A DNA stretch of 17,243 nucleotides from Escherichia coli (GTDB lineage Bacteria; Pseudomonadota; Gammaproteobacteria; Enterobacterales; Enterobacteriaceae). This document shows, one piece after another, positions 1 to 17,243 of this stretch. Below the pieces are notes generated by a model. The model ran no database searches. It saw only the letters and a program-made list of their open reading frames with translations, and had not been told where the DNA came from. Made by a program: the position numbers and the translations under genes. Numbering within the stretch: the stretch's first letter is position 1; each line of letters starts with the position of its first letter. The stretch is from NCBI GenBank assembly GCA_025544715.1, contig GCA_025544715.1_4109.6. One strand, written 5' to 3'.

Positions 1-60
1 ATCTGGTGCAGTACTGGTGAAGATGATTTTTGTAATCATTTCAATCTAGGGGAAGAGTGA
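1..60 (+). CDS. 3' end of an upstream ORF (partial; function unknown)
   Basis: Frame 1 is open from position 1 to TGA at 58-60, which overlaps the next ATG at 60 (TGATG coupling). Too short to classify. Confidence 0.4.
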   Translation: MWCSTGEDDFCNHFNLGEE

Positions 61-416
61 TGGAATTTGATTTTTTAATATCAGTACATTCTTTTAAGCA
101 CAGTTTTCAGTACTTTTGTAATTTAAACAAAGGTGATTTAATGCACAGTGCGAATGAGTATATTCATTACACTCAGGGTAAATTTACATTCATTGATTAC
201 AGTTCATTACAGTATCCACACCAAGATATGCCGGACTATACATTAATGGATACCGCAGAACTATTCCAAGAATCATTAGTATTTGATAAGAAGTACTTGT
301 GTACATTTGAAGAAGTTATTGCAATACAAAATGAAATGAAAGAGTATGCTGCTTTGCATAAACCCAATGCAAGTATTAATCAAGAATACAAATTCAATTT
401 AGGAATTCAAGAATGA
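60..416 (+). CDS. hypothetical protein, FQxS-motif paralog family, short subtype A
   Basis: ORF track 57..416; ATG at 60 preferred over GTG at 57, with GGGGAAGAG upstream. Motif AELFQESLVFD plus CTFEE..QNEMK, shared with the next ORF. Confidence 0.7.
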   Translation: MEFDFLISVHSFKHSFQYFCNLNKGDLMHSANEYIHYTQGKFTFIDYSSLQYPHQDMPDYTLMDTAELFQESLVFDKKYLCTFEEVIAIQNEMKEYAALHKPNASINQEYKFNLGIQE

Positions 417-772
417 CATATGATTATTCTATGTACTATTATAAGTTACCTAAAGGATGGGACTTGTGCTGTAATCTTATTAAGGGAGACTCGGAACATG
501 AGTTGAGTTTATATATGCACTACAAAGATTCTTGTTTTAAATTTATTCATGTATTACATGATGGCTATGACTATGAATCTGAGAGTCTTATAGATTATAC
601 AGTACTAGACGATGGTGAACTATTTCAGGCTGCATTAGTGTTTGATAAGAATAAGTACTCCTGTACATTTGAAGAAATGGTTTCTTTGCAAAATGAAATG
701 AAGAGATTTGAAAAAGAAAACGTATTTAATCCATCCCCATCAAGAACGAATAATTATTATTTCAATATATGA
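413..772 (+). CDS. hypothetical protein, FQxS-motif paralog family, short subtype A
   Basis: ATGA overlap with the upstream ORF. Motif GELFQAALVFD, CNLxKGD, CTFEE, QNEMK; clear paralog of 60..416. Confidence 0.7.
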   Translation: MTYDYSMYYYKLPKGWDLCCNLIKGDSEHELSLYMHYKDSCFKFIHVLHDGYDYESESLIDYTVLDDGELFQAALVFDKNKYSCTFEEMVSLQNEMKRFEKENVFNPSPSRTNNYYFNI

Positions 773-781
773 GATTATAAA

Positions 782-1276
782 ATGACATTACAGAGTTCAT
801 TGGAAAAAGCAAAGAAGATTCATGAGTACATGAATATGGCAAAAGAAGGTTCAGTTTACGGTGTTTTCAAAGACACAAGTACTCAATATTATGTACCGGA
901 TAACCTCCTTTATAATGACTGCTCAGATACAGAAACGTGCGTACTGGATACAGAAACGTGCATACTAGATACCGACCCTAAAGATTATGAATGTTTCATT
1001 GATATGCATTATGAGTACATGGTCTATATTAATGATGCAGATATTACCATCTACAGTACTGACTGCGATTCCGATGACATTATAATTCCGAGTGCAGTTC
1101 TGAATGACCCGTGGGATAGTGAAGAGTATTACTTCCAACAAAGTACTGTATACGATGATGAAGTACTTGATGTTATTATAATTATGTGGTACTTTAAAAG
1201 TATTGGTTCTGGGAACTTCTATTTCGATTACAAATACGTAAAGAAAACTGTAGATAACGGTATTAACAGGGGTTGA
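782..1276 (+). CDS. hypothetical protein, FQxS-motif paralog family, subtype B
   Basis: N-terminus MTLQSSLEKAKKIHEY; C-terminus PWDSEEYYFQQSTVYDDEVLDVIIIMWYFK..FYFD. Contains an in-frame 21-bp tandem duplication (DTETCVL/DTETCIL). Confidence 0.8.
   Translation: MTLQSSLEKAKKIHEYMNMAKEGSVYGVFKDTSTQYYVPDNLLYNDCSDTETCVLDTETCILDTDPKDYECFIDMHYEYMVYINDADITIYSTDCDSDDIIIPSAVLNDPWDSEEYYFQQSTVYDDEVLDVIIIMWYFKSIGSGNFYFDYKYVKKTVDNGINRG
926..967 (+). repeat. in-frame 21-bp tandem duplication within a CDS
   Basis: GATACAGAAACGTGCGTACTG (926-946) followed by GATACAGAAACGTGCATACTA (947-967), 19/21 identical, encoding DTETCVL then DTETCIL. Confidence 0.8.
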
Positions 1277-1277
1277 A

Positions 1278-1748
1278 ATGAGTTTAGAAAGAGCATTAGA
1301 GATTGCGAAGTTAATTGATTTATGCAGCAAAGAAATTGTAGCAAATTGTCTCAATGGATATCTATTCAAGGAAGGTAAATCATATTGTCGAATGATATAC
1401 GATGACAGTAGTGAATATATCCATATGTATGAAGAAAACTTAGATGATTCTGACATAGTACTCACAGGATGTGATGTTAATTTGGAAGATAATTACATGT
1501 ACTTCTGCCGTGATGCTGATATTTTAATCCAAGATTCATTAATTCAAACAGGTGCACCAGAGGTATATCTTCCGTATTCAGTACTGGATAATAACTGGGG
1601 TAGTGAAGATTACTATTTCCAGCAGAGTACTATATATAATGAAGATATACTTGACAAACTTGTTATTTCTTGGTACTTTCATAACACGGATTATAGTAGC
1701 TTCTACATAGACTTGGATCTACTAAGAGTACTTAAAGAGGATATATGA
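1278..1748 (+). CDS. hypothetical protein, FQxS-motif paralog family, subtype B
   Basis: AGGGG RBS upstream. N-terminus MSLERALEIAKLI; C-terminus NWGSEDYYFQQSTIYNEDILDKLVISWYF. Confidence 0.8.
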   Translation: MSLERALEIAKLIDLCSKEIVANCLNGYLFKEGKSYCRMIYDDSSEYIHMYEENLDDSDIVLTGCDVNLEDNYMYFCRDADILIQDSLIQTGAPEVYLPYSVLDNNWGSEDYYFQQSTIYNEDILDKLVISWYFHNTDYSSFYIDLDLLRVLKEDI

Positions 1749-2188
1749 GTTTAGAAAGAGCACTAGAATTAGCCAACAAAATACATCAGTACCATGATAA
1801 AATAAAAAGTGGGTTCTATGCTGATAAAGTACATGCATATGGGAATGAATATTATCTCACAGGAGTAAAGAGATACTCTAATGATATTTTACTTATGGGT
1901 CATGATAAAGACTATACTATACAGTACTCTTCATGTAGTCAATATACTAGTTTTATGGTATATATTCCTGGTACTAAGATTACTTTTGACACATCAAATA
2001 CACCTGTTGACTTCGGGGTACTTGATGGCCCGTGGGGTACTGAAGAGTATTACTTCCAACAGAGTCTCATTTTTAACCAAGAAATGCTTGATTCCTTGGT
2101 TGTGTTGTGGTACTTTAAGGAATTGAATTTTGAACCATTCTTTCTTGACTGGGGGTCATGTGAGTATTTAATTTCAGGGGATTTGTAA
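1745..2188 (+). CDS. hypothetical protein, FQxS-motif paralog family, subtype B
   Basis: ATGA overlap, AGAGGA RBS. N-terminus MSLERALELANKIHQY; C-terminus PWGTEEYYFQQSLIFNQEMLDSLVVLWYFK. Confidence 0.8.
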   Translation: MSLERALELANKIHQYHDKIKSGFYADKVHAYGNEYYLTGVKRYSNDILLMGHDKDYTIQYSSCSQYTSFMVYIPGTKITFDTSNTPVDFGVLDGPWGTEEYYFQQSLIFNQEMLDSLVVLWYFKELNFEPFFLDWGSCEYLISGDL

Positions 2189-2676
2189 TGTCGTTACAAA
2201 GTGCATTGAAAGAAGCAAAGAAAATTCATGAGTTCATGATTATGGTACAGGAAGGTTCAGTACCTGGTGTGTATAAAACATCTGATACGGAATTCTTCGT
2301 TAAGGATAGAGATGATTATGACGAGTCCGAGATATGTGCAGAAACATTAGTACTGCACACTGATACTGGTGACAGTGATAACTGTGAATATCATATGTAC
2401 AATCAGTACATTAGTTATTGCCGTAATGAAGATATTACCATCTACAACACAGATAGTGATGCTGATGACACTATTATTCCTTATTCAGTACTGGAAGGTC
2501 CGTGGGATAGTGAAGAGTTTTACTTCCAGAATAGTACTATCTACAATGAAGAAGAACTGGATGTTATTGTGATTATGTGGTATTTCAAAAGTATTGACTC
2601 CAGTAGTTTCTATTTTGATTATGAATATGTAGAGAATACAGTAGGAGAAGGTAATGTCATTACAAAGTGCTCTTGA
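2188..2676 (+). CDS. hypothetical protein, FQxS-motif paralog family, subtype B
   Basis: TAATG overlap, AGGGGA RBS. N-terminus MSLQSALKEAKKIHEF; C-terminus PWDSEEFYFQNSTIYNEEELDVIVIMWYFK; very close to 782..1276. Confidence 0.8.
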   Translation: MSLQSALKEAKKIHEFMIMVQEGSVPGVYKTSDTEFFVKDRDDYDESEICAETLVLHTDTGDSDNCEYHMYNQYISYCRNEDITIYNTDSDADDTIIPYSVLEGPWDSEEFYFQNSTIYNEEELDVIVIMWYFKSIDSSSFYFDYEYVENTVGEGNVITKCS

Positions 2677-3106
2677 AAAAGCAAAAGAACTACATGGATA
2701 CTTTGAAGATATAAAGGCCGGAAAGTTTAAAGAAGTGTACAAAGCCGAGAACGGTAACTACTACAAAGATGAAATGTATAATAACTCCGTTGGTGTAAGG
2801 GTTATTCTTGGGTTGAATTCCAATAGCCCAGTGTCGTATTCGGAATACAATAGAGATGCAGAATTCATTAGTTATGTTGAAAATGGTAGCATTCGTTTTA
2901 TTAATAGACAAAAACCATTAATTTTGAATTATGAAGTACTGGATGGTCCGTGGGATAGTAAAGAGTATTACTTCCAAAACAGTACTGTATACGATGATGA
3001 AGTACTTGAAGCATTAGTTATTATGTGGTACTTAAAGAGTGTTAACTGTCCTCGATTTTATTTGGATTTCGAAGAACTTCGTAAAGATCCAGAAGGTATA
3101 GAATGA
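2654..3106 (+). CDS. hypothetical protein, FQxS-motif paralog family, subtype B
   Basis: AGGAGAAGG RBS before ATG 2654; overlaps the upstream ORF by 23 nt. N-terminus MSLQSALEKAKELHGY; C-terminus PWDSKEYYFQNSTVYDDEVLEALVIMWYLK. Confidence 0.8.
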   Translation: MSLQSALEKAKELHGYFEDIKAGKFKEVYKAENGNYYKDEMYNNSVGVRVILGLNSNSPVSYSEYNRDAEFISYVENGSIRFINRQKPLILNYEVLDGPWDSKEYYFQNSTVYDDEVLEALVIMWYLKSVNCPRFYLDFEELRKDPEGIE

Positions 3107-3417
3107 AAAACTTATTCAGTGTTCAGTACGTTCCTGGTGAAATTGGTTTATTGTATCTATTTGACCATGATAATTCATTATTACTAGTAGTGAAGAAATG
3201 CCAAGCTAGTTCGTTTGTTGAATACATTCACGATAGTGAATACATTCCTGATTTCCTAGAGTGTGATTATCACGATGAACATGAATCATTTATTTTTCAG
3301 GAATCACTCGTATGGGATAAGTCGATTAACTTCTTTACGTTAATTGAATTACAAAAGCAGGTGAAGTATCATTGGGATTACTTAATTACACAGGATTACA
3401 TTGAGATTGAAACATAA
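3103..3417 (+). CDS. hypothetical protein, FQxS-motif paralog family, short subtype A
   Basis: ATGA overlap, GAAGG RBS. Motif ESFIFQESLVWD. Confidence 0.7.
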   Translation: MKNLFSVQYVPGEIGLLYLFDHDNSLLLVVKKCQASSFVEYIHDSEYIPDFLECDYHDEHESFIFQESLVWDKSINFFTLIELQKQVKYHWDYLITQDYIEIET

Positions 3418-3725
3418 TGACTAAAAATGAATTTGATTCACTTTGTACGGTTTATAATTCATTGACAGAAATACCTGACTTTATTAATTACATTTCAGCG
3501 TTAAATCATATTATGCATAGTTTTGAACAATCGTTTGAAAAGAAATATTCTGGTAGAAAAGTTCTATGTCATATGTCAATGTACTTAGGAGATGGTGAGC
3601 CTTTCACTACCAGTACTACATGTGAAATAAAAAAATATAATATATTATTGGGCACAATAGAATTCACAGTATCCAATGGTGGTAGTTATATGTACTTTAG
3701 AGATGGTGTGGTTGAATTATTATGA
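3417..3725 (+). CDS. hypothetical small protein (no family motif)
   Basis: TAATG overlap with the upstream ORF; 102 aa; lacks the FQxS core. Coding status rests on coupling and the absence of alternatives. Confidence 0.55.
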   Translation: MTKNEFDSLCTVYNSLTEIPDFINYISALNHIMHSFEQSFEKKYSGRKVLCHMSMYLGDGEPFTTSTTCEIKKYNILLGTIEFTVSNGGSYMYFRDGVVELL

Positions 3726-4168
3726 GTTACGAAAGTGATCTTAAACATGCTGAAGAATTAGTTAATATAGTAAAGTTCTTTCAAAATAATGTAAAGTACT
3801 TAGACGACAAAGGGGCATATATTAGTACTATAAGTGTTGGTACAGATATTCTAGGATTAGGTAATGAATATAAGTACGAGTCCCATGATTATGATTTGGA
3901 ATTCAAGTACTTCGAATGGAATTCTGGAACTTTCTATTCAATCGATGAAAGTGGGGAATATTTAGAATTCTCCGAAGAAGAAGTACTATTCTTAAATTCA
4001 GAATATGCTTACTTCCAGTACAGTACTATATACCCAAGTAGTGCATTAAGAGCTTTAGTAGTTTTTAATGCATTTCTGAAAGAGAACTTTAATAATTCTA
4101 TATTCATTGATTTAAATTATGTATATGAACTAAATCAGGTGATATATATGGAGTCCAGAAAAAAATGA
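3722..4168 (+). CDS. hypothetical protein, FQxS-motif paralog family, subtype B variant
   Basis: ATGA overlap. N-terminus MSYESDLKHAEELVNIVKFF; motif EYAYFQYSTIY; paralog of the next ORF. Confidence 0.75.
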   Translation: MSYESDLKHAEELVNIVKFFQNNVKYLDDKGAYISTISVGTDILGLGNEYKYESHDYDLEFKYFEWNSGTFYSIDESGEYLEFSEEEVLFLNSEYAYFQYSTIYPSSALRALVVFNAFLKENFNNSIFIDLNYVYELNQVIYMESRKK

Positions 4169-4614
4169 GTTACGAAAGTGCAATCAAGAAAGCAAATGAT
4201 ATTCTAAAAGTTGTTAAGTTCTTCAAAGAAAATCCTGAATATCTAGATGATGAAAACCATGATCACGATGAGAGATTGAGACGAAAAATTGTCGCTTTAT
4301 TTGACACTAATGCAGATAATTATAGTCTAATTGAGTTAGCATACGATTATATTTCATTGAACCGAAACGGACATTTAGTTAATATAGAAAGACATGAGAG
4401 TGAAGAATCTTTTAAAATTTCAGACATTTTATCCCTGAGTACTGAAGAAGGGTACTTCCAGGGTAGTACTGTTTATGAACAAGGAACGCTTGACAATCTA
4501 TGCACATTCAGTGTAATATATCAGAAATCAGTACTGGATGTATTTTATCTTGACACTGCTGAACTGGATACACTAATCAATTTTGTTACTACTGAAGAGG
4601 CCACATTTGAGTGA
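4165..4614 (+). CDS. hypothetical protein, FQxS-motif paralog family, subtype B variant
   Basis: ATGA overlap. N-terminus MSYESAIKKANDILKVVKFF; motif EEGYFQGSTVY. Confidence 0.75.
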   Translation: MSYESAIKKANDILKVVKFFKENPEYLDDENHDHDERLRRKIVALFDTNADNYSLIELAYDYISLNRNGHLVNIERHESEESFKISDILSLSTEEGYFQGSTVYEQGTLDNLCTFSVIYQKSVLDVFYLDTAELDTLINFVTTEEATFE

Positions 4615-5147
4615 TGAAAGTTAACATCAATGACTTTGATGCATTACAAGATTTATCAAAAAAGATTCGAACTATCGTACCAGTACTCAAAAAATGTAGT
4701 ACTGGTTTAATCGATCCTAGTACTGTTGTTAATGAGAAGTACAATTTTCATCGTGCATTACAGGGTACAGGTGCATTTCAGAAGTGTGATGTACGTGAGA
4801 AACACGTAATTGATACATCATTGTTTTCTATTGGTGCACCTGTGTCGAATAATTCTATTTTCCTGGATAACGCAGGAAATATTCAACAATTAACATTTAA
4901 GAAAAGGAAAAAGAACAATAACATTGGTGTGTACGCGATGAAGTGGGGTCAACCTGATTTGAAGCGTGAAATTCACATCCCTAAGTACAATTACAATTCA
5001 TTCGACGAACAGTGTTTTCAACTATCGTGTACTGACCCTGACTATGCAATCATTCAGTTCTATATGGAATTGCAGATAGCATTTAACAGTAATTTATATA
5101 TTAACTTGTTGGCAATGAACATCGATGAAGTATTCAAAAACATTTAA
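4614..5147 (+). CDS. hypothetical protein, divergent FQxS-motif paralog
   Basis: ORF track 4611..5147 begins at GTG; ATG at 4614 overlaps the upstream TGA (TGATG). Motif DEQCFQLSCTD. Confidence 0.6.
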   Translation: MKVNINDFDALQDLSKKIRTIVPVLKKCSTGLIDPSTVVNEKYNFHRALQGTGAFQKCDVREKHVIDTSLFSIGAPVSNNSIFLDNAGNIQQLTFKKRKKNNNIGVYAMKWGQPDLKREIHIPKYNYNSFDEQCFQLSCTDPDYAIIQFYMELQIAFNSNLYINLLAMNIDEVFKNI

Positions 5148-5343
5148 TCGAATTGAATACATGAGAACTGTGAGTGCAGTGTGGGACATATGGTTCACTA
5201 CTAAACCAAAAATGGATTACCATGACTTTAAGCTCTTGTTCTTCGTTGGCTCTAACAAACAGGATGTTGCAATGAAGGGTTACATTGAGCACTTACAGGA
5301 ACTAATCCAGAAGAGAATATATGAAAATAATAGACCAAAATGA
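5125..5343 (+). CDS. hypothetical small protein (no family motif)
   Basis: ORF track 5125..5343; alternative in-frame ATG at 5161, just after the upstream stop. No clear RBS. Start uncertain. Confidence 0.45.
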   Translation: MKYSKTFNRIEYMRTVSAVWDIWFTTKPKMDYHDFKLLFFVGSNKQDVAMKGYIEHLQELIQKRIYENNRPK

Positions 5344-5512
5344 CATTGCTAAACTATTCAATATATATTCTACTAGAATGATGCAAACAGACTCATATAG
5401 TACTGAATTCAAAGAGTTGAAAGTACTGATGTACTTGGGAACCCAATATCAGGAACAAGTTATTTTGGAATATATTAATTCGTTGAAGAAGGATATCCGT
5501 TATGTACGATGA
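5321..5512 (+). CDS. hypothetical small protein (no family motif)
   Basis: 63-aa ORF overlapping the upstream stop region and overlapped by the downstream ATG at 5502; fits the coupled chain. No motif. Confidence 0.45.
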   Translation: MKIIDQNDIAKLFNIYSTRMMQTDSYSTEFKELKVLMYLGTQYQEQVILEYINSLKKDIRYVR

Positions 5513-6062
5513 TTTAGATCTTGCGTTTGAACGTATGGTAATTTTAATGCAATGTGCAGAAATGCATGAAACAATCCGTCGCACCAAAGGGATTGAATAT
5601 ACAAGTAAACTATTCTCATACGAAAGTCGTCGAGGGATGGATCATTTTTACTGCACTGATTGTTCAAAGTTTTCAGTACTGAAATATTATCATCCTACTG
5701 TTTCCAATAATAGTTTAATATCCACATATGACGGTGATCTGTTTAGTGTAATGTATGACACATTACATCCATCAATTTCAATCTATAAAGATTGCGATAG
5801 TAGTTTATCGTATATAATTGAAGATTACTTATCCCCTAACACTGAAGAGAATATTTTTCAGAACAGTGTATTGCATGATGAATTAAGTATAAAATGCATC
5901 TATATGTTCAATAAGTTAAAAGAATACGCTGATAATAATTACTTAATTGATGAGTTAGCAGTATTGTCTGTTTCCGTTTTTAATACAAATGATATTGATA
6001 TGAAATACTATAATGAGATTTGTAAAGTACATCATATGTATAAGGAACTATTATGCCAATAA
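5502..6062 (+). CDS. hypothetical protein, FQxS-motif paralog family, long subtype C
   Basis: Overlaps the upstream stop. Motif EENIFQNSVLHD followed by a hydrophobic segment. Confidence 0.7.
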   Translation: MYDDLDLAFERMVILMQCAEMHETIRRTKGIEYTSKLFSYESRRGMDHFYCTDCSKFSVLKYYHPTVSNNSLISTYDGDLFSVMYDTLHPSISIYKDCDSSLSYIIEDYLSPNTEENIFQNSVLHDELSIKCIYMFNKLKEYADNNYLIDELAVLSVSVFNTNDIDMKYYNEICKVHHMYKELLCQ

Positions 6063-6655
6063 ATGCAAATAAATGTTGTAGTGCAGATGTGCATTTGTTT
6101 TTTAAGAAATTGGCAAATGATATTATATATATGCAGGAAATGATTTATCACAAACGAGCGGATTTAGAAAAAGCATTAGTACAGTTCTCATTTATGCTTG
6201 ATGGTGATATATTTCTAGAGAGTGATGCATTGCGATTAGTATTAGACAAAAATTCTAAAAGATTTTTATTTCATATAGATAATAAATTATGTTCCTCCGT
6301 ATGTCGTACTTTTTATAATCGTGATTCGGACTTATATCAATTCCTTTATTCTAAAGGTGCAGTAGAAGCATCATATGGTGATGGTTATGCCCTAGGAAAG
6401 AGTATTCCATATATGAAATCATTTAAAATAGAACACATCAGTACTGATGAAGATGCAATGTTCACAAATGATATAACTATGGGACGTGAAGATGCAATGC
6501 GATATATTACAAATTCTATGCATACATTCTTTCAACGAACAGAATTTGATAATGTATATATATCAAATGTAAATATTTTCAATGACCTGTGTCAGTACTT
6601 GAGAAGTGTTTGTGACTTCGATGAAAGTTATTGTAAGCTATACACTGAGGTATAA
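6053..6655 (+). CDS. hypothetical protein, possibly a degenerate family member
   Basis: ATG 6053 overlaps the upstream stop at 6060-6062. 200 aa; only a weak motif remnant (EDAMFTND). Confidence 0.6.
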   Translation: MPINANKCCSADVHLFFKKLANDIIYMQEMIYHKRADLEKALVQFSFMLDGDIFLESDALRLVLDKNSKRFLFHIDNKLCSSVCRTFYNRDSDLYQFLYSKGAVEASYGDGYALGKSIPYMKSFKIEHISTDEDAMFTNDITMGREDAMRYITNSMHTFFQRTEFDNVYISNVNIFNDLCQYLRSVCDFDESYCKLYTEV

Positions 6656-6660
6656 AACAA

Positions 6661-7023
6661 ATGAACACATTAAGTATTACATACTATACAACTAAAAAAT
6701 TAGTTACTTGTTTAATATCTTTGAAGACAAACCATGATGATATGTTTGATATGGCTGCATATGAATTAGAATTATCAGAAGATGGCTTCAAGAGCTATGA
6801 AGTATATAGCTATGTCCGTGAAGATGTAATTGACACTACACTAATGCAAGAGGATGAGTTATTCCAAGAAAGTTTAGTATGGGATAATAAGTACGATTGT
6901 AACTTTGATTTCTTATGTTTAATCCAGAAAGAAATGAAAAGAATCTTTGATAATTATCCAATCAAACGTTTCAGTACTGCACCTGAGCAATATAAAAGGA
7001 TTATATTCACCTATGAAGATTGA
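6661..7023 (+). CDS. hypothetical protein, FQxS-motif paralog family, short subtype A
   Basis: GAGG upstream. Motif DELFQESLVWD .. IQKEMKRI. Confidence 0.7.
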   Translation: MNTLSITYYTTKKLVTCLISLKTNHDDMFDMAAYELELSEDGFKSYEVYSYVREDVIDTTLMQEDELFQESLVWDNKYDCNFDFLCLIQKEMKRIFDNYPIKRFSTAPEQYKRIIFTYED

Positions 7024-7390
7024 ATTTGAAGTTATTACATATAGTATAGGTAATGGTATCCGTTGCTATGTACAAGCAAGGCATATGGTTCCTGATGATA
7101 AACTGTCACCCAAAAGCTTCTGTATCACACAAGATCTCTTAGATATCAACGGAGAGTACAAGTACATATATTATCTTACTAAGGGTTATTGTAGTACACG
7201 TGGTTTTAATATTGTAGCTGTTTCTAGAGATGAAATTGATGATTTAACTGAGTACGGGGAAGAAGAGATGTTCCAGTACAGTACTGTTTTTAATGAACTG
7301 GATGTGTTTCTGTTACGAAAAATACAACACATTATGCAAGAATGTTTGCATCATAAGAGAGGTATTGTATGCGACGTGAATCTGAATTAG
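7013..7390 (+). CDS. hypothetical protein, FQxS-motif paralog family, subtype B-like
   Basis: ORF track 6947..7390; I prefer the internal ATG at 7013 (AAAGGA 12 nt upstream, 11-nt overlap with the upstream ORF instead of 77). Motif EEEMFQYSTVFN. Confidence 0.65.
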   Translation: MKIEFEVITYSIGNGIRCYVQARHMVPDDKLSPKSFCITQDLLDINGEYKYIYYLTKGYCSTRGFNIVAVSRDEIDDLTEYGEEEMFQYSTVFNELDVFLLRKIQHIMQECLHHKRGIVCDVNLN

Positions 7391-7710
7391 TTAAAGTAAT
7401 GTACGCTACTCATATTAAACTACTACTTGTTAAATTTGATTATAATAAAAAACATAATGATTTCTATACTTTAATTCGTGATGAAAATACATTCTCCTTG
7501 CGATGCAACAATATACCCTTGAAGATAAATGATTTTACTTCACTTGACGAGGGGGAATTATTTCAAGAATCATTAGTTTTTAATAGTAATATAAAAATTG
7601 ATATAGAAGTTATTAAAAAATACCAGATGCTATTGAACAAAATTATGAATTGTTACCCATGTGAAATAGGTGGTCATATGCAGTTCAAATCAAAAATGTA
7701 TGAATTATGA
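7369..7710 (+). CDS. hypothetical protein, FQxS-motif paralog family, short subtype A
   Basis: AGAGAGG RBS before ATG 7369. Motif GELFQESLVFN. Confidence 0.7.
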   Translation: MRRESELVKVMYATHIKLLLVKFDYNKKHNDFYTLIRDENTFSLRCNNIPLKINDFTSLDEGELFQESLVFNSNIKIDIEVIKKYQMLLNKIMNCYPCEIGGHMQFKSKMYEL

Positions 7711-7717
7711 GGTTTAT

Positions 7718-8254
7718 ATGTTAGATGAGAAAATGAACAATGGAACTCAATATAATCATCTTAAGTTGGATACATTCGAATCAGCTATCAGTACAGCACA
7801 AGATATTATCGATATTATCAAGTTCATTAAAGAAGATAAGTTCAAATGTTTGAAAATACTAAATCGTTCAATGTACCGTGATAAAAATATTCATGTATCA
7901 GTACGTAGACCGAAAGATCAAGAAAGTGGGAGAGATTTCTATAACAACAGTGAGCAGTTCGAATGTGAATATGATCCAGAATTTAGAGGTGGTTTCATGT
8001 GTTACAGTATGAAGGATACCTCACACATTGAGATACGTTCATTGAACGGTGGCATACGTACATTAGAGTTTATTGATATAGTTTTAAATCAGGAATACTA
8101 CTTTCAACTATCATTATTGTTTCCTGCATACGATTTAGGAGTTCTATTCATGTATAAGTACTTTCATGAGCACTGGAATGAAGACTTCTATCTGGACTTA
8201 GAAGATTACCACTTAGTTTGGAAAGAAATGGTAAAACTTCGCAACCCATCTTGA
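7718..8254 (+). CDS. hypothetical protein, FQxS-motif paralog family, subtype B-like
   Basis: ORF track 7670..8254; the in-frame ATG at 7718 lies just after the upstream stop, with TGAGG upstream. Motif QEYYFQLSLLF .. FYLDLEDY. Confidence 0.7.
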   Translation: MLDEKMNNGTQYNHLKLDTFESAISTAQDIIDIIKFIKEDKFKCLKILNRSMYRDKNIHVSVRRPKDQESGRDFYNNSEQFECEYDPEFRGGFMCYSMKDTSHIEIRSLNGGIRTLEFIDIVLNQEYYFQLSLLFPAYDLGVLFMYKYFHEHWNEDFYLDLEDYHLVWKEMVKLRNPS

Positions 8255-8280
8255 CACCCTCCGATTCTTTGTGATATAAT
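8251..8280 (+). promoter_or_regulatory. sigma70-type promoter with extended -10 (TTGACA-N18-TGaTATAAT)
   Basis: -35 TTGACA at 8251-8256 (overlapping the upstream stop codon), extended -10 TGaTATAAT at 8272-8280, sitting in the only sizeable gap before ATG 8314. Confidence 0.6.
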
Positions 8281-8313
8281 CTCTTTATATTAATTGTAAA
8301 GGGTTATATCACA

Positions 8314-8790
8314 ATGTCCAAAGACCTATCATTTAGCAATGCACAAAAAATAGCAAAAGACATTATCAGGGTTTATAAATTTCTTACAAATGTTACTGAA
8401 GATTTTTCCGTAGGCAAACATACAGTCAAAAAACGAAATGGATACCTTTCCTTTATGGATGGGTTACTCTATAGTTCAGATGAATCAACTTGTAGTATTA
8501 GAGTGCTTGATGAAGTACCAAGTGGTGATTTTATTTCATACCATTTCCCAAGTTCAGATAATTTCAAATACTACAATCATCATCTTATAAATGAAGGATT
8601 TGATACGGCTGAAATTAACACTGAAGAAGAGTTTTTTCAGTACAGTACTGTGTACCCAGAGAGGATTGTTTTCAGTTCAGTGATTTACACTACTCTTAAA
8701 AATGAACTAAATTCCGATAGTGATCATTTCTACTTGGACCTGAACAATCTCGATTGTATTATTGAGTACCTGGAGAAAAATGGTTTATGA
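8314..8790 (+). CDS. hypothetical protein, FQxS-motif paralog family, subtype B-like
   Basis: AAAGGG RBS. N-terminus MSKDLSFSNAQKIAKDIIRVYKFL; motif EEEFFQYSTVY .. HFYLDLNNL. Confidence 0.75.
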   Translation: MSKDLSFSNAQKIAKDIIRVYKFLTNVTEDFSVGKHTVKKRNGYLSFMDGLLYSSDESTCSIRVLDEVPSGDFISYHFPSSDNFKYYNHHLINEGFDTAEINTEEEFFQYSTVYPERIVFSSVIYTTLKNELNSDSDHFYLDLNNLDCIIEYLEKNGL

Positions 8791-9281
8791 TTACTACAGA
8801 ATATGATTACGATGGTGTTTTAGAATTTGCAGAAAATATCTATCGCATTGCAAAGGAGTTCAGAAGTCCTGCCCCATTTGGTGGTATGTTCGAATACGAT
8901 GAGTTTAGTTCATCCAAAGGAAGACTTGCGTTTACTAATGTAAGAGGTAATCAAATCTATGCCGAGTACTTTGATGACAATGACTTTCATTACAAAGCCG
9001 GATACATTTCATATTGCCCTGGGTCTGATTTGAAGATTAATATTGACAATTATAGAGAAGCAGTATTTGTTAAGTATGATGATTTAGTGCTCATGTCAGA
9101 GGAAATGTACTTTCAGGGTTCTTGTATTCATGATGTAAAAGTACTTAATGCTATGTTATTTTATGGTGCACTACTTCATCATTACAAATACAAACAACGA
9201 TTCTTTTTAGATTTAGTAGTATACGATAAATGCGTGGATTATTTGAATGCAAAATACAACAACAATTCAGTACATGACTGA
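8787..9281 (+). CDS. hypothetical protein, FQxS-motif paralog family, subtype B-like
   Basis: ATGA overlap. Motif SEEMYFQGSCIHD .. FFLDLVVY. Confidence 0.75.
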   Translation: MITTEYDYDGVLEFAENIYRIAKEFRSPAPFGGMFEYDEFSSSKGRLAFTNVRGNQIYAEYFDDNDFHYKAGYISYCPGSDLKINIDNYREAVFVKYDDLVLMSEEMYFQGSCIHDVKVLNAMLFYGALLHHYKYKQRFFLDLVVYDKCVDYLNAKYNNNSVHD

Positions 9282-9609
9282 TGGTACTGAATACTTTGTT
9301 TCAAGATATGTAATCAACCACAACCATTATGTAACCTATATTCCAGAATACAATCAATTTTATATCCAGATTTATCAATATAATGGAAAGATAAATGATA
9401 TATATTCAGAAATAAAAATCCCTGATTATAGTACTTTATCAGAAGAGGAATTGTTTCAGCAGAGCACTATCAGTACTGAAGATGTGTACGAAATAATGGA
9501 ATACCAAAAGGTACTTAAACATTTTCATGAAGAAAATGATATACAAATAGATATTGTTAAACCGTGGTGTTACAATACATATGAGGTAAATTATGTTAGA
9601 AATGATTAA
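9247..9609 (+). CDS. hypothetical protein, FQxS-motif paralog family, short subtype A
   Basis: ORF track start 9247; alternative in-frame ATG at 9274, nearer the upstream stop at 9279-9281. Motif EEELFQQSTIS. Confidence 0.6.
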   Translation: MQNTTTIQYMTDGTEYFVSRYVINHNHYVTYIPEYNQFYIQIYQYNGKINDIYSEIKIPDYSTLSEEELFQQSTISTEDVYEIMEYQKVLKHFHEENDIQIDIVKPWCYNTYEVNYVRND

Positions 9610-10006
9610 AATTATGCAACGTTGTGTTGTTGACCAACACGGGATATATGGATATCGTTTAAGTGCTCCTATTGACAAAAATAAAACAACCTATGTAAGC
9701 TATAATGCTGTACAAGGATTTGATATATTCATTAGTACTAATTATCAAATCAAACAAGCTAAAGATGTGTCTATAATGACCCCTGATGAGTTATTTCAGT
9801 ACAGCTTAGTCTTTCCTACATGTATCGATTTACAACGTCTAGGAGCGATACAGAAGGTTTTACGTGAACATAAAGTACAACCCAATAAAGTCACACACAT
9901 TCCAGAAACAATCTTCAAAACCATAGAAGTAGAAACTCCTGATTATATGTTAAGTGATGATGAGTACTACGAGAAACACTTCCCTGGTAAAGTTTGGAGA
10001 GACTAA
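9593..10006 (+). CDS. hypothetical protein, FQxS-motif paralog family, short subtype A
   Basis: GAGGTAAA RBS 4-5 nt before ATG 9593. Motif PDELFQYSLVF. Confidence 0.7.
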   Translation: MLEMIKIMQRCVVDQHGIYGYRLSAPIDKNKTTYVSYNAVQGFDIFISTNYQIKQAKDVSIMTPDELFQYSLVFPTCIDLQRLGAIQKVLREHKVQPNKVTHIPETIFKTIEVETPDYMLSDDEYYEKHFPGKVWRD

Positions 10007-10497
10007 TGAACCGAAAGTACAGAGAAACTATGAAGTTCGCCAAGGAGTGTTTAGAAGTGTTTGAGTTTATCAATGCTCATAAAGATTTACTCCATAGATA
10101 CATTGCAATCAGTGAGACAGATGACCATAGGTACATATGTTCTCGAATTCAAGATAAGATATATAAGATTGTGTTCTCGGAAACATACACAGATACATCT
10201 AATTCACTATATGATTTTGCACGTACTGATTACGTTTCATACAAATCTTGGTCTGATAGTATTAAAATTGTGCACAAGCAAAATACATTTTATTCTTTTC
10301 TTACGGACATTTCCGAAGAAAGTTACTTTCAAAACAGTTTAATTTATACAGAAAAAGAACTCAAAATGTTATACATTATGTCGTACTTTAAAAAGTACTG
10401 CAAATTTAATACATTATCTTTTGAGATTTCTGCAATGAAAGTATTCATTAAAAATGTAAAAGAATTAAAGAGGGTTTTTAATGTACATAGAAAATGA
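10006..10497 (+). CDS. hypothetical protein, FQxS-motif paralog family, subtype B-like
   Basis: ORF track 9994..10497 begins at TTG; ATG at 10006 overlaps the upstream TAA (TAATG), with TGGAGAGA upstream. Motif EESYFQNSLIY .. MSYFKK. Confidence 0.7.
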   Translation: MNRKYRETMKFAKECLEVFEFINAHKDLLHRYIAISETDDHRYICSRIQDKIYKIVFSETYTDTSNSLYDFARTDYVSYKSWSDSIKIVHKQNTFYSFLTDISEESYFQNSLIYTEKELKMLYIMSYFKKYCKFNTLSFEISAMKVFIKNVKELKRVFNVHRK

Positions 10498-11023
10498 GAA
10501 TGTAAAATGCATTACTGACATTTGTATAAAATTAATGAAAATTTTCATTAACCCAAAATACAAAAAACGTTCATTACATCATAATATTGATGAGCATTGT
10601 ACCATTAATATACTAGGTAGTATTCTTGATGTAAAATATGATGGTAAAATGTTATTCGGCATAAGAGAAGAGAAAATAGATGATGCATTCTTTTCCTGTA
10701 AAGATAAATTTGAACCTTCTGATTATAAAGTAATTATTCGTGATGATAGCATCTACATTAGTAGTGATTATTCAAATTACTTCGATAAAATATACACTGA
10801 AAACGTTGACTACCATTATGAAATGATAGATTTACCAGTAACAGACATTGATATGGAGAGAATCAAATTTTCATTATCAGATAATGAGTACTTAGGTATA
10901 CAAACATATTATTCACTACAAGGAAAGATTCCACCTGCTATGTATATAAGGATTGAGATTGGTAATGTATTCAATGATAAGGTTATATCAATTGCTGATA
11001 AAATATTGAGGGTTGAATTATGA
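10481..11023 (+). CDS. hypothetical protein, possibly a degenerate family member
   Basis: GAGGG RBS 6 nt before ATG 10481. 180 aa; core motif not clearly recognisable. Confidence 0.6.
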   Translation: MYIENENVKCITDICIKLMKIFINPKYKKRSLHHNIDEHCTINILGSILDVKYDGKMLFGIREEKIDDAFFSCKDKFEPSDYKVIIRDDSIYISSDYSNYFDKIYTENVDYHYEMIDLPVTDIDMERIKFSLSDNEYLGIQTYYSLQGKIPPAMYIRIEIGNVFNDKVISIADKILRVEL

Positions 11024-11583
11024 ATATCAATGATTACCAATTTCATAGGCTTGAATTTCGTCATTGTGTTGCATTTGCAAAAACATTGATGTGCATCATT
11101 GACACTCTTTCATCCAAACAATTTCGTAAGGATAATGATTTATTTCTGAAAAAAGGTCGTGTAACATCAACCGATATCGGTATTGAACTATTTGTTGATA
11201 TCAGTGTTGATACCGGAGACAGTACAAGGGTTGGTTGTATAGGTCATATTGGTACACATTGCTTCACATGGAATCCAAATACAAGTCAAGTGCGAATTGA
11301 TTATAGAAATTCACGTTGGGTTGATCTTAGTACTGAATCAGATTTAGAATCAGCTATGTTCCAGCTAAGTTTAATTCACAATCCTAATGAACTTCTTTAC
11401 ATTATTACTTTCAGTTATCTGTTACAAAACTACGATAATCCATCAGGGTTTTTCATAGAATCGGATATAGAAGAAATTATGGAAGAGTTTCCTAGTTTAA
11501 AGGATATTCTGGTAGAAAAAGATTTCTATGAAGACTTCAGAGATTTATACGACATGCACTTGGAGTTATTTAAGAATGGATAA
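11020..11583 (+). CDS. hypothetical protein, FQxS-motif paralog family, long subtype C
   Basis: ATGA overlap, GAGGG RBS. Motif ESAMFQLSLIHN followed by a hydrophobic segment. Confidence 0.7.
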   Translation: MNINDYQFHRLEFRHCVAFAKTLMCIIDTLSSKQFRKDNDLFLKKGRVTSTDIGIELFVDISVDTGDSTRVGCIGHIGTHCFTWNPNTSQVRIDYRNSRWVDLSTESDLESAMFQLSLIHNPNELLYIITFSYLLQNYDNPSGFFIESDIEEIMEEFPSLKDILVEKDFYEDFRDLYDMHLELFKNG

Positions 11584-12094
11584 AGATGATATTCTAATTA
11601 GACTAATTAATAGTTTAATAAAGTTCTCAAATAATGATGTCGATACATACAAAGTAGGGGATATTGAATTTAAATCATTTGGTATGTACGGTGAGGATAA
11701 AACATATTATGCGTCAATGAAATTTCAAGATTTTCACGAGATGTTAATATCGTTATCATATGAAGATGTTGATCCAAGATGGAGTTCCAGTATTTCACTA
11801 TCGAGAATGGTAATTCGTAGTAAGCATCGTTATATTTCGTCAAAGAATACTCCTAACTTGATTAATATTGTGTTGAATGAAAATACAAATCCCCTATCTA
11901 AACATGATATCGTACCGTTAACCGATGAAGTTCTTTTTCAATTGAGTACCATTTGTGATGAAGATGTGATATCATGTATGAAAATTTATGAGAAGGTTGG
12001 GAGTGATATTCCCATGAACTATTACCTAACTATAGATGGAACGTACCTTCGAGATGAGGTTCTAGCGTACATTGACAGTGTTTTACCAAAATAA
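11576..12094 (+). CDS. hypothetical protein, FQxS-motif paralog family, long subtype C
   Basis: ORF track 11528..12094; the in-frame ATG at 11576 overlaps the upstream stop (ATGGATAA), with GGAG upstream. Motif DEVLFQLSTICD. Followed directly by a terminator. Confidence 0.65.
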   Translation: MDKDDILIRLINSLIKFSNNDVDTYKVGDIEFKSFGMYGEDKTYYASMKFQDFHEMLISLSYEDVDPRWSSSISLSRMVIRSKHRYISSKNTPNLINIVLNENTNPLSKHDIVPLTDEVLFQLSTICDEDVISCMKIYEKVGSDIPMNYYLTIDGTYLRDEVLAYIDSVLPK

Positions 12095-12120
12095 AGACCC
12101 GTATGGGTCTTTTTGTGTTT
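12093..12120 (+). terminator. intrinsic (rho-independent) terminator
   Basis: Perfect 8-bp stem AAAGACCC / GGGTCTTT with loop GTAT, followed by a T-rich tract (TTTTTGTGTTT), immediately after stop codon 12092-12094. Confidence 0.7.
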
Positions 12121-12125
12121 ATGGC

Positions 12126-12154
12126 TTTACAAGAGCATTCAGGTGTGTTATACT
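12126..12154 (+). promoter_or_regulatory. sigma70-type promoter with extended -10 (TTTACA-N17-TGtTATACT)
   Basis: -35 TTTACA at 12126-12131, 17-nt spacer, TG at 12146-12147, -10 TATACT at 12149-12154; lies between the terminator and the GGAGG RBS of the next ORF. Confidence 0.55.
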
Positions 12155-12181
12155 TGATTTTAAATAGAGTTGGAGGAATCT

Positions 12182-12748
12182 ATGAGTACTGAATTAATTA
12201 AAGAAGTCACATTACTTCTGAAGCATTGTTTTAAGTTCATTCCTGATACTGGTTCCCGCCAGTACATTAAAGTTAATGAGAAATATAACATCAATATCCT
12301 TGTATCTGAAACTGCGAGCAGTTATGCTAACATTGAGTTGGATTCTGAAGAAAAATATACAGTATTACAAATCATAGCAGATGTACAACGTAAACAAGAT
12401 TATCGTTCTTCATTTTACAACGATCATCTATGTGTTTCCTCAAACTTCAGTGAGAATAAAATTGTGTATAAAAATTTATACACACATGAAGTGATTGATA
12501 CATATAATTATAAAATTACATCTGATGAATACAATGTGCTAATGTTCAACGCAAACCTTTTATATGATGCCAGTACTGTACGCTGTTTAGAGTTAGCATA
12601 TAAAATTCCAAAGATCATGGAAAGAAAAGATTTGATTCACTTTAAAACTATTTTAAAATACAGTACAAAAGAATTAGAGGATTTAGTACAGGCTCTTAAG
12701 AATTTCATTAATGAACATGTACCTGTTAAATTCGAGGATGCACAATGA
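12182..12748 (+). CDS. hypothetical protein, possibly a degenerate family member
   Basis: ORF track 12170 begins at TTG; ATG at 12182 is preceded by GGAGG (12172-12176). Only a weak motif remnant (NVLMFNANLLYD). Confidence 0.65.
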   Translation: MSTELIKEVTLLLKHCFKFIPDTGSRQYIKVNEKYNINILVSETASSYANIELDSEEKYTVLQIIADVQRKQDYRSSFYNDHLCVSSNFSENKIVYKNLYTHEVIDTYNYKITSDEYNVLMFNANLLYDASTVRCLELAYKIPKIMERKDLIHFKTILKYSTKELEDLVQALKNFINEHVPVKFEDAQ

Positions 12749-13329
12749 ACCATATCAGAACTAAAATTTTGAGACTCATGCATGACATTGCAGAACTTTC
12801 AGAGATTCATGACATTACGGAAATTGTTGAATTTGATAATTATCGACTGAAAATTGAAAACAAATCCAAACATCGTTTTGGTTCAGTTCAGTTGGATGTA
12901 TATAAAACTTATGAATTTTCTAAAAAAATTAAAAGTTCATGGGATACGATTACTATGTACATTCGCACATCCAGAAATCGTGAACGTATTGGTTCTATTT
13001 CTTATAATATGGTATTTGCGAATGCATTACATGAAAAAATGAATAAAATTGTAGAATCTAATTTCAGTGAAGATGATGGTTTTATTGGGTTGGATGTTCC
13101 ACCAGAATTAGATCAAAGTGAAGATATTCGAGATGCATTCATTTTCCAGAAATCATTGTTGGACAATTACAAAGAATTCGAGTACTTAATGCTTTGTTAC
13201 GATACTGCAAAAATTCTTGATTGTGGTGAACTAGTTATGTACAATGATTTTATCAATTGCAAGACTGATGTTCTGAATACACTACTTCAAAATATAGAAT
13301 CTGTTAAGGAAAAATATGAACGCTTATAG
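12745..13329 (+). CDS. hypothetical protein, FQxS-motif paralog family, long subtype C
   Basis: ATGA overlap, GAGGA RBS. Motif DAFIFQKSLLDN. Confidence 0.7.
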   Translation: MNHIRTKILRLMHDIAELSEIHDITEIVEFDNYRLKIENKSKHRFGSVQLDVYKTYEFSKKIKSSWDTITMYIRTSRNRERIGSISYNMVFANALHEKMNKIVESNFSEDDGFIGLDVPPELDQSEDIRDAFIFQKSLLDNYKEFEYLMLCYDTAKILDCGELVMYNDFINCKTDVLNTLLQNIESVKEKYERL

Positions 13330-13897
13330 TTATATGACAGAACGCCATCAATTATTATATGATATCAGTAAAAAAATGCTATCAATTGTTGGTAGTGCGA
13401 AAGAAATTGAAAAACAATATCTCATCCGTGATGTAGCAATTTCATCTAAATGTTGGTCAAATGAATATTACGACCACGGTATTCTGACTATTTCAGGGGC
13501 CAGAAATATTTGTATTGTAAAAAATAAAAGTAAAAGTAATAAAGAGTGTGAGATTAGAACCGATATACAAATTAAGGATGATGGAAGTTTTTCACATCAC
13601 CCATTCCATATTAGTACTGTTGGTGTTTTATATAATATTAAAGTACTATTCGGTGATGAAGAGTATGTGTTAAAAGCTATCAATCCAGAATCAAGTACAG
13701 TTGAAGAAGAACTGTTCCAGATGAGCACTGTTATACCTGAAGAGGTTCTTAGTACTGTTATTTTTTGTAGTTTAATTTATCATGAATACAAAAAGAACCA
13801 GTTCGATTTCCACATGTTAGGAACGTACATCTTCAATAATTTGAATGTAGATCGTTTAAATGCATTAAATTCAGCAATGGATAAGGTGCTACAATGA
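13316..13897 (+). CDS. hypothetical protein, FQxS-motif paralog family, long subtype C
   Basis: AAGGAAA RBS. Motif EEELFQMSTVI followed by a hydrophobic segment. Confidence 0.7.
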   Translation: MNAYSYMTERHQLLYDISKKMLSIVGSAKEIEKQYLIRDVAISSKCWSNEYYDHGILTISGARNICIVKNKSKSNKECEIRTDIQIKDDGSFSHHPFHISTVGVLYNIKVLFGDEEYVLKAINPESSTVEEELFQMSTVIPEEVLSTVIFCSLIYHEYKKNQFDFHMLGTYIFNNLNVDRLNALNSAMDKVLQ

Positions 13898-14322
13898 CAA
13901 GAGATGATTGTTTGTACATATGGGATATAATTGAAACTACACTTTCAAATCCAGAAAATTATAAAACAAAAAAAAGACAACGACACAAAATATGGATAGA
14001 TTTGTTCGTTGAGGGCATACACGCAGTGACTATTTGGGATTCACCGAGGGCATCAGCATCTACTCTATTGGACAATGAATGCATTGATTGCATTAATTCC
14101 ACTTTTCATCTCTACGGTACTACATTTTTCGGTACATTTCTGGATATTGAAAGTAAAGATGATATTGATTCACTTGCGTTACAATACCAAGTACTGTATA
14201 ATACTAAATTAATTTACGATTTAGTACTAGCTTCTTATGTGTATAAATTAATGATGAAATATAATCATATTTCTGTTTCAGTTTATACTAAGGATATTCT
14301 TTCATTAAGAGACAAAACATGA
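13894..14322 (+). CDS. hypothetical protein, possibly a degenerate family member
   Basis: ATGA overlap. Degenerate motif SLALQYQVLYN. Confidence 0.6.
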   Translation: MTRDDCLYIWDIIETTLSNPENYKTKKRQRHKIWIDLFVEGIHAVTIWDSPRASASTLLDNECIDCINSTFHLYGTTFFGTFLDIESKDDIDSLALQYQVLYNTKLIYDLVLASYVYKLMMKYNHISVSVYTKDILSLRDKT

Positions 14323-14828
14323 GTTTATTAAATGCACGCGAATTAGTTGAGATGTATGAGATTTTGTCTTCATATAAAAATTCTCATGGAGATGTGATTC
14401 TCGACAAAAAGTTCCATGTCAGTGTTGAACATATATCAAATATAGATATGATTTCTTTGGTGGAAAGTAATAAGTCAGGTCTTGAACGCGATATCATGCG
14501 TTTGATTTATATTCCCAAACCATCATATACTAATGATAGTTCAATTAGTAATGAGACATTCATGTATAGTCCCGGTACGGATTCTACTATAGTATCGCTG
14601 TCCAATAAATCAATGGGTACTTTCCAATTCATCTATACCAGTACTGATAACATTGAAGAAATTGAATTTCAAAACAATACATTAAGTCCATGTAGTAGTG
14701 TTATAACCTTTATGTCATATCTATGGTCAACTAAAACAAGTGCTGTTGTATATAGTTCAAATTATACACAAGATAGTATTGTTGAATCATATAAAGTTCT
14801 AAAGGAATACTATGAAAATAACAAATGA
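14319..14828 (+). CDS. hypothetical protein, FQxS-motif paralog family, long subtype C
   Basis: ATGA overlap. N-terminus MSLLNARELVEMYEIL; motif EEIEFQNNTLS. Confidence 0.65.
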   Translation: MSLLNARELVEMYEILSSYKNSHGDVILDKKFHVSVEHISNIDMISLVESNKSGLERDIMRLIYIPKPSYTNDSSISNETFMYSPGTDSTIVSLSNKSMGTFQFIYTSTDNIEEIEFQNNTLSPCSSVITFMSYLWSTKTSAVVYSSNYTQDSIVESYKVLKEYYENNK

Positions 14829-15393
14829 TTTTATTAAAAGTGTAGTACACCCTATGCTTAGTGTTATGAAAAAATTACAGACACTCCCAGAAGATAATGA
14901 TTTCAAGTACAATCGTTTTGATTCAGATGTGTTTTGTATTGAAATTGAAATTAATAACAATCGTAATTTACATTTAAAATTCAAAGAATCGTCAAGTCCG
15001 TACTACAACTTTGATATGAATTTTAAAATAGATACTGACATTGAAGAAAACGTAATATCAAATCATACTAGCAAAAATGGTTTTATGCATAGAACTACTA
15101 TGTACAATAATAAAAATAGTATTATATCTAAATGGAATCATCAATTCACTAAAATTTGTGAAATTGAATATAGTGATTTTGGTGAAGAGCATTACTTTCA
15201 GTTAAGTACAATTCATGAACTTCCACCTTATGATTATGTTAAAACATGGTTTGATATTCATAATATAATTGATGATGCAATCAAACTTCCATTTGGTGTA
15301 TCAATATCATATACTGCTCCTAAAACATTTGTTTTTACTGAAGATATGATTATGAAAAAGATATGGGCAATTATCCCACTTATGATGGATTAA
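14812..15393 (+). CDS. hypothetical protein, FQxS-motif paralog family, long subtype C
   Basis: AAGGAATAC upstream of ATG 14812. Motif EEHYFQLSTIHE. Followed by a terminator. Confidence 0.7.
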   Translation: MKITNDFIKSVVHPMLSVMKKLQTLPEDNDFKYNRFDSDVFCIEIEINNNRNLHLKFKESSSPYYNFDMNFKIDTDIEENVISNHTSKNGFMHRTTMYNNKNSIISKWNHQFTKICEIEYSDFGEEHYFQLSTIHELPPYDYVKTWFDIHNIIDDAIKLPFGVSISYTAPKTFVFTEDMIMKKIWAIIPLMMD

Positions 15394-15399
15394 ATTTGT

Positions 15400-15425
15400 A
15401 CCAGGGGTTGACTCTGGTATTTTTG
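15400..15425 (+). terminator. intrinsic terminator (candidate)
   Basis: Stem TACCAG / CTGGTA with a 9-nt loop (GGGTTGACT), then TTTTT, directly after stop codon 15391-15393. Confidence 0.5.
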
Positions 15426-15437
15426 TATGATACATTG
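15409..15437 (+). promoter_or_regulatory. candidate promoter (TTGACT-N17-TACATT)
   Basis: TTGACT at 15409-15414 inside the terminator loop, and a weak -10 (TACATT) 17 nt downstream; followed by strong RBS AAAGGAGA and ATG 15455. Weak -10, so low confidence. Confidence 0.3.
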
Positions 15438-15454
15438 TCCTAAAGGAGAATTTT

Positions 15455-16006
15455 ATGAACTACAATCATGATCTTTTTACATTATGTGCATCCAAATGTG
15501 TTGATGGATGGGCAGATAAAATCAATACCATAATTCATCGATATCTCGTCTTTAGTTCTCGTGCACGAAGTGAGGGAGCTATGGATTTCAAATATACACT
15601 ATCCATTGATGGTGTAACTATCCATGCAGACGAAGAACGTATGAGCATTAATTTGTATGATTCCTGTGTATTTGCTATTCACCAAAAGATGGGGAAAGGA
15701 TGGGGTTGTAATAACATTAACTCCAAAGCTATCTTTTGGGTTGGTCACCACCAGACCGTACTCGATCCTTCAATCAAATCTAATCTTTTAACCGACAACA
15801 TCGTTTATGATTTAGCGTACCCTGAAGAACTACATTTCCAGTTGAGTACATTACATAATTTGGCACACTACGATGATTGTTATAAAACATTAGAACTATG
15901 CCATTCCCTTGATCTTAAAGATAAATTGATACAAGTTTACCCTTCATTCTTTCATGAAGAAGTACAAAGTACACTAGATCATATTTTATATGGATACGAT
16001 AAATGA
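15455..16006 (+). CDS. hypothetical protein, FQxS-motif paralog family, long subtype C
   Basis: Strong RBS AAAGGAGA 4 nt upstream. Motif EELHFQLSTLHN. Confidence 0.75.
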   Translation: MNYNHDLFTLCASKCVDGWADKINTIIHRYLVFSSRARSEGAMDFKYTLSIDGVTIHADEERMSINLYDSCVFAIHQKMGKGWGCNNINSKAIFWVGHHQTVLDPSIKSNLLTDNIVYDLAYPEELHFQLSTLHNLAHYDDCYKTLELCHSLDLKDKLIQVYPSFFHEEVQSTLDHILYGYDK

Positions 16007-16605
16007 GAAAAAGTTATCAAGAAGCTATTGACTTAATTCGTGAAGTTATCAAGGTGGCTCCTGCTGCTATTGAGTTCAAGAAGTCCATATACAAGAAGTA
16101 TGGTTCAATGTCGAGTATGTGCTTTCAAAAGAAACGTAGAGCATTCACTACCCAGTACTGGAATGATTCTATCATCCTGAGCAATGAGACTCAGCGTATT
16201 TTAACACTAGAATCTGAACCTACTGATTACGGGGAAGGGAACATTTGTGTACCTGATTATGATGAAATTAACTTCAACTGCGGTGATTTTGAAACAACAT
16301 TATTACTTCATGAGGGTTATCCAGAAGGTGATGTATTAGCTGAGTACAATCCAAAAACTAAAATTCTCAAAAGTGGAATCCAGTTCACTATTAATAACAA
16401 AGATGATGTTCAAGCAGCACTGATGCAACTGAGTACAAGTGAACCTATCACTATTAGTGTAGAAGAGTTATGGGGAATTATTTCAGTACTCAATGAGTGC
16501 TACAAAGTAAAATCATTGCGTAAACACAGCATTATATTACATACCAATATGGCAAATATAAAATGTAAGCACATTCAAGAAATGGTGGTTCCAGATGGAC
16601 TTTAA
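16003..16605 (+). CDS. hypothetical protein, divergent family member
   Basis: ATGA overlap. Divergent motif AALMQLSTSE. Confidence 0.6.
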   Translation: MRKSYQEAIDLIREVIKVAPAAIEFKKSIYKKYGSMSSMCFQKKRRAFTTQYWNDSIILSNETQRILTLESEPTDYGEGNICVPDYDEINFNCGDFETTLLLHEGYPEGDVLAEYNPKTKILKSGIQFTINNKDDVQAALMQLSTSEPITISVEELWGIISVLNECYKVKSLRKHSIILHTNMANIKCKHIQEMVVPDGL

Positions 16606-17179
16606 AGAAATTGAAAGTAAGTTAAAGTACTTCAAAGATATCAAACTTCTTTGGAAAAAGTATAAAGTTGATTACAATTTCAGTGATGATGAGACAATAA
16701 AATACATTGAGATTAATATCAAAATCAAGTTCAAGAATAATAATTATGGTGAAGTAACCTTAAATCATACTGGTATATCACTCAAGGACTATGATGGTAC
16801 AACACTCGCATATTTTGACTTCACACCAGAACCAGGTGAAACACTACTTAGTGAGATAAATTCCTATGACATGGAAGTGTTCGGCGGGAATCCGTTACTG
16901 TTCCGACTTTCTGAAGAGTGGAGTGAAGAGTACTACACTTACAAAGATGGTGTAGTACTTGATATTCATGGAGAAGTTGTGAATGACTTGGAAGAACGTT
17001 TGTTCCAAGAATTGTGTGTTTCAAATACTTCATATGCATACAATCATATCCTTGACATGTTTGATTTATATAGTAAAATAGATGCTGAAATGAAGGCACA
17101 TGGTATTCATTACCTTACAATTAACGACTATGCTCAACTCGAAACCGCTGTGAAAGCATTGACTAAAGTACTGAAATAG
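16595..17179 (+). CDS. hypothetical protein, FQxS-motif paralog family, long subtype C
   Basis: Overlaps the upstream ORF by 11 nt. Motif EERLFQELCVSN. Confidence 0.65.
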   Translation: MDFKEIESKLKYFKDIKLLWKKYKVDYNFSDDETIKYIEINIKIKFKNNNYGEVTLNHTGISLKDYDGTTLAYFDFTPEPGETLLSEINSYDMEVFGGNPLLFRLSEEWSEEYYTYKDGVVLDIHGEVVNDLEERLFQELCVSNTSYAYNHILDMFDLYSKIDAEMKAHGIHYLTINDYAQLETAVKALTKVLK

Positions 17180-17188
17180 GAATGAAAT

Positions 17189-17243
17189 ATGAAACTGTAT
17201 CATGCGAGTACTGTAAAAATTGATAACTTTTATATCCCGTATG
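17189..17243 (+). CDS. 5' end of a downstream ORF (partial; function unknown)
   Basis: ATG at 17189, 9 nt after the upstream stop; open to the window end (MKLYHASTVKIDNFYIPY...). Confidence 0.4.
   Translation, partial: MKLYHASTVKIDNFYIPY

Follow-up and report, generated by a model that had tools for sequence, protein, structure and literature searches.

A tandem family of small proteins with a shared FQ motif in the left arm of 121Q-like jumbo phages

Early accessory genes of T4-type phages occupy 'hyperplastic' regions under strong sigma70 early promoters and are mostly unrelated singletons. The MGF360/505 families of ASFV and the ankyrin/PRANC families of poxviruses have known repeat folds and are documented to act in host range or immune evasion, and bacterial polyimmunity arrays (SUKH/Smi1-type immunity proteins, for example) consist of tandem, small, divergent alpha+beta proteins. 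Among jumbo phages, Bacillus phage G encodes a ~35-copy zinc-ribbon family (Iyer et al. 2021, PMC7824862), with a function inferred from the domain only, and gp93/162/163 of PhiKZ (PF12699) form a paralogous head/inner-body family whose single copies tolerate disruption (PMC12676376).

The 17,243-nt stretch of DNA analysed here (the window) shares ~98% identity with Escherichia jumbo phage 121Q (Asteriusvirus) and comes from the accessory region in the left arm of a jumbo myovirus of the 121Q-like (Asteriusvirus) type. It is tiled by 37 ORFs, all on the + strand, and no competing gene was found on the - strand. Like the phage G family, the family encoded there repeats one small domain dozens of times in a single jumbo-phage genome; unlike it, the family has no recognisable fold or domain (that of phage G has a recognisable DNA-binding fold) and spans three genera, partly as 1:1 orthologues, rather than being expanded in one phage. 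PhiKZ gp93/162/163 are likewise a multi-copy paralogous family of a jumbo phage, but theirs are head-packaged proteins, some of them injected, whereas the array family is absent from the phAPEC6 virion proteome (see below), and Pfam gave no PF12699 match in it. The T4 early regions share the packed, overlapping, co-oriented small ORFs, the near-consensus promoters with extended TG and the non-structural character; their ORFs are mostly unrelated singletons, whereas ~40 array ORFs are one family. No T4 homologue of any member was detectable in a global search, which gave 131 matches, all small, the sampled ones being from the RaK2-like phage group or metagenomes. The ASFV and poxvirus families have no sequence or structural relation to the array and offer only a works-like analogy, in tandem arrays towards one end of the genome, divergent surfaces on a conserved scaffold and, by the same analogy, copy-number differences between strains and a possibly comparable non-structural role. 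Polyimmunity arrays are similar in being tandem and made of small, divergent alpha+beta proteins.

BLASTP all-vs-all linked 22 window ORFs. With an iterated HMM built over the window and the 121Q, EC.P1 and RaK2 regions, and a search set of 847 ORFs including - strand decoys, 25 of the 37 window ORFs were members at E<1e-4; the decoys gave zero matches, and shuffled proteins reached E=0.13 at best. These 25 ORFs are statistically robust members of one family, and the large tandem co-oriented paralogue family of the original prediction is genuine. Four others (w30, w33, w37 and w12) are probable or possible members by sequence, so the predicted 'at least 29' paralogues is roughly correct if taken as the upper end, and 'nearly every ORF' overstated a share of 25–29 of 37. 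The members are listed below with their HMM E-values.

57–416, + strand: w01, short class, 119 aa, ...TAELFQESLVFD, motif present; E 5e-18
413–772, + strand: w02, short class, 119 aa, DGELFQAALVFD, motif S replaced by A; E 3e-12
782–1276, + strand: w03, medium class, 164 aa, SEEYYFQQSTVYD; E 3e-24
1278–1748, + strand: w04, medium class, 156 aa; E 1e-18
1745–2188, + strand: w05, medium class, 147 aa; E 3e-23
2188–2676, + strand: w06, medium class, 162 aa, modelled protein; E 3e-26
2654–3106, + strand: w07, medium class, 150 aa; E 1e-24
3103–3417, + strand: w08, short class, 104 aa, HESFIFQESLVWD; E 2e-8
3722–4168, + strand: w10, medium class, 148 aa; E 1e-17
4165–4614, + strand: w11, medium class, 149 aa, TEEGYFQGSTVYE; E 2e-21
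4611–5147, + strand: w12, possible divergent member, 178 aa, basic; exact FQLS motif; hhalign P 0.0097 (motif region)
5502–6062, + strand: w15, long class, 186 aa, TEENIFQNSVLHD; E 2e-12
6661–7023, + strand: w17, short class, 120 aa, low-confidence model; E 3e-15
6947–7390, + strand: w18, member, likely start 7013 (121Q annotation; 121Q gene 384); E 2e-15
7369–7710, + strand: w19, short class, 113 aa; E 1e-17
7670–8254, + strand: w20, long class, likely start 7718; E 9e-21
8314–8790, + strand: w21, medium class, 158 aa; E 5e-25
8787–9281, + strand: w22, medium class, 164 aa, SEEMYFQGSCIHD; E 3e-23
9247–9609, + strand: w23, short class, 120 aa; E 1e-16
9593–10006, + strand: w24, short class, 137 aa; E 2e-14
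9994–10497, + strand: w25, medium class, likely start 10006, basic, pI 9.1; E 6e-23
11020–11583, + strand: w27, long class, 187 aa; E 7e-19
11528–12094, + strand: w28, long class, likely start 11576, TDEVLFQLSTICD; E 7e-17
12745–13329, + strand: w30, probable divergent member, 194 aa, RDAFIFQKSLLDN; E 5e-4; hhalign P 0.007; exact FQKS
13316–13897, + strand: w31, long class, 193 aa; E 1e-11
14319–14828, + strand: w33, probable divergent member, 169 aa, IEEIEFQNNTLS; E 6e-3; hhalign P 1.9e-4 over 60 columns
14812–15393, + strand: w34, long class, GEEHYFQLSTIHE; E 9e-10
15455–16006, + strand: w35, long class, 183 aa, PEELHFQLSTLHN; E 2e-8
16595–17179, + strand: w37, probable divergent member, 194 aa, LEERLFQELCVSN, motif S replaced by L; E 0.09; hhalign P 1.6e-4 (motif region)

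The w12 motif (DEQCFQLSC) lies at the expected distance from the C-terminus, and its HMM score is not significant. The three predicted size classes are seen in the window (104–137, 147–167 and 183–194 aa), but the 131 database representatives are closer to bimodal. At ~105–195 aa, the members are usually acidic (median pI 4.8, net charge -9), all hydrophilic by their negative GRAVY, and probably cytoplasmic.

The common core of the family is [ST]-E-E-x-x-F-Q-x-S-[TL], or in its longer form [ST]-E-E-x-x-F-Q-x-S-[TL]-[VIL]-[YFH]-[DN], with an amphipathic helix after it. Of the 37 ORFs, 26 contain FQxS, against 0.65 expected by chance (2000 shuffles, maximum 4); the motif appears 30 times in + frames and 5 times in - frames, and always stands 39–74 residues from the C-terminus. 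The Phe and Gln are invariant in alignments of 27, 39 and 92 sequences; in the 92 diverse homologues, where mean column identity is only 12%, they are the only two invariant positions, and the Glu and Ser are at least 90% conserved. The predicted shared C-terminal core is thereby borne out. Several conserved polar residues (D near -10, then E, E, Q and S) lie together in a span of ~20 residues. They would suit an enzyme family that uses Glu, Gln, Ser and the upstream Asp for catalysis or metal binding, with substrates that vary between paralogues. This is very unlikely given the paucity of invariant positions, and no conserved His, Lys, Arg or Cys is found anywhere in the 92-sequence alignment; moreover, the motif Ser is A, N, L or M in several members (frequently L or M in GAP32), no enzyme fold is similar, and the proteins are very small, with highly indel-prone sheets.

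The array exceeds the window, reaching ~9 kb further upstream and ~15 kb further downstream in 121Q, where 40 members lie within a 47-kb stretch. EC.P1 has 42 members, Klebsiella phage RaK2 26 and Cronobacter phage GAP32 ~8, and the position is syntenic in all four phages. A 21-kb left terminal repeat was mapped by experiment in fEgEco12 (PMC13070987); the array starts a few kb past it, and its transcription is directed away from that end. It is surrounded by unknown small ORFs beside genes for a DNA methylase, a cytidylyltransferase and an RNA ligase, and structural genes are not adjacent. In the global search, 131 of 1.84e9 representatives matched, all of 65–208 aa and with no domain fusions; the sampled sources were Asteriusvirus-type phage genomes, ~355-kb contigs labelled E. 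coli, and metagenome contigs. Matches by tblastn came from Escherichia, Salmonella and Klebsiella jumbo phages only, and the family appears to be confined to RaK2-like jumbo phages.

As predicted, no characterised domain could be assigned. Pfam, NCBIfam and PADLOC gave no match common to the family, the homologues of w11 are close orthologues only, none with a Pfam domain, and the PDB gave no match by sequence or by fold. Window proteins match PHROGs clusters phrog_9317, 12674, 13866, 15629 and 34017 at E 1e-53 to 1e-134, with weak cross-matches among the clusters, and the singleton-like PHROGs 32681, 22855, 38467 and 29816 also belong to the family. These clusters are the family members themselves, with function unassigned there; in PHROGs the single family is broken up into many clusters, and neither the FQ motif common to them nor their tandem arrangement is on record.

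The paralogues are ancient and distantly related to one another. Identity is 40% between w01 and w02 and 56% between w03 and w06, within the younger duplication block w03–w07, and dS exceeds 1 even in the closest pairs. Orthologues are kept across three genera: 121Q and RaK2 share 13 reciprocal-best pairs, the last five (in 121Q order) collinear in RaK2, and RaK2 holds the reciprocal-best orthologues of w22 (tblastn 32% identity, E 1e-7) and w27 (ORF424, 58.5 bits). This depth does not fit a fast-churning 'arsenal'. Family members nevertheless diverge faster between genera than the non-family neighbours embedded among them (26–41% versus 47–54% identity).

Window positions 3738–4164, within w10, have no match in 121Q or phAPEC6, and w10 is present in EC.P1, so copy number is polymorphic; 4 of 39 121Q members lack an orthologue in EC.P1. 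Such variation among close relatives, and an architecture that recalls bacterial polyimmunity loci by analogy (tandem, small, divergent proteins on one scaffold), would suit an 'immunity-like' role in competition between phages or superinfection exclusion, with paralogues neutralising effectors of rival phages or mobile elements and not host functions. We consider this improbable: most copies are inherited stably across genera, no solved immunity protein is similar in fold or sequence, and no toxin-like genes adjoin the array, its neighbours all being unknown-function PHROGs.

Each paralogue is under purifying selection and its copy is maintained. Between 121Q and EC.P1, dN/dS was 0.07–0.49 in all 35 orthologue pairs (median 0.26); the 62 neighbouring genes outside the family do not differ from them (median 0.22; p=0.47). 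Pooled over the pairs, dN/dS was 0.10 in the motif block and 0.37–0.46 in the beta-sheet region, and no region of the fold approached 1. The data thus uphold a conserved scaffold with far more variable flanks and leave the predicted diversifying selection unsupported. They also refute the idea of decaying duplicates without function (junk or mis-called ORFs), which we reject as having next to no chance of being right. All array genes are annotated 'hypothetical', and the Salmonella-host relative SD-6_S16 has many deletions across the array region; its losses, however, do not fall preferentially on the family (15.7% of family versus 27.8% of non-family bases missing), and the retained orthologues and the strong strand and frame bias of the motif also argue against decay.

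An AlphaFold model of w06, built from a shallow alignment of 27 paralogues, was confident (pLDDT 89, pTM 0.83), with the helical motif region as its most confident part (pLDDT 97–98). The short-class w17 was modelled poorly (pLDDT 66; four strands and two helices), with its motif region at pLDDT 95. As modelled, the scaffold common to all members begins with an N-terminal helix, which is optional, and continues with an antiparallel beta-sheet that is indel-prone and varies greatly in length, a motif-bearing helix-turn-helix and an amphipathic helix. The predicted N-terminal helix holds for the medium and long classes (modelled helix 3–21, pLDDT 94–96) and is missing in the short class. None of the members resembles a solved anti-defence, host-takeover or immunity protein.

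The modelled helix bears on two readings of the motif. The TEV/3C-type cleavage consensus is E-x-x-Y-x-Q with cleavage before G/S, and w11 (EEGYFQGS), w22 (EEMYFQGS) and several RaK2 members (EEGYFQGS) match the TEV consensus literally, as if the proteins were processed at a mimic of such a site. Processing is extremely improbable, however, with the motif placed in a helix and not in an accessible loop, P1' being G/S in few members only and P3 not Tyr in many (ELFQES, for example); no 3C-like protease was seen in the regions examined, and the virion proteome of phAPEC6 yielded a single protease, a prohead core scaffold/protease (PMC7247149). Alternatively, the EExxFQxS helix might dock one common partner (a host protease, RNA polymerase or a phage enzyme) while the variable sheet brings different substrates. 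F-box or PRANC proteins of eukaryotic viruses recruit substrates to a common partner in this way. The invariance of F-Q amid such divergence, the lowest dN/dS in the motif block and the fixed distance of the motif from the C-terminus in every size class speak for docking. We nevertheless regard it as rather unlikely, because the same residues can be read structurally in the model, as a Phe buried in the fold, a polar pair of Glu and Gln, and helix caps ([ST]EE where one helix starts, [DN] for the helix that follows), because a confident helix is expected of a core, and because the Ser is so often L or M in GAP32.

With 121Q start sites, adjacent genes overlap by 1–23 nt at 25 of 35 junctions (by 4 nt at ten of these), and translational coupling along the array is plausible. 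Three junctions are gaps of 59–75 nt with putative promoters or terminators, so the row would comprise several operons and not one:

8251–8280, + strand: sigma70-type promoter with a perfect (12/12) match, TTGACA-18-TATAAT plus extended -10 TG, in the gap of 59 nt upstream of w21 (same site in 121Q)
12093–12154, + strand: intrinsic terminator hairpin (12093–12112), then sigma70-like promoter TTTACA-17-TATACT with TG (12126–12154)
15398–15436, + strand: terminator hairpin (15398–15420) overlapping sigma70-like promoter TTGACT-17-TACATT, before w35

Near-consensus sigma70 promoters occupy the only sizeable intergenic gaps of the window and the 121Q array, five of six with the extended -10 TG. 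Over the whole window, promoter-like sites are no commoner than in shuffled sequence (107 versus 112), and the candidate sites are persuasive only where they lie in intergenic gaps. From the promoter consensus only, we infer that the array is expressed early. Mass spectrometry of phAPEC6 virions, a close relative, detected 62 proteins, and the array orthologues (gp409c-445c) are all missing from that set (PMC7247149). That absence would also be expected of late morphogenetic helpers, that is, assembly chaperones or scaffolds discarded before maturation, and RaK2-like phages do have exceptionally complex sets of fibres and hair-like appendages (PMC7247149; PMC5259590). We give this reading little credence, since the array is not beside structural genes, its promoters are of the sigma70 and not the late type, and GAP32, of the same hairy-phage group (PMC5259590), has only ~8 copies.

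An early accessory role fits circumstantially with the absence from the virion proteome, the sigma70-type promoters, the acidic, hydrophilic proteins and the place in the left arm after the terminal repeat. Our preferred reading, held tentatively, is that the family forms a battery of cytoplasmic proteins, built on a single scaffold and produced early, that serve in host interaction or anti-defence; we infer that they would act by binding host or defence targets. Arms-race genes less typically show purifying selection and deep orthology, which counts against such a battery, as does the possibility that the invariant F-Q and the near-invariant E and S mark a shared active or docking site, which, if true, would mean a common rather than a diversified function. 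In a host-interaction battery, the host sigma70 RNA polymerase would transcribe several short operons, so that the proteins are made early and left out of the virion; the conserved motif would keep the fold together, and the divergent surfaces of the sheet and N-terminal helix would give each paralogue a separate binding partner. Jointly, the paralogues may thus provide the phage with a standing means of host takeover or anti-defence, each retained for its own target.

The window matched positions 169,587–186,975 of Escherichia phage 121Q (KM507819, 348.5 kb, Asteriusvirus) at 97.9% identity over 98% of its length, and about 20 further E. coli and Salmonella jumbo phages were similarly close to it. 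Jumbo phages of the RaK2/121Q type are therapy candidates against E. coli, Klebsiella, and Cronobacter, and more than 80% of their genes are unannotated; every gene of 121Q and of the E. coli phage phAPEC6 under the match is labelled 'hypothetical protein'. The window is AT-rich (GC 28–36%) and its GC skew is positive throughout, which fits a single direction of transcription. It is tiled by 37 plus-strand ORFs of 63–200 aa (w01–w37, in order), the minus-strand ORFs being short and nested. When starts are taken from the 121Q annotation, 25 of 35 gene junctions overlap by 1–23 nt, seven are gaps of 1–26 nt, and three are gaps of 59–75 nt. For w29 (12170–12748), the TTG at 12170 that opens the longest ORF is probably the wrong start; an ATG at 12182 has a properly spaced GGAGGA upstream and gives a protein beginning MSTELIKE.

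All-against-all BLASTP (E<1e-3) joined 22 of the 37 ORFs into a single component, the FQ family of small proteins sharing [ST]-E-E-x-x-F-Q-x-S-[TL]. An iterated profile search took in 847 ORFs of at least 40 aa, read on either strand from the window and its counterparts in the phages 121Q, EC.P1, and RaK2 (a Klebsiella phage). It converged at E<1e-4 on 25 ORFs in the window, 40 in 121Q, 42 in EC.P1, and 26 in RaK2. No minus-strand ORF in that set matched, and composition-preserving shuffles of the window proteins scored E 0.13 at best. Of the 37 ORFs, 26 contain FQxS; 2000 shuffles gave an expectation of 0.65 and never more than 4. The pattern is found 30 times in the three plus frames versus five times in the three minus frames, and it invariably lies 39–74 residues before the C-terminus. 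Phe and Gln do not vary in any of three MAFFT alignments, made from 27 window members, 39 121Q members, and 92 diverse homologues; the last alignment has a mean column identity of 12%, with Glu (-3) and Ser (+2) at least 90% conserved. Profile–profile comparison, in which genes outside the array score P 0.06–0.5, identified w33 and w37 as probable members (P about 2e-4) and w30, w32, w12, and w36 as possible ones (P 0.006–0.03; w32 at 0.006 and w36 at 0.03 are both weak), and gave no sequence support for membership of w09, w13, w14, w16, w26, and w29 (P 0.08–0.54). A degenerate motif-like stretch lies near the expected position in w16, w26, w29, w32, and w36. The large tandem family of the original prediction, put at 29 or more paralogues, is borne out: of the 37 ORFs, 25 are robust members, and the recognisable ones number up to 29. 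The three length classes ascribed to it are seen in the window (104–137, 147–167, and 183–194 aa), whereas the distribution is closer to bimodal over 131 database representatives.

w13 (5125–5343) and w14 (5321–5512) are members of another family. This second tandem paralogue family (phrog_4148) consists of ~70-aa, mostly basic proteins and also occupies 1120–6195 and 7157–7608 of L001, the 47-kb stretch of 121Q that holds the array. BLASTP single linkage collects 27 ORFs in it: w13, w14, the orthologue of each in 121Q, and a tandem run of 23 genes (121Q genes ~319–346) immediately upstream of the FQ-family array.

An AlphaFold2 model of w06, built on the 27-paralogue alignment, reached pLDDT 89 and pTM 0.83 and contains the following elements (w06 residues):

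3–21: helix
between 28 and 97: seven beta-strands
99–103 and 109–115: short helices, the second bearing E109-E110-x-x-F113-Q114
116–120: turn, S116-T-I-Y-N120
121–135: amphipathic helix
141–144: strand (the 'FYFD' block)
145–153: helix

The model superposes on independently predicted paralogues from BFVD with TM scores of 0.77–0.84 (121Q) and 0.58–0.73 (RaK2). A model of a short-class member was poor overall (pLDDT 66). In it the same two helices come after four strands, and the motif region reaches pLDDT 95. Judged by predicted secondary structure, the conserved residues may be read structurally: [ST]EE would sit at a helix N-terminus, the Phe would be buried, Glu and Gln would form an i/i+4 pair, and [DN] would cap the next helix. 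With some reserve, at a little short of an even chance, we favour a reading in which the members are cytoplasmic binding proteins, made early and sharing one scaffold. The motif would serve as its structural keystone, and the divergent surfaces of the sheet and N-helix would give each paralogue its own specificity. On this reading the array would amount to a permanent stock of factors for host interaction or anti-defence, every copy kept for its own target. The main rival, which we regard as unlikely, takes the invariant patch to dock a common partner, making the members hub adaptors.

Foldseek against 350,542 chains gave a best E of 4.7, no fold similarity to solved anti-defence or host-takeover proteins (Ocr/ArdA-type DNA mimics, Acr, AsiA-like, and others) was found, and profile searches of PDB sequences matched at chance level only. 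Scanning 27 aligned members against Pfam-A and NCBIfam returned scattered one-member matches below cut-off (E 0.001–0.09), and the PADLOC-DB defence models two single-member matches (E 0.012–0.016), none of them common to the family. The earlier impression that the motif belongs to no characterised domain therefore stands for shared Pfam, NCBIfam, and PADLOC matches as for PDB sequences and folds. An enzyme family seems scarcely probable. In PHROGs the proteins are present, divided among many clusters of unknown function (9317, 12674, 13866, and 15629; E 1e-53 to 1e-66 for the home cluster, with sister clusters at 1e-3 to 1e-13); the match carries no functional information. Members have a median pI of 4.8 and a net charge of -9, with w03, w04, and w06 at -21 to -26; w19, w24, and w25 depart from the mostly acidic remainder in being neutral or basic. 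Acidity by itself is undiagnostic of DNA-mimic anti-restriction proteins. GRAVY is negative in every member, that is, all are hydrophilic overall.

Three specific leads were dropped. Weak matches to LAGLIDADG (I-OnuI; E 0.04) were lost with a deeper profile and had no fold support, and superposition on a frataxin/CyaY-like alpha-beta sandwich was not significant. A TEV/3C substrate (E-x-x-Y-x-Q then G/S in an accessible unstructured segment) is matched literally in a few members (w11, w22); this reading is essentially excluded, since P3 and P1' vary in most members and the motif is helical at pLDDT 97–98.

HMMER, run exhaustively over the representatives of 1.84 billion clusters at 50% identity, returned 131 proteins at E ≤ 0.001, of which 121 carry FQx[SNTA]. 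All are 65–208 aa long and all but one match in one continuous stretch, so domain fusion is not evident among them. Clusters sampled from these matches are tiny and derive from Asteriusvirus-type phages, ~355-kb contigs deposited as E. coli, and metagenome contigs, several of which hold two to four members each. From two separate entry points, tblastn reached only Escherichia, Salmonella, and Klebsiella jumbo phages. Fold-level matches in BFVD were uncharacterised proteins only, from 121Q, SP27, RaK2, and GAP32 (a Cronobacter phage), with weaker ones from Serratia phage BF and Yersinia phages fHe-Yen9-03/04. A role of the proteins in inter-phage immunity we consider quite unlikely. Several NCBI 'Escherichia coli' assemblies hold ~355–360-kb contigs encoding FQ-family phage proteins, which points to whole Asteriusvirus genomes deposited as E. 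coli contigs, through a carrier state, pseudolysogeny, or contamination.

The 121Q array exceeds the window, its members spanning gene 342 to gene 436 (~41 kb), and in 121Q and EC.P1 the family takes up ~40 of roughly 600 genes (~7%) of a ~350-kb genome. An array of this kind occupies the corresponding place in RaK2 (Alcyoneusvirus), upstream of a conserved DNA methylase/cytidylyltransferase/RNA ligase block, with the motif in the form [ST]EExxFQxST[LIV]Y[DN]. The syntenic site of GAP32 (Mimasvirus) carries about eight long-class ORFs, five of them at E ≤ 1e-3, in which F-Q is retained and Ser is frequently L or M. Three non-family genes interspersed in the array fall outside the family profile and have clear orthologues (47–54% identity) in each of the three genera; the interspersed non-family ORFs and conserved neighbours have no Pfam domains and fall only in PHROGs of unknown function.

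One non-family gene of ~140 aa (121Q gene 404, L001 32335–32748; RaK2 ORF435, 33678–34088 of the RaK2 locus L005; GAP32_055) lies at the same relative site inside the array in the three genera. Its product reads MI.(F/Y)H(A/C)STVKI(N/D).FYIP(Y/F)GGLHFGG..., is ~47% identical between them, well above the surrounding family members, and belongs to phrog_11632 (unknown function, no Pfam match). Downstream of the window, and shortly before the methylase/cytidylyltransferase block, 612 nt (L001 38159–38770) carry no annotated gene in a region that has no other gaps; similar gaps occur in RaK2 (L005 39607–40345) and GAP32 (35143–35804). 121Q gene 418 (L001 39917–40450) is annotated 'ribonucleotide reductase A / NrdB', and its homologues in 555 phage records are labelled cytidylyltransferase or NMN adenylyltransferase; the NrdB label is probably a mis-annotation.

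Between 121Q and RaK2, 31 of 66 members find their best match in the other genus, and 13 pairs are reciprocal best hits, the last five in 121Q order being collinear in RaK2. The closest paralogues in the window, w03 and w06, are 56% identical, yet dS exceeds 1. Taken together, the cross-genus matches, the reciprocal pairs, and this synonymous divergence indicate that most duplications are older than the split of these genera. Copy number rose from ~8 to 26–42, and w03–w07 is a local, somewhat younger block. Gene turnover in the array is still ongoing to some degree: w10 (3738–4164) is present in EC.P1 and precisely missing from 121Q and phAPEC6, two phages that are 96–98% identical elsewhere, and four 121Q members have no EC.P1 orthologue. 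w10 is a unit-length copy-number polymorphism beside its paralogue w11 (both proteins begin MSYES), and its exact sequence is on record solely on a 1.3-kb metagenome contig.

Over 35 reciprocal-best 121Q/EC.P1 orthologue pairs (NG86; ~85% DNA identity), dN/dS ranged from 0.07 to 0.49 with a median of 0.26, against a median of 0.22 for 62 neighbouring non-family genes (Mann–Whitney p 0.47). When codons were pooled by profile column between the same phages (NG86), the SEEELFQESL block gave 0.10, the C-terminal helices 0.23–0.29, and parts of the sheet and the N-helix end 0.37–0.46. Diversifying selection, as originally proposed, thus finds no support, gene-wide and region-pooled values all lying below 0.5. 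The accompanying picture of a scaffold with a variable middle survives in part: the core is strongly constrained and the flanks are more relaxed, and positive selection is unseen at this resolution. Selection tests at the paralogue level are uninformative, since the closest pairs are saturated at synonymous sites. Judged by sequence identity between genera, family members (26–41%) have drifted further at deep divergence than the embedded non-family genes (47–54%). Non-functional duplicates are essentially excluded by purifying selection on all copies and by their retention across genera.

The Salmonella phage SD-6_S16 (OR699182.1 68000–117000; 319 kb) lacks dozens of 30–2500-bp segments throughout the 47-kb region relative to L001; the lengths of many are not divisible by 3, and 668 annotated, fragmentary genes are listed in the record. 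A reading of these deletions as a sign that the family is dispensable was rejected, because they span the whole region without enrichment in family genes (15.7% of family bases lost vs 27.8% of non-family bases). Losses in the SD series may be real genome erosion or an assembly artefact.

The window has three sizeable intergenic gaps, and all bear sigma70-type signals, as follows:

8251–8280: promoter TTGACA-18-(TG)-TATAAT in an intergenic gap, a perfect 12/12 match
12093–12112: terminator in an intergenic gap, then, at 12126, promoter TTTACA-17-(TG)-TATACT
15398–15420: terminator in an intergenic gap, overlapping promoter TTGACT-17-TACATT at 15408

The same promoter architecture, with an extended TG in all cases, is found in 121Q array gaps at L001 6559, 10544, 23397, 27272, and 30554. 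Promoter-like matches elsewhere were no more numerous than in shuffled sequence, so the gap sites alone are persuasive. The GAP32 annotation marks TTGACA/TATAAT promoters in the small-ORF block upstream of its array. The genome ends of phage fEgEco12, mapped experimentally, are direct terminal repeats of 20,993 bp (PMC13070987). On its plus strand the w06 orthologue is found at 39.8 kb and that of w22 at 45.7 kb; the array therefore begins a few kb past the left repeat and is transcribed away from that end. Mass spectrometry of phAPEC6 virions detected 62 proteins, and the orthologues gp409c–445c of this phage (97% identical) are not among them, although low-copy proteins could escape detection (PMC7247149). 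By analogy with T4-type biology, the array looks like an early, host-RNA-polymerase-driven, non-structural region. Morphogenetic helpers, which might be missing from finished particles, are very unlikely next to these sigma70-type promoters.

That RaK2-like phages contain many paralogues is already on record, generically only; 22 paralogous ORFs are recorded for CBB (PMC5259590). In the papers examined on RaK2, CBB, phAPEC6, Sharanji, and fEgEco12, paralogues are mentioned only generically or not at all, and the family, its motif, size, deep orthology, and unmatched fold are undescribed; the passages on paralogues and expansions in a survey of 224 jumbo phages (Iyer et al.) do not mention this expansion. 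By type, the array belongs with the other lineage-specific expansions of small accessory proteins in large viruses; what it contains is an uncharacterised family whose fold is apparently new. A bolder reading is possible though doubtful: an undescribed fold limited to RaK2-like jumbo phages and expanded from ~8 copies (GAP32) to ~40 (121Q/EC.P1) would form a modular battery, in which an invariant helix-turn core nucleates the fold or docks a common hub and the divergent sheets each bind a target of their own in the host or its defences. The FQ family would then play in phages the part that multigene host-range families play in large eukaryotic DNA viruses.

The family is old, every copy is under purifying selection, no relative outside the phage group was detectable among the 1.84 billion representatives, and its predicted fold is unmatched among solved structures. 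Recognising it as one family turns dozens of separate 'hypothetical proteins' into one tractable problem. Absent a function, this would be a well-documented yet ordinary paralogue expansion of a large virus. If the members are target-specific modulators of host or defence, the array would be a ready library of ~40 natural binders on a common scaffold, and would partly explain the extra coding capacity of jumbo phages.

Follow-up and report, generated by a model that had tools for sequence, protein, structure and literature searches.

A genome-wide and clade-wide excess of the palindrome AGTACT in Rak2-like jumbo phages of Enterobacterales

AGTACT sites in an early-region gene array

The window, meaning the whole stretch of 17,243 nucleotides analysed here, derives from an Asteriusvirus jumbo coliphage (97.9% identity to phage 121Q) and is occupied by an array of small paralogous genes, whose AGTACT sites are listed in Table 1. 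A preliminary description of this DNA had estimated roughly 60 copies of the palindrome and roughly 15 copies of the extended form CAGTACTG. Exact counting agrees with the latter figure (15 copies vs 0.20 ± 0.48 expected), finds all three copies that had been cited as examples (9-16, 1579-1586 and 2486-2493), and makes the hexamer excess stronger than stated, with 66 sites (3.8 per kb) against 5.0 ± 2.1, and a maximum of 10, in 200 dinucleotide-preserving shuffles.

Table 1. AGTACT sites in the window, with codon phase in the set of ORFs of at least 80 aa.
Feature	Position	Codon phase	Context
Whole window	1..17243		dense + strand array, about 35 small paralogous early-region genes, Asteriusvirus jumbo phage
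AGTACT within CAGTACTG (9-16)	10..15		ORF cut by window start
AGTACT	109..114	xAG-TAC-Txx	FQYFC
AGTACT	292..297	xAG-TAC-Txx	KKYLC
AGTACT	601..606	xxA-GTA-CTx	YTVLD
AGTACT	654..659	xAG-TAC-Txx	NKYSC
AGTACT	878..883	AGT-ACT	TSTQY
AGTACT within CAGTACTG	1055..1060	AGT-ACT	YSTDC
AGTACT	1142..1147	AGT-ACT	family motif FQQST
AGTACT	1162..1167	xxA-GTA-CTx	DEVLD
AGTACT	1457..1462	xxA-GTA-CTx	DIVLT
AGTACT within CAGTACTG	1580..1585	xxA-GTA-CTx	YSVLD
AGTACT	1626..1631	AGT-ACT	family motif FQQST
AGTACT	1727..1732	xxA-GTA-CTx	LRVLK
AGTACT	1923..1928	xAG-TAC-Txx	IQYSS
AGTACT	2349..2354	xxA-GTA-CTx	TLVLH
AGTACT within CAGTACTG	2487..2492	xxA-GTA-CTx	YSVLE
AGTACT	2533..2538	AGT-ACT	family motif FQNST
AGTACT	2935..2940	xxA-GTA-CTx	YEVLD
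AGTACT within CAGTACTG	2981..2986	AGT-ACT	family motif FQNST
AGTACT	3001..3006	xxA-GTA-CTx	DEVLE
AGTACT	3612..3617	AGT-ACT	TSTTC
AGTACT	3795..3800	xAG-TAC-Txx	VKYLD
AGTACT	3824..3829	AGT-ACT	ISTIS
AGTACT	3906..3911	xAG-TAC-Txx	FKYFE
AGTACT	3982..3987	xxA-GTA-CTx	EEVLF
AGTACT	4022..4027	AGT-ACT	family motif FQYST
AGTACT	4438..4443	AGT-ACT	LSTEE
AGTACT	4465..4470	AGT-ACT	family motif FQGST
AGTACT within CAGTACTG	4530..4535	xxA-GTA-CTx	KSVLD
AGTACT	4682..4687	xxA-GTA-CTx	VPVLK
AGTACT	4698..4703	AGT-ACT	CSTGL
AGTACT	4719..4724	AGT-ACT	PSTVV
AGTACT	5399..5404		outside ORF set; two very small annotated genes here in 121Q
AGTACT	5422..5427		outside ORF set; small-gene region shared with 5399..5404
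AGTACT within CAGTACTG	5675..5680	xxA-GTA-CTx	FSVLK
AGTACT within CAGTACTG	6440..6445	AGT-ACT	ISTDE
AGTACT	6594..6599	xAG-TAC-Txx	CQYLR
AGTACT within CAGTACTG	6973..6978		two-ORF overlap: FSTAP and VSVLH readings
AGTACT within CAGTACTG	7280..7285	AGT-ACT	family motif FQYST
AGTACT	8157..8162	xAG-TAC-Txx	YKYFH
AGTACT within CAGTACTG	8644..8649	AGT-ACT	family motif FQYST
AGTACT	8965..8970	xAG-TAC-Txx	AEYFD
AGTACT	9140..9145	xxA-GTA-CTx	VKVLN
AGTACT	9430..9435	AGT-ACT	YSTLS
AGTACT within CAGTACTG	9472..9477	AGT-ACT	ISTED
AGTACT	9734..9739	AGT-ACT	ISTNY
AGTACT	9963..9968	xAG-TAC-Txx	DEYYE
AGTACT	10394..10399	xAG-TAC-Txx	KKYCK
AGTACT	10887..10892	xAG-TAC-Txx	NEYLG
AGTACT	11329..11334	AGT-ACT	LSTES
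AGTACT	12185..12190	AGT-ACT	MSTEL
AGTACT within CAGTACTG	12572..12577	AGT-ACT	ASTVR
AGTACT	13181..13186	xAG-TAC-Txx	FEYLM
AGTACT	13613..13618	AGT-ACT	ISTVG
AGTACT	13642..13647	xxA-GTA-CTx	IKVLF
AGTACT	13751..13756	AGT-ACT	LSTVI
AGTACT	14190..14195	xxA-GTA-CTx	YQVLY
AGTACT	14223..14228	xxA-GTA-CTx	DLVLA
AGTACT within CAGTACTG	14640..14645	AGT-ACT	TSTDN
AGTACT within CAGTACTG	16154..16159	xAG-TAC-Txx	TQYWN
AGTACT	16485..16490	xxA-GTA-CTx	ISVLN
AGTACT	16626..16631	xAG-TAC-Txx	LKYFK
AGTACT	16929..16934	xAG-TAC-Txx	EEYYT
AGTACT	16954..16959	xxA-GTA-CTx	GVVLD
AGTACT	17167..17172	xxA-GTA-CTx	TKVLK
AGTACT	17207..17212		downstream of last complete ORF

All three codon phases are used, as had been claimed (26 AGT-ACT, 21 xxA-GTA-CTx and 16 xAG-TAC-Txx), and four sites fall outside the set of ORFs of at least 80 aa. 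Codon usage and protein motifs are ruled out as the cause of the excess by codon-aware nulls, under which the 63 sites in coding sequence compare with 15.7 ± 3.6 when protein and pooled codon usage are preserved and with 17.5 ± 3.7 under synonymous shuffling within genes; for CAGTACTG the pooled-codon null gives 0.9 against 15. The enrichment is nested, with GTAC at 176 vs about 50 and both AGTAC and GTACT at 2.5-2.7x over the codon null, and thus a maximal-order Markov model, which expects 56 AGTACT in the window, explains the word only through its own sub-words.

Inheritance among recent duplicates, which the preliminary description had named as a possible refutation, is ruled out by the diversity of site contexts. 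Clustering of 30-nt flanks resolves the 66 sites into 55 independent contexts, while family-conserved FQxST or SVLD-type positions hold only 16 sites in five clusters; therefore inheritance is insufficient, accounting for at most 11 sites. The palindromes GGTACC and CGTACG, and the tetramer GCGC, are absent from the window.

AGTACT across the genome and the clade

The excess is not local to the paralog array of the window, being genome-wide and common to at least four genera. None of the other 4096 hexamers is as over-represented in 121Q as AGTACT (903 vs about 100 expected), and CAGTACTG occurs 194 times vs 4.4. Within coding sequences, 750 sites compare with 217 ± 13 under within-gene synonymous shuffling, and the codon-aware ratio of observed to expected lies between 2.8 and 4.5 in every 25-kb bin and is uniform, at 3-4.5x, from module to module. 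Both strands and genes of every length show the excess, the metagene profile is flat, and spacing is near-random (CV 1.18), so that structural phasing is not indicated.

Site density in 121Q is higher in non-coding DNA (4.7 per kb) than in coding DNA (2.4 per kb), and the flanks are biased in a reverse-complement symmetric manner that holds in non-coding DNA as well (C(-1) 46% and G(+1) 54%, against G(-1) 6% and C(+1) 3%). The odds ratio for A(-1)/T(+1) around GTAC is 3.1, the consensus is H-AGTACT-D and CAGTACTG is the preferred form. These features, together with the codon-aware nulls in the window and in 121Q and the synonymous conservation described below, uphold the earlier suggestion of a constraint on DNA rather than on protein.

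AGTACT likewise ranks first among hexamers in Serratia BF (7x), Klebsiella RaK2 (10x), Cronobacter GAP32 (18x) and XbC2 (11x), all of which have no GCGC. The excess is thus a property of Rak2-like jumbo phages of Enterobacterales and tracks phage phylogeny across hosts, with about one site per 260-390 bp in all codon phases, on both strands, and in intergenic DNA, promoters and terminators. In the related Pseudomonas jumbo phage PA5oct, AGTACT is scarce (3 vs 14.3 expected) and GCGC is normal. A palindrome excess had been called unusual for a phage, and it is so here: of the 64 six-base palindromes, 24 no longer occur in the AGTACT-rich jumbo phages, and AGTACT itself is missing from BME3, an unrelated coliphage for which 11.1 copies are expected.

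Selection on individual sites

Purifying selection acts on the synonymous positions of individual AGTACT sites. Of 59 hexamers, 46 are kept, where an identity of 83% would leave 24.4, and motif bases are kept in 134 of 138 amino-acid-conserved codons, for which the same codons elsewhere predict 112.7. Identity inside AGTACT is 96% vs 78% at third positions and 94% vs 67% at 4-fold sites, and synonymous conservation also exceeds that of neighbouring sites in a local-rate control (z = 5). Sites are continually gained and lost while their density is maintained: 121Q and BF have 15 of 41 sites in common, yet BF has 45, and recent branches show eight gains, three of them double substitutions, and five losses. 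This pressure even leaves its trace in the proteins, where it skews dipeptide usage: 52% of Ser-Thr pairs are written AGT-ACT (366 vs 102.5), ST stands at 1.44x vs 0.98x for TS, and VL at 1.39x vs 0.99x for LV. AGTACT further occupies fixed positions in terminator stems and early promoters, in the latter from -19 to -14 and directly beside the -35 element, and 121Q and GAP32 share this conserved placement.

A biased repair drive could in principle also yield the apparent conservation of AGTACT. Taken together, synonymous conservation, turnover, dipeptide bias and regulatory placement point to selection acting on the DNA itself.

A putative reader and its methyltransferase candidates

For a word maintained by selection on DNA, a tentative reading is that AGTACT marks phage DNA for a putative symmetric reader encoded by the phage, possibly an orphan methyltransferase. 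Such a reader would be a protein with two-fold symmetry that recognises the word in double-stranded DNA, and its gene would belong to the phage and not to the host, since the excess follows phage phylogeny across hosts and is missing from PA5oct. Two features are not predicted by a purely symmetric reader: the imbalance in the window between the oriented near-cognate AGTACA (33-34 copies) and TGTACT (6-7), and a conserved 7.6-kb block adjoining the window that excludes GTACT and retains 41 oriented AGTACA.

Pfam matches to PF00145 and PF05869 identify two orphan methyltransferases. A Dam-type N6-adenine methyltransferase is present in all AGTACT-rich genera checked, and a compact, DNMT3-like C5-cytosine methyltransferase in most, no close ortholog of the latter from the Eneladusvirus sample appearing among the best 60 hits. 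Phage Dam-family enzymes are classically GATC-specific. Presence of either family does not predict the excess, as BME3, despite its lack of AGTACT, encodes a small methyltransferase as well as a homolog that shares 51% identity with the C5 enzyme; the PA5oct paper makes no mention of a methyltransferase. The most likely candidate for the putative reader is a clade-conserved orphan DNA methyltransferase, either as the reader itself or as part of it. The closest analogue is cyanobacterial HIP1, a word with two orphan methyltransferases that is conserved in ORFs.

Implications for jumbo phage biology

Methylation would shield about 900 AGTACT sites, which as restriction targets are purged from other coliphages, and would make the word a dense label specific to phage DNA (2.6 per kb in the phage, compared with about 0.06 per kb for E. 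coli). Combined with the lack of GCGC, which the host carries at 6.8 per kb, such a mark could allow phage functions to separate phage from host DNA, and would do so with no need for base hypermodification. Candidate downstream uses include nuclease protection, transcription switching at AGTACT-bearing early promoters, recombination or replication, and compaction. The roles listed in the preliminary description (protein-binding site, methylation target, recombination or packaging signal) are likewise candidates. Since AGTACT is kept at about 10x expectation in phages that otherwise purge palindromes, it is likely that this word serves as a built-in mark signifying "this is phage DNA".

Excess of AGTACT in the window

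The window is 97.9% identical to positions 169,587-186,975 of Escherichia phage 121Q, and its close relatives are Asteriusvirus jumbo coliphages, including PBECO4, G17, phAPEC6 and Sharanji. It has 32% G+C and is almost wholly occupied by about 35 small plus-strand ORFs, often with overlapping start and stop codons, whose products carry the motif E-(E)-x-x-F-Q-x-S-[T/L]-[V/I/L] in their C-terminal half and are annotated as hypothetical in every relative.

The six-base palindrome AGTACT occurs 66 times in the window and its preferred 8-mer, CAGTACTG, 15 times, against 5.0 ± 2.1 (maximum 10) and 0.20, respectively, in dinucleotide-preserving shuffles. The preliminary description had claimed about 60 and about 15, with its example 8-mers correctly placed, and the three codon phases that it named are all occupied (26 sites as AGT-ACT, 21 as xxA-GTA-CTx and 16 as xAG-TAC-Txx). 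One 8-mer, at 6972-6979, falls inside an overlap of two ORFs in different frames; the TTG start of the second of these ORFs may simply be mis-called, and the 121Q annotation starts later. The enrichment is nested (GTAC 176 against about 50, with AGTAC and GTACT each several-fold up), and a maximal-order Markov model arrives at 56 AGTACT solely because it draws on the sub-words of AGTACT itself.

Within the coding sequences of the window, 63 AGTACT stand against 15.7 ± 3.6 in pooled or 17.5 ± 3.7 in within-gene synonymous shuffles, and 15 CAGTACTG against 0.9 when proteins and codon usage are preserved, so that the excess survives a codon-shuffled null. Together with codon-pair counts, these shuffles rule out an artefact of codon usage or of protein motifs. 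Inheritance among recent duplicates had been named as a possible full explanation, and is rejected as the cause: clustering by 30-nt flanks leaves 55 independent contexts among the 66 sites, and only 16 sites, in five clusters, lie at the family-conserved FQxST, SVLD or DEVLD positions. The excess in the window is thus explained neither by codon usage nor by inheritance among duplicates.

Genome-wide distribution in phage 121Q

Across the complete 348,532-bp genome of 121Q, AGTACT occurs 903 times against about 100 expected (9x), which makes it the most over-represented of all 4096 hexamers, whose observed/expected ratio stands at 2.5 at the 99th percentile. For CAGTACTG the count is 194, against 3.4-4.4 expected (44-57x). 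Predicted coding sequences hold 750 of the sites, against 217 ± 13 after within-gene synonymous shuffling (z ~41). All three phases contribute, with 366 AGT-ACT against 102.5, 240 xxA-GTA-CTx against 53.6 and 144 xAG-TAC-Txx against 22.6, and 52% of all Ser-Thr pairs are coded AGT-ACT. The codon-aware observed/expected ratio lies between 2.8 and 4.5 in each 25-kb bin, is 3.42 for plus-strand and 3.23 for minus-strand genes, and is alike for genes of all lengths, along which the sites are evenly spread. Regular spacing was sought in 121Q and not found (CV 1.18), and the one short distance that recurs, 18-22 bp, reflects a dual promoter arrangement.

The density is higher in non-coding DNA (4.7 per kb) than in coding DNA (2.4 per kb). 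The flanking bases show reverse-complement symmetry, which also holds for non-coding sites: C is at -1 in 46% and G at +1 in 54% of sites, and G is at -1 in only 6% and C at +1 in 3%. Moreover, the left A and the right T around GTAC co-occur with an odds ratio of 3.1. These symmetric flanks and this co-occurrence define the word as H-AGTACT-D, with CAGTACTG preferred. The DNA-level constraint that the preliminary description had suggested is therefore borne out by the codon-aware nulls, the non-coding density and the flank symmetry, and AGTACT in 121Q shows what characterizes words of the HIP (Highly Iterated Palindrome) type, namely an order-of-magnitude excess, presence in all frames and between genes, and conserved sites.

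The same genome is otherwise depleted of palindromes. Of the 64 six-base palindromes, 24 are wholly absent from 121Q, each with at least four G/C, among them GGTACC, CGTACG, CTGCAG, CAGCTG, CCATGG, GGATCC, GTCGAC, GCATGC and TGGCCA. Among the NGTACN words, GGTACC and CGTACG are absent from 121Q and from the window, TGTACA is at expectation and AGTACT is at 9x, while the next most enriched palindrome reaches 1.6x. This loss is among the most extreme cases of restriction-site avoidance seen by the authors; the 24 missing palindromes and GCGC behave as avoided restriction sites, and AGTACT, raised 9-fold, does not. GCGC is absent from all 348,532 bp of 121Q and from the window, for which base composition gives an estimate of about 10. 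In comparison with the E. coli host, AGTACT is about 40 times denser in 121Q (2.59 against 0.06 per kb), and GCGC falls from 6.8 per kb to none.

Further features of the 121Q genome concern other short words and tRNAs. The Chi sequence GCTGGTGG occurs 18 times on the plus and 11 times on the minus strand, against about 1.1 per strand by composition (~12x); none lies in the window. CTGGTG, TGGTGA and GGTGGT rank among the top hexamers of both 121Q and Serratia phage BF. In addition, 121Q encodes a tRNA-Ser(ACT), cognate to AGT, the serine codon that forms half of the phase-0 sites, and a tRNA-Thr(TGT); these tRNAs may be a translational accommodation of AGTACT.

Coordinates of features in the window and in phages 121Q (L002-L004) and GAP32 (L013)
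Feature	Coordinates	Strand	Description
Window ORFs	window 57-17179	+	~35 consecutive small ORFs, 100-200 aa, one paralogous family
ORF overlap	window 6947-7023		77 nt, different frames; ORFs 6661-7023 and 6947-7390
C5 methyltransferase (121Q gene 91)	L002:12483-13343		286 aa
tRNA-Ser, anticodon ACT	L002:25464-25555 = 121Q 75,464-75,555		ARAGORN-confirmed
Promoter-rich region	L003:31000-50000 + L004:1-5500 = 121Q ~131-155.5 kb		two repeated early-promoter types with AGTACT at fixed positions
GAP32 counterpart of promoter-rich region	L013:11183-11603
AGTACA block	L004:11799-19383 = 121Q 161,799-169,383		7.6 kb, same paralog family as the window; ends ~200 bp before the window's homologous start

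Distribution across related phages

In genome samples of four further phages of the Rak2-like clade, from three other genera, AGTACT is the top hexamer in every case: 86 against 12.2 in Serratia phage BF (Eneladusvirus), 119 against 12.0 in Klebsiella phage RaK2 (Alcyoneusvirus), 253 against 13.8 (18x) in Cronobacter phage GAP32 (Mimasvirus) and 124 against 11.0 in XbC2 (Mimasvirus, reported on Xanthomonas). The GAP32 sample also has 38 CAGTACTG against 0.6, and GCGC is absent from all four samples against 18-55 expected. Outside this group the pattern disappears: PA5oct, a jumbo phage of Pseudomonas that is more distant, has 3 AGTACT against 14.3, the unrelated, phi92-like coliphage BME3 has none in 36 kb against 11.1, and GCGC is normal in both. 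Since BME3 avoids AGTACT along with much of the palindrome set of 121Q, AGTACT is a word to avoid for ordinary coliphages, and the earlier remark that such an excess is unusual for a phage agrees with both BME3 and the 24 palindromes lost from 121Q.

The other absent palindromes vary by genus (GGTACC, for example, is enriched in RaK2), a pattern to be expected from restriction by the hosts. The excess of AGTACT and the lack of GCGC, on the other hand, are constant across genera, and thus point to a cause carried by the phages themselves. For GCGC, its absence irrespective of the host suggests a phage-encoded cause, such as a GCGC-specific nuclease directed against host DNA. No report of the AGTACT word in these phages was found in the searchable literature, and it is not reported in the papers on Sharanji, phAPEC6, CBB, fEgEco12 and PA5oct.

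Conservation, turnover and coding cost

Comparison with Ecwhy_1 (83% identity), fEgEco12 (81%) and PBECO4 (95%) revealed that AGTACT sites are conserved above their surroundings. Of 59 AGTACT hexamers, 46 are kept, where the rate for phase-matched hexamers predicts 24.4, and the motif-forming bases are kept in 134 of 138 codons with a conserved amino acid, against 112.7 for the same codons elsewhere (z = 4.8). Third codon positions are 96% identical inside the word and 78% outside it, four-fold sites 94% and 67%, and a local control restricted to synonymous sites within ±90 nt gives z = 5.0.

There is turnover of sites as well. In the compared region, about 13-21 AGTACT sites are private to each lineage, and recent branches in the window show 13 events, eight gains and five losses, with three of the gains requiring two substitutions. 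Between 121Q and BF, at about 70% identity, only 15 of 41 sites coincide, compared with 18.6% of control hexamers, and the totals in the compared region, 41 and 45, correspond to the same density. Turnover at constant density, combined with conservation of sites, is the signature of selection on both density and individual sites. The pressure extends to the protein level, as Ser-Thr and Val-Leu dipeptides are enriched in 121Q (1.44x and 1.39x) and the reversed pairs are not (0.98x and 0.99x).

That AGTACT is a selected DNA-level word is far more secure than the full chain of steps that might account for it. In that chain, AGTACT would be maintained by selection as a HIP-like word, a symmetric phage-encoded protein would read it, probably with the involvement of methylation, and the dense sites would mark phage DNA at about 40 times the density of the host, GCGC giving the opposite contrast. 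As a whole, this reading is offered tentatively and falls somewhat short of probable. The duplex CAGTACAG is named beside CAGTACTG as a comparison probe.

Candidate readers of the word

Two methyltransferases encoded by 121Q are candidate readers. One is an N6-adenine enzyme of the Dam family (PF05869); the other is a compact C5-cytosine enzyme (PF00145), which among solved structures is closest to the DNMT3 catalytic domains. The C5 enzyme, the product of gene 91, aligns end-to-end with the catalytic domains of mammalian DNMT3A/B/C (E ~1e-23), and M.HaeIII and M.HhaI match worse; judged by these alignments, the better DNMT3 match implies that the predicted target-recognition domain is very short. 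The C5 methyltransferase is conserved in Asteriusvirus, CBB, GAP32, XbC2 and RaK2/K64-1, and the Dam-type enzyme in those phages and in Eneladusvirus relatives, with extra methyltransferase copies in CBB and GAP32. The PA5oct paper nowhere mentions a methyltransferase. As a predictor of the excess, the C5 family fails in BME3, which has a homolog and no AGTACT. Gene 92 of 121Q, translationally coupled to the C5 methyltransferase gene, was rejected as a clade-wide partner, as it has no Pfam match and occurs in Asteriusvirus only. Eight further ORFs around the Dam-type gene showed no DNA methyltransferase or nuclease domains.

The phage DNA is canonical: ten restriction enzymes, SmaI, ClaI and NruI among them, cut it as predicted, and bulk hypermodification is therefore absent. 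There is presumably no CpG methylation at the SmaI, ClaI and NruI sites, judging from the known sensitivities of these enzymes. Because other coliphages purge AGTACT, some 900 unprotected sites would be a serious liability, which makes protective methylation of the word plausible; it stays a conjecture because BME3 has homologs of both methyltransferase families and no AGTACT.

An AGTACA-only block and the possibility of an oriented signal

A 7.6-kb block of 121Q immediately before the region homologous to the window contains neither AGTACT nor TGTACT, and instead 41 AGTACA, on the plus strand only, in all three phases and between genes. Within it, A follows 57 of the 63 GTAC, and AGTAC sites intact on the top strand only outnumber those intact on the bottom strand only by 50 to 2. 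Codon-aware nulls give 6.5-12.9 AGTACA where 38 are observed, and 4.7-9.3 GTACT where there is none. The block is conserved in Ecwhy_1, where site positions turn over and replacement of AGTACA by AGTACT is never seen. Its AGTACA sites keep both flank preferences (C at -1 in 41%, G at +1 in 39%), whereas half-sites outside the block retain the preference on the intact side only (AGTACA, C at -1 32% and G at +1 18%; TGTACT, 19% and 32%). A milder bias occurs in the window, with 33-34 AGTACA against 16.1 under the codon null (z = 4.9) and 6-7 TGTACT against 7.1. No AGTACA-only block was seen in the sampled parts of GAP32, RaK2, XbC2 and BF, where the homologous regions perhaps lie outside the samples. 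A second AGTACT-poor stretch of 121Q, at 155,501-159,568, is almost without GTAC. The reader of the word, whatever its nature, thus tells AGTACT from AGTACA, and in one early-region block selection disfavours the full palindrome and favours a one-sided variant.

A rival reading is that the signal is a 5-6-mer, (C)AGTAC, recognised on a single strand by an enzyme that moves along the DNA or reads it as a template. It could, for example, regulate a helicase-nuclease in the manner of Chi or be recognised by a primase, and the palindrome would then be the least costly means of putting the signal on both strands together. This is the most serious rival because of the block and the flank pattern of the half-sites, and the AGTACA bias of the window, the greater enrichment of neighbours mismatched at outer positions, and the abundance of true Chi in 121Q, an indication that the phage exploits signals of this type, lend it further support. 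Nevertheless, it is weakened because polarity is absent elsewhere and the two halves are coupled. No half-site polarity was found in the rest of the 348 kb of 121Q, and genome-wide the two orientations balance (471 top-only against 397 bottom-only AGTAC), while a skew is seen in established oriented signals like Chi and KOPS; the halves also co-occur beyond independence. Even in the block, the G at +1 on the 'dead' side resembles a deliberately crippled palindrome rather than a free half-site. The primase version in particular suffers from the fact that primases of known specificity recognise trinucleotides, for which no enrichment is required. An oriented single-strand signal is considered unlikely.

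Biased repair as a possible neutral drive

A word without any function of its own could also accumulate if methylation-coupled repair of the very-short-patch type, or other biased mismatch repair, converted near-cognates to AGTACT; Elhai's model for HIP1 is a repair drive of this kind, and it has been considered in the HIP1 literature. In the phages, most of the clade retains a C5-cytosine methyltransferase, the double substitutions behind three of eight recent gains, on a branch of about 5% divergence, suggest a directional process, and a drive would also mimic conservation. However, a drive should leave its repaired neighbour depleted, and none is: AGTATT/AATACT stand at 1.07-1.24x, AGTGCT/AGCACT at 1.7x, and all neighbours other than AGGACT/AGTCCT at 1x or above. 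A Vsr-type version is rejected, since no transition neighbour is depleted and no Vsr-like gene was seen next to that of the methyltransferase, the gene 92 product having no Pfam match. A genome-wide process, moreover, cannot yield a conserved block that is free of AGTACT and rich in AGTACA, and it leaves fixed promoter positions that are conserved between genera unaccounted for. In HIP1 itself, analysis of conservation favoured selection over repair. A neutral drive is therefore very unlikely here. Conversion of GCGC to GTAC by double 5mC deamination was likewise rejected, as the GTAC excess is about 1300 against some 190-290 expected GCGC, and as A/T flanks are required.

Promoters, terminators and other possible roles

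AGTACT is built into the transcription signals of 121Q. In sigma-70-like early promoters it lies at -19 to -14, just upstream of the -10 box (TTGACA-N10-11-AGTACT-G-TATAAT), or abuts or overlaps the -35 box (AAAAAGTACTTGCAA...TATAAT), and in some promoters both placements are combined at a distance of 20-22 bp. AGTACT stands 7-8 nt upstream of the -10 box in 21 of the 107 matches to sigma-70-like promoters. GAP32 promoters show the same dual placement (AAAAGTACT-TTGACA-N11-AGTACT-T-TATAAT), and the stems and loops of several 121Q terminators contain AGTACT, as in GGAATCCAGTACTGGATTCC followed by a T run. The densest AGTACT region of 121Q, at 130-155 kb, is rich in promoters and probably corresponds to the long terminal repeat; the fEgEco12 paper gives a direct terminal repeat of 20,993 bp. 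Transferring coordinates places the window some 37.5-54 kb in from the left physical end. Terminators formed from AGTACT pairs occur in 121Q at ~131-155.5 kb, and at 135.2-137.2 kb many AGTACT sites lie where no gene is annotated.

On this evidence AGTACT might be an early or middle promoter and terminator-hairpin element, with the intragenic copies as by-products or cryptic signals. However, about 84% of the sites in 121Q (755 of 903) are intragenic, with a flat metagene profile and a uniform observed/expected ratio across early and late modules, and promoters are thus one place in which the word is used but do not explain it. Most promoter-like sequences lack AGTACT, the 66 sites of the window are unassociated with -10 or -35 boxes, and a promoter element need be neither palindromic nor synonymously conserved across genes. 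A purely transcriptional origin is highly improbable.

A role of AGUACU as a self-complementary RNA motif, in structure or as an RNase target, or an artefact of codon usage, amino-acid motifs or paralogs, is scarcely credible. Nearly all of the DNA is transcribed, so that position is no argument against an RNA role, and two copies can pair and do so in terminators; the artefact version can point to the 16 window sites at family-conserved motif positions. Nevertheless, the higher non-coding density speaks against both, the symmetric flanks and the equal ratios for plus- and minus-strand genes fit double-stranded DNA, and an AU-rich duplex of 6 bp has little stability. Codon-aware nulls (z = 12-41) and the many independent contexts of the window already refute the artefact version. 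A purely promoter-based or RNA-level role does not fit the distribution and symmetry of the word.

Finally, recruitment or titration of an Enterobacterales DNA-binding protein, for instance the nucleoid-occlusion factor SlmA in order to block division, is next to negligible: the 12-bp SlmA site GTGAGTACTCAC has a central AGTACT, cells infected with Sharanji filament with DNA spread through the cell, and the excess is present in Enterobacterales phages and absent from the Pseudomonas phage PA5oct, but SlmA strongly needs G1, T2 and a purine at position 3, followed by A4 and G5 (PMC3020112), and position 3 in the phage is C in 44% and G in only 6-10% of sites, with no enrichment of GT/AC. The 348 kb of 121Q hold four GT.AG..CT.AC and no perfect SlmA site, and XbC2, reported on Xanthomonas, shows the same excess; SlmA binding is thus largely refuted by the flank test.

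Comparison with known systems

Among known phenomena, HIP1 (Highly Iterated Palindrome 1, GCGATCGC) of cyanobacteria, with the alternate HIPs, comes closest. In both cases a short palindrome is hyper-abundant throughout the genome, in all frames and between genes, its sites are conserved between genomes above background, its one-mismatch variants are skewed to the outer positions, and the enrichment is nested, GTAC within AGTACT within CAGTACTG as GATC within CGATCG within GCGATCGC. Two orphan methyltransferases of the N6-adenine and C5-cytosine classes are a further likeness, the link of AGTACT to them being putative. Unlike HIP1, AGTACT belongs to a virus and not to a cellular genome, is AT-rich, spans 6-8 bp of other sequence, and reaches 9-18x as a hexamer and ~44-57x as an octamer, compared with 15-300x for HIP1. 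In addition, its genome otherwise eliminates palindromes, and the oriented variant block has no known HIP1 counterpart. It is not HIP1 proper, being a different word in phages of Enterobacterales, and CGATCG occurs only once in the 348 kb of 121Q.

Chi (read by RecBCD) and the DUS/USS uptake words resemble AGTACT as over-represented short words that mark 'own' DNA for a processing machine, are tolerated within genes in all frames at a coding cost, and contrast strongly with foreign DNA (~40x for AGTACT); DUS/USS, like AGTACT, also form frequent inverted pairs in terminators. They differ in being non-palindromic and orientation-dependent, Chi being strand-skewed, while AGTACT is a palindrome and polar in one 7.6-kb block only. 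The CCWGG excess of E. coli, attributed to Dcm/Vsr, is likewise a methyltransferase-linked palindrome raised by repair bias, and the phage has a C5 methyltransferase; however, depletion of deamination neighbours is absent from the phage, no Vsr homolog was found, and the effect is far larger. Restriction-site avoidance, which these genomes also show to a very strong degree (24 of 64 palindromes and GCGC absent), has the opposite sign, AGTACT being the sole palindrome at 9x with a runner-up at 1.6x. Hypermodification of the T4 type (hmC and glucosyl-hmC) is a functional analogy only, in that it makes the DNA of a T4-like lytic phage distinguishable for nucleases and transcription factors. The DNA considered here is canonical, and any discrimination would be coded in the sequence, perhaps with site-specific methylation in addition.

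Implications for the biology of Rak2-like jumbo phages

A broader proposal is that the unmodified jumbo phages of the Rak2 group code self and non-self in a positive and a negative word. The positive mark would be (C)AGTACT(G), one per 260-390 bp, which may be methylated and would be recognised by a protein of the phage. GCGC would serve as the negative word: it is gone from ~350 kb in every genus, occurs every ~150 bp in the host, and could be the site at which a nuclease encoded by the phage attacks and destroys the DNA of the host. The AGTACA-only block would then be a region in which full recognition must be prevented in early infection, and the whole would be a sequence-coded functional equivalent of the hydroxymethylcytosine system of T4. 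As a complete scheme this is quite unlikely.

The effect of this highly iterated palindrome in a phage clade is very large, statistically robust and contrary to the usual behaviour of phage genomes. In phage genomics, short palindromes are viewed as liabilities that are purged under restriction pressure, yet a clade of ~350-kb phages that purges palindromes more than almost any other phage keeps one of them at 9-18x, at a measurable coding cost. Its retention implies an unrecognised sequence-reading function that has been conserved for as long as the genera have diverged. The word therefore offers a testable handle on how jumbo phages that neither form a nucleus nor hypermodify their DNA manage and mark it, and a tractable viral model for the 30-year-old puzzle of HIP1. 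In practical terms, the k-mer signature of high AGTACT and zero GCGC offers a simple means of recognising this phage group in metagenomes, and the finding cautions against 'codon-optimising' or recoding these genomes for therapy.

Follow-up and report, generated by a model that had tools for sequence, protein, structure and literature searches.

The window, as the whole stretch of 17,243 nucleotides analyzed here is called, originates from an Asteriusvirus jumbo coliphage of the 121Q/PBECO4 group; it is 97.9% identical to 121Q at the nucleotide level, and 36 Asteriusvirus records match it. The genes with which the analysis began are five adjacent paralogs that lie within a much longer tandem array:

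57-17179, plus strand: part of the tandem array covered by the window, 37 co-oriented and mostly overlapping ORFs, 27 of them HMM-supported family members
57-772, plus strand: o57 and o413, short-form family members of 119 aa each, 39% identical, with the motif ELFQESLVFD
782-1276, plus strand: paralog 1, 164 aa, ortholog of 121Q gene 370, phrog_9317
1278-1748, plus strand: paralog 2, 156 aa, ortholog of 121Q gene 371, phrog_9317
1745-2188, plus strand: paralog 3, 147 aa, ortholog of 121Q gene 372, phrog_9317
2188-2676, plus strand: paralog 4, 162 aa, ortholog of 121Q gene 373, phrog_9317
2654-3106, plus strand: paralog 5, 150 aa, ortholog of 121Q gene 374, phrog_9317

The five are homologous to each other (blastp E 1e-17 to 3e-56), and each of them matches the phrog_9317 HMM over its full length, with E of 1e-54 to 1e-65 and with profile positions 1-155/160 or more covered. 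They share an N-terminal block, MSLxSALExAKxIH, and a C-terminal block, PWDSEEYYFQxST..MWYFK, as a preliminary description of this DNA had pointed out. That description also called them near-identical; they are adjacent, on the same strand and homologous, but their pairwise identities are only 29-56% for amino acids and 47-69% for nucleotides, and even paralog 1, the nearest of the five to paralog 4, is 54-56% identical to it in amino acid sequence. The ORF pairs at 60/413 and 3722/4165, which had been regarded as similar local duplications, are both paralogous indeed, with amino acid identities of 39 and 28%, respectively.

Synonymous sites are saturated between the five, with pS of 0.61-0.76 and dS ranging from 1.2 to undefined. 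Such saturation had been named in advance as an argument against recent duplication, and it is found over most of the genes, the C-terminal block being the exception. The self-comparison of the window by dot-plot, which had also been suggested, reveals off-diagonal repeat families of 48-261 nt, in direct orientation and with 67-85% identity. The repeated segments of the five genes are the following:

1090-1234, plus strand: C-terminal conserved block of paralog 1, encoding VLxGPWDSEEYYFQxST..MWYFK
1574-1718, 2481-2625 and 2929-3073: counterparts of this block, with 67-77% nucleotide identity to the copy at 2481
1109-1127, plus strand: 19-nt exact repeat, CCGTGGGATAGTGAAGAGT, with a second exact copy at 2500-2518, one mismatch at 2948 and two at 2030
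1142-1170, plus strand: left copy (paralog 1) of a 29-nt exact repeat, AGTACTGTATACGATGATGAAGTACTTGA, a candidate gene-conversion tract with paralog 5
2981-3009, plus strand: right copy (paralog 5) of the same 29-nt repeat, which is exact at 1142 and 2981 only

The DNA strings that were said to recur nearly verbatim therefore exist, and shuffled sequences give an expectation of 0 matches for either of them, but they are short (19 and 29 nt, two exact copies each), and the 29-nt string is not found around 2500-2560, where it had been placed. Caution is needed in reading them: short verbatim strings between paralogs are compatible with saturated synonymous divergence and, because they are found alongside it here, are not a sign of recent duplication.

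Comparison with related phages dates the duplications. Orthologs at the corresponding positions, with 82-98% amino acid identity, exist for each of the five in 121Q, PBECO4, slurp01 and EC.P1, and all five are kept as positional orthologs in 33 of the 36 Asteriusvirus records; the ortholog of paralog 5 is missing only from the distant phages A4, Turkey5 and JNE01. When six genomes are aligned, orthologs are far closer than paralogs, and the clustering is always by position. The omega values between orthologs of the five range from 0.05 to 0.90, which indicates purifying selection; for every gene compared they range from 0.02 to 0.90, mostly from 0.1 to 0.3, with ORFs intact across genomes, and by region they are 0.25 in the N-terminus and middle and 0.17-0.19 in the C domain. 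The occurrence of every copy at its own position in nearly all 36 records, and the purifying selection that acts on it, show that the five were not duplicated recently; the earlier claim that they were fails on these results as well as on the saturated dS between paralogs. The array was formed by tandem duplication long before the split of the sequenced Asteriusvirus lineages, and every copy is now maintained by purifying selection. Two other explanations were considered and rejected: omega well below 1 and intact orthologs rule out pseudogenes or junk ORFs, and pervasive positive selection is not seen, either gene-wide or by region.

The C-terminal block was also tested for gene conversion, which the preliminary description had offered alongside recent duplication. 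At identical residues, the same codon is used 149 times in the C-terminal block, where 104.9 are expected, and 78 times in the middle region, where 74.3 are expected; the excess in the C-terminal block is strongest among paralogs 1, 4 and 5. Because ortholog dS is not depressed in this block, constraint at the nucleotide level does not explain the excess. In the identity-run test, paralogs 1 and 5 stand out with 29 exact nucleotides in a row, a run that covers 16 polymorphic sites (p=0.0004). The tract in paralog 1 is paralog-5-like in most genomes and paralog-4-like in A4; within 121Q and slurp01, paralogs 1, 4 and 5 have a CCG>CAG change in common. The restriction of the codon excess to the C-terminal block, the undiminished ortholog dS, the significant run, the switching tract and the shared change would all be consistent with concerted evolution, in which frequent conversion between paralogs would prevent the DNA of their N- and C-terminal blocks from diverging. 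We nevertheless consider such concerted evolution doubtful: the quartet test in six genomes counts 32 "concerted" sites against 51 "cross" sites, so that changes shared within a genome are not in excess, orthologs always group by position, the remaining nine paralog pairs give p of at least 0.03 uncorrected in the run test, and the motif codons differ across the wider family, which points to conservation at the protein level. With no excess in the quartet test, there is no ongoing homogenization. What survives of the gene-conversion claim is thus one short tract between paralogs 1 and 5, and we conclude that short gene-conversion tracts arise rarely, in the conserved C-terminal block. The possibility that the repeated DNA is due to an RNA or DNA element was rejected because the motif codons vary, the ortholog dS of the C-terminal block is not reduced, the window contains no Rfam family or tRNA, and the only tandem repeat within a gene is a small one.

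Elsewhere in the array, the presence of whole genes varies between isolates. The members concerned and the partner of one of them are:

3722-4168, plus strand: o3722 (MSYES...), a family member found in only 12 of the 36 related records
4165-4614, plus strand: o4165 (MSYES...), the conserved partner of o3722, with 28% amino acid identity to it
7013-7390, plus strand: o7013, a family member found in only 9 of the 36 records; its true start is ATG 7013, and the ORF call runs from TTG 6947

The gene o3722 is flanked by a 16-nt direct repeat, ATGAGTTACGAAAGTG (3722-3737 and 4165-4180), and the junction of the deletion in 121Q falls exactly within this repeat. The junction at o7013 is a TGAATT microhomology that adjoins both start codons, and a further member, o3417, is missing in EC.P1. 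The indel junctions of these neighboring members are direct repeats of 4-16 nt at gene starts; no junction is found in the C-terminal repeats or within the five-gene block, and no hybrid or fused paralogs are found in the six aligned genomes. These results show that the array is remodeled by the loss and gain of whole gene units through short direct repeats at gene starts. Allele exchange between co-infecting relatives is a further route of remodeling; there is a cassette of 1.4-1.9 kb in common with the distant phage A4. Unit-precise indels with junctions at gene starts also show a mode in which the accessory regions of jumbo phages are remodeled.

The amplification of K3L in poxviruses is an example of a gene accordion, and the preliminary description envisaged an accordion here, in which the five genes would have arisen in tandem a short time ago and their number would still rise and fall through unequal homologous recombination at the DNA repeats. 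The exact repeats of 19 and 29 nt and the longer ones of 48-261 nt (67-85% identity) are in direct orientation, as that process would require, neighboring family members vary in presence between isolates, and the copy number of the phrog_9317 sub-family falls to 4 in A4 and to about 2-3 in Turkey5. An accordion of the five is nevertheless very unlikely, and for the five-gene block it is already largely refuted by the saturated dS and 29-56% amino acid identity of the paralogs, by the retention of five positional orthologs in 33 of 36 records, by junctions that lie at start-codon repeats instead of C-terminal ones and by the lack of hybrid or fused paralogs in the six aligned genomes. The proposed check for copy-number variation of the block returns five positional orthologs in each of 121Q, PBECO4, slurp01 and EC.P1 and paralog 5 in 33 of 36 records. 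The accordion idea therefore holds insofar as whole genes (o3722, o7013 and o3417) come and go in the array, but not for the five-gene block and not via the C-terminal repeats.

The five belong to a much larger family. Single linkage by blastp joins 22 of the 37 window ORFs, and a family HMM that was built from these 22 and then iterated found further members, giving 41 in 121Q, where the array extends over about 28 kb, 41 in A4, 32 in Turkey5 and 27 of 37 in the window, where ten ORFs are left undetected. The family motif, [ST]EExYFQxS[TL][ILV]Y, is found in 29 window ORFs with varied codons (Ser is encoded by AGT, AGC or TCN), and is consequently a protein-level motif; it is carried by 96 of 110 remote representatives, with almost no variation at E, E, Y/F, F, Q and S. 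Outside the motif, the sequences are highly diverged, with a mean core identity of 24.5%. The proteins are about 100-200 aa long and mostly acidic (median pI in the window about 5). Short and long forms are linked by an hhalign match of 20 columns (E 1e-4), mainly in the motif region, plus a few blastp links of 59-73 aa. Similarity shows no trend with distance along the array (rho -0.014, p=0.36), and there are only three local clusters: the five, o57/o413 and o14812/o15455. Among 1.84 billion representatives, only 112 clusters match the family at E<=1e-3, and the named members are all from Asteriusvirus phages or from "E. coli" contigs of about 350 kb; tblastn with one family member likewise returns Asteriusvirus records only, and relatives in other Rak2-like phages are detected by structure only. 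Searches with Pfam, NCBIfam and PDB-sequence profiles give no significant match. Other array members match phrog_12674, phrog_13866, phrog_15629 and phrog_22855, with weak cross-matches between PHROGs. Whereas PHROGs holds these four and phrog_9317 as separate families, all of "unknown function," the motif, the HMM iteration and the predicted folds indicate one superfamily.

Family members are confidently predicted to share one alpha+beta fold. AF2 models of a long form (paralog 4; pLDDT 86.4, pTM 0.82) and a short form (pLDDT 84.3, pTM 0.78) have the same order of elements: an antiparallel beta-sheet, a short motif-bearing helix, a long helix and a final strand, to which the long forms are predicted to add an N-terminal helix. 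The motif is in predicted helix 109-115 of the long form, in blocks with mean pLDDT of 92-97, and in helix 61-70 of the short form. Polo-box-like and RNAP beta-lobe-like alpha+beta sheets are counted among the closest known systems, and the predicted fold has no relative in the PDB.

The near-invariance of E, E, Y/F, F, Q and S in the 96 of 110 representatives and the 29 window ORFs, and the polar and acidic character of the conserved residues, which is unusual for a purely structural core, raise the question of whether ExxYFQ is the site of a Gln-specific (3C/NIa-like) protease or a dock for one common partner. The consensus of the TEV/NIa site is E-x-x-Y-x-Q, followed by S or G at P1'. The E-E-x-Y-F-Q of the long forms fits it at P6, P3 and P1, but the conserved Ser is at P2' and P1' is variable, and the short forms have Leu for Tyr at P3. 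In the predicted structures, the motif also belongs to a helix of the folded core, not to a linker, and the pLDDT of that helix exceeds 90; the T4-type prohead protease is the sole protease named in the phAPEC6 paper (PMC7247149). In addition, [ST]-E-E would suit a helix N-cap box, which is a purely structural explanation of the motif. On balance, cleavage or docking at the motif is unlikely.

In the window, only three gaps between array genes exceed about 10 nt, and each contains a signal that may be involved in transcription:

8251-8280, plus strand: perfect sigma-70 consensus promoter, TTGACA-18-TATAAT with extended TG, in an intergenic gap
12093-12154, plus strand: in the second gap, intrinsic-terminator-like hairpin at 12093-12112 and, behind it, promoter-like site at 12126-12154
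15398-15420, plus strand: terminator-like hairpin, in the third gap

The gene that follows the second gap likely starts at ATG 12182, behind GGAGG. Another sigma-70 site maps to about 15408. Upstream in 121Q, six of the nine strongest plus-strand promoter-like sites (>=11/12 matches) are in intergenic gaps. As the counts of promoter-like sites overall do not exceed those in shuffled sequences, only the top sites are informative. In the CBB paper, an analogous region of small ORFs with RpoD-like promoters was assigned to early host-takeover genes. The sigma-70 promoters, the small acidic proteins and the absence of the phAPEC6 orthologs, gp409c-gp445c, from the virion proteome table of that phage (62 proteins) suggest that the family most likely consists of early, non-structural host-interaction proteins. 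We propose that the array genes may be transcribed early by the sigma-70 RNA polymerase of the host, that their products would be non-structural cytoplasmic proteins and that a common scaffold with variable surfaces might bind different host or host-defense targets. The five ORFs are probably an old local sub-cluster, phrog_9317, within a large Asteriusvirus-specific tandem multigene family of such early host-interaction proteins. The paralogous head and inner-body protein families of phiKZ, which figure in the reference list of the phAPEC6 paper (PMC7247149), provide a precedent for a structural array, whose members might be virion or decoration proteins, for example of the hairy whiskers or the inner body. 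With gp409c-gp445c missing among the 62 proteins of the structural proteome, and with the genes located in a region of small ORFs with sigma-70-like promoters, away from the annotated structural genes, a role in the virion is extremely improbable. Gene-wide positive selection, which an arms-race model of host interaction might predict, is not seen.

Large eukaryotic DNA viruses have multigene families of their own, such as MGF360/505 of ASFV, the host-range families of poxviruses and the K3L accordion. The Asteriusvirus family resembles those of ASFV and poxviruses in its co-oriented tandem paralogs, old divergence, whole-gene loss and gain and suspected role in host interaction; it differs in that the proteins and the host domain are unrelated and that it has no near-identical copies and no sign of adaptive amplification. 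Among phages, phage G encodes a set of about 35 zinc-ribbon proteins that arose by expansion (Iyer et al., 2021; PMC7824862). In both cases a jumbo phage has multiplied a small protein domain to tens of copies in a lineage-specific manner, but the family described here has no Zn ligand pattern and is alpha+beta with an ExxYFQxS motif, and it is not described in that review. A tandem gene array in 121Q is the subject of one sentence in Hua et al. (2017; mBio, PMC5646251), echoed for phAPEC6 (PMC7247149), and no characterization beyond that sentence was found in the literature. The family of 41 members suits their count, but the wording "very similar" does not suit a mean core identity of 24.5%, and the sentence may instead mean the adjacent LGTxYQE family of about 70-aa proteins; neither the sentence nor its echo gives coordinates, a family definition, a motif, a structure or data on variation.

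About 8% of a 350-kb phage genome is devoted to one family without assigned function, database domain or structural relative. Its definition by motif, two architectures, boundaries and transcription units brings together about 40 "hypothetical proteins" of each genome as a single tractable target, so that host takeover or anti-defense by jumbo phages can be addressed by deletions, pull-downs and structure determination. More speculatively, and with a rather low probability, the array could be a library of adaptors, in which about 40 early proteins would present one invariant [ST]EExYFQxS element to one partner and divergent beta-sheet faces to different targets; the common partner might be either a machine of the host or a Gln-specific protease. 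If true, such a library, reshuffled between isolates through whole-gene indels and cassette exchange, would give bacterial viruses a parallel to the multigene families of substrate adaptors in giant eukaryotic viruses. As a practical matter, long forms with the TEV-type sequence should be checked for cleavage when expressed with TEV-cleavable tags.

The window matches 36 records, all of Asteriusvirus-type jumbo phages infecting E. coli or Salmonella, with genomes of 310-386 kb, and is 97.9% identical to Escherichia phage 121Q overall (96.6% over 700-3200). Its GC content is 28-36%, and all ORFs of at least 50 aa that tile it are on the plus strand, where most neighbours overlap, by 1-23 nt, and just three gaps exceed approximately 10 nt. 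The five ORFs at 782-1276, 1278-1748, 1745-2188, 2188-2676 and 2654-3106 (paralogs 1-5) are the counterparts of 121Q genes 370-374, around which the annotation is 'hypothetical protein' throughout. Two mechanically reported starts are probably wrong: ATG at 12182, preceded by GGAGG, is likelier for o12170 (ORFs are named by start position), and ATG at 7013, the start annotated for 121Q gene 384, is likelier for o6947, which is referred to here as o7013.

The feature is real and makes biological sense, and the five ORFs form an old sub-cluster, kept by selection, within a large multigene family of jumbo phages. They are genuine homologous paralogs, as the preliminary description held: they are mutually homologous by blastp (E 1e-17 to 3e-56) and all match phrog_9317 end to end. 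They are not the near-identical copies that it described, as codon-aligned pairs share 29-56% protein identity and 47-69% DNA identity, with Nei-Gojobori pS of 0.61-0.76 and hence dS of 1.2 to undefined. The longer off-diagonal DNA repeats are 48-261 nt long and 67-85% identical. Both DNA strings said to recur are present and are not expected by chance, but the 29-mer is exact at only two sites (1142 and 2981); exact copies of the 19-mer lie at 1109 and 2500, and copies with one and two mismatches at 2948 and 2030, respectively. Positional orthologs of all five paralogs are found in 121Q, PBECO4, slurp01 and EC.P1 with 68-98% amino acid identity, always well above the identity of each paralog to any other, and 33 of the 36 records have an ortholog of paralog 5, which is missing only from the distant A4, Turkey5 and JNE01. 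Ortholog dN/dS is 0.05-0.90 for the five paralogs and mostly 0.1-0.3 across the window, which indicates that each copy is a maintained gene. Recent duplication or an active accordion as the identity of the five-gene block is thus rejected, its age having been misread. The pairs o57/o413 and o3722/o4165, proposed as similar local duplications, are also old paralogs, with 39 and 28% amino acid identity by blastp, respectively. Judged by core-domain identity, which is 49-71% among the five paralogs versus a mean of 24.5% for the large tandem array to which they belong, the five are the youngest local cluster within the window; over the whole array, no trend of similarity with distance was found (rho -0.014, p = 0.36). 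Inside paralog 1, a 21-nt tandem repeat (2.3 copies, 925-972) encodes DTETC[VI]L twice. This repeat is single-copy in A4 and two database homologs (P0009 and P0015) and is therefore a minor slippage polymorphism within the gene, located in an acidic loop.

Gene conversion had also been suggested, and a limited, old signal of it was detected but no current concerted evolution. In the conserved C-terminal stretch of the paralogs (C block; 1090-1234 in paralog 1), paralog-identical residues are encoded by the same codon in 149 cases versus 104.9 expected, while the respective values for the gene middle are 78 and 74.3. The excess is centred on paralogs 1, 4 and 5 (e.g., 23 of 26 for paralogs 1 and 5). 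A 29-nt tract shared by paralogs 1 and 5 spans 16 consecutive polymorphic sites (p = 0.0004, Sawyer-type permutation test); each remaining paralog pair gave p of at least 0.03 in this test. The paralog-5-like tract is found in paralog 1 of five aligned genomes; in A4, which is without paralog 5, the tract of paralog 1 resembles paralog 4. In 121Q, paralogs 1 and 4 have a CCG>CAG change in common, which in slurp01 occurs in paralogs 1, 4 and 5. Nucleotide-level selection was considered as another explanation for the repeated DNA and rejected, because no lowering of ortholog synonymous divergence in the C block relative to elsewhere was found against PBECO4 (0.18 vs. 0.21), EC.P1 (0.49 vs. 0.40) or A4 (0.32 vs. 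0.28), and because motif codons vary across the wider family (Phe: TTC 14, TTT 14; Gln: CAG 17, CAA 12; Ser: AGT 17, TCA 5, AGC 3). A quartet test over six genomes speaks against ongoing homogenisation, with 32 'within-genome shared' versus 51 'cross' sites. Our conclusion from these sequence comparisons is that short-tract conversion probably took place at least once in the past and that concerted evolution is absent now.

The accordion proposal holds in that the array varies by whole genes, but not in the five-gene block nor via the C-terminal repeats. o3722 (3722-4168) is found in the window and 12 of the 36 records and is missing from 121Q, PBECO4 and slurp01. Its presence or absence is a 443-bp difference flanked by a perfect 16-nt direct repeat, ATGAGTTACGAAAGTG, which forms the 5' ends of o3722 and o4165 and of which a single copy is left in 121Q. 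o7013 (7013-7390) is found in nine of the 36 records; at its site in PBECO4, the flanks join within a TGAATT microhomology beside both start codons, resulting in an in-frame hybrid N-terminus. EC.P1 is without o3417, with the junction at the ATG. The recombination substrates with visible traces appear to be short repeats at gene starts rather than the C-terminal repeats. None of the 36 records has both o3722 and o7013, so the gene complement of the window is a combination absent from the phage collection. 121Q and A4 each have 41 family genes, and the Turkey5 locus examined has 32.

Putative traces of exchange between phage lineages were also observed. Positions 20001-21832 of the A4 locus (L005) match window 780-2635 with 85.8% nucleotide identity, confined to paralogs 1-4, and protein identity between A4 and the window is only 26-53% in the rest of the array. 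Paralog 4 has a dS of 1.17 versus A4, and paralogs 1-3, outside the C block, have values of 0.07-0.24. It appears that distant Asteriusvirus lineages recently exchanged this stretch as a cassette of 1.4-1.9 kb. In paralog 2, dS versus A4 rises at the C block, from 0.075 to 0.72, a sign of a recombination breakpoint within this gene. Orthologs diverge in a strongly mosaic pattern at 9994-10497, 5502-6062, 8314-8790 and other positions, which points to recombination replacing alleles one gene at a time: o9994 and its PBECO4 ortholog are 66% identical, the neighbours of o9994 are 97-98% identical to theirs and gene-to-gene dS versus EC.P1 ranges from 0.03 to 3.1.

The C-terminal motif E-E-x-[YF]-F-Q-x-S-[TL]-[VIL] is found in 29 window ORFs, which is nearly every ORF. 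Single linkage by blastp connects 22 of the 37 window ORFs; the Hidden Markov Model (HMM) built from these 22 identifies further members in the window as well as 121Q genes 342-369 upstream and 405 and 408 downstream, and iteration supports 27 window ORFs. Long forms (~145-200 aa) begin with an N-terminal helix, followed by a beta region, the motif helix, a long helix and an FYxD strand, and end in a C-terminal helix; short forms (104-137 aa) are without the N-terminal helix. AlphaFold models of the two forms are confident (pLDDT 86.4 and pTM 0.82; 84.3 and 0.78, respectively) and have an identical element order. In profile-profile comparison the motif region alone aligns (E 1e-4), and the few blastp links between the forms cover 59-73 residues; the motif, shared topology and these links suggest a common origin. 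The family HMM misses eight array ORFs (3417-3725, 6053-6655, 10481-11023, 12182-12748, 13894-14322, 14319-14828, 16003-16605 and 16595-17179), which could be either strongly diverged members or unrelated insertions; four of them retain a degenerate motif (EEIEFQNNTL, AALMQLSTS, ERLFQELCVS and LALQYQVLYN). A second, unrelated tandem family of ~65-90-aa proteins with an LGT[NQD]YQE motif has 24 blastp-linked copies in 121Q genes 319-346 (4862-11320 of the 121Q locus, L001), directly upstream of the array. Judged by the motif, o5125 (5125-5343; VGSNKQD) and o5321 (5321-5512; LGTQYQEQ) look like members of it inside the array.

The existence of the array is already known, as a tandem array was noted in 121Q (Hua et al., 2017; PMC5646251) and likewise in the phAPEC6 paper (PMC7247149), neither of which defines the family. 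Nor is the family described in the jumbo-phage review (Iyer et al., 2021; PMC7824862) or the other Asteriusvirus genome papers checked. Alternatively, Hua et al. (2017) could have meant the LGT[NQD]YQE family by '>30 very similar genes'. New here are the superfamily definition, motif, predicted fold, membership counts, selection regime, conversion tract and indel junctions. Being large, uncharacterised and structurally novel, the family is of moderate interest, and a jumbo-phage paralog array will not greatly surprise specialists.

Searches of Pfam, NCBIfam and PDB sequences returned no match, and all Foldseek matches among viral models are uncharacterised proteins from Rak2-like jumbo phages (121Q, RaK2, GAP32, Serratia BF and Yersinia fHe-Yen9-04). 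Among 1.84 billion representatives, a profile search recovered only 112 clusters, all of 39-200 aa, so that a second domain fits in none; the motif is found in 96 of 110 representatives, and the named members are without exception Asteriusvirus phages or ~350-kb 'E. coli' contigs. The proteins are mostly acidic (median pI 4.96). The three intergenic gaps carry the following predicted signals:

8251-8280, plus strand: perfect extended sigma-70 promoter
12093-12154, plus strand: terminator and promoter-like site
15398-15420, plus strand: terminator

Upstream in 121Q, six of the nine strongest plus-strand promoter-like sites are also in intergenic gaps. The phAPEC6 orthologs, gp409c-gp445c, are all absent from the 62-protein virion table of that phage. 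Based on these signals, this absence, the relatives and the acidity, we infer that the array proteins are early-expressed and non-structural; the most plausible version of such a role would be that they use a common scaffold to bind diverse host or defence targets.

The long-form motif is predicted to form a helix that lies buried where the protein is modelled best, and its [ST]-E-E fits a helix cap, so a structural role is more likely than cleavage. Cleavage comes into consideration because the long-form E-E-x-Y-F-Q (1121-1150 and equivalents) fits E-x-x-Y-x-Q, the core of the recognition consensus of the TEV protease (NIa), which is a practical caveat for recombinant long-form proteins with TEV-cleavable tags.

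Follow-up and report, generated by a model that had tools for sequence, protein, structure and literature searches.

Candidate sigma70-type promoters, intrinsic terminators and a promoter-bearing RNA hairpin in a small-gene array of an Asteriusvirus

The early promoters of large virulent coliphages (T4, CBB and PA5oct) combine near-consensus hexamers with a TG, occur in dozens to more than 100 copies per genome, lie ahead of short genes of unknown function and all sit on the coding strand. In phage CBB, RpoD-like promoters cluster among mostly short hypothetical ORFs, which the authors suspect to be early genes. In PA5oct, TTGAC/TATAATA promoters are found around transcription start sites, and rifampicin abolishes phage production.

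A different arrangement is the PeSL cassette of T4-like phages: a stem-loop lies just upstream of a sigma70-like promoter, followed by a Shine-Dalgarno sequence (SD) and a start codon (Arbiol et al. 2010, PMC2839356; Comeau et al. 2014, PMC4122927). Promoters and hairpins are also combined at the T4 genes e, soc, 49 and I-TevI and at Aeh1 mobE, where the SD or the start codon is held in a helix that forms solely when transcription has begun at a promoter farther upstream. The 5' strand of this helix is encoded by the DNA that holds the proximal promoter; transcripts of the proximal promoter lack that strand and hence are translated. The T4 genes regulated in this way have been described as all late and carried on long polycistronic transcripts. 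Their hairpin-internal promoter is a late one (TATAAATA), and it is a middle or late one for some homing-endonuclease genes.

We analyzed a 17,243-nt stretch of DNA (the window). The window belongs to Asteriusvirus, the 121Q/PBECO4/G17 group of E. coli jumbo phages of about 350 kb, and is 98.9% identical to the Asteriusvirus phages G17, SHEFM2K and Sharanji. Its promoters resemble the early promoters of the large coliphages in their hexamers, their TG and their placement. The Asteriusvirus sites, by comparison, are known as predictions, and the promoter that we call P1 has an unusual 18-nt spacer in all clades.

Promoter P1 and the hairpin around it

The array around P1 and a second promoter, P2, consists of small paralogous genes that run in one direction. 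Three of its intergenic gaps are sizeable (59 nt at 8255-8313, 87 nt at 12095-12181 and 61 nt at 15394-15454) and the remaining ones in the window all measure 9 nt or less. An earlier note on this DNA had counted two sizeable gaps only; the third one houses a terminator, T3. In other respects the observation held up, and P1, P2 and the terminator T2 lie at the coordinates that it gave. The following elements lie in and around the first gap:

8251-8256, + strand: P1 -35 hexamer TTGACA; all 18 Asteriusvirus genomes examined have its TTGAC
8269-8314, + strand: P1 hairpin (palindrome) of 46 nt, enclosing the P1 -10 and the ribosome-binding site
8272-8280, + strand: P1 extended -10, TGaTATAAT (TG at 8272-8273, TATAAT at 8275-8280), 18 nt from the -35
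8287, + strand: predicted P1 transcription start, an A, placed by the usual -10 to +1 spacing, 7 nt past the -10 hexamer
8314-8790, + strand: gene that opens the P1 unit (158 aa); it belongs to the F-Q-x-S paralogue family, which has no assigned function

P1 matches the sigma70 -35 consensus at 6/6 positions, has a consensus -10 with the TG, and is placed in sense orientation in an intergenic gap. The earlier reading of P1 as two consensus hexamers 18 nt apart, with a TG, was correct in sequence and position; its "N18" applies from hexamer to hexamer, whereas TTGACA to TG spans just 15 nt. TGNTATAAT occurs nowhere else in the window. The upstream gene ends within the -35 hexamer, with its TGA stop codon at 8252-8254. 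The predicted P1 leader is 27 nt long, with AAAGGG (8298-8303) as the SD and ATG 8314 as the start codon.

Conservation is focused on the promoter elements. In the three Asteriusvirus clades, the hexamers, the TG and the spacer lengths of both P1 and P2 are kept, whereas the spacers, the T2 loop and the flanking genes change. At P1, no genome examined departs from TGTGATATAAT, and the spacer keeps its 18 nt, JNE01 and Turkey5 included. In the comparison with clade 2, the P1 region (8251-8313) shows 95% identity and its flanks 82% and 58%. In JNE01, the P1 module retains 81% DNA identity, while the syntenic proteins that flank the modules are only 27-50% identical, in the same gene order.

In RNA, the TG and the -10 hexamer of P1 would belong to the 5' arm of a hairpin of 20 bp, whose 3' arm masks the SD and the first base of the start codon. 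The predicted structure consists of an outer stem (8269-8281/8302-8314), a bulged U8282, an inner stem (8283-8289/8295-8301) and a loop (8290-8294), in which the SD AAAGGG and the A of ATG 8314 are paired. The predicted fold of 8262-8325 has an energy of -22.1 kcal/mol (z = -6.4), and the hairpin is kept in all 18 genomes examined at -16 to -22 kcal/mol.

We calculated the predicted cost of opening the ribosome-binding site of gene 8314. It was 18.0 kcal/mol on read-through RNA versus 2.3 kcal/mol on RNA started at P1; for the other 36 genes of the window the median was 6.5 and the maximum 9.7 kcal/mol. In the related genome ECO103, the opening cost of this gene ranked 9th of 597; among the 68 genes that have a strong promoter at most 80 nt upstream, it came first. 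We rejected the idea that genes close to a promoter generally have closed ribosome-binding sites in ECO103: the median opening costs were 4.8 against 5.9 kcal/mol, showing no excess.

This geometry is the same as that of T4 gene e: the -10 serves as the 5' arm, and transcription is predicted to start within the hairpin (+1 at 8287). RNA from upstream would carry both arms, and its ribosome-binding site would therefore be closed. RNA started at P1 would begin within the hairpin, without the outer 5' arm, and its ribosome-binding site would therefore be open. In this folding model, gene 8314 is probably translated mainly from P1-started RNA. The T4 features of SD and start-codon pairing on upstream RNA and of a promoter in the 5' strand thus have their counterparts here, the first as a prediction and the second through the position assigned to +1. 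Unlike in T4, the internal promoter is not of a later temporal class: P1 is of the consensus sigma70 extended -10 type, and gene 8314 belongs to a large set of paralogues with no assigned function. The TATAAATA motif is absent from the window.

Is the hairpin a by-product of the promoter sequence? The control pattern TTGAC-N13-TTGTGATATAAT matched more than 120 loci in IMG/VR, and among 120 such loci only the 121Q contig carried the downstream complement. Thus, the P1 hairpin does not simply come with the promoter sequence. In JNE01, the SD and the inner-stem sequences differ and the pairing is maintained. Over the 18 predicted hairpin pairs, we found one compensatory change, three wobble changes and single broken pairs in four sequences. 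Covariation support is thin, and the hairpin signal is mostly plain sequence conservation; the 5' arm is constrained regardless, because it is the promoter. In Rfam, nothing reached the gathering threshold, and the matches at P1 were solely sub-threshold microRNA-like hairpins.

A second similar case lies elsewhere in the genome, at the gene at ECO103 308886-309128. We tentatively propose, at somewhat less than an even chance, that the consensus host sigma70 promoter P1 gates translation together with its hairpin, as a switch, that gene 8314 is silent on the long read-through RNA of the array and translated solely from its own short transcript, and that, with the second case, this is a recurrent device of RaK2-like jumbo phages.

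Known RNase III substrates are near the size of a 20-bp stem. The hairpin, with its one bulge, could serve in RNA processing or stabilisation instead of gating translation, either as an RNase III site or by protecting the 3' end of read-through RNA, a reading that we find unlikely. It would suit an upstream unit that is not closed by a terminator, and at the promoter at ECO103 62358 the -10 does lie in a hairpin that leaves the ribosome-binding site free. At P1, however, the SD lies within the 3' arm in all three clades, and this arm reaches up to or into the start codon, even where the SD differs (JNE01). Such coverage is predicted by occlusion of the ribosome-binding site and is not required of a pure processing site. 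Processing and translational gating are compatible, and a role in the one would not exclude the other.

Terminators T2 and T3, promoter P2 and the cassette question

The second and third gaps, together with the last part of the window, contain the following elements:

12093-12122, + strand: T2 intrinsic terminator; stem AAAGACCC/GGGTCTTT (12093-12112) with loop GTAT, then TTTTTGTGTTT; U-tract TTTTTGTGTT
12126-12154, + strand: P2 promoter; -35 TTTACA (12126-12131), 17-nt spacer, TG (12146-12147), -10 TATACT (12149-12154)
15398-15425, + strand: T3 intrinsic terminator; 9-bp stem with loop GTTGA (stem-loop 15398-15420), then TTTTT
15408-15436, + strand: P3, a doubtful candidate promoter; TTGACT, 17 nt, TGaTACATT (9/12 plus TG), with its -35 inside the T3 loop
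17052-17079, + strand: internal candidate promoter, TTGACA-16-TAAAAT (11/12), inside the ORF 16595-17179 and about 110 nt before the next gene

T2 and T3 both combine a stable G+C-containing stem with a U-tract at the end of a gene. The T2 stem has 8 bp, four of them GC pairs, and is followed by the RNA tail UUUUUGUGUUU; it starts on the final base of the stop codon of the upstream gene (12092-12094). T2 has a predicted fold of -11.4 kcal/mol (z = -3.4), and its stem (AAGACCC/GGGTCTT) and T-run are invariant in three clades, with a variable loop. T3 begins 4 nt after a stop codon and has a predicted fold of -12.8 kcal/mol (z = -3.8). At the positions homologous to T2 and T3, the G17 record lists ARNold terminators (-9.1 and -11.7 kcal/mol), and both are thus already in public annotation. 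A hairpin terminator directly before P2 had been claimed from the letters alone, and the 8-bp stem, the T-run, the fold energy and the ARNold annotation confirm it.

P2 has the sequence and position first ascribed to it. It matches the -35 consensus at 5/6 positions, has the TG and a 17-nt spacer, and lies in sense orientation between genes, 14 nt past the T2 stem and 28 nt ahead of a gene with a strong SD. Transcription from P2 is predicted to start near 12161-12162, giving a leader of about 20 nt with the SD GGAGG (12172-12176) and ATG 12182. TTG 12170 was rejected as the start codon in favor of this ATG with its GGAGG.

Neither GCTTTACA nor GTGTTATA of P2 varies. JNE01 and three of the four clade 2 genomes have TATAAT as the -10, and the fourth, ph0011, has TATACT like the window. 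In JNE01, the spacer sequence has diverged and its length is still 17 nt. Alignment of JNE01 and Turkey5 to the window in the P2 region is confined to 12087-12152, and the T2-P2 module is 87% identical to JNE01 at the DNA level. Taken as a whole, the T2-P2 interval is no better conserved than its flanks (81% versus 92% and 85%). The case for P2 as a promoter is made by position and by conservation of its elements, not by its score.

The 48-nt segment with T3 (15394-15441) is present in the 121Q/G17/UE-S1 clade and missing from the Turkey3/ph0011/TH47/CMSTMSU clade; the third unit boundary is thus no conserved feature. P3 was kept merely as a doubtful candidate, with a chance-level score and a predicted start on the SD at 15443, which would give a leader of 12 nt. 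The hexamers of the internal candidate at 17052-17079 are 100% conserved in clade 2, versus 74% for the flanks, and are present in ECO103.

The layout of T2-P2 is that of a PeSL: an A3G..C..T3-type stem-loop, a sigma70-like promoter, an SD and a start codon, among small ORFs of unknown function. P2 itself, TTTACA-N17-TATACT, is near the PST/T4 PeSL consensus TTTACW-N17-TAYWAT. P1 departs from this layout, as it has no upstream terminator. PeSLs occur in many copies, unlike the modules of the window: a short-word BLAST search of the 352-kb ECO103 genome found no second copy of the P1, T2-P2 or T3 modules, the other matches being at most 16 nt long and the exact ones at most 14 nt. We therefore rejected PeSL membership for all three modules, which are single-copy in the genome. 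In IMG/VR, a query with the downstream protein returned only the 121Q contig, and so did the T2 pattern.

Could T2-P2 nonetheless be primarily a mobile cassette of the PeSL type, conserved partly through use as a recombination linker in the shuffling of small genes? Its PeSL-like layout would fit, as would the 87% identity of the module in JNE01, whose flanking genes can no longer be matched at the DNA level, and the T3 module, which is an indel between clades. However, single-copy modules cannot serve as dispersed repeats within one genome; the surroundings of both P1 and T2-P2 are syntenic even in JNE01, with no sign of shuffling; and about two-thirds of the module positions are functionally constrained, which alone could explain the conservation. 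We consider this role unlikely, and read T2-P2 as a terminator followed by a promoter.

Promoter census, polymerase and transcription units

Counts within the window carry little weight. The total of promoter-like sites was 107 versus 111.8 expected, so there is no enrichment. On the + strand, 0.83 sites with a score of at least 10/12 plus TG were expected and two were seen (P about 0.2), which proves nothing by count. We relied instead on the perfect score of P1, on position, on conservation and on a census of the related 352-kb genome ECO103, in which the intergenic counts rest on our own crude ORF calling.

ECO103 contains 168 strong sigma70-like sites versus about 47 expected: 30 sites of 12/12 (0.85 expected), 78 of 11/12 (28 expected) and 60 of 10/12 plus TG (18.5 expected). 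Although non-coding DNA makes up 8.4% of the genome, 97 of the 168 sites are intergenic, and 154 of the 168 are on the coding strand. Sites that score like P1 (12/12 plus TG) are expected 0.05 times per whole 352-kb genome on both strands, and four were seen. Conservation specific to the elements and enrichment over chance thus both apply to the sigma70 extended -10 class, the score of P2 by itself not being significant. The consensus of the ECO103 promoters is A-rich upstream of the -35, a stretch that the UP-like element reported for CBB resembles. Several -35/-10 sub-classes occur in the genome, such as a recurrent GGGACA-16-TGnTATAAT. The window is promoter-poor relative to other small-gene regions of the genome, where 12/12 promoters recur every 300-500 bp.

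Which polymerase reads these promoters? These phages are described as reliant on the host polymerase, and E. coli RNA polymerase with sigma70 would thus bind the -35, TG and -10 of P1 and P2. The presence of well over 100 host-type promoters in the genome fits such a dependence. Sharanji encodes an RpoD-like sigma factor, which has been described as a hallmark of the group, and host sigma70 is thus not the sole candidate reader of P1 and P2. A sigma70-family factor of the phage itself, of the RpoD-like kind found in "group 2" jumbo phages, might read both promoters on host core enzyme, and the array would then be expressed after a first wave of phage proteins. The presence of this factor in a phage 98.9% identical to the window speaks for such a scheme, as do the CBB sigma factor with regions 2, 3 and 4 and the promoter sub-classes. 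It is nevertheless decidedly unlikely. A perfect E. coli sigma70 consensus with a TG is expected to be recognised by the host holoenzyme without a phage factor, and for P1 that holoenzyme should suffice. We found no report of a virion-carried polymerase for the group, so the unmodified host enzyme must read some promoters; and the "divergent" promoter class of CBB (-35 TGAAACG) would be a more natural target for a phage factor.

The two weakest alternatives concern the promoter sequences themselves. It is very unlikely that the 46-bp P1 palindrome is a DNA operator on whose TTGTGATATAA half-sites a dimeric phage or host protein shuts P1 off: the arms of the palindrome form a perfect inverted repeat of 11 nt that overlaps the -10 hexamer and the predicted start, and several other TG-type promoters of the genome carry TGTGA...TCACA half-sites, yet the TGTGA-TCACA distances vary (roughly 8, 24, 30 and 34 nt by our own count), which does not fit a fixed dimer, the half-site centers at P1 are unusually far apart (about 35 bp), and the inner-stem changes in JNE01 preserve RNA pairing with a different SD. 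It is just as improbable that P2 (and P3) are chance matches and that the genes past T2 are expressed solely by read-through of a leaky terminator: the expectations per window strand (0.83 as above, and 4.3 for at least 9/12 plus TG, the class of P3, of which five were seen) and the predicted P3 start on the SD would allow it, and for P3 a chance match is quite likely, but the P2 hexamers, TG and 17-nt spacing are kept in three clades despite the spacer change, with a consensus -10 in most clade 2 genomes and JNE01, at a site placed directly between a terminator and a gene with a strong SD.

Taken together, these results make it likely, as judged from sequence, that P1 and P2 are functional sigma70 extended -10 promoters, that T2 (in three clades) and T3 (in the window's clade) are functional Rho-independent terminators, and that together they order the transcription of the array. 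Transcription would start near A8287 at P1 and near 12161-12162 at P2. The P1 transcript (about 3.8 kb) and read-through from upstream would both end, at least partly, at T2. P2 would restart transcription 14 nt after the T2 stem, for 3.3 kb up to T3 and for longer in the clade without T3. Our search found no terminator ahead of P1, and upstream transcription should thus read through P1.

The nearest upstream terminator-plus-promoter module lies about 4.5 kb left of the window, so that the upstream stretch would measure about 12.8 kb and overlap the P1 unit. These units (about 3-13 kb) would be long compared with those of other small-gene regions of the same genome. The earlier note had divided the array into units of about 8, 4 and 3 kb; in part this reflects the edge of the window, as the upstream unit starts about 4.5 kb outside it and P1 has no terminator before it. 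The promoter-like character of P1 and P2 and the terminator-like character of T2 stand, with conservation in three clades and the census behind them. Partition of the array by terminators holds at T2, which is conserved in three clades; it does not hold before P1, or at T3 in the clade that lacks it.

By analogy with relatives, the array may be expressed early. In the literature searched, the phAPEC6, fEgEco12 and Sharanji papers included, we found neither mapped transcript ends (5' or 3') nor reporter results or data on the timing of expression for any Asteriusvirus.

Overall, this is ordinary phage gene control, except for the placement of P1 inside an RNA hairpin. The conceptual value of P1, P2, T2 and T3 is modest, and they do not overturn current understanding. 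They do provide a partial transcription map, with two well-supported promoters, two terminators and likely unit boundaries, that covers a portion of the largest unknown-gene block of this phage group, which is now being proposed for therapy. Conservation is far higher in the regulatory modules than in the proteins under their control, which makes the modules useful anchors for comparing fast-evolving arrays. The P1 hairpin suggests that the T4 trick of placing a promoter inside a hairpin is also used with an early-type promoter. If the switch is real, the dosage or timing of one paralogue would be uncoupled from that of its neighbors.

Promoters and terminators of the gene array

The window comes from an Asteriusvirus, a genus of ~350 kb jumbo myophages: Escherichia phages SHEFM2K, G17, and Sharanji matched it with 98.9% identity over 6 kb, and 121Q with 98.5% identity (a G17 coordinate, locus L001, minus one gives the window coordinate). 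All 37 genes of the window (37/37) lie on the + strand, span 63–200 codons each, and mostly overlap or abut. An earlier note had read two promoters (P1 and P2) and a terminator (T2) from the sequence. We found all three in place, together with a second terminator (T3):

P1, + strand: -35 TTGACA 8251–8256, 18-nt spacer, TG 8272–8273, -10 TATAAT 8275–8280
T2, + strand: terminator stem AAAGACCC/GGGTCTTT 12093–12112 with loop GTAT, then TTTTTGTGTTT
P2, + strand: -35 TTTACA 12126–12131, 17-nt spacer, TG 12146–12147, -10 TATACT 12149–12154
T3, + strand: 15398–15420, second terminator, in the third sizeable gap

The 18-nt gap noted at P1 holds as the hexamer-to-hexamer distance but not as the distance to the TG. 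The TGA stop (8252–8254) of the gene upstream of P1 falls within the -35 hexamer. The gene after P2 starts at its annotated ATG 12182, five bases past GGAGG (12172–12176); TTG 12170, from a mechanical ORF list, was rejected as less plausible. Both P1 and P2 are unexceptional promoters of the sigma70 extended -10 class. T2 (-11.4 kcal/mol, z = -3.4) and T3 (-12.8 kcal/mol, z = -3.8) are ordinary intrinsic terminators, and the public GenBank record of G17 already lists both as ARNold terminators.

We compared these elements across three lineages: the window's own 121Q/PBECO4 clade; a second clade (Turkey3, ph0011, TH47, CMSTMSU, WPEC5, and Ecwhy_1), ~75–83% identical to the window here; and JNE01/Turkey5. 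At P1, TTGAC and TGTGATATAAT were invariant and the 18-nt spacing was kept in 18/18 genomes examined. The interval 8251–8313 was 95% identical to the second clade, versus 82% and 58% for the flanking coding sequence. The T2 stem (AAGACCC/GGGTCTT) and T-run and the P2 GCTTTACA and GTGTTATA were invariant across clades, while the T2 loop varied (GTAT, TTAT, GTTAT) and the P2 spacer in JNE01 diverged in sequence with its length unchanged. The P2 -10 is the consensus TATAAT in JNE01 and in three of four second-clade genomes, ph0011 retaining TATACT. The JNE01 array is syntenic with the window and its proteins are only 27–50% identical; by BLASTN, the P1 module is 81% and the T2–P2 module 87% identical. 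Kept elements with changed filler are the pattern expected from purifying selection on promoters and terminators.

Site counts within the window alone do not help to show that P1 and P2 exceed chance: we counted 107 promoter-like sites versus 111.8 expected, and 0.83 sites with at least 10/12 matches to the two hexamers plus the TG are expected on one strand. The census was therefore read from a related genome assembled in this analysis, ECO103 4-12-1 (351,992 bp, 97.7% identical). It carries 30 sites at 12/12 (0.85 expected), 78 at 11/12 (28 expected), and 60 at 10/12 plus TG (18.5 expected); P1 is one of four at 12/12 plus TG, where 0.05 are expected. Strong sites were intergenic in 97/168 cases, while non-coding sequence makes up 8.4% of the genome by our own ORF calls, and 154/168 lay on the coding strand. 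This excess and placement indicate that the real sigma70-like promoters of this phage number well over 100, P1 and P2 probably among them. The consensus of the strong sites includes an A-rich stretch upstream of the -35, a feature similar to the reported UP-like element of phage CBB. Thus the census, the conservation, and the ARNold annotation indicate that the earlier reading of real host-type promoters and terminators was largely right in kind. With 7 strong sites per 20 kb, versus 15–25 at 0–60 kb and 300–320 kb, the window region is promoter-poor relative to other small-gene regions.

Transcription units, polymerase, and timing

The proposed units of 8, 4, and 3 kb did not survive, nor did the claim of only two sizeable gaps: there are three, of 59, 87, and 61 nt. 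P1 has no terminator directly before it, and the stretch upstream of P1 extends beyond the window. RNA from upstream should thus cross P1 as far as T2. The nearest strong upstream module in ECO103 is a terminator with TTGACA-17-TGnTATCAT after it, at about -4535 in window coordinates, which would make the stretch before P1 ~12.8 kb long and overlapping with the P1 unit. P1 to T2 measures 3.8 kb and P2 to T3 3.3 kb.

T3 is not a general boundary. Members of the 121Q/G17/UE-S1 clade have the 48-nt segment that carries it (15394–15441), and the whole second clade (Turkey3, ph0011, TH47, CMSTMSU) cleanly lacks that segment, so the P2 unit would simply continue in those phages: a transcription boundary gained or lost between close relatives. 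A promoter-like site straddling T3 (TTGACT-17-TGaTACATT) was not counted; its score is at chance level and its predicted start falls on the Shine-Dalgarno. One further candidate lies inside ORF 16595–17179, ~110 nt before the next gene:

17052–17079: candidate promoter TTGACA-16-TAAAAT (11/12)

Both hexamers are 100% conserved in the second clade versus 74% for the flanks, and the site may be a fourth promoter serving the next gene. That gene begins at ~17189 and is annotated in ph0011 as a 'putative ADP-ribosyl transferase'; a Pfam search of it found nothing.

Who reads these promoters? Dependence on host polymerase has been described for the RaK2-like 'group 2' jumbo phages. In PA5oct, rifampicin abolishes progeny production and TTGAC/TATAATA promoters surround transcription start sites; in CBB, 11/18 RpoD-like promoters fall where most ORFs are short and hypothetical, a region whose genes the authors suspect to be early. 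The perfect E. coli consensus plus TG of P1 should be readable by unmodified sigma70 holoenzyme, making early, host-driven expression of the array the most economical interpretation. Asteriusviruses encode their own RpoD-like sigma factor, and we found no transcript data for the genus in the literature searched; early timing is thus something we infer.

The T4-type late-promoter motif TATAAATA has 0 copies in the window versus 4.1 expected. This absence is not specific to the window: all of ECO103 holds 14 versus about 65 expected, an about five-fold depletion. For ten of the 14, an ORF starts no more than 60 nt downstream; most of these ten are in the large-gene region (60–150 kb), a distribution that would fit a functional motif selected against elsewhere. 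Another motif, GGGACA-16/17-TGnTATAAT, recurs in ECO103, mostly between genes (8566, 34141, 101854, 101930, 134586, 178561, 197570, 208670, 230507, 245198, 255217). These sites may form a promoter class of their own, recognised with the help of a phage factor; the 'divergent RpoD-like' promoters described in CBB and GAP32 are comparable.

The genes themselves gave no clue to function. Most of the 37 belong to one very divergent paralogue family (57–17179; mutual identity 13–29%) with a nearly invariant F-Q-x-S motif (EEYYFQQST, EEMYFQGS). The family had no significant match in Pfam or in a PDB profile search, and its PHROGs matches are all of unknown function. The AlphaFold model (pLDDT 80) had no PDB fold neighbour and matched only uncharacterised proteins in BFVD, the named ones from RaK2-like and other large enterobacterial phages (121Q, SP27, RaK2, GAP32, fHe-Yen9-03). 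The 'host-takeover' label of the earlier note thus stays tentative.

A hairpin around P1

P1 is embedded in a previously unreported structure:

8269–8314, + strand: P1 hairpin, a near-perfect palindrome

The predicted RNA fold has 20 bp, -22.1 kcal/mol, and z = -6.4. Its 5' arm is the TG and TATAAT of P1; its 3' arm spans the Shine-Dalgarno AAAGGG and the A of the ATG of gene 8314, the first gene after P1. Given the -10 at 8275–8280, P1 transcripts would be expected to start at ~A8287, within the hairpin, and so would lack the outer 5' arm. Opening positions -15 to +5 of gene 8314 has a computed cost of 18.0 kcal/mol in read-through RNA (the other 36 window genes: median 6.5, maximum 9.7) and of 2.3 kcal/mol in RNA from the P1 start. 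The gene ranks 9th of 597 in ECO103, and first among the 68 genes with a strong promoter within 80 nt upstream, a group that shows no general trend to high opening cost (n=68).

The hairpin was found in 18/18 genomes examined (-16 to -22 kcal/mol). In JNE01 the Shine-Dalgarno (GGAG) and the opposing strand have both changed with pairing retained. Across 18 predicted pairs we counted one compensatory change and three changes to or from wobble pairs, and single pairs were broken in four sequences; formal covariation support is thin. The exact extended -10 version TTGAC-N13-TTGTGATATAAT, a 17-base pattern present in at least 120 IMG/VR viral contigs (L017–L136), appears widespread among phages. 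Among the 120 matches listed, the downstream complement is present in the 121Q contig only, which argues against the hairpin arising simply from the promoter sequence.

This arrangement matches the mechanism of T4 genes e, soc, 49, and I-TevI, where the ribosome-binding site is hidden in long transcripts, and RNA from a promoter located within the structure's 5' strand can be translated. The T4 genes so regulated are all described as late, whereas the internal promoter here is consensus sigma70. Alternatively, the structure may serve the unterminated upstream RNA as an RNase III site or as a stabilising hairpin; a DNA operator is a less likely role for the palindrome.

Two other ECO103 loci may resemble P1. 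At 302748 (minus strand), the -10 hexamer pairs with the start-codon region in a fold from just upstream of the -10 to the start codon (-24.1 kcal/mol, z = -4.9). Gene 308886–309128 has a strong promoter 21 nt upstream; opening its RBS costs 14.6 kcal/mol, a value that only one other promoter-proximal gene exceeds. At 200311, 211319, and 29627 (minus strand), a terminator hairpin with U-run begins only a few bases after the -10 of a strong promoter, and the predicted start lies in the 5' arm; upstream RNA would terminate there, and the promoter's own RNA could not form the terminator.

Composite cassettes

The T2–P2 layout is that of the PeSL (promoter-early stem-loop) terminator/promoter cassettes of T4-like phages (PMC2839356, PMC4122927). 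We rejected membership because PeSLs are defined as a repeated family and each module here is single-copy. Elsewhere in ECO103 (L008–L015), very small genes at 302–318 kb and 2.5 kb are preceded by near-identical cassettes, at least six in number and 300–500 bp apart, each with a 12/12 or 11/12 promoter (..GTACTGTATAATAGTTTACATC..) and then a G/C-rich stem-loop (GGGGAGAAnnGTTCTCCCC); as repeated regulatory cassettes, these look PeSL-like.

Taken together, the promoters and terminators of the window are expected biology for this phage group and partly annotated already; only the siting of P1 within a hairpin is mildly novel.
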